Under the pieces are notes generated by a model, which was not told the DNA's origin, searched no databases, and saw only the letters and a list, made by a program, of their open reading frames with translations. Shown here one piece after another: positions 1 through 64,000 of a DNA stretch of 64,000 bases. The position numbers were made by a program, and so were the translations under genes. Numbering within the stretch: the first letter of the stretch is position 1; the number at the start of each line of letters is the position of its first letter. The DNA is taken from the IMG/VR virus record IMGVR_UViG_3300031857_000010, positions 152,700-216,699 of that record; one strand, given 5' to 3'.

Positions 1-28
1 TGTAAATAAAATCATAAATGAAAATGAT

Positions 29-271
29 ATGTTTGTTCGTCCAAAGCGTTTAGATATTTATTCTTTACTTGAGGATCATCTTAAGAATAAAGGTGGAGAA
101 TTTGCAATTGTATATCAAATCCTTACTACAAGTGACGGTTGGAAAGAGTATAGGAATTTGACTGAAGAACAATATCAAGAAATATTAAACGAGTTAAGGG
201 AAGATCATCGAAAAAATCATGATGTTGATATTGTAAGAAAAGAGGGATCCGAGATTGTTTTAGGTTTTTAA
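29..271 (+). CDS. hypothetical protein
   Basis: 80-aa ORF with phage-like composition, convergent with the tRNA array. Confidence 0.6.
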   Translation: MFVRPKRLDIYSLLEDHLKNKGGEFAIVYQILTTSDGWKEYRNLTEEQYQEILNELREDHRKNHDVDIVRKEGSEIVLGF

Positions 272-344
272 TTACCCTATAACTTTTTTTATATCATTTT
301 AGTCAGGTTGAAGCTGACTACTTAACTATAAAACATAGTTTTTG

Positions 345-421
345 TACTCCCAAAGGGAATCGAACCCTTATGTGACCAATTACCCTTTCTACTGTGTATA
401 AGACAGAGGGGATATGGGAGC
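345..421 (-). tRNA. atypical tRNA-like gene, anticodon UAU (Ile), D-loop-like motif displaced 3' of anticodon arm
   Basis: Minus strand: acceptor GCTCCCA/TGGGAGT, stem CTGT-CTTATAC-ACAG, TAATTGGTCA, T-arm AAGGG-TTCGATT-CCCTT; no D-arm at the canonical position. Confidence 0.7.
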
Positions 422-1075
422 AATTATGTTTTCAATTAATTTATCATCAAAATTTTTACCTCTTATAAAAATCAAATTTATTTTATTTTGAGATGTGACT
501 AAGTTCAATTTTATTTTATCTTCATCGCTAAAATATCCTTTAATTTCTAAATATCTGTTAAAATCCGGTAAATAAAAATCAGGAGTATAAGTCTTTTTAA
601 CCCCGTTATTATCAACATAAGAAATATATATTTTTCTTTTCCAAATTATTTTATTCTCATTTAAAATATTTGCTACTTTCAATTCCCACGTACCCCTAAC
701 AATAAATTTTTCATTATTTATATTGCTAACTTTATACCATTTTATATTTTTAAATCCACCTACACCTAATTCTTCCAAGTTTTTAGACCTAGCCAAAGAA
801 AGTTTTTCTTTTTGTTCATTGGAAATTTTTTTACCCTTATGCTTTAATCCTATTTTTTTCTTAATTTCATCAGTTAAAATATAATCGACTCCTTTTTTTC
901 TTGTTTTATCCCATTGGTTTACTGGTTTTTTTATTATTCCATCTTTTACTTTTTGATTATAAATTTCAAAATTACTTTTACGAATTACTCTATTTGGGTT
1001 TAATTTACATGTTTTTTGGTGTGAAATTAAAGAACCTTTATTCGTTATTTCTCTATCACAAAAAATACAATTCAT
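389..1075 (-). CDS. putative free-standing homing endonuclease (NUMOD3-like motif + PD-(D/E)XK domain)
   Basis: HKGKKISNEQKEKLS NUMOD3-like motif; RGTWE...YTPDFYLP...YLEIKGY nuclease motif; sits inside tRNA array with 3' end overlapping a tRNA-like gene. Confidence 0.75.
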   Translation of the reverse strand: MNCIFCDREITNKGSLISHQKTCKLNPNRVIRKSNFEIYNQKVKDGIIKKPVNQWDKTRKKGVDYILTDEIKKKIGLKHKGKKISNEQKEKLSLARSKNLEELGVGGFKNIKWYKVSNINNEKFIVRGTWELKVANILNENKIIWKRKIYISYVDNNGVKKTYTPDFYLPDFNRYLEIKGYFSDEDKIKLNLVTSQNKINLIFIRGKNFDDKLIENIIAPISPLSYTQ

Positions 1076-1111
1076 CTTTTTTAATTATAAATATTTTATA
1101 TAATTAAATTT

Positions 1112-1193
1112 TGAGCCGATGGAGGGACTCGAACCCCCGGTGTTTGTGTTCCAGTTTACAAAACTGGTGCTGTCGCCACTGAGCCACATCGGC
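1112..1193 (-). tRNA. tRNA-Thr(UGU)
   Basis: Acceptor GCCGATG/CATCGGC, anticodon arm CCAGT-TTTGTAA-ACTGG, GTTCGAGTC T-loop. Confidence 0.9.
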
Positions 1194-1202
1194 AATAATA
1201 AG

Positions 1203-1274
1203 TTCATCCAGAGGAAGTCGAATTCCCATCTTCTGGTTCGTAGCCAGATATTCTCTCCGTTAAACTACAGGTGA
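1203..1274 (-). tRNA. tRNA-Arg(ACG), degenerate acceptor and T stems
   Basis: Anticodon arm TCTGG-CTACGAA-CCAGA; mismatches in acceptor and T stems. Confidence 0.7.
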
Positions 1275-1280
1275 ATTTTT

Positions 1281-1355
1281 GTACCCCCAGTGGAAGTCGA
1301 ATCCACAAACACCAGATCCTAAGTCTAGCCGCTTTGCCAGTTTGCGTACAGGGGC
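1281..1355 (-). tRNA. tRNA-Leu(UAG), short variable region
   Basis: GCCCCTG/TGGGGGT acceptor; CTAGA-CTTAGGA-TCTGG anticodon arm; only ~5 nt variable loop. Confidence 0.85.
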
Positions 1356-1361
1356 ATTTTA

Positions 1362-1435
1362 TGGAGGTAGGAGATGGGATCAAACCATCGTAGAAGGTTT
1401 TGCAGACCTCCACCTAGTCACTCGGTCATCCTACC
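1362..1435 (-). tRNA. tRNA-Cys(GCA)
   Basis: GGTAGGA/TCCTACC acceptor, U73, encoded CCA; GAGGT-CTGCAAA-ACCTT. Confidence 0.9.
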
Positions 1436-1446
1436 TTACATTATTG

Positions 1447-1523
1447 TTGGGATGGAGGGGATCGAACCCACATGTCACCAATTACTCTTTCAACACGTTA
1501 TCAGCGTGAGGAGATACAACCCA
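1447..1523 (-). tRNA. atypical tRNA-like gene, anticodon GAU (Ile), same rewired layout as 345-421
   Basis: TGGGTTG/CATCCCA acceptor, CACG-CTGATAA-CGTG, TAATTGGTGA, GTGGG-TTCGATC-CCCTC. Confidence 0.7.
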
Positions 1524-1582
1524 ATAAAGAAATATTTTGCGTAAAGTATCAGAAATTAATACTTTCTGCAAAAAATTTATTT

Positions 1583-1657
1583 TGATGTCCCAGCTGGAAT
1601 CGAACCAACATCATCAGAGTCAAATTCTGATATAATTAACCGTTATACTATAGGACA
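1583..1657 (-). tRNA. tRNA-Gln(UUG)
   Basis: TGTCCTA/TGGGACA acceptor; TCAGA-ATTTGAC-TCTGA. Confidence 0.88.
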
Positions 1658-1671
1658 ATATAATATTAGAG

Positions 1672-1741
1672 TGGGATAGGAAGTAATCGAAACTTCGCAC
1701 CTATGATTTACAGTCATTGTGAACTCCCCGGTCTCTATCCC
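1672..1741 (-). tRNA. atypical tRNA-Tyr(GUA) with reduced D-arm and no long variable arm
   Basis: GGGATAG/CTATCCC acceptor; ATGA-CTGTAAA-TCAT; GAAGT-TTCGATT-ACTTC. Confidence 0.65.
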
Positions 1742-1750
1742 AGATATTTG

Positions 1751-1825
1751 TACTCCCGACGGGACTCGAACCCGCAATGACCACCTTGAAAGGGTGGTGA
1801 CTTAAACCAATTTGTCCACAGGAGC
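1751..1825 (-). tRNA. tRNA-Glu(UUC)
   Basis: CCACC-CTTTCAA-GGTGG anticodon arm, canonical cloverleaf. Confidence 0.92.
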
Positions 1826-1831
1826 ATTAAG

Positions 1832-1912
1832 AGCGAGTAGAGAGAATCGAACTCTCATCTCTGGTTTGGAAGACCAGCATAATTTACTTTCGTTCCACTA
1901 TACGATACTCGC
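1832..1912 (-). tRNA. tRNA-Gly(UCC), enlarged D-loop
   Basis: GCGAGTA/TACTCGC acceptor; CTGGT-CTTCCAA-ACCAG; extra AC-GAAA-GT in D-loop. Confidence 0.88.
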
Positions 1913-1924
1913 AATTGTGCCAAC

Positions 1925-1936
1925 ATGTCAAAGAAC
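1925..1936 (-). promoter_or_regulatory. boxA-like antitermination motif
   Basis: GTTCTTTGACAT on minus strand in an inter-tRNA spacer; resembles rrn boxA (TGCTCTTTAACA type). Confidence 0.5.
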
Positions 1937-1964
1937 AACAACAGATACTCATGTTGTTTTATTG

Positions 1965-2039
1965 TTGCGGGAATGGGAATCGAACCCATGTGATTCAGCT
2001 TATGAGACTGAGCTGGAACCATCTCCAGTCCATCCCGCA
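1965..2039 (-). tRNA. tRNA-Met(CAU), initiator-like acceptor
   Basis: TGCGGGA/TCCCGCA acceptor; TCAGT-CTCATAA-GCTGA; lacks the 3 G-C anticodon-stem pairs of typical fMet. Confidence 0.85.
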
Positions 2040-2048
2040 ATTTTTAGG

Positions 2049-2121
2049 AGGAGCTACCGAGCTTTGAACTCGGGACTTAACATTGCAAATGTTATGTGTT
2101 CGCCATCTATACCATAGCCCC
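2049..2121 (-). tRNA. tRNA-Ala(UGC)
   Basis: GGGGCTA/TAGCTCC with G3:U70; TAACA-TTTGCAA-TGTTA. Confidence 0.9.
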
Positions 2122-2125
2122 ATTG

Positions 2126-2201
2126 TCTGGTAAGCCGGACTCGAACCGACATCAGCTCCTACTTCCAAGGTAGGCGAGGCAACCAATTCCTCCATTACCA
2201 G
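2126..2201 (-). tRNA. tRNA-Pro(UGG)
   Basis: CTGGTAA/TTACCAG; CCTAC-CTTGGAA-GTAGG. Confidence 0.9.
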
Positions 2202-2206
2202 TTTAG

Positions 2207-2279
2207 CGGTCTATGAGAGAATCGAACTCTCACCACCCGATAGACAGTCGGGTATCCTTAGCCGTTGGACCAATAGACC
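2207..2279 (-). tRNA. tRNA-Asp(GUC)
   Basis: GGTCTAT/ATAGACC, G73; CCCGA-CTGTCTA-TCGGG. Confidence 0.92.
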
Positions 2280-2291
2280 TTTTTTACTTTG

Positions 2292-2366
2292 TGTACCCGG
2301 AGAGATTCGAACTCTCGACTCCTGCATTAAAAGTGCAGTACTCTAATCCAGCTGAGTTACGGATAC
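2292..2366 (-). tRNA. tRNA-Lys(UUU)
   Basis: CTGCA-CTTTTAA-TGCAG; canonical D and T arms. Confidence 0.92.
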
Positions 2367-2506
2367 ATTTTGAATGCACCCGTAGGCACATTCAGTTATT
2401 TACGTTTTCGTTTTAATTTATTTTTTGTTTTCATTTCATTTCCAGTTTTCTGGGGACTGAGCCCAGCAGGTATTTGACTCAGCCCCCAACATCATCATTT
2501 TTTTTG

Positions 2507-2579
2507 CGGGGAATGTGGGCAACGATCCCACACCCTTCTGCTTAACAGGCAGTTGCTCTTCCACTTGAGCTTCTTCCCC
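2507..2579 (-). tRNA. tRNA-Asn(GUU)
   Basis: CTGC-CTGTTAA-GCAG, G73; non-canonical T-loop ATCGTTG. Confidence 0.82.
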
Positions 2580-2585
2580 CCTTTG

Positions 2586-2658
2586 TGGAACCGGAGGCTT
2601 TCGAGTCCTCGACCTTTGGATTTTCAGTCCAACGCTCTTCCATCTGAGCTACGGTTCC
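2586..2658 (-). tRNA. tRNA-Phe(GAA), first gene of the array
   Basis: GGAACCG/CGGTTCC; TTGGA-CTGAAAA-TCCAA. Confidence 0.9.
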
Positions 2659-2697
2659 AAAACAAAAAACCCCTGAACTTTTTGGGTTCAGGGGCTT
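2659..2697 (-). terminator. intrinsic terminator (attenuator) immediately upstream of first tRNA
   Basis: Minus strand CCCCTGAAC-CCAAAAA-GTTCAGGGG followed by TTTTTTGTTTT. Confidence 0.88.
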
Positions 2698-2723
2698 CCT
2701 TTATTTTTTTGGTTTTGTGTTTT

Positions 2724-2903
2724 TTACATCACCTTATTTTTAAAGTTATTTGTTCCCCTGAACCCGGTTGGTTTCTCGCTTTGTGTATTATACCCAAAAT
2801 CAAATGAACGAGAATCCACTACGGGTAGACATATTGACGCAATAGGCGTACTTATGGCTGCCTGCCAGTTATTCTTGTTAATATGATTATGAAGCGTGTT
2901 CAT
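2724..2903 (-). CDS. putative attenuator leader peptide, 59 aa (MNTLHNHINKNNWQAAISTPIASICLPVVDSRSFDFGYNTQSEKPTGFRGTNNFKNKVM)
   Basis: Translated by hand, ATG 2903 to TAA 2724; below ORF-track cutoff; A-rich initiation region; all 20 amino acids present. Confidence 0.75.
   Translation of the reverse strand: MNTLHNHINKNNWQAAISTPIASICLPVVDSRSFDFGYNTQSEKPTGFRGTNNFKNKVM
2755..2765 (-). promoter_or_regulatory. antiterminator segment inside leader ORF
   Basis: GGGTTCAGGGG is the perfect 11-nt complement of the terminator 5' arm CCCCTGAACCC (2694-2684). Confidence 0.8.
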
Positions 2904-2973
2904 TTTTGAAGACTTTATAACTTTTTTTATTCTTGTTTATTAAATAGTAAGAAATTTTATTTTTTCTTGAATG

Positions 2974-3004
2974 CAAATTTAGTCATTATTTATTTAAAAA
3001 CAAA
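2974..3004 (-). promoter_or_regulatory. Bacteroidota sigma-A type promoter for leader/tRNA operon
   Basis: TTTG-N19-TAAATTTG on minus strand matches -33/-7 consensus. Confidence 0.7.
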
Positions 3005-3061
3005 TTTCTATATTAATAAATTCATAAGTAATTGAAAATCAATTTAAAAAATTATATATAA

Positions 3062-3511
3062 TTAGAAAAATTGATTATTACTTTTTGCCAAAAATATATT
3101 AGAGTATTTTTTTTGGCCTGTAATTTCTTCTCCGCAGTAATCAGGAATATCATTTAAAAATTCATCAAACTCTATTTCAACAATACTTAGACCAGAAGGA
3201 TAAATGTCAATATCCACTTTATGATTATTAAAGACAGTAACAAAACGATTTTTTTCGAGTTTGAATTCTGAAAGATCATATAATTTAAACCCTTCTTCTT
3301 TTGGTATTAAGTATTCGAATTCATATTTAGAATAATTATTAATTTTCTGTTTATAACAAATGTGGCAATAAAAATTATTAGTAATTCTAATTCTTAATTG
3401 TTTCTTCTTATCAAGAATTAAATATCCCTGCTTGATCAATTTTGGTTCATTAAAATATGAGCCTAGATCCGGCATATATTTTAAAAGAAATTTTCTTTCT
3501 TTTTCAATCAT
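3062..3511 (-). CDS. CYTH (triphosphate tunnel) domain protein
   Basis: N-terminal EKERKFL (ExExK), IKQGYL, LRIR, EFEY, K-R, VEIEF motifs. Confidence 0.85.
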   Translation of the reverse strand: MIEKERKFLLKYMPDLGSYFNEPKLIKQGYLILDKKKQLRIRITNNFYCHICYKQKINNYSKYEFEYLIPKEEGFKLYDLSEFKLEKNRFVTVFNNHKVDIDIYPSGLSIVEIEFDEFLNDIPDYCGEEITGQKKYSNIFLAKSNNQFF

Positions 3512-3756
3512 GTTAAATAATCAAACTTTTCTCCTAAGGAATTAAATTTTTCGTGTATCTCTAAATTTTTATCAATATTTGAAATCAGGAATTTGAGAGT
3601 AAAATTTTTCCCTGTTTCTTTACTTTCAAAATATAATTCTTCATGTAGAAGTGGTATCTGTCCTTGGTATTTTCTAAGAACAATTATATCACCTTTTTTT
3701 AAATTATCATTGTGTTTTTTTACAATGAATGATTTGATTAATTTAATGTTGTCCAT
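3508..3756 (-). CDS. hypothetical protein
   Basis: ORF coupled to CYTH gene (ATGA overlap), TAnnTTTG at 3789-3796 upstream. Confidence 0.6.
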   Translation of the reverse strand: MDNIKLIKSFIVKKHNDNLKKGDIIVLRKYQGQIPLLHEELYFESKETGKNFTLKFLISNIDKNLEIHEKFNSLGEKFDYLT

Positions 3757-3815
3757 TTTAATTAATTTTATTTATTGATTGTTTATGACAAATCTATAAA
3801 AAAAAATAATAACTA

Positions 3816-4073
3816 TCAATCAAAAAATCTTTTATAAAGTATATATGGTAAGACTAAAGGCCAAAAAATACATGCAAACATGCTCAATAATAAATAAACT
3901 AATTGTAAATTATCAGTGTTGAAATTACCTAAAACTTCGTGAAGTTCATCGATTGAATTTTTGGTTCCATCATCTAATTTATTATAAACACTCTCTTCGA
4001 AAACTAGAAATGCTAAAATTCCCCACCATATTATCATTAAAATCAGACCAATTAAATATATATAATATAGCAT
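3816..4073 (-). CDS. hypothetical membrane protein
   Basis: Two hydrophobic segments. Confidence 0.65.
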   Translation of the reverse strand: MLYYIYLIGLILMIIWWGILAFLVFEESVYNKLDDGTKNSIDELHEVLGNFNTDNLQLVYLLLSMFACIFWPLVLPYILYKRFFD

Positions 4074-4076
4074 AAT

Positions 4077-4466
4077 TTATAGATTAAAAACAAAAGTAGG
4101 AGTGCCATTTATTTCTACAAGTGAAATATAAATTATACCTCCATTACCTGTATAATATTTCCATTTAGTATCATCAATAACAACATATTGTTTATTGAAT
4201 ATTTCTACCATATAATTTAGGGTGCCACTATTTAGTGGAGTTGCAGAGCATAAATTACATACACCCTTTGAATCGAAGAAATACATTGAAATGATTCTTT
4301 CGTCTTTAAAATAAATGTATTTTGCTCCTTGTTCAGTTTTTCCAGTGTAGAAATATTCTTTTGAAAAATCTTTTCTTATTTCGTACTCCGTGTAACCTAA
4401 TCTAGATTGACTAAAACCACATAAAGAAAATAAGATAAATAATAGAGATAATATTGTTTTTTTCAT
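4077..4466 (-). CDS. hypothetical exported protein
   Basis: Bacteroidota-style signal peptide MKKTILSLLFILFSLCGFSQ. Confidence 0.7.
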   Translation of the reverse strand: MKKTILSLLFILFSLCGFSQSRLGYTEYEIRKDFSKEYFYTGKTEQGAKYIYFKDERIISMYFFDSKGVCNLCSATPLNSGTLNYMVEIFNKQYVVIDDTKWKYYTGNGGIIYISLVEINGTPTFVFNL

Positions 4467-4509
4467 TCTATTAAATTAGAAAAATAAAATGAAAAAGAAA
4501 AGTATAATT

Positions 4510-4824
4510 TTATTTATCGTCTATCAATTCGGCATTGAAAATGAAATTTTCTACATATAATTCCATAGTATCGCATCCTCTGGAATAAACAATGTTACCA
4601 TCATCTTTTATGTCAATGACTTTTACATAATATTCTACAGAAACTTCTGGCTCAGGATGATTATTATCAAACGGAATAACGTTTTGTCTAATGATCCACG
4701 TTTGTCCAATATGAACCGGAAAGGGTTTTCTAGAAGAATTAAATGAATAGATTAAAATTACAAGTAAAATGAAACCTATTATTATAAAATATTTTTTTCT
4801 TTTTGAATCTTTGATGTTGATCAT
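4510..4824 (-). CDS. hypothetical membrane-anchored protein, paralog of 41463-41768
   Basis: N-terminal TM; shared YY.KVIDIKDD...DTM motif. Confidence 0.65.
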   Translation of the reverse strand: MINIKDSKRKKYFIIIGFILLVILIYSFNSSRKPFPVHIGQTWIIRQNVIPFDNNHPEPEVSVEYYVKVIDIKDDGNIVYSRGCDTMELYVENFIFNAELIDDK

Positions 4825-5082
4825 GATTTCAAAGAATTAATAAATTCAAGAACAAATTTTTCTTTTTCATACGAAGTTGTGAGATCCCTACTTAAATTTA
4901 TCAAAAGAGATTGAATTTTATCTGCGTCACTTTTTACGTCAAGTTTTTCAATATCCTCTATTGTGTTTTTTCTCTTTTCATTTCGAGAAACCTCTTCTTC
5001 TTGAACAAGTTTTGCTAAGCACTCATTCATGTGTTCATAGGATGAAGCACCTATCAATCTATAAAAATATTTCATATGTAAA

Positions 5083-5427
5083 TTATTTAAGTGTATATAC
5101 AGTTTGAATTTCTTTTTTCATTAGTCCTTTTTCAACCCAATATTCTGCCCAATAAGATTCCGGACTTTCGAAAGGAGTTCTGTTTTTGTAGTTCACATAC
5201 CACTCAAAAGCAATTAATGATAGATCGTGAAAACTCTCTATTTCATCAACTGTTTCATATCTTGTTTCACAAATTATTTTCCCTTTGCTGATATATAATG
5301 TGGCAATACCAGATTTAGAGAAACCGCTAACTTCATAACAAATCTTACCTGAACTATCTTTTGTTATAGAAACAGGAATGTTGTGTTTGACACAATCTTC
5401 AATGATTTGATCGATTATTTTTTTCAT
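5083..5427 (-). CDS. hypothetical protein
   Basis: ORF preceded by TGTAAC-N16-CGTT promoter (5451-5476). Confidence 0.7.
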   Translation of the reverse strand: MKKIIDQIIEDCVKHNIPVSITKDSSGKICYEVSGFSKSGIATLYISKGKIICETRYETVDEIESFHDLSLIAFEWYVNYKNRTPFESPESYWAEYWVEKGLMKKEIQTVYTLK

Positions 5428-5906
5428 GATTGCTAAATTTCAGCAATTATAACGAAAAAAAATAATAAAAGTTACAATTTTAAATTTAAAAATTAATTAA
5501 CGGGGGTTTCTATCAAATCTTTTACAAAGTGATTCCACTTATCCTCAGCGAATTGCTGAGCAGAATCTATGGACAAAAAAGTACCCAAATTTTTAGAATT
5601 TGTTGAATTATTGAAGGTTTCATTTCTGAATGCCCAACTTTGTAGGATCCATTGACCTGAATTTTTTCCAACAGGTTTTATTGTAAAAACTTCTTGACCC
5701 TCAAAAACTCCTTGTATCTCAGTAGGAAATTCGGAGTGGTTTTTCCAAAGTATGTTTTTTATTTTATACATTTTTTTATATTATTTTAGACACTAAGTAC
5801 ACTATTAATTTATTCAATAAAGAAAAAAAAGTTGCCATTAAACTAAATGCTATAAAAAGCATTAGCGTAAAATTGAAACAATAATTAAATTTTTCTTTAA
5901 TCTTAT

Positions 5907-6635
5907 TCATTTTCTAAACCACCAAATTTTACCATCATTAAGTGCATCACCCCAATTAATCATATCATTATCGTAATACTCTTTAGTGTTTTCTTGGAAC
6001 AATTCATAATCAGCTTCATATTCTTCTTGATCTAACTCATCCTCAAATTCTTCAAAACTTTTCTCTTCATGATTCGAGTTGAAAAAATCATATCTCTTCC
6101 ACCATAATTCTTTGCTAATAGATGAATAATCCGGTTCAATTTTGATTTCACCAACTTCATAGCCTCTATGTACAAAAGCAGGTAAGCCACAAAAAAATAT
6201 TTTTCTCCCATCATCTTTTTCCGGTTCAAGTAGATTGTATGGATGAGATATTATTTCACCAACTAATGTTTGAACACGAGCCATTGCGTACATAAGATCT
6301 GATGTGTGAAATTTATATACATCCCTTCCATTTGCTTTTAAATTACAAACACCAGAATCCCTTATATCAGCTTCATCCCACTTATATTTAATTCTATTCG
6401 TTTGTTTGTAATTTATTTCCCAGCAAATCCTATGAACACCCCTATCAATATATGGTATAAGATTAGGATTTTCATCCATTTCATTGAGAAATTTTATTGA
6501 ACTGGTATCTTCTTCATAATGCAACCACCAATTTGCAGGACATCCATTGTTAATACCTAAACTGTGTTCCTTACCTTCTATACTATAGACAGTATATGGT
6601 TTATCGTTGATTAAAATATCAAATACCTTTCTCAT
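5907..6635 (-). CDS. hypothetical protein
   Basis: 242-aa ORF in gene run. Confidence 0.7.
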   Translation of the reverse strand: MRKVFDILINDKPYTVYSIEGKEHSLGINNGCPANWWLHYEEDTSSIKFLNEMDENPNLIPYIDRGVHRICWEINYKQTNRIKYKWDEADIRDSGVCNLKANGRDVYKFHTSDLMYAMARVQTLVGEIISHPYNLLEPEKDDGRKIFFCGLPAFVHRGYEVGEIKIEPDYSSISKELWWKRYDFFNSNHEEKSFEEFEDELDQEEYEADYELFQENTKEYYDNDMINWGDALNDGKIWWFRK

Positions 6636-6916
6636 TTTTAAATAATCGATAATACAGTATTCTCAACAGGAAAAAAAACTTGTTTAATTTTTAATTTATG
6701 ATGTTCATCAATATCGAAAACATATCTATTTTCAACAATTGAAAACATTTTAACTTTAAAAGTAACTCTATCGATTATTGTAGTCAAATTGTCTCGATAA
6801 TGAAGTTCTTTTTTTTCTCTATCAAATGTTATAAATTCCATAAATTAAATATTTATTACTATTCTCTATAAATTTAATAAATTAAAATTATATTTACAAA
6901 CATATTAAGAATAAAA

Positions 6917-7537
6917 ATGAAAGAAGAGGAACTGCTTTTTGAATTAAATAAATTAGAGAATTTCACAAAAAAAATAAATTTTTTGAATGATCATTTGAAA
7001 AGATTGTCTTATGGATCAGCTAGGATTGTATATATTCTAGATAATTCAAGAGTTTTAAAACTAGCAAAAAATAAAAAAGGTTTGGTCCAAAATAGAAAAG
7101 AATATGATTTATACGATAATGGTAACGAAATTCTAGCTAAAATACTAAGGAGTGATGAAAAATATTTTTGGATTATAGTGGAAAAAGCTGATGTAATAAA
7201 TGAATCTGAATTTGAAAAAATAACTGGATTGAATTACGAATGTTATTGTGATTATTTGACTTACATTAGGAGAAAAATTGATCCAAGAAAATATATGAAC
7301 TTAGGTAATAAATTAGATGAAATAATTATTACTCAGATGATAAATCATACTTTTGTGAGTAAGCTCGTTGATTTTATTAAAGTCAGTGATATTGATATAA
7401 AAGACTTATACAAAGTAAGTTCATATGGTTTAACATATAGAGAAAATGAAGAAAAAATAGTATTAATAGATTATGGAATTACTAATGAAATATATTTTAA
7501 ATACTATAAAAACTATGAAAAAAGATTATTAAGATGA
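6917..7537 (+). CDS. protein-kinase-like fold protein
   Basis: GSARIVY Gly-loop, VLK Lys, helix-C Glu (NRKE), catalytic-loop DL..SSYG, IDYG (DFG-like). Confidence 0.7.
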   Translation: MKEEELLFELNKLENFTKKINFLNDHLKRLSYGSARIVYILDNSRVLKLAKNKKGLVQNRKEYDLYDNGNEILAKILRSDEKYFWIIVEKADVINESEFEKITGLNYECYCDYLTYIRRKIDPRKYMNLGNKLDEIIITQMINHTFVSKLVDFIKVSDIDIKDLYKVSSYGLTYRENEEKIVLIDYGITNEIYFKYYKNYEKRLLR

Positions 7538-7863
7538 TTTAATTTTTCATCTAAAATTCTTTTTATTATATCTCCGTGACAACTTTTTGGTTTGCAAAAA
7601 CAAACTAGATTTATATCTTGTTTAAGTGCTAAATAAAAAATTCTATTTAATTCTTTGCAAATTTCTTGATCTTTATTTTCTATTTTAGAAATTATATATT
7701 TTTCATAAGAAAATATGGATTCTTCTCTTGAAGAACAATGGAATTCTGCTTTTGTTTTATCTATTTCCAAATGAGTAAACGGATTTCCTAAAACAGACCC
7801 TCTACCGATATATATATCGTTTTTTTCTGGTTTTGATTTGCGTTTGTTTTTTACTCTAATCAT
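7513..7863 (-). CDS. DUF4326-like protein
   Basis: IYIGRGS.LGNPF and LVCFCKPKSCHGD motifs. Confidence 0.85.
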   Translation of the reverse strand: MIRVKNKRKSKPEKNDIYIGRGSVLGNPFTHLEIDKTKAEFHCSSREESIFSYEKYIISKIENKDQEICKELNRIFYLALKQDINLVCFCKPKSCHGDIIKRILDEKLNHLNNLFS

Positions 7864-8004
7864 TTTTTAAAGCAAACATTATCATATTAGCTTTATATAA
7901 ACTGTCATAATCCGCAACATTGATCCATTTAAAAAATAGAAATCTTCTTTGCACGAAATACTTATTTTTTGATTTTTTGATTCTGTATTTTGTAAACATA
8001 TCTT

Positions 8005-8430
8005 TTAGTAATGTAGGTCAAGATATAGGTTTTTATCTCCTTCATAAACTACAGGACACCATATTGGATGATATTGTTCTTTTGAATTTTCCATTTCTTC
8101 CTCACTTATTTTATTTAAAAAAGGTTCATCTCCTTTTATTTTAGGATATTGTTCTTTGTTCAAATAATGACCATCTTCTATTTTATTATTATGGTTTAAA
8201 CAATAGTGATAATGCTCACCTTCTTTTTTAACAACACCCCATCCATTTTTTTCAAAATAAACATCTTCTATCCTTTGGGATAAGACCAAAGAATCATGAG
8301 TCAATTCACCGGAGGCAATTTTTGTTTGAATGTACTCTAGTAATTGACCAACAGTATAATAGCCATTAAAAGCGTATCTTTTTAAATCTTCCTGATTTAT
8401 TTCTTCCGGTTTATTTTTTAAGATATCCAT
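8005..8430 (-). CDS. hypothetical protein
   Basis: 141-aa ORF in operon. Confidence 0.65.
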   Translation of the reverse strand: MDILKNKPEEINQEDLKRYAFNGYYTVGQLLEYIQTKIASGELTHDSLVLSQRIEDVYFEKNGWGVVKKEGEHYHYCLNHNNKIEDGHYLNKEQYPKIKGDEPFLNKISEEEMENSKEQYHPIWCPVVYEGDKNLYLDLHY

Positions 8431-8431
8431 A

Positions 8432-8719
8432 TTATTTTTTATTATTATATCTTGATGAACCGAATAAAATACCTGAACCTAAAACAAATCCAAAGTCATA
8501 CCAGCCACCATTGTTATTTAATGCATACATTGCAATATCATCCCATATAAGACTCCCAATAAAGGACCAAGGAGAAATAAACCCATGCCATAAACCACCC
8601 CAAAAACCATATGGTTCATCTTTTATACATTCGTTTACGATTGTTACATCTGCACAAGACGATAATGCAAATATAATAATAAATAAAATAAATAATTTTA
8701 TGTTCATTGCTTTTTTCAT
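8432..8719 (-). CDS. membrane lipoprotein (GFW.GLWHG / NNGGWYDFGF type)
   Basis: Lipobox LSSC, Gly/Trp-rich hydrophobic motifs. Confidence 0.7.
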   Translation of the reverse strand: MKKAMNIKLFILFIIIFALSSCADVTIVNECIKDEPYGFWGGLWHGFISPWSFIGSLIWDDIAMYALNNNGGWYDFGFVLGSGILFGSSRYNNKK

Positions 8720-9825
8720 ATTTTATCTAAGAATTTTGTAAATTTTTCATAGGGTACAGATACACATATTCTAGAGTAAGAAGACCATATATCTTTATCG
8801 TGATAAACAAATTTATCTAAACCGACAGCACCAATTTTATTTTGAAATAGAAAATCTTCCGATTTGTTTATAACAGCAAATATTCCTAAAGGCTTTTCAA
8901 TCTCTCCATAAATTTCTTTAACCAACAAGCCTCTATCATATAAATAATTAATATTCATTTCTATGTGTTTTGTTGTTTCATTTCTGAAATCATCCAAAAC
9001 TTGTCTTCCTCCTTTAGTTTCTAATATTCTTTCAATAATCAATTGGGGTGGAGATGAAACAGCATTAAATTCATAAAGCAATCTAATGTTTAATTCAGCA
9101 TTAAAATCTTTATTGTTACAAAAAATGAAACCCATTCTAAGTCCGGATAATCCTATCCATTTTGAAAAAGATTCAGTTATAATTACATTATCTAAACTTG
9201 ACAATATATTAAACATTCTATCATCAGAAAAAAGTTTTCTATACGGACTATCAAATATAATTATCGCACCTGTTGAGTTTATTTTATAGATACTCTCATA
9301 AAGAAAATCATCTTCTAATTTTATTCCTGTAGGATTATTTGGATCGCAAATAAAAATACAGGACGATTCATTTAATTTTGAAATATCTAAATCATTTAAA
9401 GAGTCATAGAATGAAAATTTTTTATTTCTTATAGTGGCCATTTTTGAGTAAGAACCCCAATAGAATTTTGGAAAATAAATATTTTCTACATTTAAAATTT
9501 GAATTGCTAAGTCTATTGCTGGCATTCCACCGGGAGTAATAGCAATTTTATTTAAAATATCTTCTTCCCTGTATCTGGTAGGAAAATATTCTTTTGCTAT
9601 GGCCTGTCTAAAAGATTCAATTCCTAAATTAGGTGCATACACTTGAAATTCTTTTGAATTATAATTTATTGTAGGATATATACATGATAAATTAATTTCT
9701 GTTACTGCATTAACACCACGATTAAGCTCCAAATATTCTTTCCCTGAATCCTTAGATGCTTTTTTAACTTTTTGACCAATACCCACTATTGAAGAAAATG
9801 TAGCATTTGAGATGTTAATTTTCAT
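8716..9825 (-). CDS. PLP-dependent aminotransferase class I/II
   Basis: PNNPTG, D-S-P-Y, SFSK (PLP Lys) ..GLSGLRMG, C-terminal Arg (SRIC). Confidence 0.9.
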   Translation of the reverse strand: MKINISNATFSSIVGIGQKVKKASKDSGKEYLELNRGVNAVTEINLSCIYPTINYNSKEFQVYAPNLGIESFRQAIAKEYFPTRYREEDILNKIAITPGGMPAIDLAIQILNVENIYFPKFYWGSYSKMATIRNKKFSFYDSLNDLDISKLNESSCIFICDPNNPTGIKLEDDFLYESIYKINSTGAIIIFDSPYRKLFSDDRMFNILSSLDNVIITESFSKWIGLSGLRMGFIFCNNKDFNAELNIRLLYEFNAVSSPPQLIIERILETKGGRQVLDDFRNETTKHIEMNINYLYDRGLLVKEIYGEIEKPLGIFAVINKSEDFLFQNKIGAVGLDKFVYHDKDIWSSYSRICVSVPYEKFTKFLDKI

Positions 9826-9939
9826 AATTTTATGAAATCATATGTTAATGAAACAAAGATATAAAAATATTTTAAAATTTAAAAAATTAAATTTATAAAA
9901 AGTGTGCTATATTTATACAAAATTTAAAAATTTATAAAA

Positions 9940-10986
9940 ATGAAAAAAATTTTTTCTACTATCTTACTCGTCTTTATTATGAGTATTAATTTATTGGCTC
10001 AAAACCATAACAATGTAAAAATTTTACCAAAACAAGATACGGTTTGTTTTGGGACTACAGCAAGTCTTTGGACTGCCGGAAACAGTTTTATCCCCATCAG
10101 TTATTTTTGGAGTAATGGAGAAACTACACCTACTATTTCAATTAATTCTAGTGGTACATATACTTTAACGGTTACAGGTTATTTAGGTCAGTCAAATCAA
10201 CAAGTAATTATTAATAAATCAAAAAATTTTATAGTTCTAGATAAACCTAAAATAAACCCTTTGACACCTATTTGGGTTTGTAAATTTGATACTGTTAAAC
10301 TTGAAGCAGATGCAGGATATAATAATTACTTATGGATGAATGGAACAACAAATCAAATATTCAGTAGACAAATGACTGGATCTGGTGGTGGTCCTATATT
10401 AGATACAGTTTCAGTTTGGTATACTGCATCTATTAACAATCTTTGTCAAGTAAATTCTGATACTGTTGTCATAAGAGGAATTAGATTGCCAAATGGTGTT
10501 GGTGTAAATTATGAAGGAAGAACAAATTTAAATTTGAGTGATTCTGTTCCAGCTGGTTTGGTATTAACTTACATATATCCTCCCCAGTATGAAATGGAAT
10601 TTACAAAAGTAAATGATCCTAATTACGTTGTGACTTGGATTACCCCAACAACCTCGAGAAAGGCACCTTTAAATATTTTGGATCCGGGTAACAATTACTA
10701 TGTTAGAACTAGACCAATAATTAATGGTATAACATATTGCTGGGGTAGTAATTCTTTAATTGGTATTTTACCTAGTCCATCCAATAGAATTTCATTAGAT
10801 AATGTTGATAACGATAATTCAATAAAAAACTTTCAATTTTATGATTTAAGTGGAAGGCTGATTTTTGAAAAACAAGATTTTCAATTTAATGATCAATGGT
10901 TAAATGATTATCCTAATCAAACTTTTATTGTAATTGATAAAAACAATATTCAAGGAGGATATAAATTAAAAATGAATTTAAGATAA
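9940..10986 (+). CDS. secreted beta-rich protein with T9SS type-A CTD-like tail
   Basis: Signal peptide ending LAQ; SYFWSNGETTPTISI..SGTYTLTVT repeat typical of Bacteroidota surface proteins; FYDLSGRLI near C-terminus. Confidence 0.7.
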   Translation: MKKIFSTILLVFIMSINLLAQNHNNVKILPKQDTVCFGTTASLWTAGNSFIPISYFWSNGETTPTISINSSGTYTLTVTGYLGQSNQQVIINKSKNFIVLDKPKINPLTPIWVCKFDTVKLEADAGYNNYLWMNGTTNQIFSRQMTGSGGGPILDTVSVWYTASINNLCQVNSDTVVIRGIRLPNGVGVNYEGRTNLNLSDSVPAGLVLTYIYPPQYEMEFTKVNDPNYVVTWITPTTSRKAPLNILDPGNNYYVRTRPIINGITYCWGSNSLIGILPSPSNRISLDNVDNDNSIKNFQFYDLSGRLIFEKQDFQFNDQWLNDYPNQTFIVIDKNNIQGGYKLKMNLR

Positions 10987-11007
10987 AAAAAATTATTATT
11001 AATGTAG

Positions 11008-11032
11008 AAAGGCATCTTAATGATGCCTTTTT
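11008..11032. terminator. bidirectional intrinsic terminator
   Basis: AAAGGCATC-TTAAT-GATGCCTTTTT between convergent genes. Confidence 0.75.
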
Positions 11033-11669
11033 AATTTTTAATAAATTCTCCTTTTAATTCAGTTAATTCTCTTTCTATGTCTGGAAAATAACTTACATTT
11101 TCTAAATTAAATATTCTTTCGTTATAGAAAAATTTATCATGAATAATTTTAGTTTCAGGATCAGTCAAATAATTATAGTAAAGATCCCAAATTTCATTGT
11201 GTAATTGAGCTGATGTTTTTATTTTTAAATCATTTATCTCAATTAATAATTGATTTTTAGACATATACTCTTCAACTATTAAAATCCTTTTATCTTTCTT
11301 TACTTGAGTAACAAAGTCTAAAACATTTTTATCATATAGTTTACTGGGTGTTGAAAAACAATAAATTTTCTCCACATTAGCTGCATGTATATTAATATCT
11401 ATTTCACTTCTAAATTCAGTATTTGTTAGAAGATAATCATCGAAAATCACTATTTTGAAACTTCTACCCATTATTTTTGAGCTAAAATTTTCATAGTGAA
11501 AAATCCTATCCAAAAACTTATCAGGAATTACCTTTTTATCTAAAATATTTTTTATTTGTTTATTATCATAAACAATTAAGAGGCTATTATCTGGATCTTT
11601 CATAAACTCATAAATTGCCAAATGAGTTTTTCCAGATTGTCTATTGCTTATAAAAAAATATTTTTTCAT
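11031..11669 (-). CDS. P-loop NTPase-like protein
   Basis: NRQSGKT Walker A-like, VIFDD Walker B-like. Confidence 0.55.
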   Translation of the reverse strand: MKKYFFISNRQSGKTHLAIYEFMKDPDNSLLIVYDNKQIKNILDKKVIPDKFLDRIFHYENFSSKIMGRSFKIVIFDDYLLTNTEFRSEIDINIHAANVEKIYCFSTPSKLYDKNVLDFVTQVKKDKRILIVEEYMSKNQLLIEINDLKIKTSAQLHNEIWDLYYNYLTDPETKIIHDKFFYNERIFNLENVSYFPDIERELTELKGEFIKN

Positions 11670-11673
11670 TTTT

Positions 11674-12234
11674 TTAATTACGTGTCAAAAAATCAATTAT
11701 TTTATTCTTGATACTGCATTGTTTTATGCCTTCATTGTATTTTGAAGTCCAAACAAAATTTTCTAAACCCCAATCTCTTACTTCGATTATTTCAGATTTT
11801 TTATTAGATAAGAACTTTCTTAAATCCATATCATCAACTGCAACCCAATTCTTAATTATTGGATTAGAATTTAAATATTGAATTATTTCAAGACTTCTTG
11901 TTTGTTCGGACTCAAATTTTGATTGCCAATTAAAATTATCTGGTATTTCTAATCCGTCGATGGTTGTGTAATCAAAAGGTAATTTTAAAATGCCTCTTTT
12001 TAAGTACAATTCTTGCATGAGATCTATTTTGCAATGAAATCTCCAGTCTGAACTAATTACAATCTCACAATTTGTTTTCTCTATTATTTCATTTAAAATT
12101 TTAATTGATTTTTTATCGAATTTATCAAAATATTTATCAATTTCTAATGAACCTTCACTTCTTCTACCCCATTGATCGGGAAGACAAATTACTCCATCAT
12201 GATCTAAAAATAGTACATTTATCTTTTCACCCAT
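11674..12234 (-). CDS. HAD-superfamily phosphatase (Swiss Army Knife RNA-repair type)
   Basis: FLDHDGVI, IVISSDWR, WVAVDD motifs. Confidence 0.82.
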   Translation of the reverse strand: MGEKINVLFLDHDGVICLPDQWGRRSEGSLEIDKYFDKFDKKSIKILNEIIEKTNCEIVISSDWRFHCKIDLMQELYLKRGILKLPFDYTTIDGLEIPDNFNWQSKFESEQTRSLEIIQYLNSNPIIKNWVAVDDMDLRKFLSNKKSEIIEVRDWGLENFVWTSKYNEGIKQCSIKNKIIDFLTRN

Positions 12235-12638
12235 TTTAATTCTTTTTTTAGATCGTTGTAACAATCTTTTTTTCTTTCCTGTGCTATTCTTTCAGCTTCA
12301 GCCTCATATGGGTGGTCATAATAATTTCTATGTCTAGGTAATTTTATTTCTATCTCTTCATATTTTGAAAAATCTTGTTGAAAATGTATATATTCATGAA
12401 TTATAGTAACAACCAAATCAAGATGATTCTTGATCTTATTTGGATTTATAAAAATGCAATTTTTTTCTATATCAAAAACACCAACAAAATAATTTAAGTT
12501 GGATTGAAATCTTATTTGAAGACTCCTTATTGAAAAGTACTTTGACCTTCCTATGTTTTTTTTACACCAGCCAAGAATTGCGATTAAATCTTTTCTTGTT
12601 ATTTGCTTTCCATTTTCCAGACTATATTTTTTTGACAT
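12219..12638 (-). CDS. zincin-like HExxH metallopeptidase domain protein
   Basis: TIIHEYIHFQQ...PYEAEA. Confidence 0.7.
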   Translation of the reverse strand: MSKKYSLENGKQITRKDLIAILGWCKKNIGRSKYFSIRSLQIRFQSNLNYFVGVFDIEKNCIFINPNKIKNHLDLVVTIIHEYIHFQQDFSKYEEIEIKLPRHRNYYDHPYEAEAERIAQERKKDCYNDLKKELKWVKR

Positions 12639-12888
12639 TTTAATTAAAATTATTTACTGTTGTTTTCGAGTATAATACTCTCGATTATTTTTTTAATAAA
12701 TAATAATCCATTTTTTTCTTTCTCAACAATTTTACAAAATTCTAATAAATTAATCAAATTATTGTTATAATCTCTTTTTATTTCATTAATGATAGAACTC
12801 CTTAATTGTTCTTTGAGTGGAGTTGAATTGAGGCCAAATGTTTTAAAATTATCATCTAATAATTTTTCAATTTTAAATTCTAAATTTT

Positions 12889-13107
12889 TCATCTTAATTT
12901 ATTACAACGACAGTGTCCTGCGTGGGTTAAACTGATATTATTTTTACTTTTAAGTATTATATAAGTATGGTTTTTGTAAACCCATTCATAAGTAGATATC
13001 TTTTCATAATAGCCATCAATGTTTATTTCCTGATTTATACTTTTAACATTGGGCTCTTTACACCCGAAACAACTAAGGATAAAAATAAAAGATAATATTT
13101 TTTTCAT
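12889..13107 (-). CDS. small lipoprotein, paralog of 34895-35107
   Basis: Lipobox then C.EPNV; C-terminal LTH.G.C. Confidence 0.65.
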   Translation of the reverse strand: MKKILSFIFILSCFGCKEPNVKSINQEINIDGYYEKISTYEWVYKNHTYIILKSKNNISLTHAGHCRCNKLR

Positions 13108-13199
13108 TTTTTAAAAGTGAATTGAAGAAATATAAAAACCGGTTTTATAAAAAACCGGTTTGTGAATTTTGTTTTTTAAATTAATATTACAAAATAACG

Positions 13200-13400
13200 T
13201 TAACAAGTTCCATCACACTTTCCAGATTCTCTACAGTATTCAGAACAATGACCTGTTATATCACCTCTAGTGTTTATGTATTCAGAACATTTACAACAAA
13301 CATTATTGTAAATCCTGTTAAACTTTTTAGAAACTTTATCAGCAGGAAATTTTTGTTCGCAACACTCACATTTAACAGAGTTAATCTCTTTGTTTTCCAT
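13200..13400 (-). CDS. small Cys-rich protein
   Basis: Multiple CxxC/CC motifs. Confidence 0.55.
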   Translation of the reverse strand: MENKEINSVKCECCEQKFPADKVSKKFNRIYNNVCCKCSEYINTRGDITGHCSEYCRESGKCDGTC

Positions 13401-13798
13401 TTTTAGATTTAATTAATTTTATTAGTTCTGATTTTAGTTTTTTTTATAATGATAATATGTTTACAAAACGAAAATATTGAAAAAAAATAGTTATTGATAT
13501 CAAACCAAGATCAAATTTATTAACAATCAAATGTTAATTAATTTAAGAAGACTAAAGATTTTGTTTTGATCTTTGAGCATTCTCAATAATTTCTTGTTTT
13601 TTATCTTCCATCTCTTGTTTGATTTTATCAACTTCAGGAAATAAACTTTCTTCAATTTTGAAAGCTAAGTTAGCTAATTCGTCTAATTGCTCATCAGTTA
13701 AGTTATCAACATTATCCTCTAAAAATTTTATTCTATCATCTATCCTTTTTTGTAATTCGATAGCATTTTTTAATTTTTCTTCAAGATTATCCATAATG

Positions 13799-14347
13799 TT
13801 ATTTTTTTATATTAAAGTGAAATTTAAAATTATTTTTATTATTTAGAAATTTAAAGAGTTTTTCATAACCATAAAACAACATGTAAACTTTAAATTGATT
13901 AATTAATTTGCTAGGCTTACTTTTTTTATTTCCACCTAATATATTAAACCAATAATTTAGAAACATTCTAAGATTTCTTTTTGAAATCATCCCGGATTCA
14001 GCCAAGATGATAAATTCAGTTAACTTATCAAAATATTCATCAAATGAATTTCTTAAGAAAATTTCAGTTTTATCAAATTTGTGCTTTATATCATGTGTTT
14101 GTAATGCTTCAAATAAAATATCATCATCTATTAAATAATTTTCTTGACCGTCATTTATTTTTATTTTATTCCAATCAAGAACTAATTGAATGTTCTTGGT
14201 ATTTGTATCATTAAAAAAAACCTCAAGTCTGTCAATCAAAAATTTATTTTTTTCCCAATTTAATTTATTTGAGTATTCATAAACCCATTTAATGCTAGTG
14301 ATGATAGCTGTTATGTATAAAAAATTATCTTTAATAAATTCTATCAT
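13799..14347 (-). CDS. hypothetical protein with N-terminal hydrophobic segment
   Basis: 182-aa ORF. Confidence 0.65.
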   Translation of the reverse strand: MIEFIKDNFLYITAIITSIKWVYEYSNKLNWEKNKFLIDRLEVFFNDTNTKNIQLVLDWNKIKINDGQENYLIDDDILFEALQTHDIKHKFDKTEIFLRNSFDEYFDKLTEFIILAESGMISKRNLRMFLNYWFNILGGNKKSKPSKLINQFKVYMLFYGYEKLFKFLNNKNNFKFHFNIKK

Positions 14348-14559
14348 TTAAATGGTGATTTGGATTTTGTTTCTTCACCTCTTTGTCTTTTTTTTCTTGC
14401 AGCACAATGTGCTTTCTGGGAAAAACCTTTTGGATTTGAACAATTTATTGTTTTCTTATAATTTTTAGACCATTTTTCATCTAAAATATCTTCTTCATTT
14501 TTAAAAACAATAGATATTTGATCTCTCACTATTTGCAATAAATCTAAATTATTTTCCAT
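14344..14559 (-). CDS. phage hypothetical protein (EKWS..YK..I.C.NPKGFSQKAHC motif)
   Basis: Motif recalled from large myovirus genomes; TATTTAT upstream. Confidence 0.65.
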   Translation of the reverse strand: MENNLDLLQIVRDQISIVFKNEEDILDEKWSKNYKKTINCSNPKGFSQKAHCAARKKRQRGEETKSKSPFK

Positions 14560-14584
14560 GATAATAAATATATCTATAAAAACA

Positions 14585-15292
14585 TTAATTTTCTAAAGCT
14601 TTTATCAAATTTTCAGTGTTGTCGACATTTATTATTTCATCAAAACCTTCATCAGATGTTACTTCACGATAAGAAGCAAACATTTTATCAAATACTTCTG
14701 GACCTATTGTTTTTGATTTTCCCTCTGATTTAGCAATTTCAGCTCTCTTAGCAGCAACTCTTTTAATTAATTCTTCTATACCTTCAAAATTAAAAACAAC
14801 TGCTATTTTTTTATATTCGCTCTCTCTTCCAGAAATTGCATCAAGAGCTCTCTTTCTAGAATTTGCATTCATGTTAGTCATGTCAACTACAATATTATCT
14901 TGACCCTTTGCTTTTTGAACCCTACTACTAAATATATTTTGAACTTTATTATTAGCTTCTAGAACTTTTGAATATGAAAGTGGTTGCCACGTCATAAATG
15001 ACGGTGATTTTACTACTTCGCCATATTTTGAATTAAAATCACCTAGTGAAGAACCTACGGGCGGTGACATAAACATATCGTCATAAGTCCAACCATATTG
15101 AGATGCAACACTTTCAGCGATGTCATCTCTATTTATGATAAAAGGACTAACATCACTAAAAAAATTATTAATCCAAGTGGATTTACCGACAGAAGGGGGA
15201 CCTATAAGTACAAATATTTTTTTTGTTTTAATGGTTTCATCGTCGTTTGACAAACCAGCAAGTTCTTTCATTCTTTTTAATTCTTCTTTCAT
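14585..15292 (-). CDS. P-loop kinase (AAA_33 / polynucleotide-kinase-like)
   Basis: GPPSVGKSTW, INRDD, VVDMTN...R motifs. Confidence 0.8.
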   Translation of the reverse strand: MKEELKRMKELAGLSNDDETIKTKKIFVLIGPPSVGKSTWINNFFSDVSPFIINRDDIAESVASQYGWTYDDMFMSPPVGSSLGDFNSKYGEVVKSPSFMTWQPLSYSKVLEANNKVQNIFSSRVQKAKGQDNIVVDMTNMNANSRKRALDAISGRESEYKKIAVVFNFEGIEELIKRVAAKRAEIAKSEGKSKTIGPEVFDKMFASYREVTSDEGFDEIINVDNTENLIKALEN

Positions 15293-15611
15293 AATTATAT
15301 TTTATAATAAATAGTTTCATTTACTTTCAGGCTTCCAATTTAAAGACCATTTTGCTGAAGTGCTAAAAACATAATCATATTTTTCTTTTTCCAGATCTTT
15401 TATAATTGATTCTGCCCTTCCAAGAATCTGTTGAAGAGTGTCTATTACGACTAGCATTTCTGTTCTCTCTGTACTGAGATTTTTAATTTCTTTTCTTAAT
15501 TCTTTTTCTTCCATTTTATAATTTTTTATAAAATTAACTAAAATTAACTTAATTTATAGTTTTTTTAAAAAAGATTCATTAAATTTGGATTTAATATGAA
15601 TAATTATATGT

Positions 15612-16007
15612 ATGGTCAACTATAACTCTATAGATTATTATGAAAATTTTGATAAAAATATCAGAGTTTCTGACTGTGAATCAATATTATTAAAAAGATT
15701 ACCTGACAACACGGTTATGATTTCCTATTTAGACGCACTTGTAGGATCAACCACCAAACTAGCATTCTACAATTCTGGAAGATGGTCTGGGTATAATTCT
15801 GTAAACTTCAATAAGTTATTTGTGCTATTCAGAAGACACAAAAACCTGAAACCTAATTTAATTAGATTTCTTACACCAAACGATCATTTGCCCGAAATAA
15901 AAAGATTCGAGAGAGTGATAGTTTGTTTCAGAAAAAGATTCCATATTACAATTAGAAAAACAAAGAAAAATTTAGATAATCTAGATATCCTTAATAAGTT
16001 TACCTAG
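15612..16007 (+). CDS. hypothetical protein
   Basis: Isolated plus-strand 131-aa ORF filling an intergenic gap. Confidence 0.6.
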   Translation: MVNYNSIDYYENFDKNIRVSDCESILLKRLPDNTVMISYLDALVGSTTKLAFYNSGRWSGYNSVNFNKLFVLFRRHKNLKPNLIRFLTPNDHLPEIKRFERVIVCFRKRFHITIRKTKKNLDNLDILNKFT

Positions 16008-16028
16008 CTGCTTTTTTATAGATGTGTA

Positions 16029-16595
16029 TTAAAAAGGATAAATCATTACTTTTCCACTCTTTAATATAACTTTTGTTTTTCCTTCACCCCATGCTACATT
16101 TTGATATTCTTCAGGATTTGTGAACTCATCTTTACACAGAACATAACAGTCACCTTTACTAGATAATATTTTGTTTAAGAAAAAATGTCTATCATCATCA
16201 AAAATATCAAAACACTTTTTTTGCTCAACTTTATAATTCAAATGAGAATCTTTTTCTGTTAGTGCTATTTGATCCGGTGTGGCTACTATCATTTTTACAT
16301 TTTCAATTTCATGGCCAAGTAAATCATCAAAATTTGCAGCAACAGGCTCACTACCGTTGTTGAAATCGAACAGAAATAAACTGTCTACTTCAGATTCAAA
16401 ATTATCATACTCATCAACTAGGTACGGTAAAACAGGTTGGTGTTGATTGGATTTATTTGAAAGGTCTAAAGCTTCTGTCAACCTATAATAGTCAGTTGGA
16501 TTTTCCCCATCTCTATTAGGATAACAAATCATTCCCGGTAATAATTTCTCAGGATGGTCTTTTACAAAAACCAATTTAACTTTTTTTAAAATCAT
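16029..16595 (-). CDS. hypothetical protein
   Basis: 188-aa ORF. Confidence 0.65.
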   Translation of the reverse strand: MILKKVKLVFVKDHPEKLLPGMICYPNRDGENPTDYYRLTEALDLSNKSNQHQPVLPYLVDEYDNFESEVDSLFLFDFNNGSEPVAANFDDLLGHEIENVKMIVATPDQIALTEKDSHLNYKVEQKKCFDIFDDDRHFFLNKILSSKGDCYVLCKDEFTNPEEYQNVAWGEGKTKVILKSGKVMIYPF

Positions 16596-18043
16596 AATTA
16601 CATTTCTTTCATAAATTCTTCGTTGAAATAATCATCAAAATTGTTATAAGTCAATGTTTCGTTATTGAAAATATCGTCCCATACTTTACTAGCTGTTAAG
16701 TATCTTTCCTGACCAATCAAAAAATCAAACATTAAATCAATTGTTCCAACTTCATTAAGCAATACTTCTGTAGTATCGCCATCTAAATTGAGATATTTTA
16801 ATTTCTCAACTATCTCTTCAAATATTTTTGCTTTTTCTTCACAGTCTAATTGCGGTGATAAGTTAAGGTATTTGCTCATAATATATTTATATTTTATATT
16901 CTCTAATTTTTTTGCCACAATCATTGCATTTATCGCTGTAAAAATCATAATGAGAGTCATTTCCAGTTAAAATGTCTTCAGTTATTGATGTGTGTTCGCA
17001 ATGAACGTATTTTTCTAATTCATAAATTTCTTGAACCAGAACATCTTTGATTAGTCTAGCTTTACTAGACAACTGATAGAGATCAAAATCATCAATGTGG
17101 AATTCCTGATCACATATATCCATTATTTGATCCAGTTTATTAATTTTGACCTTATACTGTAATTTTTTAATAGATAATAATTCTAAATCTTCCTTTGCCA
17201 TATTTATAAAGTATAATATTTAATTGAAGGATATTCCTTTATCATAACAGCATCTAAACTTAGTCCATAATGTTGTTTTACAACATCCTCCAATAATATT
17301 TTTTTGTCCTTATTAAAATAATTGTTTTTTTGAATTTGACCTTGAATCTCAAATGTCATTTGAATGTATTCCCATCCAAACATGGTTTTTGTCTGAATAT
17401 AGAAACCACCAGATCTTTCAATAAATCTAATTTTGATTAACTTACTCATTTTTACTTATTGAAATTATTGAAGTCATGTTGGCAGGGAATCCACAAATCA
17501 ATTCACCTTCTGAGTCATAAAAGAATAGATAGTTGCTGGTTAAATTAAAACTAGCTGCAACTATTGATGTGTTTATATTCCCGTTCGATGAGAATATTGT
17601 GAGACTGTATTTTTTCATATTTTTTATATCCAATCTGGAGGATCTGAGTCAAAGTATGCGTATAAGTATAAAATTATTATTAATAGAATAGTTATTCCCA
17701 ATGTAATCCAAGAACCAAAAGATAATAACAAGCAGATTACTACCCAAAACCAAGAATTACTATATACTTTATTTCTTATATAGATCAATAGAATAGAACT
17801 TAAAACAACACCAATAAAATAAATTATAATTTTAGAGATCATAATTAATTAATAAACTATCTAAAGAATCATTTTCATGTTTTATTTCCTCCTCCAATAT
17901 TTTAATTTTTTTATCTATTGAATCTAATATTTTTTTCTCATCTTCTAATTGCTTATACTCTTCATTTAGACAAGAACAAAATATCAATAAAAATAAAAAA
18001 AAATAATTCTTTTTCACAAAAACAAATATAATAAAAATTTTAA

Positions 18044-18412
18044 TTATTGTGTAAAAGAAATAAAAATAATTGAAACTGATAGACTTATTGATAAAATGAC
18101 ATTTTTTAACTTTAATTTTTTAGTTTCCTTTTTTCTTTTGTCCTCTATGTAATTAAATTTATCCAACATAGAATAAACTATACTATCTCGTAATATTTGA
18201 CTGTTTTTTCTATACATTTTCAGCTCTACATTCTTGAGACTGTCAATCTTGAATTGACTAACTATAAACCTGTCTTTCATTTCATTAAGGGATTTATAGA
18301 AGTTCAAATCCCTTTCATAAGATTTATCTAAAGATATAGAATCATTATCCAGAGAATACACCATTAATGGCAATGTATTAATTACGATGAATAAAAACAT
18401 AATTTTTCTCAT
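18044..18412 (-). CDS. exported coiled-coil protein with C-terminal TM
   Basis: Signal peptide, coiled coil, C-terminal hydrophobic helix; same architecture as 61414-61803. Confidence 0.55.
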   Translation of the reverse strand: MRKIMFLFIVINTLPLMVYSLDNDSISLDKSYERDLNFYKSLNEMKDRFIVSQFKIDSLKNVELKMYRKNSQILRDSIVYSMLDKFNYIEDKRKKETKKLKLKNVILSISLSVSIIFISFTQ

Positions 18413-18494
18413 GCTATAAATTTAAAATAAAAATCAATAAAAAACAAAAACCACCCCCTGAATACAGAAGGTGGTCTTTTACATGAGATATTAT

Positions 18495-19232
18495 TTATAA
18501 GCTTAAATCTCTGTTATTTTTATAGATGAATTTGAATATCTTTTTCAGATCTCTGGAAAAGGTTGTTTTGTTCACTTTGGAATCATGGTCGATATCACAC
18601 GAATCCATTATATGATAAATAAAATTTGATATGTGTTCATAAAAAATGTCAAAATCCATCTCTGAATCTGGATCAATTATTTCCTGAAGATACATAGACC
18701 CTCCAATGAAACTCAATGCGTCTATGTTGGACATTATCCAGTCCTTGTAAACCGCTAATTTTTTTCCTTGGTGAATTGCAGGATTGTACTTGTAAAAATT
18801 TGAGAACTCTTTACTGAACACATCAATGTCAAGGGAATGAAAATGCATCCCTGACAATCCGTCCAAACTACAAGCTAACTCATCCCTAAGTGATAGGACG
18901 GCATCCATCTCGTTATATATGCCGTCACAAGCAATGAAGTTAAAAATGTCTTCTGGATCAGGTGAAAATTTTATACTATCTGAAGCACAATCCATAAATT
19001 CATTGAATTCGCTCATAATAATTTCTGTAATTTCACCCATTGGTATTTTTTCGCTAATGGGCTTACCTTCGTATTTTACTCTCAAATAAAATGCATTTGC
19101 ATAAATAAATCTTGTTACCTCATCATCCGTAGAGAAAGCCTCCACGAAATCTTTAATAAATTTTTTGTTTTTGTAGAATTTGTAAAGTCTTCTACTGCTC
19201 CAAGCCGTCGATGTTTCTACTATAATTTCCAT
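18495..19232 (-). CDS. hypothetical protein, paralog of 43380-44186
   Basis: Shared KYNP.IH.G.K...YK..I motif; start moved to MEIIVE because an ECF-type promoter lies at 19263-19289. Confidence 0.7.
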   Translation of the reverse strand: MEIIVETSTAWSSRRLYKFYKNKKFIKDFVEAFSTDDEVTRFIYANAFYLRVKYEGKPISEKIPMGEITEIIMSEFNEFMDCASDSIKFSPDPEDIFNFIACDGIYNEMDAVLSLRDELACSLDGLSGMHFHSLDIDVFSKEFSNFYKYNPAIHQGKKLAVYKDWIMSNIDALSFIGGSMYLQEIIDPDSEMDFDIFYEHISNFIYHIMDSCDIDHDSKVNKTTFSRDLKKIFKFIYKNNRDLSL

Positions 19233-19504
19233 ATTTACAAATTTAAAGAATGAATCATATAAAACGTAAAAACCCGCGTTCAAGTTACACGGGCTTTTCA
19301 ACATACTGTTCAAATGTTAGTATCTTAATATATTATAATGAACGGTAAGTATCCATCCATTATTGTTAGCAACCATGTGTGAGTTAATAATGTCTATACT
19401 ATTGTTACCGAAACTTTTTTTCCAATCTTCGATCTGTTGATTTAATTCATTTGCAGCATTTTCAGCTACAACTGAAGAGGAGCCAAATATTTTAATCATA
19501 TTTT

Positions 19505-19891
19505 TTATTTGAATAAATTAATAATGTTCTGTGTTCCAGCAGGATTCATCGAATGTACAAACATTTGTGGATAATCAATATGATTTGTATCATAAAGTTG
19601 TTTCATAAACTTGGCAGCATCATAACCTGTCTTTGAGGATCCTTCTATAGCGTTGTAGTATGCTTCAATGGACTCATACATTTCTCCAACATAATGTTCT
19701 TCAGCAAGATCGTGGTCATAAGAAATGTGGGTAATTTGTTTAATGTTTTTTTCTAAAACTTCAACAAATTGTTCGTAATTCCTTACAACAATCCATTCCT
19801 TCAAATATATTTCCTGTAAGTTACCTATTCTGGCAAACATATATCCAAAACAATCTTTTGGTTCTCTAACATCATCTAAAAATAACTTCAT
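19505..19891 (-). CDS. cyclic-phosphate-processing receiver-domain protein
   Basis: LFLDD.R.P, SYDHDL, TGYD, VHSMNP.G motifs. Confidence 0.8.
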   Translation of the reverse strand: MKLFLDDVREPKDCFGYMFARIGNLQEIYLKEWIVVRNYEQFVEVLEKNIKQITHISYDHDLAEEHYVGEMYESIEAYYNAIEGSSKTGYDAAKFMKQLYDTNHIDYPQMFVHSMNPAGTQNIINLFK

Positions 19892-20241
19892 AATTTTTTG
19901 CTTCTTTTTGTTTTGGGGTCAATTATATTACCCACATGAGCAGGGTAGTGTCCAATAAGTTTAAGATTATCTGTAAACAAAACAAAATGTTCTGCCTCCT
20001 CTCTTTTGTCTGTATAATAAATTACAGTGTCAGCATTAGAAATATGATCCACAAAGTACCAGTGATGCGGTTCACTTCTTTTTTGGTAATCATTTGTTTT
20101 CTTTATGACCCAATCTGCTTCACTAAAATATCGCACTTTATAAACTAAAAAATGAGCGTATTTTTTATTGTCAGCGACAAATATTTTTTGTCCTAATCCC
20201 AAACTAGGAATCAGTAACAAAATAAAAAATATCTTATTCAT
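19888..20241 (-). CDS. exported repeat protein (DUF6150-like)
   Basis: Signal peptide; repeated V....AD units. Confidence 0.5.
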   Translation of the reverse strand: MNKIFFILLLIPSLGLGQKIFVADNKKYAHFLVYKVRYFSEADWVIKKTNDYQKRSEPHHWYFVDHISNADTVIYYTDKREEAEHFVLFTDNLKLIGHYPAHVGNIIDPKTKRSKKL

Positions 20242-20590
20242 TTTTTTGTTTTCTTAGAAGCTTTGAAATTATCTAAAATTTCTTTTACTGTCCACGGATG
20301 AGCTAAATAATCGTTTTTGAAAGGTATCAAATTAAAATTTTTTTTAATTAAAAAACTTCTTAACTCCTCCTCCTTCAATGAATTTTGTCTGGCAACAGTT
20401 TTAATACTCCTGAGCATTTTTATTTTTTAGGTTTCATTTGCTTGGTAGGCTTTTTTCTAACACGGTGACTGGTGTTTTTTGGATTGGTATCGAAATTCTC
20501 CTCGACCCATTCATCTTTACCCAACTTTTTGTTCGGTCTTGATCCAAGCGAATCTTTTTCTGAGTGAATGTTATTTGACATTTTTTTAAT

Positions 20591-20956
20591 TTAAAATCTA
20601 TAATTAAATATTTTACAAAACTTATTTAGATTGGTTAGATCCGGAAAAGTCACGTTTCCTATACTATTATCATCAATATGTGATATGTGAAGTTCAGTAA
20701 ACATATGACAGTATTTTTCATAGGTTTTTTTGCCACCAATACACCAATCAACATCAGTAATAAATTCACCTCTGATGTCCTGAATAAGCTGTCTGCCTTT
20801 TAACGTAGGTAGACTTTGAAAAGTTACATATCCGGCCAGTAATCTGCTATTGTAAGTTAAATTCTTAAAATGTTTTAGGTCTTCACTGTTATGCCATAAC
20901 AATTTATCATCAATTCCGATGAATCCTAAATTATTAATCGCTAGGATGGCTTTCAT
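20591..20956 (-). CDS. folA: dihydrofolate reductase (short)
   Basis: AINNLGFIG...LLW..SEDLKHFK.LT, IGG..Y, TFP; 121 aa, shorter than typical. Confidence 0.8.
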   Translation of the reverse strand: MKAILAINNLGFIGIDDKLLWHNSEDLKHFKNLTYNSRLLAGYVTFQSLPTLKGRQLIQDIRGEFITDVDWCIGGKKTYEKYCHMFTELHISHIDDNSIGNVTFPDLTNLNKFCKIFNYRF

Positions 20957-21354
20957 ACTATTTCTATACAGATTTTTTTTTCTTCGGTTAAATTTAATTT
21001 AGGTCTAAAATCATCAAGAACCATGACAATTAATGCATCACGAAAATCTGGTTCCATATCTTTCCAATACAAACAATGTTGAGTTCTGTAAAATACTATT
21101 CTTTTTTCAGATAATTTTAAGTCAAGAATTTCTGCACAGTCTTTAATCGTACAAATATCAAAAAACTCTTTATTAAACATTTTTTTAAGAGAATTTATTA
21201 CACCCTCTATTTTTAAATTTGGAGGTATGTTTCCCTCAGATATCATGAATTTTTCAATTAGGATATCTACTTCCTCATAAAGAGTTTTGAACTCTTTATT
21301 TTTATTTGAACCTCCTAAGTGTTTTAGAAAAATATTTAATAATGACATATATAA

Positions 21355-21912
21355 TTAAATTATTTTTTTTAATTGTTCTATGTTGTTGAAATGTATCAAA
21401 TGCTCAAAACCATAGAATCCTGTTTTGGTTCCTCTTTCTCTTAGTTTAGGATCCATGATCAAATCATCTGATTGATACTTATTTAATATTTCTTTTTTTG
21501 CTAAACCACACACATAAACATATCTACTCTGCCATCTTATCATAATTATTTCATGATTGTAACTCTTCTTGAATATTACTGGAAACTGCCCATATCTCAC
21601 GGTTTTTATTCCAACATTTAAACCTATTTTCTTCAAATCAGATTTATGAAAATCTTTAGAATCTCCAACATCCCAATTAACTATTCCCTCTACTCCAAGA
21701 AACTTCTCTAAAGCCAATTCACCCAAAGTGCCGGTGAAAAATCTTTGATATAAAGATGAATTATCTATCTTGTGATTATTTTCTGATGGTTTAACTCGCT
21801 TGATTTCTTTTATAAAACGGTCTATTTTTTTTATGTCTTCCAAATCAATTTTAATTAATTTAAAATTTGAAGAATAAGGTTTTATAAAATTATCATAATT
21901 AATTTCAATCAT
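21355..21912 (-). CDS. hypothetical, possible PD-(D/E)XK-like nuclease
   Basis: GTLGELAL...SDL...VGIKT pattern. Confidence 0.45.
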   Translation of the reverse strand: MIEINYDNFIKPYSSNFKLIKIDLEDIKKIDRFIKEIKRVKPSENNHKIDNSSLYQRFFTGTLGELALEKFLGVEGIVNWDVGDSKDFHKSDLKKIGLNVGIKTVRYGQFPVIFKKSYNHEIIMIRWQSRYVYVCGLAKKEILNKYQSDDLIMDPKLRERGTKTGFYGFEHLIHFNNIEQLKKII

Positions 21913-22149
21913 ATAAAATACTATTAATCTATTAATTCGTAAAAAGAATTTTTTGTTTCTGCTAATTTAGTTTCAAAATCAATTCTAATTATTCTTGAAG
22001 TTATCAACACTTCACCTTCATAAAAACCCTCTCTTTTTCCAATTAGTTTTCCCATTAAACAATAACTTGTTCCAATGTCATTTAATTTCCAATCAACCAA
22101 TTGATATTTTGGTTTATTAATTATTTCATCTATCATTTTTTTAAAACTA

Positions 22150-22932
22150 TTAATAATTATTTTTGTATATGTGTATAGAGTTAAAGATATTAAAAATAGT
22201 AAATTCTATTTTGAATGATGGTGTATGTTCTGAAACAAATCTATCCCAGTTTATATCGAAATTAAAAAATGTAATTCCATCCTTGAAGCTTCTTACTATT
22301 GCGAATAATTGAATTTCCCAAAAAATTCTTTTTTTATTAGAAATTGCACCATTTCTGCAAAGTCCCAATCTTAAATTTAATTCATTTCCACCTGTCTCTT
22401 CAAAATCAAATTCTGGCATTGAAAGGTTCTCTATATTTTCATAATCATAGAGGTCTGTAAAATAAACAAAAACAACTTGTTCTTCGACACCTTGGTCTTC
22501 TACTACCTCAGAATAAACTATTTTACCGATCAATTGACTTCCGTCATCTTGATCTGATTCTTCCCAAGAAATTCTCTTGGAGGAATTGTTGTATTTATCA
22601 CAGGCTCCAAAATAATTATCTGTAGCTTTTAATAAATTTGTAATATTAGAAGCAGATACAATTGGATTGTTTTCCCATACTGAAACATAAACTACCTTAT
22701 TTTTATTCATTTTTATTTTTTTTATTTCTTTAAAATTATTATCATTATAAATGTTGTAAAGTTTCTCTGTAATTTTTGACATTTGTTCAAGAAAAAACTT
22801 TTGCTGTTCCTTCTCATCAAAAATTTCTATAATAAGTCCCTTGTCTGAATTTTTTTTGTGCTTTTCAAACAAAGAATCTATTTTATAATAATTATCTCTT
22901 ATTGTGCTCATTCCTTTTAAATAAAAACACAA
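22150..22932 (-). CDS. hypothetical protein
   Basis: Long ORF; start uncertain. Confidence 0.6.
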   Translation of the reverse strand: MCFYLKGMSTIRDNYYKIDSLFEKHKKNSDKGLIIEIFDEKEQQKFFLEQMSKITEKLYNIYNDNNFKEIKKIKMNKNKVVYVSVWENNPIVSASNITNLLKATDNYFGACDKYNNSSKRISWEESDQDDGSQLIGKIVYSEVVEDQGVEEQVVFVYFTDLYDYENIENLSMPEFDFEETGGNELNLRLGLCRNGAISNKKRIFWEIQLFAIVRSFKDGITFFNFDINWDRFVSEHTPSFKIEFTIFNIFNSIHIYKNNY

Positions 22933-23257
22933 TAAAATCTACAGTGAAAAGAAATATATATATAAAAACAGAGGACACAAGAGCACATATTACAAATATT
23001 ACAATAAACAAAAAATATAGAGATGATTTTATTTTTTCTAACATATTCTATTGCCATTTAAAAGGATTTCTTTTTCCTCTGATATCCATTTCATCTGATA
23101 ATCCACGTATCCCGTAATACAAAAGACCTGAAATAAATGCTAATAACAAATATAGATAACTTAATGGATTATACGGATTTATCCTATGTCTTAAAAATCC
23201 GTTTTCATTTTTCTTTTCTTGAAGTATGTAAATTTTTGTCAGAATTTTTCTCATATT

Positions 23258-25657
23258 TTATTTACTTAATATTTTTAAAACTTTTAATATTGAATCTGGT
23301 GTCACAGAAATACTATCTATACCCTCTTCAACCAGAAACTTTGCAAATTCAGGAAAATCAGATGGTGCTTGACCGCAAATTCCAACTTTAGTGCCGGTTT
23401 TTTTACCAACTTTTATAAGATGAGATATAGCTCTTTTTACTGCAATATTCCTTTCATCATAAATGTGAGCGACTAATGCAGAATCCCTATCCAACCCTAA
23501 AATTAATTGAGTTAAATCATTAGACCCTATTGAAAAACCATCTATATGTTCGGCAAATTCCTCAGCCATAAATATATTAGATGGAAGTTCAGCCATTAAA
23601 TAAATCTCTAGACCCCTTTCACCTCTTTTAAGCCCATACGATTCCATTACCTTATAAACTTTTAGTAATTCCTCTACTGTTCTACAAAATGGGATCATAA
23701 TTACAACATTGGTTAAACCCATTTTTTCCCTTACTCTTTTTAGGGCTTTTAATTCCATACCAAATGCCTCTTTGTATTCAGTGGAATAGTATCTTGAAGC
23801 ACCTCTCCAACCTATCATAGGGTTTTCTTCTTTCGGCTCAAAATAAGTACCTCCTAATAAGTTTTCATATTCATTGGATTTAAAATCTGATAATCTTACA
23901 ATTACTTTATTCGGATAAAATGCTGTAGCAATTTTTGCTATACCATAAGATAATCTTTTAACAAAAAAAGTTTCTTCATCATCATACCCCCTTATTGTTT
24001 TTTCAATTTCATTTGTAAGATTTTCATCACCAATTTGCTTATGTTTTAGAAGAGCAAGTGGATGTACCTTTATATAATTATTAATTATAAATTCTTCTCT
24101 GGCAAGTCCTACACCTGAATTTGGTAGATGTGAAAATTTAAAAGCTATATCCGGAGATGCAACATTTAGCATTATGGGTGTCTTAACCTTGGGCAGATCA
24201 TCAAGGTTTGTTTCTATTTTTTCATAATCTAAAAACCCTTCGTAAACAAATCCAGTATCACCCTCACTACATGATACAGTGACCTTTTGATTATTTTTAA
24301 TTATATCTGTGGCATTTCTACACCCTACTATTGCAGGTAAACCTAACTCTCTGGCAACTATTGCAGCATGACAAGTTCTACCACCTTTGTTAGTAATGAT
24401 TGCAGAAGCTTTTTTCATAATTGGCTCCCAATCAGGATCTGTCATATCTGTTACCAAAACTGAACCCTCAACAAATTCAGAAGCATCAAAAGAACCATCT
24501 CTACCATCTAATGAGAACATAATTGTTGCTTCTCCAGAGGCAACCCCGTCTCCAACTGCTATGCCTTTTATTAATGGATTTTGACCTTCTGAATTAATAT
24601 TATATTCTACTAAAGTTCTATTTCTTTTTTGAGAATGAATTGTCTCTGGTCTTGCCTGAACTATATAAAGTTCCCCCGTTAATCCATCTATAGCCCATTC
24701 AACATCAACAGGACACCATTTATTTTTCAATTTTGAATAGTATCTTTCTATTGAACTAACCCACTTTGCTATCTCTAATACTTGTTTATCAGTTATGCAA
24801 AAATTGTTTTTTTGATCATCGCTTACTTGTATTGTTTTTGTAAGTTTACCATGATCTTCACCATAAATCATTTTTTTATCCTTAAATCCAAGTTTCTTTT
24901 CTATGATTGAAGAATATCCCTTTTCCAACAAAGGTTTAAAAACAATAAATTCATCAGGTGATATTGCACCTTGAACAACCATTTCACCTAGACCATATGA
25001 ACCATTAATTAGTATCACATCTTTAAAACCACTTTCTGTATCTAATGAAAATGCAACACCAGATGAAGCTAAATCTGAACGAACCATTTTTTGTACACAA
25101 ACAGAAAGACCTACATTAAAATGATCATATCCAAAAGTGTTTCTGTAAGATATTGCTCTATCTGTGAATAAAGATGCAAAACAATTTCTTACAGCCTCTA
25201 TTATTGATTCTATTCCTCTAACATTTAAAAATGTTTCTTGTTGACCCGCAAAAGAAGCATCGGGTAAATCCTCAGCTGTTGCGGATGATCTGACTGCAAC
25301 ATCTGTCATTTCTTGATCATATTGCTTTGACAACTCTAAATATTTTTCTTTTATTTCATTTTTTAATTCCTCCGGAAATTCTCCATTTCTTATTATTTGT
25401 CTAACCTGAGATCCAACTTTTCTTAACTCTATTATATCTGAGTCATTTAAATTTGAAACTAAATCTTTTATCTTTTTATCCAGTTTATTATGTGTAATAT
25501 AATCAAAATAACCTTTAACATTAATTGCAAAACCATTAGGTACTTTTATATTCATAGAATTAAGGTTTTGCAACATCTCTCCTAAAGAAGCATTTTTGCC
25601 ACCAACTAAATTAATGTCGCCTAATGAAACTTTGTTCAAATCAATAGTGTATTTCAT
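23258..25657 (-). CDS. ppsA: phosphoenolpyruvate synthase (pyruvate,water dikinase)
   Basis: VGGKNASLGEM, AVRSSATAEDLPDASFAGQQET, GGRTCHAAIVARE (phospho-His), EENPMIGWRGASRY, FSIGSNDLTQ, GICGQAPSD. Confidence 0.97.
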   Translation of the reverse strand: MKYTIDLNKVSLGDINLVGGKNASLGEMLQNLNSMNIKVPNGFAINVKGYFDYITHNKLDKKIKDLVSNLNDSDIIELRKVGSQVRQIIRNGEFPEELKNEIKEKYLELSKQYDQEMTDVAVRSSATAEDLPDASFAGQQETFLNVRGIESIIEAVRNCFASLFTDRAISYRNTFGYDHFNVGLSVCVQKMVRSDLASSGVAFSLDTESGFKDVILINGSYGLGEMVVQGAISPDEFIVFKPLLEKGYSSIIEKKLGFKDKKMIYGEDHGKLTKTIQVSDDQKNNFCITDKQVLEIAKWVSSIERYYSKLKNKWCPVDVEWAIDGLTGELYIVQARPETIHSQKRNRTLVEYNINSEGQNPLIKGIAVGDGVASGEATIMFSLDGRDGSFDASEFVEGSVLVTDMTDPDWEPIMKKASAIITNKGGRTCHAAIVARELGLPAIVGCRNATDIIKNNQKVTVSCSEGDTGFVYEGFLDYEKIETNLDDLPKVKTPIMLNVASPDIAFKFSHLPNSGVGLAREEFIINNYIKVHPLALLKHKQIGDENLTNEIEKTIRGYDDEETFFVKRLSYGIAKIATAFYPNKVIVRLSDFKSNEYENLLGGTYFEPKEENPMIGWRGASRYYSTEYKEAFGMELKALKRVREKMGLTNVVIMIPFCRTVEELLKVYKVMESYGLKRGERGLEIYLMAELPSNIFMAEEFAEHIDGFSIGSNDLTQLILGLDRDSALVAHIYDERNIAVKRAISHLIKVGKKTGTKVGICGQAPSDFPEFAKFLVEEGIDSISVTPDSILKVLKILSK

Positions 25658-25705
25658 TTTATAAAATTTTATGGAATAAAAATAAACTTAAAAATTATAG
25701 AAAAC

Positions 25706-25738
25706 AAAAATCCCGACCATTTATTTGATCGGGATTTT
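25706..25738. terminator. intrinsic terminator hairpin
   Basis: AAAAATCCCGA...TCGGGATTTT. Confidence 0.7.
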
Positions 25739-25757
25739 ATGAAATGATTTAAATTTA

Positions 25758-26318
25758 TTAATTATCTATTTGAACTTTGATATTACTGTTTTTTGAATTA
25801 ATGTGAACAGATGAATCAACTGTAATGGAAGACCTGTTAGGGTTTGCCTTCCAGAATTCATGCCTGATAACTTGAACTAAATCGTAAGCATCTCTAGCAC
25901 TTTGATCAACTTTTGGATTATAAATTCCCATGTTTCCATGTGTTCCAAAATTTTCACCAGAAACTATTTTCTTTAATTCATTACATTTTTTTCTGAATTC
26001 ATCTCTATCAAAATGTACAGAATTCCAATCTGGAGACAATTTGACATTTTCAACATCAGTCCAAGTTTTAATTTCTTCTCCTTTGCCCCAAGATCCTTTT
26101 GTTTTAATTTTTTTCTTGGTCATTTCAACTATTTCACCCCTCATAGTTTTGTCTCCAATTTCTAAATCTTTCTTAGTTGTATTACGATTAATTATAAGAT
26201 CTTCAATTGTTGGATGTTCTAATATCATATCAAATTGAAGTATTCCTATTCTAGAATAAAGATCTAAAGCTTTCTGAATTAATCTTAACTGTTCATTATT
26301 AAGTTCTAGTGTTGCCAT
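25758..26318 (-). CDS. hypothetical protein
   Basis: 186-aa ORF. Confidence 0.65.
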   Translation of the reverse strand: MATLELNNEQLRLIQKALDLYSRIGILQFDMILEHPTIEDLIINRNTTKKDLEIGDKTMRGEIVEMTKKKIKTKGSWGKGEEIKTWTDVENVKLSPDWNSVHFDRDEFRKKCNELKKIVSGENFGTHGNMGIYNPKVDQSARDAYDLVQVIRHEFWKANPNRSSITVDSSVHINSKNSNIKVQIDN

Positions 26319-26322
26319 GTTT

Positions 26323-26727
26323 TTAATTTATTTTAACCCATTTATTAGATGAATTCAACCTTACAGTAAAAATAAATTCTTTTTTCCATTGACTTGGTTC
26401 GATTAAAGATAAAAAATAATTTTCATCTTCTTTTTTATATAAATGATAAGTGTGACCAACAACTGGTATAAAATTATACTCTACTTTAGAATAAATGAAT
26501 TGATTTAAATCATATTCTAAAATTAATTTTTCGTACTCAGCCTTTATCTCATTAAACTTGGATTCGAAAACGTGATTTGCGTTAACTACCTCTCTTTGTC
26601 TCCAACCCTTAACATCATCAACTTTTATTGCTGGTGCTCCAAGGTCTGATGCATAAGGAAGATTTTTTGCGTAATATCCCTTTTCCTCATCCCAAACTAC
26701 GATGTCAGGTTTTTTTTCTTTCTCCAT
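26323..26727 (-). CDS. DUF2452-like protein
   Basis: LPY...GAP.I, F.PVVG.TYHLY, FLSLI.P.QW pattern. Confidence 0.7.
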   Translation of the reverse strand: MEKEKKPDIVVWDEEKGYYAKNLPYASDLGAPAIKVDDVKGWRQREVVNANHVFESKFNEIKAEYEKLILEYDLNQFIYSKVEYNFIPVVGHTYHLYKKEDENYFLSLIEPSQWKKEFIFTVRLNSSNKWVKIN

Positions 26728-26742
26728 TTTGTTTATCAAGTT

Positions 26743-27228
26743 TTAACAGAAAATCATTTCACTAGCTTTTAAATTCGCCATAATCTGATCAAACTTAATT
26801 TTAAATTTTTTATCTACTTCGAGCCAATTATTTACAGTTTTGCAATGATAAATTACTGTAGCATGATTTTTAGACATCAATCTTCCTATAAAAGAAACAG
26901 AAAAATTTAATTTTTTACACATAATATAAGAAGTCACTCTTCTCATTTGACAATATCTTCCATTTCTGCTTTGGATAAAAATTTCATCAGAAAGATCTTC
27001 TCCATTATAAACTAAAGAAACAACCCGAGCAATGTCTTTCATTAGTTTTAAAACATCTTTATTTTGACCTACCATTATATCACTAATCTCATCAAAAGTA
27101 ATTTCGGGCTTGTGATTAAAATTAATAATATAAGCTTTTATAAACCACTTCTTAAAAAGAACAGGATCATTTATAATTTCTTTGCTTAAATCTTCGAAAG
27201 AAACTATTTTTTTTTCTGAATTTATCAT
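26743..27228 (-). CDS. DnaA C-terminal (domain IV) HTH protein
   Basis: SR......R....Y.......S...IG......HATVIY matches DnaA DNA-binding signature; no AAA+ domain. Confidence 0.75.
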   Translation of the reverse strand: MINSEKKIVSFEDLSKEIINDPVLFKKWFIKAYIINFNHKPEITFDEISDIMVGQNKDVLKLMKDIARVVSLVYNGEDLSDEIFIQSRNGRYCQMRRVTSYIMCKKLNFSVSFIGRLMSKNHATVIYHCKTVNNWLEVDKKFKIKFDQIMANLKASEMIFC

Positions 27229-28621
27229 TTGCTATGAATTACCAAACAGTGAATATATTAACAAACAAGTTCCAATCCAAACAAGAATAAAAAAATAACC
27301 TGCCAAATTTTGTTTATTTGATTTTAATTTTAAAAATATTTGTTTCATATTTTAATTCTCTAAAAAAAATTTTAAATCTTTTTCTAATGCAACTATTTTT
27401 CTTGTTGGTATCTTGAGTTTATTAAGTAAAATTTTCATGTTTCTTGTACCCATGAAAATGAGAGTAGCTATCCTCTCTTCTTTGTCTGGATAGGCAATCT
27501 GAAGTCTCTCGTCTAATCCCAAAGGTTTAGTCAATTTTTTTCCATATGATCTATTAAAATTAGAATCAATTCTTAATTTATTGAGAAACTCTTCCCTGCT
27601 TATTGGTATTTCATTTTCAGATAAATCAGTAAGATATTCTCTGTATCTTGATTCTAATCTAGCCATTTTATTTTTTTCTTAAAGATGCTTTTATAGAGTC
27701 GTATTTCATTCCCCAGTAAGAAACCTCGTCTTCCCTGAGCTGAAGTTCATTTTCTAGAATATTAACTTGATCATCCAAGTTTTTTACCTGTTCAACCAGT
27801 TCCGCTTTTTCTGCCTTTAAGGATTTATTTTTTTTAATAAAATTATAATTGATAAATCCTGAGAAAATAACGTAAAATAATAATGTTATTATTACCAGTT
27901 TATAAATCGTTTCATTTTTCATATGATAAAATTATTTCACAAAAATATACAAAATAAATCTAATAAATTAAAAATTTAATGCAATTATTTTAACAATAAA
28001 ATGTTTAAATCTTTTTTTAAATTTAAACTATATTCCCAAACAACTCAACCTGTATCTTTTCGCCTCTTTTTAAGGGAGTTTCTATGTTTAAAACCTTGAG
28101 AATCAAATCGCAAAAATTTCTCATTCCTACGGGTTCTCCGGGTACAATATAAGCATCTTCAAAATCACGACCATCAACCTTTGTGAAGATTGGTTCTTTG
28201 ACGGTGAGCATATATAACCCATTCCGTTGCCTTGTTAACCATAATTTCATTTATTTATGTTTTTATAAGTGATAAATACTTTTCTTTATTATTATCTAAA
28301 ATAATTTATTTTTTTATAAAAACCAAAAAAAATTCATATTTCAAACAATTATTCATTTAGTATCCATTTTTTATTGATTGTTTTCGTAAATTGGATTAAA
28401 TGTATCTGGATCGTAACCTATTATCTTATTGCTGATTATCAATCCATCAAAAGGTTCTGGCTTTTTTTCTTCTTCTCTTTTACTTCTAATATATTCTTTA
28501 ATACTTTCAGGTGTGTTGGGATCAACCAACAAAGAAGAATCAAACTCCTCAGCTTTTCTTAACAACTCATCACCTTTTTCTTTTAATTCTCTTAACTTTT
28601 GTTCTAAATTTTCCATTATGT

Positions 28622-28942
28622 TTAATAAATATATTTTTTTAAAAAAACCTCAATTGAATTTATTACTTTCTTTTTTCTTTTTAGAATTGCCTCTGGACTT
28701 GTTCCTTCACCTTTCAAACATTTGAAACAATGCCAAGGTAAATATAAAAAATTACCATTTTTTTTTATGGCGAACTTATACATATTTACATAATAAACCT
28801 TATAACAACCTTCCCGACTATGAAGATGAATATAATCTCCGGGTAAACAAGGTTTTTTCTTCTTGATTAACTCATAATAATAATAATAGTACCAAGGATT
28901 GTATCCAAGTTTATTATGCTCATCAGGATAAAATGTTTCCAT
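28622..28942 (-). CDS. hypothetical protein
   Basis: Start moved to METFYP, downstream of the tRNA-like element. Confidence 0.55.
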   Translation of the reverse strand: METFYPDEHNKLGYNPWYYYYYYELIKKKKPCLPGDYIHLHSREGCYKVYYVNMYKFAIKKNGNFLYLPWHCFKCLKGEGTSPEAILKRKKKVINSIEVFLKKYIY

Positions 28943-28956
28943 AATAATTTGTTTTG

Positions 28957-29064
28957 TAGTCAGGACAGGATTCGAACCTGTATGATATCCGCAGATATCT
29001 TTCACTTGCGTTCACTACCTCATCAGGTTTCCGTGATTAGCGTCTACCATTCCGCCACCTGACC
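28957..29064 (-). ncRNA. tRNA-scaffold element 1 (57-nt insert)
   Basis: GTCAGGTGGCGGAATGGTAGACGC-[insert]-TACAGGTTCGAATCCTGTCCTGACTA. Confidence 0.75.
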
Positions 29065-29074
29065 GTTATTAATT

Positions 29075-29803
29075 TTATTTTATATCATAGTAATTCCAAA
29101 TCTCTTCCAACTGTTTAGGATCAACAATAAAAGATTCCCAATCATCTTTGGCAACCTCCACGTCCCTAACGTCAACATAAAAAGTCTTAGGTGTAAATGG
29201 AAATGATTTTATATATCCTTTTTTGCCGACCATTTTACTTCTATCTCCATTCTTATAATCTTCTTCGCTTAACCAAGCAAATCCACTCCAACATACATTA
29301 TTTTGATCCCTTTTAATTATTGCATCTATATAATAAGGTTTACCATCTTTTCCATCTTTAAATAACGCTGAACACCTTTTGTTTTGATACCATGAATTAC
29401 CATCACCAAATTCTCTTACATCACCCCATTCATCATCCATACCAGTTATAGGTGCAATAGGATGAAACAATAGTAGATTATTAATCGACTCAATCAAATG
29501 ATCAAAATCATTAATTGATTTTGTCTTAATCACTTCAACTATTGAATTGATTTCCTCTGTGAATTCATAAGTTAAAGAATCCGGATCTTTAGCTATTTCT
29601 AAAACTATATTACTAGAAATTTTATTTTTTATTTCATGAATTATGGAACCAGCAGTATATGGTGCTGAACCACCACTTTGTCCTGAATCTCTAAATTTTT
29701 TGCAGAGATTTAATATTTCATTTTTGATTGATAAAATATCAAAATCTGGATTTATTTTAGATATAATATCTAATTCTATTTCAGCAAAAGTCCTATTATT
29801 CAT
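29075..29803 (-). CDS. phage hypothetical protein
   Basis: GQSGGSA...PITG.DDEW...YQNKRCS.LFKD. Confidence 0.7.
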   Translation of the reverse strand: MNNRTFAEIELDIISKINPDFDILSIKNEILNLCKKFRDSGQSGGSAPYTAGSIIHEIKNKISSNIVLEIAKDPDSLTYEFTEEINSIVEVIKTKSINDFDHLIESINNLLLFHPIAPITGMDDEWGDVREFGDGNSWYQNKRCSALFKDGKDGKPYYIDAIIKRDQNNVCWSGFAWLSEEDYKNGDRSKMVGKKGYIKSFPFTPKTFYVDVRDVEVAKDDWESFIVDPKQLEEIWNYYDIK

Positions 29804-30068
29804 AATTGTTAATATTAATTTTAAATATTTCCTCTTTAACCTGATTCCAATAAGTCAAATACATAGGGTGTGGTGTATAATATACCGATGAAGTTGAATT
29901 CAAAGTATCATCAAATCGACTATCATCTTTCCTACTTTCTATAATCTGATCACAAACATATTCAGCAGCATTTTTTGCAGTTGCTACATTTTTATGATGA
30001 GACAGCTCATAGCACCAACGCATCATTGCATCCCTGTATAGTTGTTCTGCTTTTTCCTTGGGTGTCAT
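29796..30068 (-). CDS. small protein, MTPKEKA family
   Basis: MTPKEKAE...YW.QVK.EI termini shared with 32995 and 34206. Confidence 0.7.
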   Translation of the reverse strand: MTPKEKAEQLYRDAMMRWCYELSHHKNVATAKNAAEYVCDQIIESRKDDSRFDDTLNSTSSVYYTPHPMYLTYWNQVKEEIFKININNYE

Positions 30069-30391
30069 TTCATGAATTATTTTATTTTTTATTTATGAAT
30101 TCAATACTATCGTCAAATGATTGTGACATACCTTCTTTTAGTTTTTTTAAATCATCAATTGCATCAGATTGTACACGAATGATAAAAAAGGGATTTGACA
30201 TCAGAATTTCAACGTTCATATTATAGAAGTTTCCAAAAACATTTTGCTCTGGATAATCTTCTTTTAATTTGTACCAAAGCTGTTTATATATTTCTAAGCG
30301 TTCAGATTCTGTGTTGCTATATCTCCTTAAAAGGAACATAAATAATTTTTTCATATCTGTTATTCAAATAATAATTTTTTTAGATTAAAAT

Positions 30392-30610
30392 TTAAGAAAC
30401 ATCTCCATAAATTTCGTTATAATATTTTTTACAACTGTTTCCATGTACAGGAACATCTTGACCCCCATCCCAATAAGCTTCCTCAACTTGCTCTTGGAAC
30501 AATTCTTTTGCCTTGATTAAAGTATCACTATATCCGTTGTTAATAGAATTTCTTAATCTCTCCGGCAAATTTTCCATAAACCAATCAATTGCAGTTTTTT
30601 TATTTTCCAT
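30392..30610 (-). CDS. small protein, ME..(K/Q)TA..W family
   Basis: TA..W...AKE..EQ...YYNE.YG shared with 33718 and 34405. Confidence 0.7.
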   Translation of the reverse strand: MENKKTAIDWFMENLPERLRNSINNGYSDTLIKAKELFQEQVEEAYWDGGQDVPVHGNSCKKYYNEIYGDVS

Positions 30611-31331
30611 ATTAGATATTTACAATATTAATCACAACAAAAATTTTAACCTCTCATGTCAACACAATTATCCCTGCCCCATGAAAGTATTTTTTCGTAT
30701 GCTTTTTTCATATCAGGTGTTGCCTCATCATAAACTTCTGCATTCTCGTAGCAACTACGACTCAATCCGCAGAGTATACGATAAAGACCCTCTGCAGTCT
30801 CTTTATCAAATTTCAATTTTTCATTCCTGTCACTTGAAAGTAAATCAGAATCCGGTTGATTAGGTAAAGGAAAATTGATAATTGCATCAATTCTTTGATT
30901 TACGATTTTTATTCTTTCATGATCTGAATCTTTTTGAAATTCATTAAATCTTTGATTGAATTTATTTATATCATCCCAACCACGCATTCCATTGACCCAT
31001 TGTTCTTTCTGAAGTAATTTTCCCTCTAATTTGGATTTGAGTAAAATCAAATCTGATAAGGACATTTTATCTAAAATTGAGTTCATATGTTATTTTTTTT
31101 AAAATTAAAACTCTCTAATAACTCTTGTTTGAGTTGCTCGAATTCAGTTTCATCATGAGGTGAATTTAAACACTGAAATTCTAATTCATCTCTTCTGTTA
31201 TCCATAAGATACAATACATGATAATCAGTTAATTGTTCAGAAATTCTATCGCCAGATTCTTTCATTTCTAATATCTGCGATTGAGATTCGGTGTGTGGAA
31301 ATTTTATTATTAATATTGGCTTGCTCATTTT

Positions 31332-31745
31332 TTATTTTATTAATTCTCTCAAAAAACCAACTCGGTCTTTTTTGAATTCTTTATACTGAGATTCACTGAA
31401 AACATCACTCTTATCATTATTGCAGAAATAACAAGTCAATTCACAGTTTTCTCTTGAATAAATTCCTTTAGGATTCTTCTTGTCCACTTCTAGCCAATAT
31501 CCACGATTAACTCCGGCTCTAGTTTCTCCATGAATGGGAAATCTATTAGAAGTTAATAATCCCCTATGAACAATCATTTGACTTTCCTTCTCCGTCAAAC
31601 CACAGTAGTGACAAAACTTGGGTTTGTTATCATACCAATCACGGAAATCCTCATAACTCAAGAATCCGGATTTCTTTTCTCTGACCTTTGACTTGTACCA
31701 ATCAGATAATTGTTTATCCGTTTTTGGTTTATAGATCCATTCCAT
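31332..31745 (-). CDS. HNH-like endonuclease
   Basis: CHYCG...LEVDKK....YS.ENC...C..CN..KSD. Confidence 0.7.
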   Translation of the reverse strand: MEWIYKPKTDKQLSDWYKSKVREKKSGFLSYEDFRDWYDNKPKFCHYCGLTEKESQMIVHRGLLTSNRFPIHGETRAGVNRGYWLEVDKKNPKGIYSRENCELTCYFCNNDKSDVFSESQYKEFKKDRVGFLRELIK

Positions 31746-32052
31746 GGTTTTTATTTTTTTGTTTTATCAACACCTAATTCAAGAGTTGGTCCACTGATAT
31801 CAACCCACATTTTACAAACAATTAAATTTAAACCCAACATATATCCCCTTACGTGGTTATCATCGCTAAAAATAAATTTTAAAGTGCCTTTGGCATTACC
31901 AACAGCCTTATATGTTTTTAACCACAAACCGAGTTCGTAGTTGTTTCTCATTCTGAATGATTCATAATGCTCAAGTTTTTTCTCCCAGCGGTGCCGGAAA
32001 ACAAATCTTAACTTGAACCATTTTGTTCTAAAGTTTAATATCATTATTTTAT

Positions 32053-32298
32053 TTATTTTAATTTTGCGTAAGCCTGAACTTGGTTTGTGTGAGAATCAAT
32101 ATATTCTTTTATAATTTCAAACTCAACATCTTTACCTTCCCAATCAACGGAATAATCACCGTAATCATTACAGGTTTTAACATCTGTTGGATGTAATGGT
32201 AAAGATAATTTTTCTTCTTTATAATTCAAAGGGGGAAAATTATAGTGAATGTAATTCACAAACCAACCACGATCTGTTTTATTTAAAGTTCCTTTCAT
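32053..32298 (-). CDS. small protein, MKG.L family (with 36028, 36659)
   Basis: MKG.L.K...W.V.Y...LPLHP...VEFE...YAKL. Confidence 0.65.
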   Translation of the reverse strand: MKGTLNKTDRGWFVNYIHYNFPPLNYKEEKLSLPLHPTDVKTCNDYGDYSVDWEGKDVEFEIIKEYIDSHTNQVQAYAKLK

Positions 32299-32564
32299 AA
32301 ATTAACAAAAATTATAAGAGTATTTTTTGTAAATATACAAATTTCCCAACACTTGCATCTCGCCATGTCCTGTGTATTTATTTATTAAATATTTTTCTGC
32401 TTCTTCTTGGGTTGCAAAAGATATTCTCTCTGAAGATATTTCTTTTCTCCGTATTTCTTCCCATTTTAAAAATATTTTTTTTTCAATTATAAATTCTGTT
32501 TTGCAATTTTTACCTGCAACATCGTGAATTATTTTTTTTATTCTAAATTTCATTTGATCTTTTT

Positions 32565-32912
32565 TTAATATAAATCTTCACTGAATAAACCTATCATGGG
32601 ATTTGACAAGAAATTTCTATAAACCTGCCCAGCTTTTATTGCTATTTCCATCGCTTCTAATCTATTAACAAATCTGTTCTGTGATGTCATAAACCCCTGC
32701 TCAGTTTCTCCAACACCATCTGGTGAAAATCTAACAGTTCTTAATTCAGAAAGGGATTTGACTATATCTATGCAATTTGCATGTCTATGACCACAAACCA
32801 CAATACCCTTATCAATATTTTTCGGTGGATAAACTTGATTGGGTAAATCCTTATACCATATTGCAGCACAGGTTATGTACTCCTCAGGCTTAAATGGTTT
32901 GTTGGGATTCAT
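32565..32912 (-). CDS. phage hypothetical protein
   Basis: CAAIW, GHRH, EQGF.TS..RFV.R.EA, LFSEDLY motifs. Confidence 0.7.
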   Translation of the reverse strand: MNPNKPFKPEEYITCAAIWYKDLPNQVYPPKNIDKGIVVCGHRHANCIDIVKSLSELRTVRFSPDGVGETEQGFMTSQNRFVNRLEAMEIAIKAGQVYRNFLSNPMIGLFSEDLY

Positions 32913-32994
32913 TGACAGTGGTGAAATAATTTAAATATTAAATATAAAAATAATACACCTACTACAAATCCTTTAAAAAAATCTCCGGGCCTTT

Positions 32995-33231
32995 TCATAA
33001 CTTTTCTATTTCTTGTTTGACTTGTTTCCAATATTCTCTTGTATCACAATCTTCATAAGACCATTCATCATTACAATCAAACACATCTAATTTGATTATC
33101 TCATCCACAGCTATCAATGCACATTCTTCAGCTAGTTCTTCAATTACAAATCCATCAATGCGATACTTTCCCCTTAGTATTTCTCTTTTATATCTGCTTA
33201 CTAACTCTTCAGCTTTTTCTTTTGGTGTCAT
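32995..33231 (-). CDS. small protein, MTPKEKA family
   Basis: MTPKEKAEEL...CALIAVDEI...YW..VK.EIEKL. Confidence 0.72.
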   Translation of the reverse strand: MTPKEKAEELVSRYKREILRGKYRIDGFVIEELAEECALIAVDEIIKLDVFDCNDEWSYEDCDTREYWKQVKQEIEKL

Positions 33232-33253
33232 AGTGTGTCTGATTTAATGTTTG

Positions 33254-33354
33254 TAGTCAGGACAGGATTCGAACCTGTACGCCTTTCATCCTGAATACCG
33301 CGACAATACGCTGAAAGACCTCGGATAGTGCGTCTACCATTCCGCCACCTGACT
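33254..33354 (-). ncRNA. tRNA-scaffold element 2 (50-nt insert)
   Basis: Same flanking arms as element 1, unrelated insert. Confidence 0.75.
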
Positions 33355-33717
33355 ATTTTATTTATAATTTTTATTACACCGGGAACATTTTGCTTTAGAA
33401 GATATTCTGCCGTTTTCAGGAACAGCTCCGAATTCATCTATGTAATCTTGTAATGAAGCAACCCATTTATGCCAGCCAAAAAAACATAATATCTTTTTCA
33501 TTTTTCTTATTTGGTAGAGTTGAAATAATAAAATAGTCCCCAAAGAATCGCAGCGATCAAAACATGCCAAGTCGTTTTGTTGAGCTGTAATTGATTGCGG
33601 TTCATTATTCCAGTGATGGTGTTCGTCACTGCTATAAACGAGATATATAAAGCAAAAATTAACAAAATGCTTGTAAATATTGGCAAGACAAAATGCATCA
33701 TGTTGAATGTTGAGCAA

Positions 33718-33960
33718 TTATTTTCCATAGATTTCGTTATAATATTCTTCATCTGTTAAATATGTAGTAACTCTACCCCTGCAATCTCCAAATGATACTG
33801 CTTCCATTATCTGCTCCTTCTCCATTTCTTTGGCTTTATATTTATATTCAGTAGCTCTAATACCATAGAGTGCTGCCGATATATTGCCTTCAGTAAAATC
33901 AATTAATAAGTCATTTGTCTTTTCAAATAGCCATTCAACTGCGGTCTGTTTTTTTTCCAT
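33718..33960 (-). CDS. small protein, ME..QTA..W family
   Basis: MEKKQTAVEWL...AKEMEKEQ...YYNEIYGK. Confidence 0.72.
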   Translation of the reverse strand: MEKKQTAVEWLFEKTNDLLIDFTEGNISAALYGIRATEYKYKAKEMEKEQIMEAVSFGDCRGRVTTYLTDEEYYNEIYGK

Positions 33961-34205
33961 AGGTTATTTTTTTAGTTGTTTTTGCATCCATTTAGCACCT
34001 CTGAAGTAAGCATCTATTTCTGCATCACAGCCACTACCATACATTTCTTCCATTGCTAAGATAGATTGGTTGAATAGTTCCTCATCAGTTGGTAGTTCAA
34101 TGGCGGTTACATATTCATCAATATAATTGATAATATGTTTAGCATCTATCATTGATACTTCGCATTTTTCTGCTGCAATTAAAAACATTTCTTTAGTATA
34201 TAGTT

Positions 34206-34448
34206 TCATAACTTTTCTATTTCTTCTTTTACTTTTATCCAATAGTCATGTTTAGATTCATCAGTATTATTCCTGAATATCTCATCTACTGCTATTAAGG
34301 CACATTTTTTACCTCCTTCATATCCTATTTCACAAGTTTTATAATTTGCACCCGCATACTCTTGATATTTATAAGTCTGTATGCTCATTTTATCAAGCAA
34401 CTCTTCAGCTTTTTCTTTTGGTGTCATAGCGGTCTGTTTCTTTTCCAT
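34206..34448 (-). CDS. MTPKEKA-family protein with fused MEKKQTA start
   Basis: MEKKQTA-MTPKEKAEELL...CALIAVDEI...EIEKL. Confidence 0.65.
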   Translation of the reverse strand: MEKKQTAMTPKEKAEELLDKMSIQTYKYQEYAGANYKTCEIGYEGGKKCALIAVDEIFRNNTDESKHDYWIKVKEEIEKL

Positions 34449-34668
34449 ACGTTTCGTTGTAGTATTGTTCAAATTCTTCTTTGTGGAACTTCAGTGAATG
34501 TTCTCCATTAACATAATTCTTTTTAATGTAGTCAAACATCTGCTCCTTCTCCATCTGCTTGGCTTGGTCAATTACTTGCATCCATTCACTTGCGGATAAT
34601 GCTTTTTGTTTTTGGTCACTTTTAATTTGCTCTGTGAGCCAATTAACTGCGGTTTGTTTGGTTTCCAT
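34405..34668 (-). CDS. small protein, ME..QTA..W family
   Basis: METKQTAVNWL...AKQMEKEQ...YYNETYGK. Confidence 0.7.
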   Translation of the reverse strand: METKQTAVNWLTEQIKSDQKQKALSASEWMQVIDQAKQMEKEQMFDYIKKNYVNGEHSLKFHKEEFEQYYNETYGKETDRYDTKRKS

Positions 34669-34894
34669 AGGTTATTTAAATGTTACGTTAATAATGTTTT
34701 TAGTCACTATACTATTACCATCTTTGTAAATGGTATCACCTTTTCCAGTTCTATTGTTCTCTTTCGAAGTTCAATAATTTCGTCTTTTTCCTTTAATTCC
34801 GCTTCCTGTATTTTGACAATATTATTGAGCAAGTCGATAACTTCTTTCTGTAAGTCAAATAACTTTTGGAATTCCTCTTGTTCCATTTAAAATC

Positions 34895-35107
34895 CTATTT
34901 TGTATGATTTTTACAATTTCCCTTATGTGTCAATACCGTTGCATTTCCCCAAGGACCATACAAGTACTCACAACTATCTATGATCACTATCTCGACATGA
35001 TTACCACCTTCTAAAATATATTTTGTTTTTTGAACCGGAACATTAGGTTCACTACACGAAATGAAACAGATCAATAGTAGACTTATTGCAATAAATATTT
35101 TTTTCAT
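34895..35107 (-). CDS. small lipoprotein
   Basis: MKKIFIAISLLLICFISC lipobox; IDSCEY, LTHKGNC. Confidence 0.65.
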   Translation of the reverse strand: MKKIFIAISLLLICFISCSEPNVPVQKTKYILEGGNHVEIVIIDSCEYLYGPWGNATVLTHKGNCKNHTK

Positions 35108-35343
35108 ATTTCTTCTTTTTTGAATATTAATATTGCCAACGAAATAAAAATATGTAAAATCAAAGAAAAAGCTCCGGAAATAATTAAAAGCCACCAAGTT
35201 TTGTAAGGTGTACTTCCGAAGTTTGATAATAAAAAATAAAATAGCCACGCTAAAACAATACTTCTTTTGTGTGAAAGTAAAATTTCCTTGAATAATTTGA
35301 ATGTTATTTTCTTTTTCATGATTATAATAATTTATTTTTTATT

Positions 35344-36024
35344 TTATATTTCTAAAATATTTCCATGAGATGTAATACCCTTATCAAATTTTCCATCCTC
35401 CACACAAGTTCCATTGGAAAATATTGTCCTGCATCCGTACACTTGTTTTGTACCAGCATTCGTAATTACTCCACAATTATGAATGTGACCGAACAAACAT
35501 AATTTAGGTTGTAATTCCAACATCTTCTTCTTCATGTTTGAACAACCACACAAATCATAATTATTATTCCTATCAATTGTCAAATCCAAAATTCCTTTTG
35601 GTGGTCCGTGAGAAATTACAATATCAGTATCGTCCGGAATTGAATCCCAAACCTTGAACATCTTTTCACGTTTCCTATTCCATGCCCAACCTACACCAAA
35701 TTCAGGTGTGCATGGTGTGCCCCAAATGTTTATTCCCCCAATCTGTGTTGAAGAGTTTTCTAAATAGATAATTCCTTTAGCGTGTATTTGGCCCGGAGTT
35801 ACCAACCTCTTTTCGATGCTGGTATCGTGATTTCCGGCAACAAATATTTTATATTTGATATCTAAACTAGAAAACCATTCCAAAAAATTTAATACCTCCG
35901 GTTCATTCAAATAGGGACTTGATGGATTTGAAACATCACCGGAATGAATAATCATATCAATACCATCAGGAATTTTGAGAAACCCATGTAAAGTGTGGGT
36001 ATCACTGATATGCCATATTTTCAT
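35344..36024 (-). CDS. calcineurin-like metallophosphoesterase
   Basis: SDTH, HSGD, AGNHD, SHGPP, FGHIH. Confidence 0.92.
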   Translation of the reverse strand: MKIWHISDTHTLHGFLKIPDGIDMIIHSGDVSNPSSPYLNEPEVLNFLEWFSSLDIKYKIFVAGNHDTSIEKRLVTPGQIHAKGIIYLENSSTQIGGINIWGTPCTPEFGVGWAWNRKREKMFKVWDSIPDDTDIVISHGPPKGILDLTIDRNNNYDLCGCSNMKKKMLELQPKLCLFGHIHNCGVITNAGTKQVYGCRTIFSNGTCVEDGKFDKGITSHGNILEI

Positions 36025-36658
36025 AAATTAAAAGTTATGTACTTTTGCACATAATGTTTTTGTTGTTTCAGATTTATCATTATTCTCATCAGAAATCTCT
36101 ACTAAGTCGAATTTGACTTTGGGGTTTGACATTATCCTGCTTTCAATGTGGTCGAACACCCTATCGTATATTTTTAGCTGTTCTAGATTATCCGGATGCA
36201 AGGGTATTTCACGGTTCACAATCTCCGTTAAACCCCAACCTCCGTAATCTTCATATTGGACGAACCAAACATCGCCCCTTTTGATCATTTCTCCTTCCAT
36301 GATAAATTTATTTTATCTACCATTGATAAGTTATCAATAACAACTACTTTATTTGTTTTTTTCATTATATGATTTATTATGAATTTTTTTTTCAGTCTTA
36401 ATTGATTTGTAATTTAGATAATCTATTATGTCAAATATTATCCCGCCATTTGGTTCACAATCAAAATTTTCAAAAACCATCTGGATGCCTAATGCAACTT
36501 TAGCACTATCCTCCGGACTTATTTTTTCTAATTCTGAAGATAGTTTTCCCAAACCATTATAGGTTAATTTCTTTTTCAAAAATCTGTTCATGAATTTTTT
36601 TTTTAATTATCAACTATTCATATGGTTTTCAAAGTGTTCGATTATTTTATTTCTCCTT

Positions 36659-37234
36659 TCATGACATATTCACTTTTTCAATTATATTATCAACTTCGTT
36701 CAGGTTAAATTCGCAATCTCTCTTATATTTTTCCAATTTATCCAATATGTAAACCTGAGTCGCCTTATCTTTTACCATATTTTCATCTGTTGTCGGATAA
36801 TCGTTATGCAGCGTCCAATTGTCCTTGTGGATGTAGAACGGTTTCTGTTTCATACCACGGTTGAACAACATCATCGTTCCACCATCACGTATTGTTGAAA
36901 TTTCATCTATTGAAAATAAAATATTTCCTTTAATAACGTATTCTTTGATCCATTCTTCTTTTTGGAATTCGTAAACATCCGGAAATATTAGTTTAGCATA
37001 CCTAAATGGCGTAAAATTTTTTTCATCATACCCACTCGTTACCATTTCAAATTCAACTTTTTCACCTTCCTCTAAAGTTTTATATCTTATTTCACCATCT
37101 TTGATAAAATGTATTGAATTAGAATCAGGTGATAATTCCGTAAACATCCAATGCGTTCCGTGTCCAAAAGAATGCAGGTCGGACCACTTTACCATCCAGA
37201 CACCTTCACTATTTCTTGTCAATGCTCCTTTCAT
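36659..37234 (-). CDS. hypothetical protein with MKG.L-family N-terminal module
   Basis: N-terminal similarity to 32053 and 36028. Confidence 0.65.
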   Translation of the reverse strand: MKGALTRNSEGVWMVKWSDLHSFGHGTHWMFTELSPDSNSIHFIKDGEIRYKTLEEGEKVEFEMVTSGYDEKNFTPFRYAKLIFPDVYEFQKEEWIKEYVIKGNILFSIDEISTIRDGGTMMLFNRGMKQKPFYIHKDNWTLHNDYPTTDENMVKDKATQVYILDKLEKYKRDCEFNLNEVDNIIEKVNMS

Positions 37235-38191
37235 AACTTTCTATTGTTTTGTTGTTGTAATTAACCCCTATTTTAATATTTCCATCTTCAACTACAGTGT
37301 ATATAGTAACACCCCATTGTTTGGCAAAGTCTGGATTGGTTTTTATTTTGTTGATGAATTCTTCTTTCTTTTCAAAAAATGGTGTTAAACATAATGTTAA
37401 CCAACCACCCTTTGCAATCATTTCGCGTTCTTGTTTTTTTGTTTCTCTAATACAAGAATAATAATAATTCAAATACGCTTCATCCAATAATTCTTGTTGT
37501 TCTTTATTCATAACTTTCCACTGTTTCGTTGTTGTATGTTATTTTGATTAGTTTGGTTGGGATGTTGGAACCATCTAATATTTGATGGGTATATGGTGCA
37601 AAAGTTCGAGCAATACCATCTCTTTTCTTTTTATAATCTACTCTTTCTTCCAAACTCAACTCTCTTTCCTCAATCTTCAATCCCCATTTTTCAGAGAACC
37701 AATCAAGATTTTTAATTTTTTCAACAAACATAACTTTAGTCATTGGATTTGTATCAAAAGAATATCTTTCTATTTCAGATTGGTTCTCAAATGATTTACA
37801 ATAAAAATCATATACTTCATCAATAATCTGGTTATATTTTTCTTTATTCATAAATTTCTATTTTTTCATCTTTGTATGTTAGTGTGATTAGTTTTGTTGG
37901 GATATTCCATTCATTCGTCAAATGCCATTCCATTTCTTCAAAGCTCCAATATGGCCAATTCCAGTAGGTACGCCGTTTTTCTCGGGATAAGTCCATTCTT
38001 TCTTCCAAACTCAACTCTCGTTCTTCAATCTTTAGTCCCCATTTTTCAGAGAATTCGGAATCGGTTTTACATTTATCGATGAATTCTTCTTTTGATAATA
38101 TTAAACCACTAATTCCAAATGACCCTCTTTCAACACTTTTTTTAATGAAGTAATTATTATAAACCTCATCAATAATCTGTTCTTTATTCAT
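37209..38191 (-). repeat. three tandem paralogous ORFs (MNKE family: 37844-38191, 37504-37851, 37209-37511)
   Basis: MNKE...IDE.Y...F..K.K....F..KWG...Y....E.YE; DNA-level similarity between the first two. Confidence 0.8.
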
Positions 38192-38676
38192 AACTTTTCT
38201 ACTGTAATTTTAACTTTACCTGATGACACTAATTCAATTACCTTCATACACTCATTCCAGTTTTTACAACCGCTTAAATCAACTTTAATTATGTTTTTCT
38301 TTTTCATGATGTGTTTTATTTATTTTAAATAAATTATACTTTTAATTTCCCCCAGTTCTTTGACGACGAATTTCGCTTTTTTTAATTTTTCGTGTTTCTT
38401 TTGTTACTGCTGGATGATACAATTCACCTCTTTTGCCCGGACGAACATATTTTGGACCATTTTTACCCTTATTCGGACGATAATTCTTTTTCTTAGAGAA
38501 TTTTACCACATTCTTGGATTGATATGTAGATAACCCAGATTGCGGAGTAAAACAGGAGGTAATTAATAAAAACCCCAATAACAATAAACAAAAACATTTA
38601 ATGTTATACCATAAAAAAGATTCTTCTTTTTGTTTAAATAAAATTTTCATGCAATTAAAATTTAATTTGATTTTCT

Positions 38677-39279
38677 TTAATTTATTACATTATCCGAACG
38701 ATTTATAATTTTTTTTATAATTTTTGTTGGAGCATTTTCCGGATTTAACTTATCAATTATTTCAAAATGGTCAATTAAGGAACCTACGAATGGTTTTAAT
38801 GTTCCTTTTGACATTTTTTCTTCCAGTTGTGAATTTCTGTATCCACCTTCATGTGTAGGTGTTAATATCCCCTTTTTGAAATGCTCTTCTAATTGAACGG
38901 ACACCACCTCCACCACCCCCACTTCCATCACAGGTGGTGTCAATACCCCCTTTTTGAAATGCTCTTCTATTCCGTGCAGTGGCTTGAAACTGAAATGAAA
39001 AGGTGTCAATACCTCATTTTTTAAATGCTCTTCTAGTAAATCTGAGATCATATCGTTGATTTGCATGTTGTTATATCCAAACTCTAATTCAAATAAAGAC
39101 CATACCTTTGTATATTTACAATATAAATAATTGTTTTTCCAATCCTGCTCGAATAAAACCTCTCCTTCTGAAACCATAAATATAGATTCAGGATAACGAT
39201 CCCATGTCATCCATTCACACGAGTTCCATAATTTTAAAAACTCGTATTCAGCATCAGTTCTTATTTCAGTTAACAACAT
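38677..39279 (-). CDS. hypothetical protein with internal EEH(F/L)K..(V/I)LTP repeats
   Basis: Three clear and one degenerate repeat; N-terminal YP.S.F module shared with 41096-41452. Confidence 0.65.
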   Translation of the reverse strand: MLLTEIRTDAEYEFLKLWNSCEWMTWDRYPESIFMVSEGEVLFEQDWKNNYLYCKYTKVWSLFELEFGYNNMQINDMISDLLEEHLKNEVLTPFHFSFKPLHGIEEHFKKGVLTPPVMEVGVVEVVSVQLEEHFKKGILTPTHEGGYRNSQLEEKMSKGTLKPFVGSLIDHFEIIDKLNPENAPTKIIKKIINRSDNVIN

Positions 39280-39587
39280 TATTGTTTTAAATGATTAACA
39301 ACACCATCAGAATCAGGTTTACCCCAATTCCTCTGATAATTTATTTTCATCTTTTCATCTATGCAATCACAAATATCTTCGTAACTCATTCCGTCAGCAG
39401 CTGCTGCACCAAATAACAATAAAAAACAATCAGCGAACTCCAAACTCCTGTTTTCAGACCTATCCTTTAAATCAGAAATTAATTCCTCTAATTCCTGCTT
39501 TAAATGTGAGATCTTTGACAAAGAAGTCGATTTACTGAAAGTTTTTTTCTGCCATTCAGTTATTTCTATAAACTGATCTTTCCTCAT
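39279..39587 (-). CDS. MazG-like (DUF550-type) nucleotide pyrophosphohydrolase
   Basis: W...TF, HL..E..E, EFAD, K..IN..R.W, V.H. Confidence 0.75.
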   Translation of the reverse strand: MRKDQFIEITEWQKKTFSKSTSLSKISHLKQELEELISDLKDRSENRSLEFADCFLLLFGAAAADGMSYEDICDCIDEKMKINYQRNWGKPDSDGVVNHLKQ

Positions 39588-39922
39588 ATTGTATCATAAA
39601 CCATCTAATTTTGTTTTGAATTTCTTGTCCCCGAATGTTACAGATTTGAAACCTCCTCGTGGACCTCTTTCTATTTCTGTAATTGGACCATATAAGTGTA
39701 TCGCCTCTTCAGCAGTTAAGTTTCTGGTTATTAAAAACCAATTTGGATAAACACATTTTAAACCACCAAATTTTGATAATGAAGAAAATCGCTCCTCTCC
39801 AATATGGCTTGTGATTCTAAATCCCCAACTTATAGTTTCTCCACTATAAGAATCATAAATCATTGGTCCAAATGAAGATAAACAATCTTCAAATCCTTCA
39901 GGTTTGTTCATGGTTTTTTCTT

Positions 39923-40513
39923 TTATTTTATGAATATATCCGTTTCAGAAGATTTTCCTCTAGTATCAGTATAGTCGAAATTCTTCTCTAATTTTTCTCC
40001 TTTGAAATATATTTCCTCAAGAATATCTATTTCTCCTTCCGGAGTATTTATGTAATTGTCTAGATAATCAAAATCCTCGATTTTGGGAACTTCATCTGAT
40101 TCAAATTCACAACCATATATTTGACCCTTGTTACTGTCAGAGGCAAACAAAATATAATCGTGACCACAAGTTTCAGGATCAGCATCATACTCTTCCCTTT
40201 CAACTTCCTCAAATTTCTCAGAATCGTGATTTATATCACACAATTTAAATGATAAGACTTCAACATCATTCTCATCCAAAACACTGAAATAAGTGTCGTT
40301 TTCATATAAAAACGCACAGGAAATAGTAAAATGGTTAGTATCCCATCGGAAATAATCCTCTAAGATATATTCAAGCTCATCCATCATATCATGGAAACTT
40401 TCAAAATCATTTTCTTCTTTGGAAGAAATTATTTCGTCATACTCATCCTGAGTTAAAGAATGTGCAGAAGCCTCAAGTTCCCAACCAGATAAAATCAATT
40501 TATATTTTGCCAT
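39923..40513 (-). CDS. acidic hypothetical protein
   Basis: 196-aa D/E-rich ORF. Confidence 0.65.
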   Translation of the reverse strand: MAKYKLILSGWELEASAHSLTQDEYDEIISSKEENDFESFHDMMDELEYILEDYFRWDTNHFTISCAFLYENDTYFSVLDENDVEVLSFKLCDINHDSEKFEEVEREEYDADPETCGHDYILFASDSNKGQIYGCEFESDEVPKIEDFDYLDNYINTPEGEIDILEEIYFKGEKLEKNFDYTDTRGKSSETDIFIK

Positions 40514-42500
40514 TTTTTTGTAGTTTTTTTATTTATAAATTATTTTAATCTTCATCTTCTTCATCATCCTCATCTTCCTCTCTGTTATTTTGCACCAAAT
40601 CCTCTTCAGTCAATTCCTCAATAACAGTTTGACTGGATTCGTTGTAATATCTATTCCATTCTTCCTCCGCATACATCACCTCATCCTCTAAATTAGCAGA
40701 GTATTCTGAATTAACCGCTTTCATTTTAGAAATATTCTCTTCTACATATTTTTTCATCTCCTCTATATTCATACCTTTTAATTCTGGATGCGTATCCTCA
40801 TTAACAATTACCGCATATTTTTGCGTAAAATGAGTTTCTGTTTCCGTAAAATAAACTTTTAATGAAGGTTTCTTTTCCATGTATTTGACTTTTTGTTTGT
40901 TTTATTTTTTAATTTCATAAGTAGGGCCACCACCAACATCTCTGGTCCAATGATCATCATTGTCGTCTATTTCACCATCCATAACGATTTGTAAAGCCTC
41001 TTCCTCAGATTCTGCCTCTACTGTGTAAGTAACATACTCAATTAATTGAGTTTTTCCGATAATAGTGTAAGTTTTCATTTTATAAAATTATTTTTTTATA
41101 ATGGTTTAAAATTTCCTTTAGCATATTCAATTTTTAACATAGAGGAATTCAATTCCCCCCAACACATAATTTCTAACCTCTCCTTGTCTTTATTGTCTTC
41201 ATAATTATTAATTATCATATCTATCGCTTCCATAACTTCATATTCACTTAAATCATTGTTTTTTACCATTTCGTCAAAATCAAAATGAGAAAGCCAAAAA
41301 ATCTTCTTTTCGTTATCAATCTGAAAATAACAATGCTCACCCCAAAATAGAAAAACACTATCTGGGTAATATTCATTTGCCATCTTCTTGCATCCAGATA
41401 ATAATTCTTTAAATGCAAACTCAAATGGACAACCCATCTCTTCAAGAATCATATCGTTATTTTTAATCTAATTTTTCCGTCCCAATAAGAAAACTCCTGA
41501 TTTTCATGTTCATCGTGTCACCATCTACCGTATCAATATATAAAACATAATCGTCCTTTATATCTATTACCTTGTAATACCTGATATAAGGTTTCTCAAA
41601 AGGATTATCCTCATTATAAGAATATTTGTACAGATCATCTATCTTTAAATCGTTTCGTTCTTTGACTGGCTTAAATATGAAAAACCATGATCCGATTATA
41701 AAAATACATGAAAATACCATTAAGAATATTTTCGCATTCAAACTAAGATTATTATTATTTTTTTCCATTTTTTAAAAATTTAATTTTTTTTGTTATTCTA
41801 TTTCTTCTTTACTCATTATCCTTTTACCTACAATTATCAATTTCCACCTCTCTTTGTTTTTGTCAATGATGTTCCCAGATACATTTCCCCCATCATCCCC
41901 AAATACCCTAAACCAAGATGTTACCTCCTGATTGATCTTGATTGATTCATAATACTGTTGAGTCGTTGGAACCTCGAATATTATCGTGTTGTTTTTTGGA
42001 TAATTACAGTCATTTTTTTTGACAAATGGAATTACCTCGTAAGTAACCAAGTATTCAGGAGTGTCAAATCCAATTACCCCAGTAGCAACTTTTTTGGCTT
42101 TTTGACCATATAGAAATCCAGAATTCAATAAAAAAATAGCAAAAATTAAATTGATTAACCTTTTCATTTCTTAATTTATTTTATTTTAATTTATTTTTTT
42201 TTACCCCTAAAATAATTCCAAGCATCCTCAGTACCCCATAGATAAATCTTGTCCTCTATGTATTTTAACCTTTTCCTAAACCAAAGCGATAAAAATAACG
42301 CTAAAAATGCAATTGCTAAGAAAATAAAGGATTCACCCCCCTTAATATAAAATAGTGACATCCCTAATGACCCTAAAATAAAAAACAAGCATAGGTTAAT
42401 ACCTATCTTGTATGGTCTTTTTAGCCTTTTAGCTAAATCATTTAAATCTACTACATTTTTCATTTCTATATAAAAACTTTAAATTATTTGTCTACCCCCC

Positions 42501-43310
42501 CTAATAACAATACTGATCGTATAAATCCATATACTCAGATTTAACATCAATGTAATTACTCTTCTCTAAAAATGCCTTTGGCATCCTCATCCATACATTC
42601 TTTTCAATATAAGGAGCCTTTACATACCACTTCCTTTTCTTTAAAATCGCCCCATAAAACATTATATAGGAATTTGCCTTCTGAATATATTCAACCCTAT
42701 CTATATTCAATAATTCATAATTACGAATCTTCTCCACAGTCCTTTTCTCACAATCCAATTCTATATCTATACAGGATTTGATTATCTTATGGATTTCCCA
42801 ACCCTGTAACTCCTTACCATTTATCCACTCTTCCAGTAAATCATATACATCCTTTCCCGCTAATTGACCATTTGACCATATAGAAGATTTTCCTAACCAC
42901 TGATCCATATGACAAGACTCATGTAATAAAATCAATAACCAATCCTGTTTTGAACCACCAACAGCTAATCCCAATTCCGGTTGATTCCCATTCTCGTCAC
43001 CCATGAAATATCCAGATACCATCATTTTACCATCAGGTGGATATCCTATCTTTTCCTCGTTGGAAATATTGAATTTGACCCCATGTGACTTTGCCGTGAA
43101 ATAAATGTTCTTGATGACTTCTTTTTCACCCATCTCAAGTCTGTCCCAATTCCTGTTATCTATCTTTAATTCCAAACGTAATCGCTCCTCCCAAGAAAAT
43201 AATTTCGAGAATACCCCACCTATTCCATGAACAGTGTATATATCCCATGATAGATAAATTAAACTACCAACTATTAATATTACCAGTAATATAAAGAAAT
43301 TCATATCCAT
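42501..43310 (-). CDS. membrane-anchored HExxH protein
   Basis: N-terminal TM; LLHESCHMDQW...ELDCE. Confidence 0.65.
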   Translation of the reverse strand: MDMNFFILLVILIVGSLIYLSWDIYTVHGIGGVFSKLFSWEERLRLELKIDNRNWDRLEMGEKEVIKNIYFTAKSHGVKFNISNEEKIGYPPDGKMMVSGYFMGDENGNQPELGLAVGGSKQDWLLILLHESCHMDQWLGKSSIWSNGQLAGKDVYDLLEEWINGKELQGWEIHKIIKSCIDIELDCEKRTVEKIRNYELLNIDRVEYIQKANSYIMFYGAILKKRKWYVKAPYIEKNVWMRMPKAFLEKSNYIDVKSEYMDLYDQYCY

Positions 43311-43379
43311 AACCCCTTTTTTATTTTTTTAATAATTTATAATTTCTTTTATTAAGGACAAATATAATAATTATTTTAA

Positions 43380-44186
43380 TTATTTCGCAACTTGGTCAAA
43401 AACCAATTCATAATTGTGAAAGAAAAATTCCATGTTCCTCCCACTTACCACATCGAATATCCTTTTAATATCCCCATCGAATTCCCCCTCAATTACCGCA
43501 GACTCCAATCCAATCTCCGCTTGGTTTAATACAACCCTTAGAAATTCATCGAACTTGTCGCAAAATGAGTCAAAGTCATTGATGTCCTCCATACCCATTT
43601 TTACTTGGAATAACATAGAACTCCCAAATACCATCAGACCAAACGGATCAGTCAAAATGTGGTTCTTGTAACAATTGTACTTTGACCCCTTGTGAATTAC
43701 CGGATTGTACTTCATAAGATCCTTTAAAGGACTTTGAAACGATTCTATGTTGTAAATATTCGTACCCAACTTATATAGAAACTCGTTTATTAAACCACCC
43801 AATACCTCGTCCCTCATGGCGTAAACCGCTTCCTCAGTATTGTAAACTCCACCCTTCTGATATAATTCCGTGTCCTTGAAAATATAACTGAAAAGGTTCT
43901 CATCCCCCTTATTTACCCGGTTCTCGAAATTCCTTAAGAAACCCTCGTGTGCTGCCAAAATTGATGTATTGATTATTTCCTTACTGATTCCCTCAAAGTG
44001 AACCTTCTTGGTGATCTCTGCCCTTTTGTAATATGACAAAGCATGAATGTAATTACTCATCTCCAGATCGTTCTGAGCAGCATACAGAAAACTACCCGAA
44101 CTAAAACTTCTGTAAAAAGCTAGTAACTCCTCGCCAGTCCATTTTTTTGATTCCTGCTCCATTTGGTAATTTGTCTCCTTCTTCAT
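43380..44186 (-). CDS. hypothetical protein, paralog of 18495-19232
   Basis: KYNPVIHKGSK motif; ECF-type promoter at 44217-44243. Confidence 0.7.
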   Translation of the reverse strand: MKKETNYQMEQESKKWTGEELLAFYRSFSSGSFLYAAQNDLEMSNYIHALSYYKRAEITKKVHFEGISKEIINTSILAAHEGFLRNFENRVNKGDENLFSYIFKDTELYQKGGVYNTEEAVYAMRDEVLGGLINEFLYKLGTNIYNIESFQSPLKDLMKYNPVIHKGSKYNCYKNHILTDPFGLMVFGSSMLFQVKMGMEDINDFDSFCDKFDEFLRVVLNQAEIGLESAVIEGEFDGDIKRIFDVVSGRNMEFFFHNYELVFDQVAK

Positions 44187-44226
44187 AATTTGTTTTAAAT
44201 ATTTGTTTCGTATTTGAACGTATTTT

Positions 44227-45200
44227 TTATTCACAAAGTTACAAACTTATCCACACCTCAGGGAGAGATAGATATACACAGGGAGAAGTTGATATCCATA
44301 GGGAGAACTATACTTTTTAATTTAAAAGTTATTTGACCATCTATTTATCCGAATTTATTCCTGATCTATTTTTTTTAATTAATTTATTTTTTTTGAATTA
44401 ATTCGTATTGGTATTTGACTTTGAATTAATTTATTTATTAATTCTTTTTTGTGGGGAGAGCTAAGCTTTGTTTTTTTTATTTAATTAATTTATTTAATTA
44501 TTTTTTTACCGATGATTTTAATTAAAGAATTAATTTTATTATTGTTTGTTTTGGTATTTTACTATGGGGAGAACTTATAATTTATTTATTATTTTATTTA
44601 ATTTATTTGACCAATTTTTTTTGACCAAAAAATGCAGGTTTGAATTCCGTCTACATTCTTCTCAACCATCGATTTTTTGCTGTTTTGGATAGGGAGAAGT
44701 ATAGACATGCTGGAATTTAACCTAATGATCGATTTTTTGTGGGATACAGTGGTAAAATGTGGGATAAAGTACTCAAAAAAATGTAGATATAGTTCACTTA
44801 ATTTTTTAAATACATTTTTTTCAACTCTGTACATTTTTTTTTCTAATTTTTTTCCCAGAAAATTCTCAACCAATTATGTGAAAGTCAAATACTTAAGTCA
44901 AATACCAAATTAATTTTTAATTTAATTTGTTGATAATCAGTCAAATACCTCAAAAAACAATAGAAACTTTTAAATTTAAAAGAAACTTTTAGATTTAAAA
45001 TTGGAATTTAACGATGGTCTTTGACTGTGGTAATAATTTTAAATTAAAAATTTTAAATTAAAAGTGGGGGAATGTGGGAATTTTAAATTAAAAAAAACTT
45101 TTAATTTGGACTTTGACTGTAGGTAATTTTAAATTTAAAAAGCTGATATATTTTTAATTAAAAAAATAATTAAATTAAAATAAATTTTAAATTTAAAAAG
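44227..45200. other. candidate replication origin / large non-coding region
   Basis: DnaA boxes TTATTCACA (44227) and TTATCCACA (44247); GGGAGA repeats; AT-rich stretch; TTTTAAATT(T)AAAA repeats. Confidence 0.5.
44259..44315 (+). repeat. 20-bp-period iteron-like direct repeats
   Basis: AGGGAGA at 44260, 44280, 44300; further GGGAGA copies near 44454, 44567, 44691. Confidence 0.7.
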
Positions 45201-45403
45201 GGGCTGTTGTTTAACCTGAGGGTTTTAAAATTAAACAAAAGATAAGGGGTTAAAAAACAACTGTTTGTGGTATTAGATAAATCCAAAAAAAGGGTGTCTT
45301 ATAATTTACATTATGTTAAATGAATTAGAAAAATCCAACCAATAAAAAATCCCCAGTGGGTCAAAGACCAAACACCGGGGATTAAGGAAGGGGGGCTTAT
45401 TAA

Positions 45404-45838
45404 TTAATCTTGTGATTTAAATTCTTCTGACTCTTTTAAATCTATTCGGATCTTTTGAGTTTTGTTTACGGTTTCCAGAAAAAGATTCCAAGTTTTGGTT
45501 CCGGAGTTCCGGGTATTCATAAAATGCTTTTCAGTGATCTGATCCACGAAATAAAAATCAGATGAAATTTTACGAAGGATGTTCTTTAACCTAGAGAACA
45601 TAATTTGTTTTTGTCTGGAATCTGGGTTGGATAGAAAATCTTCTATATAATTTAAAAGTTCTTCTACTGTCAAATTCCCTTCAGTAAAGGTTGGGATTTT
45701 TTCCCCGTTAAGCCAAGCGACTCTTTTTGCAGCTTCTAGTTTTGAGTGGAAATTTGACTCTTCGATCCATTTTCCTACCGGGGTATAAAAACCTACAGTC
45801 CAAGTCCCATGAGCTTTTTCATAATAGATATATTTCAT
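45404..45838 (-). CDS. hypothetical protein
   Basis: WTVGFY.P.G.W..ES......EAA.RV..LNG module. Confidence 0.65.
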   Translation of the reverse strand: MKYIYYEKAHGTWTVGFYTPVGKWIEESNFHSKLEAAKRVAWLNGEKIPTFTEGNLTVEELLNYIEDFLSNPDSRQKQIMFSRLKNILRKISSDFYFVDQITEKHFMNTRNSGTKTWNLFLETVNKTQKIRIDLKESEEFKSQD

Positions 45839-46236
45839 TAGTTATAATTAGGGATGGTAAAATACCTCTGAAAGAATTCCGGGGTTACGAGGTCTTTGAC
45901 AGTACTGAGGTCTTTGACGGTACCTACGAGCATGCCATTTTTTTTGGTGAATATTGATCCCGCATCAGGAAAACAGTAAACACCATTTTCGTTAAGGGTT
46001 GCTATTATTCTTATGAAGAATAGTTCATTTTGTTTTTTTTGTTCCAGTGTCATCTTGAATTTAAACGTAAGGGACCTGCGGGAAGTTACAGGTCGATTTA
46101 ATATTTCAGATATACGATTATTAAAAAATAATTTACATTTTTGGGTAAAATTTCAGTTGAAGAAAAAAAATATAATTTTCTTAAACCTTTTTTAGTTATA
46201 TTAGTATTGATTGTAAAGGAAGTAAAAAAACAATAA

Positions 46237-47088
46237 ATGAGCAAGATTTTAATTATACTGGTTCTTTTACTCAGGATCCCAACCTGCAGGAACGTTGATC
46301 ACGAATTTGTGGACGGGGAAGACATGAGCAAAAAGGAGCCTTATAAATATTATGAGCTTTGTCTTAGGTCCATGTTAACGAATCCGGATTCCATGAATTT
46401 TGGACTGGGACCGGTGGTTCCTCCTATTAACAGTTTAAATTCAAAAGTTTTCCATGATACATTAGTTGATCAGACTATTGAATTAAGGTTAATGACGGAT
46501 GACGGAATGAATATAGTATTTAGGAATTTGACCAATCCTGAGATTTATAATGATATTGAATCTTATGAATTCAAGGCTTATGATTCAAAAAATAATATTG
46601 TTTACCTATCACATAAAAAACAATATGGATACTTCAGGTTCTTTGGAGTCAGTTTAAATACCGGGAACCAGTTTACCGTATATGTTAATGATACTCGGTC
46701 ATCCAATGAAAAAATGTATTCTTGGAAATATTCCCCGGATATGGATTATTTGTTGAAGTCTGGTGATCTAGATAATGATATTTACGGTTGGGGTCTGGTT
46801 ACGCTAAAAAATGGACAGGAGGGTCAAGCGATGTTTGAAAGATATACTGAATTTGTGACTAATATTAAATGGGTGACTTTTGACCAATTCAGTTATGTTC
46901 TTACCAAGATTCCTTTCCGGGATGGATATAAGTATGATAAGGATTATGAATTTTATTATTCGTTGATGGAGGGGAATGCTCTTCCCGGGATTAGATTAAA
47001 CGGAGATTACCTGTATCCAGTTACATATATTTTGGATGTCAAAGGCCATTTAATATCAGAAAAGATGACTGAAGTTAGGATAAAATGA
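46237..47088 (+). CDS. hypothetical exported protein
   Basis: 283 aa, hydrophobic N-terminus; TAAAC-N16-AGTATTGA promoter at 46182-46210. Confidence 0.7.
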   Translation: MSKILIILVLLLRIPTCRNVDHEFVDGEDMSKKEPYKYYELCLRSMLTNPDSMNFGLGPVVPPINSLNSKVFHDTLVDQTIELRLMTDDGMNIVFRNLTNPEIYNDIESYEFKAYDSKNNIVYLSHKKQYGYFRFFGVSLNTGNQFTVYVNDTRSSNEKMYSWKYSPDMDYLLKSGDLDNDIYGWGLVTLKNGQEGQAMFERYTEFVTNIKWVTFDQFSYVLTKIPFRDGYKYDKDYEFYYSLMEGNALPGIRLNGDYLYPVTYILDVKGHLISEKMTEVRIK

Positions 47089-47279
47089 CGGCATTTGACT
47101 CAATATGACAAGGTTTTTAACATTATGGTTAAAAAAGTTAGAAATATAACAATATAAAAATCAACAAGTTAGGAAAGACAAAGATTATTTATTCACATTG
47201 CTTGTCTATGTCATAAAAATAACAGATATTTGTCTTCTAAGTTATTAATTAAGTTAAACAATATAAATCAACGAGGAAC

Positions 47280-47957
47280 ATGAAAAATTCAAGGAAGGAA
47301 AAAAAGGCCAAGTTTGCAGATAAGGATCTACAAGATCTTAAGATGCTAGAAGAAATCAAATCTGGAAATGTGAATGCATATGAGGTGATATACAACAGGT
47401 ATTACCGTTATATTCAGTATCACTGTTTTATGTCTGTCAAAGACCAGCAATTGGCCAATGATTTGACTGTAGAGATTTTGACAAAAATTTATTTAAATAT
47501 TGACAAATACTCGGTCAAGTATACTTTTAATTCTTGGGTGTGGAGTATTGTCAAGAATTACGTCGTAGATTATATAAGGAAGAATAAGAACGAACCAGTT
47601 AACAGCAATCGAAATGCATCGATCGCTATTCAGGAAACCAGAGATGAGGGATCTGAATTCAGCACAGTGTATTCGAACCAGTTGGATTCTGGAGATATTA
47701 ATCCGGAGGAATTGATGCAAGCCAAGTCTACAGAGAGGATACGTAGAGAATTTGTATTGAACTTGTTGAATGGTTTGAATGAGCGAGAGAGGATGATCAT
47801 CATTCATTATTACTTTGACGAGATGAGTTATGATGAGATTGCTGCTAAGCTTAACATTGGACTAAGCCTTATGAAGGTAACCTTGTTAAGGACCAAGGAG
47901 AAGCTCAAGAATAAGATCGGAAGTTTTGACAAGATTTCTCACCTGCTTGCAGCCTAA
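47280..47957 (+). CDS. RNA polymerase sigma-70 factor, ECF subfamily
   Basis: Region 2 (AYE.IY.RY...LA.DL..E...K.Y.....Y.....F..W...I..N...DY.RK) and region 4 (L.ERER.I....YF..MSY.EIA..L.I.....K..L.R.K..L). Confidence 0.93.
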   Translation: MKNSRKEKKAKFADKDLQDLKMLEEIKSGNVNAYEVIYNRYYRYIQYHCFMSVKDQQLANDLTVEILTKIYLNIDKYSVKYTFNSWVWSIVKNYVVDYIRKNKNEPVNSNRNASIAIQETRDEGSEFSTVYSNQLDSGDINPEELMQAKSTERIRREFVLNLLNGLNERERMIIIHYYFDEMSYDEIAAKLNIGLSLMKVTLLRTKEKLKNKIGSFDKISHLLAA

Positions 47958-47971
47958 GCAACGGGTGATAT

Positions 47972-48439
47972 ATGAAAGAACTAAAAAGAATATTTAAAAG
48001 ATTAAAAAGATTTTTTGAAACGGATAGGTGGTTATTTCTGGATGATACCAGAGAGCCACCTATTCATTTAAAAAGAATATTCTATATTGTCCGTGATTAT
48101 GATGATTTTGTGGAGTACATTGAAACATATGGTATTCCGGAGATTATTTCCTTTGACCATGATTTAAATTTAGAGCATACTAATTTCTTTTTTGAGAATG
48201 GGGGTTTTAGGAATCCGCCAGATCCGAGATATGAGATTTTTAAATTTAAAACTGGATATGATTGTGCTTTATGGTTAATTGACTATTGTAAAAGGAACAA
48301 TAAAGAGTTAAAAAAGGTATTTGTACATAGTCATAATCCAATGGGTCAAAGAAACATTTACAACCTTATATGTAACTTTCAGAAAAAAGAATACGGTAAA
48401 ATAAACTGCAAAATAGTAAGATGGAAATACCAAAAATAG
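47972..48439 (+). CDS. cyclic-phosphate-processing receiver-domain protein (second copy)
   Basis: LFLDD.R.P, ISFDHDL, TGYDCA.WL, VHSHNP.G. Confidence 0.82.
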   Translation: MKELKRIFKRLKRFFETDRWLFLDDTREPPIHLKRIFYIVRDYDDFVEYIETYGIPEIISFDHDLNLEHTNFFFENGGFRNPPDPRYEIFKFKTGYDCALWLIDYCKRNNKELKKVFVHSHNPMGQRNIYNLICNFQKKEYGKINCKIVRWKYQK

Positions 48440-48617
48440 ATCCGAACTTAGACAATCAGATCAAGTTCGTAGAATTCATGATCGAGACACAGAATATTGA
48501 AATACTTGTGGCGATAAAAAACAGTCTTTTAGAACTAAAAAAGATAAAAGAAGAAAAAAAGATGTAACTTTGTGATAAGACATTACGTTTAAATTGAAAA
48601 ATCTAAAACTAAAAACT

Positions 48618-49058
48618 ATGTTTGAAATCATTAAAAACCTACCGGTACCTGAAAAAACAGTTGCATCTAAGATGCCAAAACGTGCTCCTAAATATCCATT
48701 TGCGGATATGGAGATTGGTGATTGTTTGGCCTTTAACGCAGAAAGTATTAAAGACCCAGTTTACAAAAATGTATATGGTTCAGCAATGGCATATGCTCGT
48801 CGTGTAAGAGAAGGTTACACATTCCGTTTCGGTAAAATCGAGGAAGGCAAGTTTGGTTGCTGGAAGATTGTCTCGACAAAAAATGTCAAAGTTGAAGAGC
48901 CAGAGAATAAGCGTAAACGCAATTCAACGATTAACATTACAAAAGACATGTTGATTTCAGCTTTAGAAAGTGAAGGTACATTGAATGGTGCTTCTCGTAT
49001 TTTGAATATTTCGAGTAGGACATTTAGTCGGTTGAAACAAAAATTTGAACTCGTATAA
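48618..49058 (+). CDS. putative DNA-binding protein with C-terminal Fis-like HTH
   Basis: KYPF..M.IGD N-domain; AL...G....ASRIL.IS.RT..R; ECF-type promoter 48563-48593. Confidence 0.65.
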   Translation: MFEIIKNLPVPEKTVASKMPKRAPKYPFADMEIGDCLAFNAESIKDPVYKNVYGSAMAYARRVREGYTFRFGKIEEGKFGCWKIVSTKNVKVEEPENKRKRNSTINITKDMLISALESEGTLNGASRILNISSRTFSRLKQKFELV

Positions 49059-49091
49059 GTATTTAACAACAATTTAAAAACAACTTCTAAA

Positions 49092-49763
49092 ATGAAAAAC
49101 ACTATTTTCTACGTTATTGCTTTTTTTGGTGTAGTAAGCTTGAGTAGCTGCTATACTACACAAAGTGTTCCTTACAATGATTACAAGTTCAGCTTGGTAG
49201 ATCAGCAAGGAAATGTCAAAGACACTGGTGATGCTTTGACTTACACTGATTCCACCATCATTGCCTCTTTCGCTGTTGGCAAGAAAGATATTTCTATGGT
49301 TATGAGAAATCAATCTTCCAGTACGATCAAGGTTCTATGGGACGAATCATTGTTTATTAAGAATGGTAATCCCGGAAAGGTGATGCATGCTGGAGTCAAA
49401 TTCACTGACCGCAATCAAGCACAGCCTCCAAGTGTGATTCCTGCGGGTACGACATTTGACGATGTAATTGTACCTACGGATAATGTTTATTGGAGAGAGG
49501 GTTATTACAGTAAGTACGGTTCATCTCCGGGTGGATGGGAAAAGAAAGATCTATTACCATCTTATACTTCTAAAGGTGATCAGTTCGGAGTGTTCATGCC
49601 AATGACTGTTGGTGGTACCACAAAGGAATATAATTTTAATTTCCGTGTGGAGGATACGAAAACTGTATACAAGCAGGAGAGAACCATGGATGTTGCTAAA
49701 ACAACTTGGTTGACAATTGGTCTGACAGTGGTGCCTCTAATTATTCTGTTGGGTTCATATTAA
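49092..49763 (+). CDS. lipoprotein
   Basis: Lipobox LSSC; C-terminal TM. Confidence 0.72.
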   Translation: MKNTIFYVIAFFGVVSLSSCYTTQSVPYNDYKFSLVDQQGNVKDTGDALTYTDSTIIASFAVGKKDISMVMRNQSSSTIKVLWDESLFIKNGNPGKVMHAGVKFTDRNQAQPPSVIPAGTTFDDVIVPTDNVYWREGYYSKYGSSPGGWEKKDLLPSYTSKGDQFGVFMPMTVGGTTKEYNFNFRVEDTKTVYKQERTMDVAKTTWLTIGLTVVPLIILLGSY

Positions 49764-49787
49764 TAATTTAAATTAAAAAATATAGTT

Positions 49788-50453
49788 ATGGGAATTCTTT
49801 GTAAAATGTTGGATCACAAGAATGAAGCTATAAACTTCTGGGGTGAAAACTGCGAATATCTTTTGTTCAAATGCAAACGTTGTAATCATGAGGAGATCTT
49901 TTGTTCTTACGAAGGCAAAATTCTCAACAATGATGAGTTTGGAAAAAAGGTTTTAGACAAGATGATGAAAGACAAGGAATTCTCAAAAGCTTGTCATATC
50001 CACAGTCAGTTTGTAAAAGCTGAGCATAGCAATCCTTTTAATTTCAAAAAGCAAGAGGAGGAATATGAAAGGATCAGGAAGGAATTTAATTTGACGGGTT
50101 TAAAAAGACCAGCATGTCCAATTGAATTATTCCGTGCGGGATTGTGGAAGGACATAAAGAATGATTCTGGTACGGCAAAGAAAAAGTCAAATACCAAAAT
50201 CAAGACCAAACCTATTGTAAATGATCCGGAGCCGGATAATGAGCAGGGAGAGATTTACAATGTTTTCGAACCAGAAGACAATTCTTTTACCAACAAGGTC
50301 AAACCTATAAAATATAGTTTTGAATCTATCAGCAAGGGAGAGACTCTGGAAGAGCTTGAGAGATTAGAAAAGATCTATGCAGCTAGGGAGAATTATGAAA
50401 AGGCTGCTGATATTTACAAAAAGATTCAAAAGCTCAAAATGAACAAAAAGTAA
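49788..50453 (+). CDS. hypothetical protein with C-terminal UVR (UvrB/C-type) motif
   Basis: ENYEKAADIYKKI. Confidence 0.6.
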   Translation: MGILCKMLDHKNEAINFWGENCEYLLFKCKRCNHEEIFCSYEGKILNNDEFGKKVLDKMMKDKEFSKACHIHSQFVKAEHSNPFNFKKQEEEYERIRKEFNLTGLKRPACPIELFRAGLWKDIKNDSGTAKKKSNTKIKTKPIVNDPEPDNEQGEIYNVFEPEDNSFTNKVKPIKYSFESISKGETLEELERLEKIYAARENYEKAADIYKKIQKLKMNKK

Positions 50454-50479
50454 CCCTTAACCCAAACCACACCACGAAG

Positions 50480-50509
50480 ACCCGCAGGATTTATCTGCGG
50501 GTTTTTTTT
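50480..50509 (+). terminator. intrinsic terminator
   Basis: ACCCGCAG-GATTTAT-CTGCGGGT followed by a T-tract. Confidence 0.85.
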
Positions 50510-50947
50510 GTTTATTATAATATTATAATTAATTTTATTAAATGGAATTCATAGAAAATAACTTTGAGATAGAGCATATTAATTTGACTGATGCAAATTA
50601 TATAAACTTAAATATAAATGATAAGCTGAAAGGTGTTCGTAGGAATCAATACGGTTTGGTCTTGTCAAAGATCAAATTAAAAAATAATGATGTTTACGAG
50701 ATAGTTTTAAATTCTAACTCTAACGATAGAGCTACTGTAAGGTCGTATGTTGATGGGGATGAAAAATTAGATTCCTATTCTATACAGGAATACTTTATTA
50801 ACGGAAAAAATAATTATTTAGAATTCAGTAATGAATCTTACTGTATGGTAATCAATTCAAATGAACCGATGAAAAACAAATATGTTTTTTCTGATTACCG
50901 GGATGCGATTGGATATTTAGAATCGCTTGAAAAATAAGTTGTGGTAA

Positions 50948-51421
50948 TTAAATAAAATTTAAAAATAATTCATCATCATACTTTGTGTGTTTTTCTGCAT
51001 GACAATTAGAACAAAGCATGATACATTTATCTAATTCTTTTTTGATAAATTCCCATGATTTGTGATTCATTTCAGCAATTGAAAAATCTTTTTCATCTGG
51101 ATTCAGATGATGAAATTCTAAAGCAGCTAAACTTTTAGAATAACCACAATCTAAACACTTCCCCCCTTTATATTCTACTGCTCTTTTTTTTAATCTAAAA
51201 CGTCTAATTCTCGTTATACATGTTGCACAACATTTTCTATTATGAGAATTTTCCTTCAATTTTTTATTACACAAAGCACAATTTATATTTTTAATTTTTA
51301 CTCTAAAAATTTTATGCTTTTTTAACCACTTAGCTATTGTTGTTCTATGAACATTGTATAATTTCCCAATTTCAATGTTAGTTTTACCTTCATTAATTAA
51401 TTTTTCCAAATCTTTTTTCAA
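50948..51421 (-). CDS. HNH endonuclease with N-terminal HTH
   Basis: HTH (EIGKLYNVHRTTI..W); GGKC..CGY.K...ALEFHH..P..K.F...ELDKC..LC.NCH...H. Confidence 0.88.
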   Translation of the reverse strand: MKKDLEKLINEGKTNIEIGKLYNVHRTTIAKWLKKHKIFRVKIKNINCALCNKKLKENSHNRKCCATCITRIRRFRLKKRAVEYKGGKCLDCGYSKSLAALEFHHLNPDEKDFSIAEMNHKSWEFIKKELDKCIMLCSNCHAEKHTKYDDELFLNFI

Positions 51422-51467
51422 AATATTTTTTAAAATAAATATTAAGAAAAAAAGAAAAATTACTTTT

Positions 51468-51506
51468 GGTATTCAAAAATTGCTCTACCAACTGAGCTAT
51501 ATTACC
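51468..51506 (-). pseudogene. tRNA 5' fragment (acceptor strand + D-arm only)
   Basis: GGTAATA-TA-GCTCAGTTGGTAGAGC-A with no anticodon or T arm after it. Confidence 0.6.
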
Positions 51507-51687
51507 TTTTACCTTCTATTATTACTTTTGGTTCTACTACTCCTTTTGATTCTAAGTATTTGACAGCGTTATAAATATTGTTATGAACTCTGTACGGTGT
51601 TCTAGGTATAAGGCCACATTTTGGTGGATACACATGAACGGAATCACTACAGGAAAAAGTAATAATTTTAGTTTCCATTTTTATTTG

Positions 51688-51807
51688 TAGTCAGGACAGG
51701 ATTCGAACCTGTATGAAGAGTATGTGTGTCTCTTCTCCTATGGGTTTACCTCAAGGGTTTCCATCTGCCATCGCACGTTGTAGCGTCTACCATTCCGCCA
51801 CCTGACT
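51688..51807 (-). ncRNA. tRNA-scaffold element 3 (69-nt insert)
   Basis: Same flanking arms as elements 1 and 2. Confidence 0.75.
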
Positions 51808-51897
51808 ATTTGTTTTTAAAATATCTTGTAACGGCAATTATGCCTAATATACAGATACTTGAATAAAATATTATCCAAGCCATAATTTTAATTTTTG

Positions 51898-52052
51898 TTG
51901 TCAGGACAGGATTCGAACCTGTATTGTGTAGAGGATAAGGCTTCAACGTCGGTCGTGCTACACCACCCGACAGTATTTTGACAACTCAAGGTTGTCCAAG
52001 TATGCTTAAGCACCATCACCTTATCGCTTGCGTTTCCGGTACGCACCTGACC
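51898..52052 (-). ncRNA. tRNA-scaffold element 4 (~106-nt insert, variant D-arm)
   Basis: GTCAGGTGCGTACCGGAAACGC-[insert]-TACAGGTTCGAATCCTGTCCTGAC. Confidence 0.7.
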
Positions 52053-52064
52053 ATTTAATTTATG

Positions 52065-52137
52065 TAGTCCATACGGGAATCGAACCCGTGTTTCCTCCGT
52101 GAAAGGGAGATGTCCTAGACCCCTAGACGAATGGACC
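52065..52137 (-). tRNA. tRNA-Glu(UUC), second copy
   Basis: GGTCCAT/ATGGACT; TCTCC-CTTTCAC-GGAGG; canonical. Confidence 0.92.
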
Positions 52138-53050
52138 AGTATTTTAATTTAAATATATAGTTCTGATATACTGAGGATCTCCATCGATGTATATAAACAT
52201 GAGTTGAATATGTTTTGCTTGATCTAGCGTTTCTTTGAACTCGTCTGAATTCATGTAAATATCAACTCGTTGTTTAAGCCAAGTTTTTTTTGCCTCCTTG
52301 ATGATCTCACTAATATGTTTAGGACTCTTGTTCCTATTGTTTTTACCGTCAGTCATAGATCTAAATTTTTGTTTACGTCGTCCATCATGATATTTGAATT
52401 CCTGTATGGTCTTTCACCCGGTTGATATCTGGTACCGGCCAGATAACCACTATAAAAGAATTCAAACAATCTTTCTTTATTTTGAATTTCATTTTTTTCT
52501 GCAAACAATTCGAACCATGAGTCAAATACCTTTCTTGACTTATCTCTAATTTCATTTATCATATTTATAGAGAGCTTTGAGGGCTCTCTATAAAAATAAT
52601 AATTTTAAAATTAAAAAACCAATTCAGCATTCTTTTTTTTCAGTACAACAATTTTTTCACCGAAATCATCTTCGAACACATCTACCAGATTCATAATTTC
52701 TAATTCATAAACTGACTGTTCAACACTTACTTGAATCACCAGCTTCTCGAATTCACTTTCTTGCCAGATCAATTCATCACCGTCGATAAACTTTTGGATT
52801 AATGATCCAGCGAACTTGTCAAAGAACAGTGTTCTTGCTTGTTCAGGGAAGTCAAATTGCTCAGAGAAATAATTTTCTTCCTCGAGGATTTTGACTGTTT
52901 CCGACGATACCTCACTCACTTCAAGAGGATACGGTACCACACTCATGTAGGTCTCAACCATGGCCGTTAAAATTTTTGGATTGCTAAAGACCGAAAGTAT
53001 ATTGTCAGATGAATGTAAACAAGTAATTATCCTTTTTTAATTATCAACAC

Positions 53051-53794
53051 TCATTTATTAATAACTTTCTCTCTTCCCTTTTTCTTTTGATAACCAGTCC
53101 AACCTTGCTTAGCTAACAGTGATTTAGCAGCTGCAGCCTTAGACCCTTTAGGTTGAGTTCCATGAATTAATAGAGCGAAAGAATGATTATAATCATATGC
53201 ATGAGAATCGTCATGATCTATTTCCAATCCTTTTTCTATAGCTTCCTGTTCACTGTATACAACCTCTGCATACTTAAGATTGTATTGATCGATCAATTTA
53301 TCAAGCTTACCACCTTTTGAAGCGTTCAGTTTAAGGTTAACTGGGATATCATTAATACGATTGATCCAGTATTGAAGACTTTTTGTGTAAGCATAAAAGA
53401 TACGATCAGGATTGTTTTTTGCAACAACAACCCAAGCGTCAAAGTAATTTTGATTAAAAAAGTCACCAGCTACATGAAGACGAACGATTTTGCCTTCACC
53501 GCTTTTTTTAATTTTAGGTAGACTTTGTTGAATCTTTTGCGACATTTCTTCAACAGTTTTAATATTCTTTAATTCGTTGAAGTTGTGATTTCTTTGTTCA
53601 CGTACTGCAGGATAAAGACTTTCTTGTGAAGCTGAAAAGCATCGAAATTGAGTGTTTGCCCCGTCAGTAATTTTACCCGTCACCGGATCAGCTTTAGAAT
53701 AGCATTCGTTAGCGAAGGGGCAGCTCCAACCACTGGCCAGAGAGAAAGAAATAATGTTTTTGAGTTTAGCGTTACCCGCAGAGAATTTTAACAT
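53051..53794 (-). CDS. GP88-like protein (Cys-containing, radical-SAM-like)
   Basis: GNAKL, SFSL.SG.SCP.A..C, C.S, RLH.AGDF, YAYTK. Confidence 0.75.
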   Translation of the reverse strand: MLKFSAGNAKLKNIISFSLASGWSCPFANECYSKADPVTGKITDGANTQFRCFSASQESLYPAVREQRNHNFNELKNIKTVEEMSQKIQQSLPKIKKSGEGKIVRLHVAGDFFNQNYFDAWVVVAKNNPDRIFYAYTKSLQYWINRINDIPVNLKLNASKGGKLDKLIDQYNLKYAEVVYSEQEAIEKGLEIDHDDSHAYDYNHSFALLIHGTQPKGSKAAAAKSLLAKQGWTGYQKKKGREKVINK

Positions 53795-53810
53795 AGTTTT
53801 CTGTTTTTTT

Positions 53811-53842
53811 AATCAATACGGATTTAAATTAAAAACGTTTAA
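53811..53842 (-). promoter_or_regulatory. ECF-type promoter (representative of >=16 copies)
   Basis: TTAAAC-N16-CGTATTGATT, 17 nt upstream of start codon. Confidence 0.8.
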
Positions 53843-54293
53843 GAAAAATTAAACTATTTTATATTTTTTTGAAATATAATTTGAAATTAGGTCTTTGACA
53901 AATAACTCAGCTATTTCAGAATCCATAAGAGGTTTCATTCTAACTACTTCTTTTGAAGGAAGTTGAATAGTATCATTAATATAGTATTCGATCCTAAATA
54001 TTTGTTCTGGTTCTTTCATTAGGCAGTATACCAGAATAAATTTAAGATTATTTGAACGGTCACGGATTAGGAAATTGATTTCTCCTAGTTCGGTTTCAAA
54101 ATATCTTTTTTTAATCTGGAGCTTATAAGCTTCATAATTTGAACCTTCATAAATTTTACCGGGAATATCGTCCTCAATAATATTTACAGAATAATCAATT
54201 TTTCTGGGCTTTGACATAGAAGTAATCATTATTTTAAATTTAAAAAAGCAAACCCGATTTTCACCGGGCTTGCTTTTATTGCTGATTTGCGGA

Positions 54294-55154
54294 TTAAGCG
54301 AGTACCTCAGCCAGTACAAGTTGGTCACGTTTGAGCTTAGCCTCAGGAAGCTCTTTCGTATTACAGTTATAGATAGCGTAGTTCAAAGCATTATAAACAG
54401 TATACAATGTTTGAGGACTACCTTCATGATTCACCAGTTCACCGTTCTCGTTTACATAGGTCAAAGAACCTTTTATTGAAGTTTCCATATTAAAACGTTC
54501 AACAGCAGTTTCCAGAATGTTTTTCGAGAATTTTAGTTTCTCTGAGACTTGAAGAATCTTACTTACATCAGCTTTAATCTGATTCATTTGTTCATAAACC
54601 TCCATATCTTGTTTAACTTCAGAAAGGAAAAGTTGAACAGAATTAATAATTTCAGAATTAGAAGCAATACTCAAGTCCATACCATCTTCAGCAGCAGCAG
54701 CTTTACGGTGCTTTTTTGAGATGTTTACAGTGTTTCCTACTGGACGAGTAAGTCCGTTAGAGCAAACTACTCGATAAAAACCAAACTTCAGGGTTGTTTT
54801 AAGGGTTCCATCATAAGAATTCCAGACAGAGAATTTTGGTAGAATATCATTAACAGTCAAAGATTTAACTCGATCCCGTATAATATAATCTACATAGAAC
54901 TTTGTCCCGTCAACAATTGAAATTTTACGGTCAAAGGGAATTTTCTGGTCCTTCATCATTTTCTCCAGTGGTTTGTAAAGTGTTTCATTTTCACGGAGGT
55001 TGTAGGTGGAGGAGCAAAAACTTAGGATGTTACCATGTTCATCCAGAATAGCATGGTCATTTGCACGAGGAAATTTTTTACCGGGAAGGATTGAACCTAG
55101 TTCAACTTTGGATACCGGTGCGAACAGTTTTTTTAAGGTCTCAGAGTTTTGCAT
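54294..55154 (-). CDS. DUF932-like protein
   Basis: NSYDGT.......GFYR.VCSNGL...KH. Confidence 0.8.
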   Translation of the reverse strand: MQNSETLKKLFAPVSKVELGSILPGKKFPRANDHAILDEHGNILSFCSSTYNLRENETLYKPLEKMMKDQKIPFDRKISIVDGTKFYVDYIIRDRVKSLTVNDILPKFSVWNSYDGTLKTTLKFGFYRVVCSNGLTRPVGNTVNISKKHRKAAAAEDGMDLSIASNSEIINSVQLFLSEVKQDMEVYEQMNQIKADVSKILQVSEKLKFSKNILETAVERFNMETSIKGSLTYVNENGELVNHEGSPQTLYTVYNALNYAIYNCNTKELPEAKLKRDQLVLAEVLA

Positions 55155-55439
55155 GTTTTTTTAATTTAGAATTTAAACGTAGTTTTTTAATTTAAGTTAC
55201 AGTGATTTATTTCTTTTGTTATCAATACGGAACAAAAAGAAAAAGGTTTGACTAAATTAAAAAATTTTTTTAATTCAAAACACCGGAAAAAATGTAAATT
55301 AAAAATTTAGATTCGTATATCTGTATGAAAATAGCCTCCAGTTTCCGGGCTGCTCGAGCTGGTCCGGACTGTAAAATAACTGGACAAAAAAAAACCGCCT
55401 CCATTTCTGGAAGCGGCTTTTTGGGTTGAGACCTTAAAA

Positions 55440-56060
55440 TTAGTTAGCAATCAGGGTTTCAACAAGCGTATTAAGAGAATTGTTTTGGGACTTGCTGATT
55501 TTCTTACCTAAGAAATTCATAATTAGTTCCTTGATTTTCTCTTTACGAGCGTTGTTCTCTGGCTGGGTATTGTTTACCACAGATACCGTAGGTTCTGTTT
55601 TTTCTTTGCGGGGACGACCACGACCACGCTTAGGTTCGGATACCACTGGTTCTTTTTTCTTTGACGGAGCCGTATCTTCCTTGTTTTCTTTCAAGCGACG
55701 GTCAATCTTTGAATTGATCAATTGCTCAGCCATTTTAACGAATTCCTTTTCGTCTTTAGCTTTACGTAAGATGTTCAAAGCATCTGTTCCACGGATTTTT
55801 CCAGCTTTAACATAAGACTTCATGCGTGGAGTCATAGAGGCCAGATTGATCAAGTTGTAAACATGAGGCATGGACAACTTGGTTTCTTTCTGGATGATGG
55901 TAGGCTTTATATTATGTTTGGAGGAAAGCTGCTTTACAAGTGTAGCCTCCTTCAACATAGAAAGTTTAACACCATCATTTTTCTTTTTCAGTTGAGAGAA
56001 AATCTCTGCAACATCTGCCGAAAATTTCGGCTTCACGGATTTCGCTTTTGTTCGTGCCAT
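55440..56060 (-). CDS. DNA-binding protein (ParB-like HTH region + AT-hook)
   Basis: S..HVYNL..LA.......V..GKI...DAL; KRGRGRPRK AT-hook; host-type TAnnTTTG at 56156-56163. Confidence 0.6.
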   Translation of the reverse strand: MARTKAKSVKPKFSADVAEIFSQLKKKNDGVKLSMLKEATLVKQLSSKHNIKPTIIQKETKLSMPHVYNLINLASMTPRMKSYVKAGKIRGTDALNILRKAKDEKEFVKMAEQLINSKIDRRLKENKEDTAPSKKKEPVVSEPKRGRGRPRKEKTEPTVSVVNNTQPENNARKEKIKELIMNFLGKKISKSQNNSLNTLVETLIAN

Positions 56061-56450
56061 TGTAATTGAGTTTTGGGGATTTAATTTAATTTGTTTTGAA
56101 TTTTACTGATTAATTAACAATTGACTGTTTGAAACTATATTTGCTTAATCCGATACAAATGTAGATATATTTTATTATCCGTGTCAAATTTCTTATAAAA
56201 GAAATGTTGTAAGTTGCTGATAATCAATCAAATAATTTTTTATTATTTTTTATTATTTTTTTAAATTATTTAATTTTTGATTATTTTTTATTAATTCCGA
56301 GTTCATTTTCAAGATGCTGGAGCAGGTATTTTGCGTAGCTGGTGAGTATAATATTTTTCTCAAATACGAACTGTTCTCTATGTTCTGAAACGGCTTTTTC
56401 GTAAGAAAGTTTCAGTTCCTTATATTTTTCTAGGTCAAAAACTAATTTAT

Positions 56451-56873
56451 TCATTTGCTTGAGAATGTTTTTTCAAGTTTATCAACGTTAGGTTTACCGA
56501 TTTCAAATGAATAATCAGGAGCCTTAAAAGTATATTCTCCCTTTTCATCGATCAATAGGGAGAATCTGTACTTTTCAAGACTTCTAATTTCACGATTAAT
56601 TTTAACTCGATATCCGGGAGAGCATGGACACATGGAGCATCCACAAAATCTATCCCAGACGACTTTTATTTCATCTTCATTAAATACTGTTTTAAGATCA
56701 TTTACAATTTTGTTTAAATGAATTTGACCTTCTGCCGTAAGCCTACCTTTAGCATTACGACGATTTTCAAGTACTTCGAGGGCATTTTCTCCAATAATGG
56801 GTTGCCCTATTGTTTTCGATGCTTCATCATTAAAGAATGATGGATCAAAATAAATTTCTCCAATTGACTTCAT
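56451..56873 (-). CDS. phage hypothetical protein (GCSMCPCSPG motif)
   Basis: W...CGC.MCPCSPG. Confidence 0.65.
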   Translation of the reverse strand: MKSIGEIYFDPSFFNDEASKTIGQPIIGENALEVLENRRNAKGRLTAEGQIHLNKIVNDLKTVFNEDEIKVVWDRFCGCSMCPCSPGYRVKINREIRSLEKYRFSLLIDEKGEYTFKAPDYSFEIGKPNVDKLEKTFSSK

Positions 56874-58272
56874 AAAATTAATTTTCTTGATTTAAATTAT
56901 ATACTTCTTCCTCATCAAGTCCGTGTTGAACTACGGCTTGGTCTTGGATGTGATCAATCAATGCGATGATACCTTCAAGAGCTTCATACTCTTTAGTTTT
57001 TGTAATAGGATTACTATTTGAATCTGTTCTGTATTGAAGTTCCAAAAGAGCTTGTTTTTGGTCTTTTAGAAGTTTCAAATCAACATTTTGTATTTTGATA
57101 TCGTATTGCATGATTTAGTTTTTTTGTTCAGTACGTTTTTAATTAAAAAAGGTTTGACTAAATTACAGAATAGTCGCTTACTTTTTTAATAATCTTTTTG
57201 GATGGCCAGTTTAAATACCTTTCATTTATCTTAAGTGCTAGAAAATAAAGGGTTTGACCACCATTACAAGTCATTATCATTTGCACATATTCTTCTGCTA
57301 CGGTACCATCTTTCATTTTATAACGCAGCAATTTTATTGAATTTGTGCTGCCTACATTTCCGATAACCACTGGATTTACTTCAGAATCCTTTTTTGTTTT
57401 TATATAAGCTTTAGCTGTTGAATCTAATCCGACATTAATATTCACAATATTTTTCATTTTTAACTTCCCTCCACTATCCTTGATTTAAAATTTAAATTGT
57501 CTCACCCATAAATTCATAGATGATTGTTTTTTGATCTTGTTCAGATAAAATATCCCAAACATCATCATCGACGCAAGTTATCTTATCCATGAAGTCATCT
57601 ACATTACGTAGTTCTTGTAATCGTCCATCTACAAAGTAAGAAGTTTGTAGACCTGTATTTGGGTTTTGTAATTTGACTGTAGGGAGAATACCCGCTACAA
57701 ATTCATTTCTATTTTCTGGATTACGTGGCATATCTTTTTTTAATTTAAACGTAAATTTTTATTTTTTGTTACTTATTTTATTTTTCTTCTGTTTCACCGG
57801 TTTCAGTGTCCACCTCAAAAGACCTTTCACTATCTATTTCTTTGACATGTACATACCAGTTAGGATTCATTGCTACATTGGCCAGCAGCATTTCAGCTGC
57901 TTCAGCTGGAGATGATGCTTTATAACTCATTGAGAGTTTGCATTCGTACCATTTTTCTTGTTCCATATCTTATAGATCGTTTAAAATTTCTCTTGAAGCT
58001 ATTTTGCGGGACCCAACCCCGGTCGCAAGCACTGCTTGAATTTCTTTATCTAGATCATCTACTGTTTTAAAATTTCTTGGACTCATCGGTAAGGATCTCT
58101 GAAGTTGCATATTAGATATCGAGAATGGAGTCCCGCTATCTTGCCACCCTCCATAATAAACATAACTCAACACATTATCTTGATCTAATATCACACTGAG
58201 TGTTTTTGCATTGCCTTGAGGCCCATATGTTGGATCAAACAAGCGGTAAATTATAAGTCTCTTTTTCATATG

Positions 58273-58656
58273 TTATGCTGTTATTGATTTTTGAATGTAC
58301 AGACCGTAGTCCACTGATATAACACTGTCAAATTTCTTTCCGTCCACTATTTCACCGTTATAAACCCAATTAGGTTGAACCCTTGGATTATAACGAATTC
58401 TCTGCTCGTTATCTTTTTCGAAGTTTTCAGTTCGAATCTCAATTTCCTTACAAAGGACCCAAGCACACACTGTTTTATTAGCACCGTCAAATATCTTCTG
58501 AGCGGTCGTTTTGTAATTCTTCAGTATACAATCATGCATGTTTAATTGAACATCTGTAGGATGATGGTATTCTATTTTACCATCCGGATACTCGATTTTC
58601 CACTTCATGTAGTTCTTACCGGTACCTAAATTGAATCTTACTTTTATACTTTTCAT
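58273..58656 (-). CDS. phage hypothetical protein
   Basis: VRFNLG.G.NYMKWK...K.VCAW..C...YNP. Confidence 0.7.
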   Translation of the reverse strand: MKSIKVRFNLGTGKNYMKWKIEYPDGKIEYHHPTDVQLNMHDCILKNYKTTAQKIFDGANKTVCAWVLCKEIEIRTENFEKDNEQRIRYNPRVQPNWVYNGEIVDGKKFDSVISVDYGLYIQKSITA

Positions 58657-59131
58657 GCGTCTATTAGGTCTAATTCAGTTAAAATATTTTTTTCTTCTTC
58701 AGTCAGTTCGTCGAAACATTCTACATCACAATACCATAATGAGAATGGTACTTCTGAAAAGAATTCCTCAACTTCAGATTCAAGGTTTTCTTTTGTTCTA
58801 CCGTCGATCCGGAATGTGCGGGAAACGTTTGTAGAACTGTTTTTGTCAAAGACATGGATGGTTACCGTTTTCATATTAATCTTCTTGTAGATATTGTTCT
58901 TCTAAGTATAGTGCTATTGTTTCTGGACTTTCACCTTCATTCACCTCCACAACATCGATGTGTTTATGAATTAGTTCTATTGCTTTTTCTTTTCCGAAAC
59001 CGTGGTTTTTCATTAGAGCATCTACAACTTGTTTATGTTCCATAACTATCATTTTTTAATCAATACGATTTTAAATTAAAAAGGTTTAAAATTTATAAAA
59101 AAAAATATATTTATAAGTAAATAAGCTTTTA

Positions 59132-59791
59132 ATGGGAAATATTGAAAAATTAAGGTTTTTGATTAGGTCATTGATTCAAGAAACGATCATGACCAAACAT
59201 TTTATGGATAGAAGGTTTTTAAGACTGGATAGTAGTGATACTGATTTTCCGGGAACTTATCCTAAATTTAGAGAAACAGTAGATGACGCTATTAATTTTT
59301 TATGGAAAAAAGTGGATTTTGACAAAGACCTAAGACTGGCAATTGAATTAAAATCCCCACAGACATTCACAGCATTTGATAAGGAAAAAAAAGAATTTTC
59401 TAAGGGTGATAGAATTTACTTCTTAGTTCAGCATGGTAATGAACTAGAGACCTTAGTTTTTGATAGAAAGGATAAAGTTGATTTAAGGGTTGACTACTAT
59501 GTTCCTTTTGTAGAATTAAAGAATTTTGTTGTAAACAACAATATTTCTTATTTGACCAGTAAAGAGATTAAACAAATATTAAAAAAACCAGTACCTGTAT
59601 CTACTCAACCAAAAGAATTAATTTATTTGGTAAACGGTAAAAAATGGGTTTTTGACAAAGAAGGTTCTAAGTTTTTCGAAAGAAATAAAAAAGAAAATTC
59701 TTATGATGTTTACGACATACTGGATGATAAAATTGAAAATGTCAAATTAACTCAACAACAAAAAGATGAAATATTATCTTACTTGCTATAG
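59132..59791 (+). CDS. hypothetical protein, putative late gene
   Basis: TATTTAT at 59108; N-terminal LR.LIR.LIQE helix. Confidence 0.65.
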   Translation: MGNIEKLRFLIRSLIQETIMTKHFMDRRFLRLDSSDTDFPGTYPKFRETVDDAINFLWKKVDFDKDLRLAIELKSPQTFTAFDKEKKEFSKGDRIYFLVQHGNELETLVFDRKDKVDLRVDYYVPFVELKNFVVNNNISYLTSKEIKQILKKPVPVSTQPKELIYLVNGKKWVFDKEGSKFFERNKKENSYDVYDILDDKIENVKLTQQQKDEILSYLL

Positions 59792-60577
59792 TAATATTTA
59801 ACATTTTCAAGAAAACTCCACTCTCTTAAACTTAAGTTTTTACTACCAATATCATTAACTTTTTCTAGAACATCATTAAGATATAATACTTCTTTTTCTG
59901 GTACTAGTGCTTTTACATTTTTCTCGTACCCGTTTTCTTTAATGTATATTTTAAGTTTTTCTATTGAGTCGTCATACACATCGCAGTATGCTACCTGTTT
60001 ACCTTCCTCGTGATTAGTTCTTTCAAAAAAATGCCATGCCTCCTTCAAGAAGGCAAGTAAAATATCCTCTGACCTTGCGATTATCAAGATATTAGTCCAA
60101 TCACACCATCCTATTTTAACCAAATCTACTGAAGAAGGATTATCGTTCATTTTAACTCTTTTCAATTTTTTGGATGATATATTCATCCACATTACCACCT
60201 ACAATACAACCATTACTTGAAATCAAATCAGATGATGCTATGTTATTTGACATTTCCTCAATAGCATCCTCCAAAGTAGATTCTGAATCCATTTCAATTT
60301 CAACAACCATCTTTACCTCTACAAATGCTTTCTTTGTTTTTGGTGTATAATCACAAATGTTATCATCACATTCAGTCCAAATCCTGAAATCATTTGTTGC
60401 TACACCAACATACACTCCAAGTTTATCTTGACAATAATCTTTGAAAACAATAGGAATATTCACATCTGAGATATTTAATTCTCTGCATAGGTCAATAATA
60501 CCTTGTGGAATTTCAAGTTCTATTTTCATAATATTTTGTTTTTTAGTCAATACGGATTTAAAATAAAAAGGTTTAAA

Positions 60578-60988
60578 TTATTCCATAATTTCATTAACTA
60601 TTTTTGCCGAAGAAACAACCATAGTTTTTATAACCTTACCATCAACATATCTAGATAGGGAGAACTCATCAACTGAATCCAGATGTTCTTGAACTTTGTC
60701 AAATATCTCATTATATTCTTTTTCTGACAAAAGCGTTCCACAAGTCCATCCAACATTGCCAATCTCTTTTATTCGATAACAGCCCCAAGGGTTTTCTACT
60801 GAGTTAACTTCCCAATCATCCTCCGTCAATTCAGCCAAACTCTTTTCACGATTTTTAATGGTCACACTCTTTGTATAACCACAATCTGAACAGTGAACAT
60901 ATTCTTCACCGGTTTTGTAATAAAAATCATCGTAGCAATCAGGAGACTTGCAATTAGGACATTCGATGTAATCAATAACTGAACCCAT
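60578..60988 (-). CDS. zinc-ribbon protein
   Basis: CPNC...C..CGY; ECF-type promoter 61013-61042. Confidence 0.7.
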   Translation of the reverse strand: MGSVIDYIECPNCKSPDCYDDFYYKTGEEYVHCSDCGYTKSVTIKNREKSLAELTEDDWEVNSVENPWGCYRIKEIGNVGWTCGTLLSEKEYNEIFDKVQEHLDSVDEFSLSRYVDGKVIKTMVVSSAKIVNEIME

Positions 60989-61096
60989 ATTTTTAAGTTT
61001 TAAAGTTTAATATCAATACGGATTTAAAAAAAAAAGGTTTAAAAAAAAGGTGAACTTTTTTTAGTTCACCTTAATTTAGTCGGGGGAGAGATATTA

Positions 61097-61291
61097 TTAG
61101 TTTGCACTAACTGTATCTACCACAGTTGCAGAATCAGCAACAGTTGCAGTTGAATCTACGGTTTCTACAACCGTTGAATCAACAGCCGTAGAATCTACAG
61201 TGGCCGTTTCTTCAGTAGCAGATCCACCGCCACATGAAGTAAGTGCAAAAGTTGTTGCAACAAGACTTAGGATAACAAATACTTTTTTCAT
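61097..61291 (-). CDS. small lipoprotein with T/V/D/S repeats
   Basis: Lipobox LTSC; (V/A)DST repeats resembling Bacteroidota O-glycosylation D-(S/T) sites. Confidence 0.75.
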   Translation of the reverse strand: MKKVFVILSLVATTFALTSCGGGSATEETATVDSTAVDSTVVETVDSTATVADSATVVDTVSAN

Positions 61292-61413
61292 TTTATTTTT
61301 ATATAAATTTAGTTTGTGAGTACATAAATAGCATATAATTTTCACAGAATAAAGAATTAAAATGAATTTAATTTAATTTGTTAATAACTTTTTGATTATT
61401 AACAAGTTATGTT

Positions 61414-61803
61414 TTATTTAAGTACGAACAGGGTGGTTAATACTACTATTATTCCAGTGTAAAGCATATTCTTTTTCTTTGCCCGATTTATTTGACCATG
61501 ATAATTTATAATCAAGGAATTTTTCATTTCCAATGAATCACGACAAGTAGAACACTCATCGAGTTGCATTTGAAGTTTCTGCTTCAATGATTTATTCTCA
61601 TTTTGTTGAAAGGTCATATTTTCAGAAAGTTCATCAACCTTTTTTTCATTTAGATCACCACGAATCAAATCTTGTTTGATAAAGGATAAATATCTCATTG
61701 GAAAACAAACCAAGCTATCATCAGCGATGATCATATCGTTCTGTGAAAAACTCTTTGAGTTCGACAGCATCACGACCACGAGCAATAGGAAGATTTTTTT
61801 CAT
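61414..61803 (-). CDS. exported coiled-coil protein with C-terminal TM
   Basis: Overlaps 3' end of 61721-62221. Confidence 0.6.
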   Translation of the reverse strand: MKKIFLLLVVVMLSNSKSFSQNDMIIADDSLVCFPMRYLSFIKQDLIRGDLNEKKVDELSENMTFQQNENKSLKQKLQMQLDECSTCRDSLEMKNSLIINYHGQINRAKKKNMLYTGIIVVLTTLFVLK

Positions 61804-62221
61804 TTTTCAAAGTTTTAATTTTTTTAGTATTTGTGTTTTTTGCTTCAGTTTTGACTGGGATTGGTGTTGGGTTCTCGAAGGGATGAGATTGTATTTTCAA
61901 TTTTGGTTTTGAAGCAATCACATTGTTTAGAGAATCAATGATAACATGTAGAGAATAAATCGAATCTACATTAGTATTATTCATTTCCTCCATCTTCTTG
62001 TTTAAATCATTCAGTTGCTTAACTGTAACGATTAGGTCTTTGACTTGGTCACTTGTATCAGCAGTACTCGATGAAGGAATAACAACTTTGTCGTCGAATA
62101 TTACTCTATCAGAAGTATTTCTGTACTTGTATTTATTATAGAGTCTATTTTTATTCTTATAAACATAGTACATACCGAATATCAGAAGTAACCCGGTAAT
62201 AGTCAAGACGAATTTTTTCAT
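61721..62221 (-). CDS. membrane-anchored coiled-coil protein
   Basis: N-terminal TM then coiled coil. Confidence 0.6.
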   Translation of the reverse strand: MKKFVLTITGLLLIFGMYYVYKNKNRLYNKYKYRNTSDRVIFDDKVVIPSSSTADTSDQVKDLIVTVKQLNDLNKKMEEMNNTNVDSIYSLHVIIDSLNNVIASKPKLKIQSHPFENPTPIPVKTEAKNTNTKKIKTLKNEKNLPIARGRDAVELKEFFTERYDHR

Positions 62222-62262
62222 GTATGAAAGTTTTAAAATTCAAATGCAAAAATAATAATATT

Positions 62263-62838
62263 TTATTTTTTAAGACCCAAATCTTCAAAATTTGTATTTA
62301 ATATTTCTTGACCTTCCTGAAGTTTTGTTTTGATTTGATTATCAATGAATTGCTGCATCTTTTGAACACCATATACCCTAACCATTTGTTCTAATGACAA
62401 ACCTCCTTTAAATCCTGAACGTGTATAATTGTCCCACAAACCCCACAAAATTTCTTTTTCAGACTGTTTTGCAATCTTTTTATATACTTTTTCTTTTTGT
62501 TTTTCGTCGGTGAGATGCTCGATCAGAGACTCGATAACTGAGTGGTCAGAAATTTTGCTTTCATTTTCGTAAAAGTTCCATCCTAATTCATTATACATTC
62601 GACTCCTCCAATTATGTGCTTGCAGAAGTTGCAACAGTTTTTGTTCACTTTCCTTGGAGATATGAATATCAGCTTCACCACCCCATCCATCATTGTTGTA
62701 ATAGCCAATATTCTTTTTGTCTAGCCAAATGTCACAAAACATTCCGGCCAAATCGTGTCCAATTCCAAGCTTAATGTTTTTAAGGACTACACGGTCCTTA
62801 ATTTCTTGAGGAAGTTCAAGTCTATTAATATTTCCCAT
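62263..62838 (-). CDS. phage hypothetical protein (NDGWGG motif)
   Basis: ORF with ECF-type promoter 62856-62884. Confidence 0.65.
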   Translation of the reverse strand: MGNINRLELPQEIKDRVVLKNIKLGIGHDLAGMFCDIWLDKKNIGYYNNDGWGGEADIHISKESEQKLLQLLQAHNWRSRMYNELGWNFYENESKISDHSVIESLIEHLTDEKQKEKVYKKIAKQSEKEILWGLWDNYTRSGFKGGLSLEQMVRVYGVQKMQQFIDNQIKTKLQEGQEILNTNFEDLGLKK

Positions 62839-63023
62839 TTTCTTGTGTTTTTTAATCAATACTGATTTTTTTAAAAAAGGTTTATAATTTTTAATTTTTT
62901 TTTGGATTAGATATTTGACAAGATTTTAGATATACGACTTTAAAAAACTAATTTACATTTTTAATTTAAATTAAAAACCCACCCCCTGAAATAATCACAG
63001 GAGGTGGGAAAACATGATTTTTT

Positions 63024-63302
63024 TGGTGGGCCCAGTAGGACTTGAACCTACGACCTGCGGATTATGCTTACCACTATAGCTTTCACCACCCTCACGGTTT
63101 GTGGTCTGGACTTTGTCTTCATCCTCATCATTACATGTTCGGATGGTTGCCGTTAAGCCTCTACACCTTCCCGATAATCTGGGCTTGGCTCGGCGTTGGG
63201 ATTTTACACCGTTCACCGAATTTGACAACATACTACCATAAAATTACTTCTATGGCGACCCTAATTTAAGTCCGATGCTCTAACCAACTGAGCTATGGGC
63301 CC
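63024..63302 (-). tRNA. tRNA(CAU), Ile2-like, split by a group I intron
   Basis: Exon 1 GGGCCCATAGCTCAGTTGGTTAGAGCATCGGACT (63302-63269); exon 2 CATAATCCGCAGGTCGTAGGTTCAAGTCCTACTGGGCCCACCA (63066-63024). Confidence 0.9.
63067..63268 (-). ncRNA. group I self-splicing intron (202 nt, no ORF)
   Basis: After U33, ends in G; IGS GGGTC pairs with exon GACT; core-like motifs AAATTCGGTGAA, AACGCCGAGCCAAG, GTGTAGAGGCT, AAGACAAAGTCC. Confidence 0.88.
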
Positions 63303-63375
63303 TTTTCCCGGTCAACGCATTTAATCAGGAAAGAGATGCAAATGTAGTTATTATTTGATAAAATCCAAAATCAAT

Positions 63376-63591
63376 TTATCGGTACAGAATTACAAAATCA
63401 CCGAAATAAGAGTCAAATACTTTGACCAAATTCTCATAATCACCAGACATCATTTCTTCTCTGATTTTATTTGAGTCCAAATCCAATTGTTTGGAAAGTC
63501 GATTTGCTACCCCAATCAAATGAAAAGCATTTCCTTCAGGACCGGTCAAATCAATTTCTATTTTATCTTTTTTTGGTTTTTCCTTAATCAT
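63376..63591 (-). CDS. phage hypothetical protein (IDLTGP.GNAF motif)
   Basis: IDLTGPEGNAF.L.G...EM.SGDYE.L...FD..FG. Confidence 0.75.
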   Translation of the reverse strand: MIKEKPKKDKIEIDLTGPEGNAFHLIGVANRLSKQLDLDSNKIREEMMSGDYENLVKVFDSYFGDFVILYR

Positions 63592-63941
63592 ACAATATCT
63601 ATTGTTTCAGGGTTCTTAATCATATCTTCTAATTCCTCAACCAAATAAATTAATCCATAGGTTGAAACATCACGGAACTCTATGTTACGAGTATCATAAC
63701 CCGTATCTAATAAACATAATTCACCATCCGTTGAAATTGCACCAATTACTTCGTTAGATTGGTCATCAATATAACTATGTATAAAACCCTGAGTTAATTG
63801 AATGTTTCCTTCAGGATTTTCTTCACTATCTGTTAGTTTCACATAAAGTTCTTTTACTTCCTCCCGACGAGCAAGTAGGGTTTTTACAACTTCATCTCTC
63901 AAGGAGGCTGCTTCCTTTCTAAATTCGATTGCTGATTTCAT
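63588..63941 (-). CDS. hypothetical protein
   Basis: ORF with ECF-type promoter 63957-63986. Confidence 0.65.
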   Translation of the reverse strand: MKSAIEFRKEAASLRDEVVKTLLARREEVKELYVKLTDSEENPEGNIQLTQGFIHSYIDDQSNEVIGAISTDGELCLLDTGYDTRNIEFRDVSTYGLIYLVEELEDMIKNPETIDIV

Positions 63942-64000
63942 ATTATTGTTTTTTAATCAATACGAATCGAATTAAAAAAGGTTTAATTAATTAAAACTAA

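Follow-up and report, generated by a model that had tools for sequence, protein, structure and literature searches.

The leader-peptide attenuators of enterobacterial amino-acid operons (trp, his, thr, leu, pheA) combine a promoter, a short translated ORF of 14-32 codons, and an RNA strand shared between an antiterminator and an intrinsic terminator, with the decision taken by the position of the ribosome while the polymerase transcribes the terminator. In the trp/his subtype, a tandem run of codons for one amino acid lies next to the switch, and an anti-antiterminator (1:2) helix makes termination the state of the untranslated leader. The pheST attenuator of E. coli, with its pheM leader and Phe codons, applies leader-peptide attenuation to a component of the translation apparatus, a synthetase, rather than to a biosynthetic enzyme. 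The coupling-dependent attenuators pyrBI and pyrE report the distance between the ribosome and the polymerase rather than the supply of one amino acid, and there a closely following ribosome prevents the terminator from forming. In Sinorhizobium meliloti, the attenuator RNA rnTrpL of a Trp operon and its 14-aa peptide peTrpL are themselves conserved and functional after release (PMC6614838, PMC7968998, PMC7298713). T-box riboswitches likewise make a terminator/antiterminator choice that reports on tRNA status, but bind uncharged tRNA directly and have no ORF. Among phages, read-through at terminators is controlled by systems such as lambda N and Q and the HK022 put RNA, which modify the polymerase through proteins or a cis RNA, and none of which is known to use a translated leader or to gate tRNA genes.

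Here, we analyze a locus in a 64,000-nt stretch of a large Bacteroidota phage (henceforth the window), in which a short conserved ORF and two mutually exclusive predicted RNA hairpins lie between a host-type promoter and a tRNA gene array. Compared with the enterobacterial amino-acid operon leaders, the genes downstream are tRNAs in a phage, the ORF is longer (59-60 codons), no anti-antiterminator helix was found, so that the predicted untranslated state is read-through rather than termination, and there is no tandem codon run next to the switch, only an Asn or Thr cluster about 110-140 nt upstream. Further, the stop codon lies 22-28 nt beyond the antiterminator strand and the peptide is conserved. 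The Rfam Thr_leader model scores only 22.5 bits here against a 55-bit cut-off. In contrast to pheST, the setting is viral rather than cellular, and in contrast to pyrBI and pyrE, the ribosome is predicted to favor the terminator. The conserved peptide and RNA recall rnTrpL/peTrpL, although we found no evidence for trans targets. An Rfam scan of positions 1-4000 returned no T-box at E of 1 or below, and the frame of the ORF is under selection, which sets the locus apart from the T-boxes.

The leader locus and its elements

All the sequence features of the locus reported in an earlier note on this DNA, namely the promoter, the ORF, the terminator abutting the first tRNA and the complement of its 5' arm within the ORF, were confirmed on the minus strand (Table 1).

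Table 1. Elements of the leader and tRNA array in the window (all on the minus strand; positions are those of the window)
Positions	Element	Features
ends at 3062	CYTH-domain gene	upstream neighbor
2974..3004	Bacteroidota sigma-A type promoter	-33 TTTG (3004-3001), 19-nt spacer, -7 TAAATTTG (2981-2974)
2904..2968	5' UTR, about 65 nt (start site inferred, not mapped)	A-rich; ends in the conserved motif AAAGTCTTCAA just before the ATG
2724..2903	Leader ORF	ATG, 59 codons plus TAA
2769..2818	Hairpin P1, candidate pause or spacer hairpin	UGG-AUUCUCG ... CGAGAA-ACCA; ends 3 nt upstream of region 2
2755..2765	Region 2, antiterminator 5' strand	GGGTTCAGGGG; codons 47-50 (G-F-R-G)
2711..2733	Hairpin P2	GGU..UGU / ACA..ACC; encloses the stop codon; apex of the extended antiterminator hairpin
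2684..2694	Region 3, shared strand	CCCCTGAACCC; pairs with region 2 (antiterminator) or, over its first 9 nt, with region 4 (terminator)
2659..2698	Intrinsic terminator	CCCCTGAAC/GTTCAGGGG; 9-bp G+C-rich core 2694-2670 (13 bp with the A/U extension in the MFE); loop CCAAAAA; 11-nt U-tract 2669-2659; -21.2 kcal/mol on its own
2586..2658	tRNA-Phe(GAA), first gene of the array	starts at the base after the U-tract; Rfam RF00005, 60.9 bits; not called by ARAGORN
1113..2579	Rest of the tRNA array	13 ARAGORN-called genes from Asn to Thr

The promoter matches the consensus quoted for this phylum (PMC7366714, PMC9723704). It is the only TTG-N17-21-TAnnTTTG match on the minus strand between 3600 and 1, and one of only two full motifs on that strand in the 64 kb. 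No TAnnTTTG motif, and hence no host-type promoter, lies between 2660 and 1100 on this strand, although phage-specific promoters cannot be excluded. A consensus scanner listed the terminator hairpin only on the opposite strand, but folding verified the sense-strand terminator. The window's second tRNA cluster (52137-51897) has no such leader.

Region 2 is a perfect 11-nt complement of region 3, that is, the whole 5' arm of the terminator (9 nt) plus 2 nt of the loop, with a predicted duplex energy of -24.9 kcal/mol. An 11-nt perfect complement to the arm plus loop anywhere in the 270-nt leader occurred in 5e-5 (mononucleotide) to 2e-4 (first-order Markov) of 20,000 shuffles, and the 9-mer GTTCAGGGG occurs exactly only at these three places (regions 2, 3 and 4) in the window. 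The leader as a whole also folds better than its shuffles (z = -3.6).

Phyletic distribution and covariation

A blastn search of the INPHARED phage genomes with positions 2400-3600 returned only a 57-nt tRNA-like hit. Searches of IMG/VR with the CYTH gene or the peptide recovered four contigs that hold the locus and are 100% identical over the leader, and are thus uninformative for comparison; one of these is a 216,699-nt contig, so this is a large phage. More distant CYTH relatives (37-50% identity) have no tRNA array downstream. A protein search with the 59-aa ORF found four diverged versions (97-80% identity) on Logan/JGI contigs, and a metagenome scan added only two more contigs of the same clade (clade 1). 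A profile search of 1.84 billion representatives found a distant homolog and a further search found two more; these form a second clade with 39-50% peptide identity to the window, on the contigs here labeled L028, L029 and L032. A third protein search, a further IMG/VR scan and a scan of 185,579 genomes gave no new lineage and no cellular copy. A 1391-aa hit proved to be a repeat-driven artifact.

Together, these define eight diverged lineages in two clades, which keep the promoter, the ORF, the complement and the terminator. In every case where the contig reaches far enough, the leader is followed by a tRNA array beginning with Phe and Asn. In all lineages of both clades, the promoter keeps TAnnTTTG, with variable 'nn', and an upstream TTG. 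The 5' UTR is nearly invariant within clade 1, where it is more conserved than the flanking genes, but is not conserved between clades, and part of it is deleted in the lineages L021/L022; the motif before the ATG is also kept in clade 2. The upstream neighbors differ: in clade 2 a bPH_2 gene sits upstream, and in L029 a Y-family-polymerase-like gene also separates the leader from CYTH.

Within clade 1, regions 2, 3 and 4 are invariant and hence uninformative. In clade 2, however, the middle base changed in all three strands at once (GGGTTCAGGGG / CCCCTGAACCC / GTTCAGGGG became GGGATCAGGGG / CCCTGATCCC / GATCAGGG): the T of region 2 became A, matched by A to T in region 3, so that the central U-A pair of the 2:3 helix became A-U while the corresponding A-U pair of the 3:4 helix became U-A, at the cost of a Phe-to-Ile replacement in the peptide. 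A second terminator pair changed from C-G to A-U. This is the covariation between antiterminator and terminator that had been named beforehand as a test of the attenuator reading, and it supports both pairings, but it rests on a single lineage split, with one three-way event plus one extra terminator pair. The 2:3 helix has 10-11 bp, with the outermost pair lost in clade 2 and the pair at the loop end lost in the lineage L015, leaving a 9-10-bp antiterminator core throughout.

P2 is present at the same place in all eight lineages with different sequences (GGU/ACC, GGC/GCC, GUUG/CAAC), and two of its pairs carry compensatory double changes. P1 was found in per-lineage folds at -9.5 to -12.4 kcal/mol in seven of eight lineages, but both its arms are almost invariant, offering no covariation, and its role in pausing is merely a guess. 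RNAalifold proposed a long helix between codons 4-11 and 30-37; however, all its pairs are invariant within clade 1 and all three changes in the lineage L016 break pairs, so we do not count it. Likewise, a 5' UTR helix of AAAGUUAU with AUAACUUU (codons 52-54) was discarded because L021/L022 delete its 5' strand.

Conservation of the leader ORF

The evidence that the ORF is read is indirect but points one way. All eight lineages keep an open frame of 59-60 codons that starts at the same ATG, runs through region 2 (codons 47-50) in the same frame, and stops at least 29 nt before region 3. Up to region 2, the only indels between the clades are 3 and 6 nt, whereas those in the UTRs have arbitrary lengths. 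In L021/L022 the stop changes from TAA to TGA in place. The dN/dS is 0.17-0.48 within clade 1 and 0.27-0.57 between clades, and the variable columns within clade 1 are distributed 8/13/19 over the three codon positions (roughly p = 0.1 by an estimated chi-square). Synonymous sites are 2-3 times more conserved than in neighboring genes (pS 0-0.29 against 0.42-0.70 in the adjacent CYTH gene for the same genome pairs). The last 7-9 codons are conserved as nucleotides but are read in a different frame in clade 2 after a 1-nt deletion. Thus, the frame matters, but much of the constraint is on the RNA. The low peptide conservation predicted in the earlier note is not seen: the two clades share 44% identity, and 21 of 59 residues of the window's peptide are invariant in a six-sequence alignment of both clades. 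Neither Pfam nor PHROGs returned a family for the peptide.

Codon composition

The earlier note had further proposed that the ORF is "pan-codon", and its counts are right: there are 35 distinct codons in the first 46 and 38 in total, with all 20 amino acids by codon 43. These values are extreme against this phage's own genes, which have 26.1 +/- 2.6 distinct codons per 46; only 0.1% of windows of its genes reach 35 in 46, 0.6% reach 38 in 59, and 0.3% hold all 20 amino acids within 43 codons. However, stop-free shuffles of the same bases give 30.9 +/- 2.1 distinct codons, with 4% reaching 35, and hold all 20 amino acids within 59 codons in 11.5% of cases, while the other two frames of the same region are just as diverse (35-37). 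The property is thus not specific to the reading frame and is largely explained by the even base composition (GC by codon position.37/.39/.41, against.39/.29/.26 in genes). In every lineage all 20 amino acids and 36-44 distinct codons occur in the 59-60 codons; clade 2 has 41-44 distinct codons, at p = 0.015-0.12 against shuffles. As 16 of the 20 amino-acid types sit at invariant positions by our count, and stop-free shuffles reach all 20 in 11-16% of cases, the presence of all 20 is not significant as a designed property.

In contrast, the start of the ORF is enriched for one residue: codons 2-12 hold 5 Asn of 11 in clade 1, and codons 2-10 hold 5 Thr of 9 in clade 2, seen in 0.02% and 0%, respectively, of same-size windows of this phage's proteins. 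This could be a classical regulatory-codon cluster or might equally reflect an A/C-rich unstructured start region.

RNA folding and a ribosome-position model

In all eight lineages the terminator-forced and antiterminator-forced folds of the leader differ by no more than about 4 kcal/mol, i.e., the two conformers are nearly isoenergetic, and the nascent RNA up to region 3 has every 2:3 pair in its minimum-energy fold. We found no conserved competitor for region 2; such a 1:2 helix defines the trp/his subtype, not the class of ribosome-mediated attenuators as a whole. In a simple footprint model (A site -15 to +14 nt, no pairs spanning the ribosome), the 2:3 helix is fully available with the A site at codon 42 or earlier, is eroded from codon 43, and is impossible from about codon 47 to the stop, where the terminator is the only stable fold. 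A ribosome parked at the stop codon does not physically cover region 2, which lies about 14 nt behind its trailing edge, so termination would then rely on steric exclusion or on timing.

Functional interpretation

We favor, at a probability of roughly 0.55, a ribosome-mediated transcription attenuator that gates read-through from a host sigma-A promoter into the phage tRNA array, with read-through as its default state. It would work like a leader-peptide attenuator and has most of the defining features, but lacks the anti-antiterminator and the adjacent codon run of the trp/his subtype. What the sequence and folding analyses establish is that the transcript can adopt two mutually exclusive folds of nearly equal energy, the terminator (3:4) and an extended antiterminator hairpin with 2:3 at its base and P2 at its apex, and that region 2 lies inside a conserved, frame-preserved ORF; translation of the ORF, the regulatory mechanism and any response of read-through to the supply of charged tRNA are inferred from sequence alone. 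In this view, as regions 2 and 3 are made before region 4 and nothing upstream competes for region 2, an untranslated leader, or one whose ribosome is held up before about codon 42, would fold into the antiterminator and the polymerase would run on into the tRNAs. A ribosome that has reached codons 43-60 when the polymerase makes regions 3 and 4 would cover region 2 or sit in the middle of the would-be hairpin, so that the terminator forms and the transcript ends at the U-tract. Output would therefore rise when translation of the leader is slow and fall when it is fast, which would make phage tRNA supply self-limiting; the signal might be all codons, or mainly the Asn (clade 1) or Thr (clade 2) codons near the start. 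The scheme presupposes that transcription and translation are coupled in the Bacteroidota hosts. Signs of leader-peptide attenuation have been reported in a Flavobacterium transcriptome (PMC9723704), making such regulation plausible in the likely host group.

The interpretation offered in the earlier note, a general sensor of tRNA shortage that deploys phage tRNAs on demand, is only partly supported: the attenuator architecture, the covariation, the absence of a host-type promoter within the array and the early-codon window for freeing the antiterminator agree with it, whereas the pan-codon component is weak and the link to anticodon-nuclease defense is pure inference. As no anti-antiterminator was found and all 20 amino acids occur in every lineage, it remains conceivable, if speculative and unlikely on present evidence, that the leader is a general gauge of translation capacity. 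A shortage of any charged tRNA, from host shut-off, starvation or a tRNA-cleaving defense such as an anticodon nuclease, would then hold the ribosome before codon 42 or so and open the whole array, and the new tRNAs would restore leader translation and close the gate again. Such an on-demand, self-limiting tRNA supply would be the first regulatory logic proposed for phage tRNA arrays; the data neither exclude nor specifically support it.

Among the alternatives, the least improbable, though still unlikely, is that the locus is an ordinary small phage gene with its own leaky terminator, whose 59-aa product is the point of the locus, and whose bistable 3' end only sets a fixed fraction of read-through into the tRNAs or stabilizes the mRNA 3' end after RNase P cuts at tRNA-Phe, without a regulatory role for translation. 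The conservation of the peptide, which exceeds that of ordinary leader peptides and may point to a function of its own, favors this, and read-through followed by RNase P cleavage and termination would give almost the same leader RNA. However, it does not explain why the competing strand sits inside the ORF, why it changed together with both terminator arms at the cost of a replacement in the peptide, or why synonymous sites are so conserved; moreover, the C-terminal codons change frame between the clades and no family or fold is known for the peptide. A dual-function leader, in which the terminated RNA of about 310 nt and/or its peptide act in trans as in rnTrpL/peTrpL, with or without cis attenuation, would account for conservation of both RNA and peptide beyond what a simple attenuator needs. 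It is compatible with our favored reading rather than exclusive of it, but is improbable, as no target is known and the 5' UTR is neither conserved between clades nor intact in L021/L022.

A switch set by a trans factor instead of the ribosome, such as a phage or host RNA-binding protein, a small RNA, or a tRNA recognizing the repeated G(T/A)TCAGGG element, also appears improbable. Regions 2 and 4 are indeed direct repeats that changed together, and several blocks are conserved at the nucleotide level regardless of frame; yet no Rfam family, T-box included, matched at E of 1 or below apart from sub-threshold noise, no candidate factor was identified, and the preserved frame, in-frame indels and conserved stop position argue that translation matters. 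Finally, chance complementarity next to a chance ORF might be invoked because AT-rich sequence folds promiscuously and the feature was selected post hoc, but this is very unlikely given the rarity of the 11-mer in shuffles, its retention in eight lineages with a compensatory change, and the retention of the ORF with in-frame indels up to the antiterminator strand.

Implications for phage tRNA arrays

Why phages carry tRNA arrays has been debated for decades, with proposals including codon compensation, replacement of tRNAs degraded during infection, and escape from tRNA-cleaving defenses (PMC10264068, PMC12409363), whereas how their expression is controlled has hardly been addressed. Full-text literature searches on attenuators, leader peptides and tRNA operons or phage tRNA genes found no report of a leader-peptide attenuator in front of tRNA genes, in phages or in cells. 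A translated leader that couples tRNA-array transcription to the current performance of the ribosome would give a concrete, testable mechanism linking tRNA supply to demand. It would extend classical attenuation to a new target (RNA genes), a new host phylum for phage regulation (Bacteroidota) and a new logic (default read-through without an anti-antiterminator), and would also provide a compact natural sensor of translation capacity.

The tRNA array and its surroundings

The first tRNA of the array, a tRNA-Phe (GAA), has an unusual T-loop (CTCGAAA) and is missed by ARAGORN. In two lineages, L017 and L032, one from each of the two clades of the leader, the same leader is followed instead by a different, canonical tRNA-Phe with 4 extra bases after the U-tract. 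Thus, the leader and the first tRNA have been recombined independently. Further, the 139-nt spacer between tRNA-Asn and tRNA-Lys holds two hairpins (GGGGCTGAGTC...CTCAGTCCCC and GAATGTGCC...GGTGCATTC), which are conserved between the two clades, with neither being followed by a U-tract. These might represent a processing signal or a small RNA. Two gaps in the array contain tRNA-like sequences that, while called by neither ARAGORN nor Rfam, were recognized by eye, and one of these may be a Tyr-GTA tRNA. A further site yielded a weak tRNA hit with Rfam (31.4 bits).

Coordinates of features in and around the tRNA array and its leader
Feature	Sequence	Position	Strand
First tRNA, Phe-GAA	window	2586-2658	-
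Canonical tRNA-Phe after the leader	L017	453-528	
Canonical tRNA-Phe after the leader	L032	1250-1325	
tRNA-Asn to tRNA-Lys spacer	window	2367-2505	-
tRNA-Asn to tRNA-Lys spacer	L029	3501-3638	
Gap with tRNA-like sequence	window	1436-1583	-
Gap with tRNA-like sequence	window	1658-1749	-
Weak Rfam tRNA hit	window	345-421	-
Endonuclease-like ORF	window	389-1075	-
Inserted ORF	L016	3463-3981	
Second full promoter motif	window	63339-63369	-
Asn-rich codons	window	2868-2900	-
Thr-rich codons	L029	3097-3123	
CYTH-domain gene	window	3062-3511	-
CYTH, Y-family-polymerase-like and bPH_2 region	L029	176-2651	
Hairpin read on the opposite strand	window	2670-2694	+

Within the leader ORF, codons 2-12 are Asn-rich (5 of 11) in clade 1, whereas codons 2-10 are Thr-rich (5 of 9) in clade 2, with both stretches being A/C-rich at the nucleotide level. 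The terminator hairpin, when read on the opposite strand, also scores as a terminator (11 pairs with G-T, T-rich tail), and this is the only orientation reported by the consensus scanner, although no convergent gene that would use it is evident. Upstream, a CYTH-domain gene is the immediate neighbor of the leader in clade 1. In contrast, in the clade 2 contig L029, it is separated from the leader by a Y-family-polymerase-like gene (IMS domains) and a bPH_2 gene. A link between CYTH, a triphosphate tunnel enzyme family, and the tRNA module remains a possibility.

Beyond the leader's own promoter, we found only one other full TTTG-N18-20-TAnnTTTG motif on the minus strand of the 64-kb window. 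If most genes here use other promoters, the tRNA leader would be one of very few units read by the unmodified host polymerase. Finally, an endonuclease-like ORF (phrog_15137, E 5e-17) separates the main array from one more tRNA-like gene, while in the relative L016 a different 172-aa ORF is inserted between tRNA-Asn and tRNA-Lys. Evidently, the array is a landing site for mobile genes.

What the first reader, a model, noticed from the sequence alone, without database searches (positions are those of the whole stretch)
5451..63986. Phage-encoded ECF sigma factor with a readable regulon of at least 16 promoters
Seen: motif (TGTAAC|T(T/C)AAAC)-N16/17-(CGTA|CGTT|AGTA) lies shortly upstream of genes at 5451-5476, 19263-19289, 44217-44243, 46064-46090, 46182-46210(+), 48563-48593(+), 53817-53842, 55176-55201, 55226-55251, 57132-57157, 57748-57772, 59064-59089, 60551-60576, 61017-61042, 62860-62884 and 63961-63986, always oriented with the downstream gene. 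Established: AAC-N16/17-CGT is the classic ECF promoter (Bacillus SigW TGAAAC-N16-CGTA). An ECF sigma is encoded at 47280-47957 behind a near-consensus host promoter (CTTG-N20-GATATTTG). Inference: a host sigma -> phage ECF -> middle-gene cascade. Two subtypes (GTAAC...CGTTT and AAAC...(C/A)GTATTGA) may mean two sigmas or two strengths. No obvious anti-sigma is adjacent.
Basis: partly seen in the sequence, partly recalled or inferred. Interest (0 to 1): 0.7.

Follow-up and report, generated by a model that had tools for sequence, protein, structure and literature searches.

The report
Phage sigma cascade, two promoter families
An uncultivated giant phage of Bacteroidota encodes its own ECF sigma factor, and two sharply defined ECF-type promoter families mark dozens of its genes; this is a readable multi-sigma cascade of a known general kind, but which family the sigma reads is not settled.

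Summary
All 16 sites exist and face their genes.

The sites are two discrete families, not one.
- Class B (TTAAACCTTTTT-N10-CGTATTGAT) has 9 window copies. A near-identical contig raises this to at least 30 copies, in an array over a block of at least 40 kb.
- Class A (TGTAACTT-N14/15-wCGTTTAAAT) has 7 listed copies and about 14-17 in the genome.

The ECF sigma gene (47280-47957) and its host-type promoter (47202-47232) are confirmed. The promoter is conserved in relatives down to 45% identity.

- The phage also encodes two RpoD-like sigmas outside the window, behind a class A promoter.
- It also encodes a fourth, very divergent sigma-like protein.
- Class B changes between lineages while class A does not.

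Across three distant phage clades the CGTA-type family (B) tracks the phage ECF. A complete 519-kb relative with one ECF has both families. ECF-less relatives have neither.

Best reading: host sigma A, then phage ECF, then B and probably A, then RpoD-like sigmas, then late genes. No RNA data were usable.

The parts
47280..47957 (+). ECF (group 4) sigma factor gene, here called sigma3, 225 aa
   Evidence: It has Pfam Sigma70_r2 and r4_2 only. TIGR02937 scores 90 bits (cut-off 42.9). The best solved homologue is B. subtilis SigW, 5wuq, E 1e-14. Syntenic orthologues at 45-100% identity occur in 10 lineages.
47202..47232 (+). Host sigma-A-type promoter of sigma3 (TTG-N20-GATATTTG)
   Evidence: Located. 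The element is conserved upstream of every sigma3 orthologue examined. It matches the flavobacterial -33 TTG / -7 TAnnTTTG consensus (PMC9723704) except for G in place of T at the first base.
46183..46210 (+). Class B promoter upstream of the lipoprotein-sigma3 operon
   Evidence: Matrix score 35. A class B variant sits upstream of sigma3 on the same strand in all 10 lineages. This holds even in the three where the lipoprotein gene is absent.
46237..47088 (+). Predicted lipoprotein gene (283 aa) between the class B promoter and sigma3
   Evidence: The N-terminus is hydrophobic and ends in a conserved Cys. There are no Pfam hits. It evolves fast, at 32-68% identity.
47972..48439 (+). cREC_REC-domain gene immediately downstream of sigma3
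   Evidence: Pfam PF20274, E 1e-21. Synteny is conserved in the relatives.
53813..53840 (-). Class B promoter before the GP88-family gene 53051-53794
55222..55249 (-). Class B promoter, upstream member of a tandem B+A pair before the DUF932 gene 54294-55154
   Evidence: The tandem arrangement is conserved in L004, L066, L006 and L008.
57128..57155 (-). Class B promoter before 56878-57111
59060..59087 (-). Class B promoter before 58876-59052
60547..60574 (-). Class B promoter before 60152-60529
61013..61040 (-). Class B promoter before 60578-60988
62856..62883 (-). Class B promoter before 62263-62838
63957..63984 (-). Class B promoter before 63588-63941. The array continues beyond the window end.
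   Evidence: A further 21 copies lie in the 22-kb extension of the near-identical contig G001.
5451..5475 (-). Class A promoter before 5083-5427
   Evidence: Score 25.7.
19263..19288 (-). Class A promoter before the ATG at 19232 (ORF 18495-19232)
   Evidence: Score 24.0.
44217..44242 (-). Class A promoter heading the long leftward run of about 100 small accessory genes (from 43380-44186 downwards)
   Evidence: Score 27.2. The orthologous site is conserved in L004, L006 and L008.
46064..46089 (-). Class A promoter, divergent from the sigma3 operon, before 45838-46053
   Evidence: Score 33.6. It is conserved in all relatives.
48564..48589 (+). Class A promoter before 48618-49058 and the following plus-strand genes
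   Evidence: Score 34.0. It is conserved in L004, L006, L008, L010 and L068.
55176..55200 (-). Class A promoter, downstream member of the tandem pair before the DUF932 gene
   Evidence: Score 29.7.
57748..57772 (-). Class A promoter (atypical -35, AAGTAACA) before 57492-57731
   Evidence: Score 23.4. The orthologous gene carries a class A promoter in L004 but a class B promoter in L006 and L008.
56156..56187 (-). Host sigma-A-type promoter with a roughly 95-nt conserved leader before the ParB-like HTH gene 55440-56060
   Evidence: It is conserved in L004, L006, L008 and L010.

Best explanation
The window is the transcription-control end of an uncultivated jumbo phage of Bacteroidota, roughly 240-260 kb.

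Proposed sequence of events:
1. Host RNA polymerase with its primary sigma starts at a few TTG...TAnnTTTG promoters. One of them (47202-47232) makes the phage ECF sigma, sigma3.
2. Sigma3 on host core polymerase then reads ECF-type promoters (AAC-N16/17-CGT). These form two discrete families.
3. Class B (TTAAACCTTTTT-N10-CGTATTGAT) stands before almost every small gene of a leftward block of at least 40 kb. It also stands upstream of sigma3's own operon, which would give positive feedback. This is the family I assign to sigma3 with most confidence.
4. Class A (TGTAACTT-N14/15-wCGTTTAAAT) heads longer operons. These include the 44-kb accessory-gene run in the window and, outside it, the operon of two RpoD-like sigmas and a topoisomerase. 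It is probably read by sigma3 as well, as a second tier.
5. The RpoD-like sigmas and a divergent sigma-like protein then serve the late genes, which carry a third motif (aCTATTTAt).

Shown:
- the genes, the motifs, their statistics and their positions;
- conservation of the motifs across relatives;
- co-occurrence of the motif families with the ECF gene.

Inferred:
- that the motifs are promoters;
- which factor reads which family;
- the temporal order.
For: Motif reality.

Sigma3 identity and its host-type promoter, conserved in 10 lineages.

Class B array and its link to sigma3:
- There are 30 copies with identical geometry, 29 of them on one strand.
- A class B variant lies upstream of sigma3 on the same strand in all lineages, even where the intervening gene is missing. 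Phages 7-11 and phiEco32 have the same layout, with the sigma gene behind both a host-type and a phage-specific promoter (PMC4331800). Autoregulation is also the standard route to ECF promoters (PMC7776599).
- The cross-lineage consensus of class B (GAAACC-N16-CGTAT) is SigW-like, and SigW is sigma3's nearest characterised homologue.

Co-occurrence across distant clades:
- G006 has one ECF and only a TGAAACC...CGTATAA family, about 25 sites.
- G411 is a complete 519-kb genome with exactly one ECF. It has both families: 54 CGTATAGTAC sites, 45 of them in the first 46 kb, and 38 CGTTtAA sites genome-wide.
- G005 and G007 (90-100% complete) have no ECF and no enrichment of the motif.

Points bearing on class A:
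- Class A precedes sigma2 in all relatives that have the tandem sigmas.
- The specificity residues equivalent to RpoE R171, S172 and N84 are K199, V200 and D97. K199 and D97 are invariant in every sigma3 orthologue examined. V200 is replaced by L in two distant lineages (P0049, P0053) (rule from PMC7776599).
- This near-constancy fits the invariant C(-31) and G(-12) of both families and the constancy of class A.
Against: - No transcription start sites are available. The only RNA-labelled runs hold short contigs of relatives and are probably DNA.
- Two discrete families without intermediates argue for two readers or a cofactor, yet only one ECF is found.
- Class B varies at -34, -33, -13 and -11 between lineages while the sigma3 specificity residues vary little. 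In L004 and L066 class B has lost both AAC and CGT (GATACC...GGAAT).
- A candidate covariation between residue 210 and position -33 failed when tested on L130 and L132.
- Class A closely resembles TSS-mapped host ECF promoters of Flavobacterium psychrophilum, which have a 16-nt spacer and tCGTTT.
- About 20 kb of this phage is still unseen, by CheckV's 83% estimate. The record plus G001 covers about 239 kb.
Confidence: 0.55

Rival explanations
1. Sigma3 reads only class B. Class A is read by a host ECF sigma of the flavobacterial SM6 type, so the phage wires its second tier, including its RpoD-like sigmas, into a host stress sigma.
For: - Four TSS-mapped SM6 promoters of F. psychrophilum read (G/A)(T/C)AA(C/T)-N16-CGT(T/A)T, three of them tCGTTT. 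This is the same spacer and -10 as class A.
- Class A is invariant across phages whose sigma3 is only 45% identical, as expected for a conserved host reader.
- G006 has an ECF and the class B type but no class A type.
- A and B are discrete, with no intermediates.
Against: - Class A is found only in phages that carry their own ECF. It is absent from the ECF-less relatives G005 and G007.
- The extended class A motif is not enriched in 401 sampled Bacteroidota genomes: 4 hits against about 14 control hits.
- Depending on a normally sequestered host ECF for an essential tier is risky for a lytic phage.
Confidence: 0.22
2. Sigma3 reads only class A. Class B is read by another, fast-evolving phage factor. 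Candidates are the variable RpoD-like sigma2, a cofactor that retargets a sigma, or a virion-delivered protein.
For: - Sigma3's three known specificity positions vary little and class A is invariant, whereas class B changes at the matching bases (rule).
- Sigma2 is the fast-evolving sigma, at 64% identity where sigma1 is 88%, and it varies in regions 2.4 and 4.2.
- Class B geometry also fits a 17-nt spacer between hexamers such as TAAACC and TATTGA.
- In G411 the class-B-like array sits at the genome end bounded by terminal repeats, as expected for genes read before any phage protein is made.
Against: - G006 has an ECF, one RpoD-like sigma and only the class B type.
- The class B -35 is TGTAAC or GAAAC in most lineages and its -10 is CGTA, which is the classical ECF pattern.
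- Sigma2 itself lies behind a class A promoter, so class B would fire late. That fits poorly with a dense array before small accessory genes.
- Class B upstream of sigma3 is conserved in all lineages.
Confidence: 0.13
3. The motifs are not promoters. They would instead be another kind of repeated intergenic element, such as operator sites, packaging or recombination signals, or translation signals.
For: There is no direct transcript evidence. Conservation extends beyond the -35 and -10 cores into the region between -10 and the start codon.
Against: - The elements are bipartite with fixed ECF spacing.
- They keep a strict orientation with the downstream gene and a constant short distance to the ATG.
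- Several sit just after hairpin-plus-T-run elements that look like terminators.
- They match TSS-mapped ECF promoters of a related host.
- They co-occur with an ECF gene.
Confidence: 0.05

Closest known systems
Coliphage phiEco32 gp36 and Salmonella phage 7-11 sigma (phage-encoded sigma of the ECF-like kind, with mapped or predicted middle and late promoters)
   Same: The phage sigma uses host core polymerase. The sigma gene lies behind both a host-type and a phage-specific promoter. Two motif versions are attributed to one phage sigma. The promoters are well conserved (PMC4331800; PMC5333181 listed).
   Different: Those are roughly 77-kb podoviruses of enterobacteria with a single phage sigma, few promoters and a phage anti-sigma against the host sigma. 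Here there are at least 30 plus about 15 promoters, three to four sigma-like genes, a Bacteroidota host signal set, and no detectable sequence relationship shown.
Bacillus subtilis SigW (ECF; TGAAAC-N16-CGTA, recalled from the literature and not tested here)
   Same: It is the best solved-structure and NCBIfam match to sigma3. It has K and D at the RpoE R171 and N84 positions, as sigma3 does. Its promoter consensus equals the cross-lineage consensus of class B.
   Different: Sigma3 scores 80 bits against the 209-bit equivalog cut-off, so it is not a SigW orthologue. No RsiW-type anti-sigma is adjacent. Sigma3 belongs to a phage-only clade whose cellular relatives are at most 26% identical.
Flavobacterium psychrophilum SM6 promoters (host ECF regulon, TSS-mapped)
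   Same: The pattern is xxAAC-N16-CGT(T/A)T, with the CGT at about -12 to -10. This is nearly the class A core.
   Different: These are host chromosomal promoters of type IX secretion and Band-7 genes. The extended phage flanks (TT after AAC, TAAAT after CGTT) are not a host-wide motif.
Sigma cascades of SPO1 (gp28, then gp33/34) and T4 (gp55/gp33); RpoD-like and minimal sigmas of group 2 jumbo phages
   Same: Temporal classes are set by successive phage sigmas on host core polymerase. RpoD-like sigmas in jumbo phages of Bacteroidetes (Lak, PTm1) were already noted (PMC7824862).
   Different: Here an ECF-type sigma is the entry point, and ECF-type promoters form the largest class. The pairing of later sigmas with motifs is only inferred.
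Sigma factors annotated in crAss-like and Prevotella Lak phages
   Same: They are the nearest phage hits to sigma3 (24-30% identity), are annotated sigma-W-like, and have Bacteroidota hosts.
   Different: They are distant, and no promoter families are linked to them in the records searched.

Membership tests
ECF (group 4) sigma-70 family | Only the sigma2 and sigma4 domains are present, with no region 1.2 or 3, and the family model is passed. | tested here: met
   Pfam r2 plus r4_2 only. TIGR02937 scores 90.1 bits against a cut-off of 42.9. By contrast, sigma1 and sigma2 carry r1.2, r2, r3 and r4.
ECF (group 4) sigma-70 family | Cognate promoters of the type AAC-N16/17-CGT, usually including one upstream of its own operon. 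| tested here: inconclusive
   Both families have this core, and class B lies upstream of sigma3 in all lineages. Binding or initiation was not testable. In lineages L004 and L066 class B lacks both AAC and CGT.
ECF (group 4) sigma-70 family | An adjacent anti-sigma factor. This is common but not universal. | tested here: not met
   The neighbours are a lipoprotein and a cREC_REC protein. No anti-sigma domain was found by Pfam in the 7 flanking genes.
SigW equivalog (NF007223 / TIGR02948) | The score reaches the curated equivalog cut-off. | tested here: not met
   80.5 bits against 209, and 69.6 bits against 243.
Bacteroidota sigma-A promoter | -33 TTG and -7 TAnnTTTG, about 19-21 nt apart. 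| tested here: met
   47202-47232 reads TTG-N20-GATATTTG, one mismatch from the consensus. The orthologous elements read TATATTTG or GATATTTG in all relatives. The consensus is from PMC9723704. Activity was not tested.
Phage sigma cascade (SPO1 / T4 / phiEco32 kind) | A phage sigma gene is expressed from a host-type promoter, and later classes carry distinct phage-specific promoters. | tested here: met
   The layout is shown in silico. Host-type promoters precede sigma3 and sigma1, class A precedes sigma2, and a third motif precedes the terminase and other large genes.
Phage sigma cascade (SPO1 / T4 / phiEco32 kind) | Temporal succession of the transcript classes. | not testable with these tools
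   There is no usable RNA run, and the phage and its host are uncultivated.

The most novel reading that the evidence does not exclude
One phage ECF sigma serves two discrete promoter families, because something switches or splits its specificity. There are two versions of this reading. In the first, a phage cofactor from the conserved sigma3 operon retargets it. In the second, class A is handed to a host stress ECF that the infection activates, perhaps through the co-transcribed lipoprotein. A linked possibility arises because the class-B-type array sits at the repeat-bounded genome end in the complete relative G411. The sigma might be delivered with the virion, so that ECF-type promoters act as true immediate-early promoters.
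Probability: 0.2. Interest if true: 0.8.

Novelty: new variant of a known kind. Interest (0 to 1): 0.58.

Why it matters
Transcription programmes of Bacteroidota phages are almost unstudied, and their hosts use non-canonical promoters and no Shine-Dalgarno sequences. This phage group offers a promoter code that can be read from sequence alone:
- four promoter classes;
- three or four sigma-like genes;
- dozens of near-identical sites;
- natural lineage-to-lineage variation in one class but not the other.

That makes three things possible:
- assigning temporal classes to hundreds of unknown genes, including anti-defence genes such as the Tad3 homologue;
- using a natural set of matched ECF sigma and promoter variants to test the ECF specificity code;
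- obtaining candidate orthogonal expression parts for Bacteroidota.

The puzzle of one ECF and two discrete families is directly testable with reporters.

Tried and rejected
1. RNA evidence. One search found only two 'RNA-Seq' runs, holding 5-6% of the words. When laid on 44000-49999 they gave short contigs of 90-99% relatives, flagged as probably DNA, with no read starts. There is therefore no TSS information.
2. Covariation between sigma3 residues and class B bases.
   - L203 (L/M/K) against the -35 failed on L066.
   - K210R against T at -33 held in 7 lineages but failed in L130 and L132.
   - The L3-loop residues (78-80) show no consistent mapping to position -13.
3. The 283-aa gene upstream of sigma3 as a hidden transcription factor. 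It has a signal peptide with a lipobox-like Cys, so this was rejected.
4. A second ECF in the 22-kb extension beyond the record. None was found.
5. A phage RNA polymerase among the large ORFs. None was found. The hits were topoisomerase IA, terminase, and collagen-like and CBM-like domains. No RNA-polymerase family search was run.
6. Cellular homologues of sigma3, to build a specificity dictionary. The best are 25-26% identical.
7. The extended class A motif as a host regulon. It is not enriched in 401 Bacteroidota genomes, and the 4 hits are unrelated to the phage. This does not exclude a host reader of the bare core.
8. Near-identical DNA in the phage collection. None was found.
9. G409 as an 'ECF-less' control. 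This was downgraded. The record is 88% complete, and its sigma2-like gene is preceded by TGTAAT-N16-CGTATAAG, so the ECF may lie in the missing part.
10. ORF294. Pfam and PDB sequence searches found nothing. The fold search gives mostly sigma factors, but at E 0.25-2 and low TM-scores, so 'sigma-like' is only probable.

Full report
CONTEXT

The window is the last 64 kb of a 216,699-bp IMG/VR virus record that CheckV rates 83% complete. It has about 30% G+C, and most genes lie on the minus strand.

Several features point to a Bacteroidota host:
- Leaders are A-rich and lack a Shine-Dalgarno sequence.
- The few host-like promoters fit the -33 TTG / -7 TAnnTTTG consensus of flavobacteria (consensus from PMC9723704).
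- Two phage sigmas begin MRQLKIT... and have the roughly 287-aa architecture with region 1.2 to region 4.
- One relative's contig was binned as a Bacteroidota MAG.
- The nearest phage homologues of the ECF sigma are in crAss-like and Prevotella Lak phages.

The relatives come from lake metagenomes.

THE OBSERVATION

All 16 sites are present and each faces its downstream gene.
- Two-block weight matrices separate two families cleanly.
- Class A is TGTAACTT, then 14-15 nt, then (T/A)CGTTTAAAT, giving an AAC-to-CGT spacer of 16 or 17. Seventeen sites score 20 or more in the record, against none in the shuffles. Thirteen are intergenic and stand 3-23 nt from the matrix end to an ATG.
- Class B is TTAAACCTTTTT, then 10 nt, then (C)CGTATTGAT followed by an A-run, with a fixed spacer of 16. 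It has exactly nine sites, scoring 33-42. The next best score is 13.6.
- All nine class B sites lie in window 46183-63984.
- Neither matrix picks up the other family, so there are no intermediates.

The ECF gene and the TTG-N20-GATATTTG element at 47202-47232 are confirmed.

A 108,663-bp contig (G001) carries an identical sigma gene and overlaps the record. It runs 22 kb past the record's end.
- Over window 46183 plus this extension there are 30 class B copies with identical 28-nt geometry.
- Twenty-nine are on the minus strand, about one per 1.3 kb.
- The ATG lies a median of 17 nt after GTAYTGA.
- No second ECF gene lies in the extension.

A family search of the whole record finds two further sigma-70 genes at record positions 67805-68668 (sigma1) and 68774-69631 (sigma2). 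Both carry regions 1.2, 2, 3 and 4, so they are RpoD-like.
- A class A promoter stands 23 nt upstream of sigma2.
- A TTG...TATATTTG promoter stands between sigma2 and sigma1.
- A topoisomerase IA gene follows.
- This arrangement is conserved in IMG/VR relatives whose sigma1 is 58-88% identical, and in the distant genome G411.
- Sigma1 keeps canonical, invariant DNA-reading helices, so it looks like a stand-in for the host primary sigma. Sigma2 is variable there.

A conserved core gene, ORF294 (record 32496-33380), is 91% identical in a relative. It hits the ECF model weakly. Its predicted fold retrieves almost only sigma factors, though at weak scores. It is probably a very divergent sigma.

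A third motif, aCTATTTAt, lies 6-44 nt before the ATG of large genes in the left 140 kb. These include the large terminase. I take this motif as the late class.

COMPARATIVE EVIDENCE WITHIN THE SIGMA3 CLADE

Syntenic loci were fetched for ten lineages with sigma3 at 45-100% identity.

Class A is unchanged at orthologous places in all of them.

Class B keeps its architecture but changes sequence by lineage:

| Lineage | -35 | -10 |
|---|---|---|
| this phage | TAAACC | CGTATTGA |
| L004 | GATACC | AGAATTGA |
| L066 | GATACC | GGAATTGA |
| L006 | GTAACC | GGTATTAA |
| L008 | GAAACC | AGTAWTA |
| L068 | TTTACC | CGTATTAT |
| L010 | GTAACT | CGTATTAA |
| L130 | GAAACC | CGTATTAT |
| L132 | GAAACC | AGTACTAA |
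| L067 | GCAATC | CGTAGTAA |

The consensus, GAAACC-N16-CGTAT, is what I recall as the SigW pattern.

In every lineage the intergenic region before sigma3 holds three elements:
- a class B promoter on the sigma strand;
- then the host-type promoter;
- and a class A promoter facing the other way.

This holds whether or not the lipoprotein gene intervenes.

Sigma3 diverges at the average rate of its neighbours.

The residues aligned with RpoE R171, S172 and N84 set positions -31, -34 and -13/-12 in ECF sigmas (PMC7776599). In sigma3 these are K199, V200 and D97. K199 and D97 are invariant in every orthologue examined. V200 is replaced by L in two distant lineages (P0049, P0053).

This near-constancy fits the constancy of class A. 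It also fits the invariant C(-31) and G(-12) of class B. It does not explain class B's changes at -34, -33, -13 and -11. My attempts to find a compensating residue failed (see Tried and rejected).

COMPARATIVE EVIDENCE ACROSS DISTANT CLADES

This was the most informative step.

| Genome | Size and completeness | Sigma genes | ECF-type promoter families |
|---|---|---|---|
| G411 | 518,809 bp, terminal repeats, 100% | one ECF (region 2 carries the sigma3 signature YTFNSW...D), tandem RpoD-like sigmas | both (detail below) |
| G006 | 189 kb, 74% | one ECF, one RpoD-like | about 25 TGAAAC(C)TTTTT-N10-CGTATAA sites genome-wide; no CGTT family |
| G005 | 90% | no ECF | no enrichment of WAAC-N16/17-CGTWT over the control |
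| G007 | 100% | no ECF | no enrichment of WAAC-N16/17-CGTWT over the control |
| G409 | 88% | no ECF found | ECF-like promoter before its sigma2-like gene, so not a clean control |

Both families in G411:
- 54 copies of TGTAAC-N17-CGTATAGTAC, 45 of them unidirectional in the first 46 kb and most of the rest at the other end;
- 38 copies of GTAAC-N16-CGTTtAA spread genome-wide, including one before the tandem sigmas.

Three conclusions follow:
- The CGTA-type family tracks a phage ECF in three of three clades.
- The CGTT-type family appears only where tandem RpoD-like sigmas exist.
- A complete genome with both families still has only one ECF.

INTERPRETATION

The simplest model that fits is a cascade: host sigma A, then sigma3, then ECF-type promoters, then RpoD-like sigmas, then late genes.

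I assign class B to sigma3 with about 0.75 probability, for these reasons:
- it sits in the autoregulatory position in all lineages;
- its consensus is SigW-like;
- it co-occurs with the phage ECF across clades;
- phages 7-11 and phiEco32 show the same dual-promoter layout.

I assign class A to sigma3 with about 0.6 probability, for these reasons:
- it shares the core and spacing of class B;
- its -35 is identical to that of class B in L006, L010 and G411;
- the sigma3 specificity residues vary little;
- it is absent from phages without an ECF;
- the complete genome G411 has only one ECF.

The discreteness of the two families remains unexplained by a single reader. It suggests either a cofactor or a second reader.

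The best second reader is a host ECF. Four TSS-mapped SM6 promoters of F. psychrophilum have the class A spacer and tCGTTT.

That class B genes are 'early' is an inference from three things:
- their density and small size;
- their content, which includes DUF932, GP88 and ParB-like genes;
- the terminal position of the equivalent array in G411.

COMPARISON WITH WHAT IS KNOWN

Already described:
- phage-encoded sigmas that redirect host polymerase (SPO1, T4, phiEco32 and 7-11);
- RpoD-like sigmas in jumbo phages of Bacteroidetes;
- sigma-W-like genes annotated in crAss-like phages.

In the papers I searched I did not find three things described:
- an ECF sigma as the entry point of a cascade with three or four sigmas;
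- ECF-type promoter arrays of 30-54 copies;
- a pair consisting of one invariant and one lineage-specific ECF-type family.

I therefore rate this as a new variant of a known kind.

Noticed in passing
window 44243-45404: A 1.2-kb AT-rich non-coding stretch lies exactly where the GC skew changes sign. It has iteron-like repeats: ATAGGGAGAACT four times, and AAGTCAAATAC with inverted copies about six times. A gap of 1.2-1.7 kb sits at the same place in the relatives. It is a candidate replication origin.
   Followed up: partly
window 1113-2658 and 51688-52137: There is an array of 14 tRNA genes behind a host-type promoter at 2974-3003. Two or three more tRNAs lie near 52 kb. Rfam also reports tRNA-like matches of 100-120 nt at 28957-29064, 33254-33354 and 51688-51807, which ARAGORN does not call. 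These may be interrupted or unusual tRNAs.
   Followed up: no
window about 63232-63338 (minus strand): A strong host-type promoter (63339-63368) is followed by a sequence that starts like a tRNA acceptor and D-arm (GGGCCCATAGCTCAGTTGG...). Neither ARAGORN nor Rfam calls a gene there.
   Followed up: no
window 29075-29803: This gene is a homologue of the Thoeris inhibitor Tad3 (Pfam PF25185, E 5e-25). It lies within the long operon headed by a class A promoter. Nearby are a PEP-synthase / pyruvate-phosphate-dikinase-like gene (23258-25657) and genes for an aminotransferase, a HAD RNA-repair-type domain, an AAA protein and a metallophosphatase.
   Followed up: partly
window 46237-47088 and 47972-48439: Sigma3 is flanked by a fast-evolving predicted lipoprotein gene (absent in three lineages) and a conserved cREC_REC-domain gene. 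There is no recognisable anti-sigma. Either neighbour could modulate sigma3 or a host ECF.
   Followed up: partly
protein P0013 (relative, 88% identical overall): This sigma3 orthologue looks like a natural chimera. Its N-terminal part resembles this phage, and its region 4.2 is of the L008/P0054 type (LKLNSMRVY...). It would be a useful natural domain swap for specificity tests, but its contig is only 1.7 kb.
   Followed up: no
window 55440-56187: A ParB-like HTH gene has a host-type promoter and a leader of about 95 nt that is conserved in four relatives. This suggests a regulatory RNA element or an operator.
   Followed up: no
record positions 15-137 kb (outside the window); possibly window about 2903 and 61291: A third promoter-like motif, aCTATTTAt, lies 6-44 nt before the ATG of large genes, including the terminase. 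It is taken as the late class. Its reader (sigma2, sigma1 or ORF294) is unknown.
   Followed up: partly
record 32496-33380 (outside the window): ORF294 is a core gene of this phage group, 48-91% identical in 17 viral contigs. It makes a weak match to ECF region 2, and its predicted fold retrieves mostly sigma factors. It is probably a very divergent sigma, perhaps analogous to T4 gp55.
   Followed up: partly
record 150606-151343 (just left of the window): This ORF combines GIY-YIG and double-HTH domains, which suggests a homing endonuclease. It produced spurious weak sigma region 4 matches.
   Followed up: no
G006 around 180.3 kb (distant relative): A roughly 33-nt element (AAATATTCTTTTTTTAAATAC-R-TCCCTATA) occurs twice, before the ECF gene and before the gene upstream of it. 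It is neither sigma-A-type nor ECF-type. It may be another promoter class in that phage.
   Followed up: no

What the first reader, a model, noticed from the sequence alone, without database searches (positions are those of the whole stretch)
28957..52052. Dispersed tRNA-scaffold RNAs: constant acceptor/D/T arms carrying unrelated structured inserts
Seen: four intergenic copies (28957-29064, 33254-33354, 51688-51807, 51898-52052). Three have identical GTCAGGTGGCGGAATGGTAGACGC 5' and TACAGGTTCGAATCCTGTCCTGAC 3' flanks (Leu-type tRNA frame); the fourth has the same 3' flank and a variant D-arm. The anticodon/variable region is replaced by different GC-rich inserts of 57, 50, 69 and ~106 nt with their own hairpins (GATATC-TGCG-GATATC; GAAGAG...CTCTTC; GACAAC-CTTGA-GTTGTC). 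Inserts 1 and 3 share GGAAACC..TGAGGTA; inserts 3 and 4 share a CTTGA loop. No canonical anticodon arm. Constant frame plus variable cargo is not what random pseudogenisation gives. Inference: stable RNase P/Z-processed carriers for small RNAs, decoys for tRNA-targeting nucleases or synthetases, mRNA processing signals, or a tRNA-derived mobile repeat serving as a recombination site for gene cassettes.
Basis: partly seen in the sequence, partly recalled or inferred. Interest (0 to 1): 0.82.

Follow-up and report, generated by a model that had tools for sequence, protein, structure and literature searches.

The report
Phage tRNA-frame RNAs with swappable cargo
The four loci are genes for non-decoding, tRNA-shaped RNAs from a very large, apparently undescribed family in uncultured freshwater phages, in which a constant tRNA-Leu-like top half carries hundreds of different structured RNA modules that are shared between unrelated phages; what the modules do is unknown.

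Summary
Four co-oriented minus-strand elements share exact tRNA-like flanks (chance expectation 0.00). Rfam's tRNA model spans c1-c3 at 37-42 bits, with 47-61 extra bases where the anticodon arm should be.

The window holds a small sample of a huge family. None was found in 50,697 cultured-phage records. The 17 matches in cellular genomes are all MAG contigs; the one examined lies in a phage region.

The frame is a tRNA-Leu(CAA)-type top half: AGUCAGG/CCUGACU acceptor, A73, Leu D arm, UUCGAAU T loop, U-1 and C74. It shows compensatory changes. The bottom halves (20-130 nt) are not introns, have no anticodon arm, and fall into many families with covarying helices.

Cargo and frame are separable. 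The c3 cargo also sits on a different, fully compensated frame, and the c1 hairpin also lies free in an inter-tRNA spacer. c1 and c3 are 97-98% identical in phages of 29-49% G+C with unrelated flanks.

Best reading: a tRNA-processing and stability chassis carrying exchangeable functional RNA modules. Transcription, processing and function are untested here because the read-mapping call failed.

The parts
28957..29064 (-). Element c1 (108 nt, G1 to A73). Acceptor 5' strand 29064-29058; U8 G9 29057-29056; Leu-type D arm 29055-29040; cargo 29039-28982 (58 nt: hairpin CAC-GGAA-ACCU-GAUG-AGGU-A-GUG, a linker, then the variable-arm-like hairpin GAUAUC-UGCG-GAUAUC); T arm 28981-28965; acceptor 3' strand 28964-28958; A73 at 28957; C74 at 28956.
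   Evidence: Exact flanks. Rfam tRNA 38.3 bits over model positions 1-71 with 47 nt unaligned. A 97.5% identical element sits in the unrelated 48.5% G+C contig L240, and the core hairpin lies in an inter-tRNA spacer in L239.
33254..33354 (-). Element c2 (101 nt). Acceptor 5' strand 33354-33348; D arm 33345-33330; cargo 33329-33279 (51 nt: about 10 nt linker, then an 8-bp helix GUCUUUCA/UGAAAGGC enclosing GCG-UAUUGU-CGC and ending 2 nt before the T stem); T arm 33278-33262; acceptor 3' strand 33261-33255; A73 at 33254.
   Evidence: Exact flanks. Rfam tRNA 41.8 bits. Fold. Only copies from the same phage were found elsewhere (L215, L241).
51688..51807 (-). Element c3 (120 nt). Acceptor 5' strand 51807-51801; D arm 51798-51783; cargo 51782-51713 (70 nt, including AUGG-AA-ACC-CUUGA-GGU-AAAC-CCAU and the hairpin GAAGAG-N9-CUCUUC next to the T stem); T arm 51712-51696; acceptor 3' strand 51695-51689; A73 at 51688.
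   Evidence: Exact flanks. Rfam tRNA 37.0 bits. The cargo differs by 0-2 substitutions in 8 other contigs with unrelated flanks, and in L243 it sits on a different compensated frame.
51898..51972 (-). Element c4, inner unit (75 nt). Acceptor UGUCGGG (51972-51966) pairs with CCUGACA (51905-51899); the D region is degenerate; a long hairpin GUGUAG...CUACAC follows; T arm 51922-51906; A73 at 51898; C74 at 51897.
   Evidence: Exact 3' flank. Rfam tRNA 27.9 bits, below the 29-bit threshold. ARAGORN's 'tRNA-Ile(tat)' call here is spurious. Fold.
51973..52052 (-). Structured stretch 5' of c4 (80 nt). It starts GGUCAGGUG like a chassis 5' end and contains the hairpins UGCGU-ACCGGAA-ACGCA and GACAAC-CUUGA-GUUGUC. 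It is either a 5' extension of c4, as in T4 rnaC, or the true 5' half of a 155-nt element.
   Evidence: Sequence and fold. No independent relatives were found. T4 rnaC has a comparable 5' extension.
52064..52137 (-). Genuine tRNA-Glu(UUC) directly upstream of c4. The order gene, tRNA-Glu, c4, 25-codon ORF, c3, gene is packed with gaps of 11 nt or less on the RNA-gene side.
   Evidence: ARAGORN and Rfam 58.8 bits; ORF list.

Best explanation
c1-c4 are genes for non-decoding tRNA-like RNAs. Each is built from two separable parts. (1) A constant 'top half' derives from a tRNA-Leu(CAA)-type gene: a 7-bp acceptor stem AGUCAGG/CCUGACU, discriminator A73, U8, a Leu-type D arm with G18G19, U48, and a T arm with loop UUCGAAU. 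It is flanked by U at -1 and C at +74. These are the features that RNase P, the tRNA 3'-end and CCA machinery and tRNA-elbow binders recognise. The RNA would therefore be cut precisely out of the long polycistronic early transcript and accumulate as a stable, tRNA-shaped molecule (inferred). (2) A 'bottom half' has no anticodon arm. One of hundreds of unrelated structured modules takes its place, usually a single-stranded linker followed by a long helix sitting where the class II variable arm would be. The module is the functional payload (inferred). Its target is unknown. Modules and frames are recombined and passed horizontally between unrelated phages. Shown here: anatomy, family size, RNA-level covariation of frame and cargo, separability of frame and cargo, and distribution across unrelated genomes. 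Inferred: transcription, processing, stability, and that the cargo is what acts.
For: Exact flanks, 0.00 expected by chance. Full-length tRNA-model matches for c1-c3 with the extra bases at the anticodon-arm position. Frame under RNA-level selection: compensatory T-stem changes and wobble-only acceptor changes when the other flank is fixed. In a cargo-anchored family of 25 sequences, 99.4% of cells are paired and 9 pairs have double changes, against 1.3 in shuffles (0/500) and 24-52% paired when partners are slid. Processing signatures: U-1 in 82%, C74 in 98%, A73 in 91%, U48 in 84%; genuine tRNAs of the same phages share the N73-CAAA trailer. A Bacteroidota-type -7 box lies 11-15 nt upstream in a subset, 38 upstream against 4 downstream. 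Cargo under selection: recurrent families with covarying helices and conserved loops. Cargo separable from frame: the c3 cargo sits on a different compensated frame in L243, and the c1 hairpin lies in an inter-tRNA spacer in L239. Horizontal spread: c3 is 98.4% identical between the window and L167 while their genuine tRNAs are 73-78% identical. c1 is 97.5% identical in a 48.5% G+C contig against 28.6% here. No DNA or protein similarity in the flanks. Dedicated frame: 461 genuine tRNAs in the same loci use 296 acceptor stems, while 232 of 281 non-canonical elements use the AGUCAGG type. Precedent: T4 rnaC has a T arm and acceptor, no anticodon arm, and lies in the tRNA cluster.
Against: The inserts fold only modestly better than shuffles (mean z -0.87). 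No target or partner was found: no antisense match in the phage genome, only chance matches in 301 Bacteroidota genomes, no Rfam family for any cargo, and no consistently linked protein gene. If only processing and stability mattered, the acceptor stem could drift freely. Its near-invariant sequence, even in a cargo-anchored sample, suggests an additional sequence-specific reader that this model does not name. A few members on the same frame are real-looking decoders, such as tRNA-Lys(UUU) in L041, so the frame is not exclusively a carrier.
Confidence: 0.58

Rival explanations
1. Aminoacylated adaptors. The frame keeps what bacterial LeuRS reads (A73 and the Leu-type D arm and tertiary core, not the anticodon). 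The RNAs would then be charged with leucine and used outside normal decoding, as aminoacyl donors for a transferase or to titrate LeuRS or EF-Tu, with the bottom half directing where the charged end goes.
For: A73 in 91% of elements, A15/U48 and G18G19 retained, and a D arm identical to host tRNA-Leu. The acceptor stem is conserved in sequence beyond what pairing requires. A partly encoded 3' end (C74 in 98%) and a full CCA encoded in a minority. That LeuRS ignores the anticodon is established knowledge for E. coli and was not tested here.
Against: 7% of elements have G73 and 2% have U73. The phage encodes no class Ia synthetase or CCA-adding enzyme. No transferase or other partner gene is linked. 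The c3 cargo works with a quite different acceptor stem in L243. Nothing about charging could be tested.
Confidence: 0.12
2. Decoys or sponges for tRNA-directed immunity. The RNAs would bait host nucleases or toxins that attack tRNAs, for example Septu or retron effectors that cut the variable arm of a class II tRNA, or toxins that act on acceptor ends. The variable arms would diversify in an arms race.
For: The part retained next to the T arm is a variable-arm-like helix in 98 of 145 elements. c1 lies directly after a Tad3-family Thoeris-inhibitor gene, in an accessory-gene region. Several different elements occur per phage. Defences that cut class II variable loops, and phage tRNAs that counter them, are documented (PMC13096335).
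Against: A bait should resemble the host tRNA that is attacked. The cargos resemble no tRNA arm, are 20-130 nt long and mutually unrelated. Identical cargos occur in phages of 29% and 49% G+C, which probably have different hosts. The c1 hairpin also occurs with no frame at all.
Confidence: 0.12
3. mRNA punctuation. The elements exist mainly so that RNase P and the 3' processing enzymes cut the long polycistronic transcript between genes, as tRNAs do in mitochondria. This would set the stability or translation of neighbouring mRNAs. The middle only has to fold stably.
For: In the window each element is wedged between genes (stop, 3-10 nt, element, 7-23 nt, ATG). Family-wide, an upstream ORF ends 5-15 nt before the element in 56 of 188 cases, against 5 of 182 random positions. 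All elements are co-oriented with the genes.
Against: Many elements stand in arrays, 60-130 nt apart, among tRNAs with no ORFs between them. The model gives no reason for 70-nt cargos to be identical across unrelated phages or for conserved loops. An ordinary tRNA would do the same job. The built-in UAG (U-1 A1 G2) is used as a stop no more often than chance.
Confidence: 0.07
4. DNA-level element. The conserved ends would act as recombination sites (attC-like or homing-endonuclease targets) that shuffle small gene cassettes, or the unit would be a tRNA-derived mobile repeat. The RNA fold would be incidental.
For: Constant ends that pair with each other and a variable middle, lying between small co-oriented genes in a variable genome region. 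An HNH endonuclease gene lies 270 nt downstream of c3. The same cargo is found on different D-arm variants and frames, which implies recombination inside the element. Similarity stops exactly at the element ends.
Against: The variation is strand-specific and of RNA type: G-U wobbles, and compensatory pairs in the acceptor, T and cargo helices. The universal tRNA tertiary nucleotides are kept. No recombinase, integrase or endonuclease is consistently nearby and there is no reverse transcriptase in the genome. No terminal inverted repeats or target duplications are visible at the c1 and c3 junctions.
Confidence: 0.05
5. Decaying tRNA pseudogenes, or intron-containing tRNA genes whose inserts are removed to give an ordinary tRNA.
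For: The frame is clearly tRNA-derived. A few near-canonical members exist, such as a Leu(CAA)-like element with an 8-nt loop in L014 and tRNA-Lys(UUU) in L041.
Against: ARAGORN in intron mode gives essentially random anticodons with no Leu preference. The bases right after the D arm do not form an anticodon stem or loop with U33 in c1-c3. Only 4 of 145 inserts are closed by a stem. The cargos are about 39-46% G+C in AT-rich genomes, are conserved and covary. No RtcB or Rnl1 ligase is encoded in the phage.
Confidence: 0.04

Closest known systems
Phage T4 'species 1' stable RNA (rnaC) in the T4 tRNA cluster
   Same: A phage-encoded small stable RNA lying among tRNA genes next to a homing-endonuclease gene. 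It has a canonical T arm (CCGGGUUCGAAUCCCGG), a 3' strand pairing with an upstream strand to form an acceptor-like stem, a hairpin abutting the T arm and no anticodon arm. Its 5' extension resembles the layout of c4. Its function is still unknown, to my knowledge.
   Different: No sequence relationship. rnaC does not reach the tRNA model (best 17.5 bits to tRNA-Sec) whereas c1-c3 score 37-42 bits. rnaC has no Leu-type D arm, is a single gene and not a modular family, and has no evidence of cargo swapping. T4 rnaD shows no tRNA-like features.
Engineered 'tRNA scaffold' for recombinant RNA expression (Ponchon and Dardel; PMC3753655)
   Same: The same logic: keep the acceptor, D and T arms so that the cell processes and stabilises the RNA, and replace the anticodon region with an arbitrary structured RNA.
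   Different: That system is man-made. Its cargo is inserted into the anticodon stem, which closes it. Here only 4 of 145 cargos are closed by a stem, and most take the position of the variable arm after a single-stranded linker.
tmRNA
   Same: A tRNA-like acceptor and T-arm domain whose anticodon arm is replaced by a large structured insert. It is processed by tRNA enzymes.
   Different: tmRNA has the G3-U70 alanine identity pair, a tag reading frame, pseudoknots and a reduced D loop. Here position 3-70 is U-A, there is no conserved ORF, and ARAGORN's tmRNA search finds nothing.
tRNA-linked small RNAs released by tRNA processing (E. coli 3'ETS-leuZ sponge; murine gammaherpesvirus 68 tRNA-miRNA units)
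   Same: Functional small RNAs that owe their ends to RNase P or RNase Z cleavage of an adjoining tRNA. The c1 hairpin in the L239 inter-tRNA spacer has exactly this arrangement.
   Different: In those systems the cargo lies beside the tRNA, not inside it, and there is no shared frame carrying hundreds of cargos.
Integron attC sites
   Same: Conserved, mutually pairing ends with a variable structured centre of 57-141 bp, lying after small co-oriented cassettes.
   Different: attC sites act as folded single-stranded DNA for an integrase. Here the conserved internal features are tRNA tertiary nucleotides, the variation is RNA-type, and no integrase is linked.
GOLLD and ROOL RNAs
   Same: Structured RNAs of unknown function in phage tRNA neighbourhoods, first seen in lake metagenomes. 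A GOLLD RNA lies in the same tRNA cluster as two of these elements in L186.
   Different: They are large (over 400 nt), not tRNA-shaped, and have no constant-frame, variable-cargo design.

Membership tests
tRNA (Rfam RF00005) | Score at or above the curated gathering threshold (29 bits), spanning the whole model | tested here: met
   c2 41.8, c1 38.3 and c3 37.0 bits over model positions 1-71. c4 inner unit 27.9 bits, below threshold.
tRNA (Rfam RF00005) | 7-bp acceptor stem, D arm with G18G19, and T arm with a UUCRANY loop | tested here: met
   Present in c1-c3. Covariation in the acceptor and T stems. c4 lacks a proper D arm.
tRNA (Rfam RF00005) | Anticodon arm: 5-bp stem and 7-nt loop with U33 and a purine at 37, presenting an anticodon | tested here: not met
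   The model leaves 47-61 nt unaligned there. ARAGORN does not call c1-c3. The bases after position 26 give no stem or U33. These are therefore not decoding tRNAs.
Intron-containing tRNA | Removing one contiguous insert restores a canonical anticodon arm with a consistent anticodon | tested here: not met
   ARAGORN -i on 302 elements gives scattered, essentially random anticodons, and 127 get no call at all. The inserts are far too short for group I introns. No RtcB or Rnl1 in the phage.
tmRNA | G3-U70 pair, tag-peptide reading frame with a resume codon, pseudoknots | tested here: not met
   Position 3-70 is U-A. ARAGORN (which searches for both tRNA and tmRNA) reports no tmRNA. No conserved ORF in the cargos.
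T4 rnaC-type phage stable RNA | Sequence or model-level homology to T4 rnaC | tested here: not met
   No Rfam family covers rnaC. There is no similarity beyond the generic T loop, and no hit in 50,697 phage records with c3 as query. The resemblance is architectural only.
T4 rnaC-type phage stable RNA | A stable, processed RNA demonstrated in infected cells | not testable with these tools
Integron attC recombination site | Linked integron integrase and R/L core sites; function as folded DNA | tested here: not met
   No recombinase family among the neighbours of about 215 loci. The conserved positions are tRNA tertiary nucleotides with RNA-type wobble variation. Core-site motifs were not searched for specifically.
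Y RNA / YrlA tRNA-like RNAs | 5' and 3' ends form a Ro-binding helix, with the tRNA-like module internal | tested here: not met
   Here the ends form the acceptor stem itself. No Rfam Y-RNA match at E up to 5.

The most novel reading that the evidence does not exclude
Phages of lakes use a natural, modular 'tRNA scaffold' system. A shared, sequence-specific tRNA-Leu-derived chassis acts as a universal processing, stability and perhaps charging handle. Hundreds of RNA aptamers or regulators are plugged into it, swapped by recombination, and traded between phages of different hosts. The system would be an RNA counterpart of the protein accessory and anti-defence gene pool, and the nearly invariant acceptor stem would be read by a still unknown dedicated factor.
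Probability: 0.35. Interest if true: 0.9.

Novelty: new variant of a known kind. Interest (0 to 1): 0.8.

Why it matters
If the RNAs are made and processed as inferred, this is a large and so far unnoticed layer of phage-encoded RNA. That opens hundreds of compact, evolution-tested structured RNAs to functional study. It gives a natural counterpart to the laboratory tRNA scaffold. It also offers a route to the half-century-old puzzle of what the tRNA-like stable RNAs in phage tRNA clusters (T4 species 1) are for. The near-identity of single elements across phages of 29-49% G+C points to a target common to many bacteria, or to a very active exchange of RNA genes among phages. On the practical side, tRNA finders and annotation pipelines either miss these genes or mislabel them as odd tRNAs. 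Examples here are ARAGORN's 'tRNA-Ile(tat)' at c4 and its 'Pro(agg)' and 4-base-anticodon calls elsewhere.

Tried and rejected
1. Introns: ARAGORN intron mode gives random anticodons. Rejected.
2. Copy of a host tRNA: only 17 exact hits in 185,579 species genomes. All are MAG contigs, and the one examined lies next to a Mu-type portal. Host tRNA-Leu genes share the D and T arms but not the acceptor. Rejected.
3. Antisense to the phage's own mRNAs: the longest complementarity is 11 nt, at or below shuffles. For the plus strand only the trivial self-match was seen; other plus-strand matches were not examined separately.
4. Mimic or antisense of a conserved Bacteroidota RNA: the c3 cargo gives only chance 15-19-nt matches in 301 genomes.
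5. Known RNA families in the cargos: no Rfam match at E up to 5 except tRNA. The CUGAUGA...GAAA in c1 does not form a hammerhead stem II.
6. Dedicated partner protein nearby: the commonest neighbour family occurs in only 17 of about 215 loci and is a small protein of unknown function.
7. Phage-encoded CCA-adding enzyme, Rnl1, RtcB, class Ia synthetase or reverse transcriptase: none in the 83%-complete genome. The Rnl1 control matched no genome, so that negative is weak.
8. Family-wide sequence motif in the cargos: RRGGU and GAGGUA are 2-4-fold enriched but not universal and not positioned. GGAAACC..GAGGUA is confined to the c1 and c3 families.
9. Built-in UAG (U-1 A1 G2) as the stop of the upstream gene: used no more often than chance.
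A metagenome scan for frame+CCA found 88 matches, all inside DNA contigs.
11. Relatives of c4: the other hits of its 17-nt hairpin pattern are chance matches in coding DNA.
12. Cultured phages: no match in the GenBank phage collection.

Full report
**What is in the window**

The four loci read as RNA on the minus strand, the strand of almost all genes in this region: 93 of 108 ORFs of 80 aa or more. The 23-nt 3' flank ACAGGTTCGAATCCTGTCCTGAC occurs exactly four times and the 24-nt 5' flank GTCAGGTGGCGGAATGGTAGACGC exactly three times. Shuffles give 0.00 matches. The window is the last 64 kb of a 216.7-kb, 28.6% G+C IMG/VR virus record from lake water, and these four are its only copies.

Rfam's tRNA model matches c1, c2 and c3 end to end at 38.3, 41.8 and 37.0 bits (threshold 29). 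It aligns the acceptor stem, D arm and T arm and leaves 47-61 nt unaligned where the anticodon arm belongs. ARAGORN does not call them.

Copy 4 differs. Its 3' strand CCUGACA pairs perfectly with an inner strand UGUCGGG at 51972, a U1-A72 flip of the usual A1-U72, and Rfam prefers this 75-nt unit at 27.9 bits. The 80 nt upstream begin like a chassis 5' end and are structured. No independent relative exists to decide between a 75-nt unit with a 5' extension and a 155-nt unit.

All four are tightly wedged between genes. c3 and c4 form a cluster with a genuine tRNA-Glu and a 25-codon hydrophobic ORF.

**The family is very large**

Contigs carry up to 7 copies within 5 kb. From the fetched loci I extracted about 300 distinct elements. 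Within a locus they are always co-oriented, and in several phages they are interspersed with genuine tRNAs inside tRNA clusters, once beside a GOLLD RNA.

Cellular genomes essentially lack the frame. There are 17 exact hits among 185,579 species genomes, all on MAG contigs and many in Bacteroidota bins. The one I examined lies next to a Mu-type portal and a head-tail adaptor, so it is phage DNA. No cultured phage in 50,697 GenBank records has it. A scan of JGI metagenomes for the minority variant with an encoded CCA still found 88 contigs.

**The frame**

The 5' strand is AGUCAGG in nearly all members, although it was not part of the 3'-flank search. Over 208 distinct non-decoding elements, A1-U72 occurs in 95%, A73 in 91%, G9 in 93%, the T loop UUCGAAU in 75% and U before the T stem (the U48 position) in 84%. 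The D arm GGCGGAAU(U)GGUAGACGC and the T arm match genuine Bacteroidota tRNA-Leu(CAA) genes, whose acceptor stems are nevertheless different. The phages' own tRNA-Leu genes also use other acceptor and T stems.

Outside the RNA, U at -1 (82%) and C at +74 (98%) followed by A-rich sequence are conserved, and genuine tRNAs of these phages share the N73-CAAA trailer. U at -1 is the base bacterial RNase P prefers (established knowledge). A Bacteroidota-type -7 promoter box TAnnTTTG lies upstream of 38 of 309 elements, against 4 downstream, and in 25 of them it starts 11-15 nt before A1. This indicates transcription in this orientation and Bacteroidota hosts for at least part of the family.

Selection acts on the RNA. 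With the 5' flank fixed, the T stem shows compensatory variants (GCAGG/CCUGC, ACUGG/CCAGU, GAAGG/CCUUC) and the acceptor changes only to wobbles. To avoid circularity I collected one cargo family using a cargo-only pattern, giving 45 contigs and 25 distinct full elements. About 26 of 30 distinct segments still carry AGUCAGG, and one has a fully compensated alternative, AGUGGUA/UGCCGCU. On this alignment 99.4% of cells pair. Nine pairs have changes on both sides, against 1.3 in shuffles (0 of 500 reach that). Sliding the partners drops pairing to 24-52%.

In a frame-agnostic scan of 2.05 Mb, 461 genuine tRNAs use 296 different acceptor stems, while 232 of 281 non-canonical tRNA-like elements use the AGUCAGG type. 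The loci were chosen for this frame, so that share is inflated.

**The bottom halves**

Inserts between the D and T arms run from 20 to about 130 nt (median 58). They start with U or A at position 26 and end with U. In 98 of 145 a helix ends within 3 nt of the T stem, like a class II variable arm, and only 4 of 145 are closed by a stem at their base. They are therefore not simple replacements of the anticodon loop.

They are not introns. ARAGORN in intron mode returns essentially random anticodons.

They cluster into 41 small families plus 198 singletons in this limited sample. Within families the long helix covaries while loops stay fixed. Examples are GGGUACA/UGUACUC, GGUAACA/UGUUAUC and GAACACA/UGUGUUC in one family, and CG to UA in five sequences of another.

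A very few members on the same frame look like real decoders, for example tRNA-Lys(UUU) in L041, or like a near-canonical Leu(CAA) with an 8-nt loop. This suggests that the family arose from a tRNA-Leu(CAA)-type gene.

**Frame and cargo are separable, and the elements travel**

The 70-nt c3 cargo occurs with 0-2 substitutions in eight other contigs. In L243 it sits on a different, fully compensated frame (acceptor GGUGAGA/UCUCACC, T stem GCAGG/CCUGC). In others the D arm differs. The c1 core hairpin (32 of 33 nt identical) lies in L239 in a 56-nt spacer between two tRNAs of a 22-tRNA array, with no frame.

Between the window and L167, genuine tRNA genes are 73-78% identical while the c3 element is 98.4% identical, and similarity stops at the RNA ends. 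c1 is 97.5% identical in L240, a 48.5% G+C contig, against 28.6% here. Contigs carrying c3 range from 30 to 38% G+C. The 8-9 kb flanks share nothing at DNA or protein level.

L215, L241, L273 and L274 are the same phage from other samples and do not count as independent.

**What it most likely does**

The conserved half is the part of a tRNA that RNase P, the 3'-end and CCA enzymes and other elbow or acceptor readers recognise. The variable half is where the information lies. The same cargo appears either inside the frame or free between two tRNAs, and both arrangements would be released by tRNA-end processing.

I therefore favour a processing-and-stability chassis carrying exchangeable functional RNA modules (confidence about 0.58). 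mRNA cleavage between neighbouring genes would be an unavoidable side effect in this window. The setting fits accessory or counter-defence functions: the gene directly upstream of c1 is a Tad3-family Thoeris inhibitor (87.9 bits), an HNH endonuclease follows c3, and the region is full of small genes.

This model does not explain why the acceptor stem is conserved in sequence and not only in pairing. That fact keeps alive the rivals in which the top half is itself read, either through leucylation (A73 and a Leu core, which LeuRS reads without the anticodon) or as bait for tRNA-directed toxins.

Searches for a target failed. I found no antisense match in the phage, no match in 301 Bacteroidota genomes, no Rfam family, no linked protein, and no tRNA-handling enzymes or reverse transcriptase in the phage.

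**Comparison with what is known**

Six full-text literature searches found no description of this family. The October 2026 preprint on bacterial tRNA mimics concerns other RNAs.

The nearest natural precedent, tested here, is T4 rnaC. It has a canonical T arm, an acceptor-like stem, a hairpin beside the T arm, no anticodon arm and a 5' extension. It is not homologous, scores only 17.5 bits against any tRNA model and is a single gene. The nearest concept is the engineered tRNA scaffold (PMC3753655). Work on Septu and retron defences that cut class II variable loops (PMC13096335) gives context for the decoy rival.

**Limits**

There is no transcript-level evidence. Most loci were found through the frame itself. 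The host of this particular 28.6% G+C phage is unknown.

Noticed in passing
window 29075-29803 (-): The 242-aa gene directly upstream of c1 matches Pfam PF25185, the Tad3 type I Thoeris inhibitor (E 5.4e-25, 87.9 bits against a cut-off of 27). This is a candidate anti-defence gene.
   Followed up: partly
window 50948-51421 (-): An HNH homing-type endonuclease with an N-terminal HTH domain (phrog_2255, E 2e-29) lies about 270 nt downstream of c3. This recalls segB in the T4 tRNA cluster.
   Followed up: partly
window 51806-51884 (-): A 25-codon hydrophobic ORF (MAWIIFYSSICILGIIAVTRYFKNK) fits exactly between c4 and c3. Its UAG stop is formed by U-1, A1 and G2 of c3. Family-wide, this built-in UAG is used as a stop no more often than chance.
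   Followed up: yes
window 1113-2660 (-): A cluster of 14 tRNA genes. Rfam finds one, with a GAA (Phe) anticodon loop by my reading and an unusual T loop, at 2586-2658 that ARAGORN misses.
   Followed up: no
window 30392-30610, 33718-33960, 34405-34668 (-): Three paralogues of a 72-87-aa protein with a 'KQTAVEWL...EMEKEQ...YYNETYG' pattern. This was the commonest protein family near the elements in other contigs (17 loci). Its function is unknown.
   Followed up: partly
window 23258-25657 (-) and 8716-9825 (-): Auxiliary metabolic genes: a 799-aa PEP-utilising dikinase-type enzyme (PPDK_N 393.7 bits, plus the mobile and PEP-binding domains) and a class I/II aminotransferase. GP88 is at 53051-53794.
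   Followed up: no
L186:1293-1710 (+): A full-length GOLLD RNA (262 bits) inside a phage tRNA cluster that also holds elements of this family.
   Followed up: no
L239:2615-2675 (+): A 61-nt tRNA-like gene apparently lacking a D arm (Rfam tRNA 33.7 bits) in a 22-tRNA array, directly after the free c1-type hairpin.
   Followed up: no
L041 (71-nt element; exact coordinates not recorded): A fully canonical tRNA-Lys(UUU) built on the same AGUCAGG/ACAGG frame (stem CCGAU/AUCGG, loop CUUUUAA). The frame is therefore also used by rare genuine decoders.
   Followed up: partly
L066, L099, L216 (elements with long D regions): Some family members carry a second insert of 20-40 nt inside the D loop, between GGCGGAA and GGUAGACGC.
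   Followed up: no
L115:2440-2520 (approximately): A member of the largest cargo family has the cargo, T arm and 3' acceptor strand but no recognisable 5' half. It is possibly a truncated copy.
   Followed up: no
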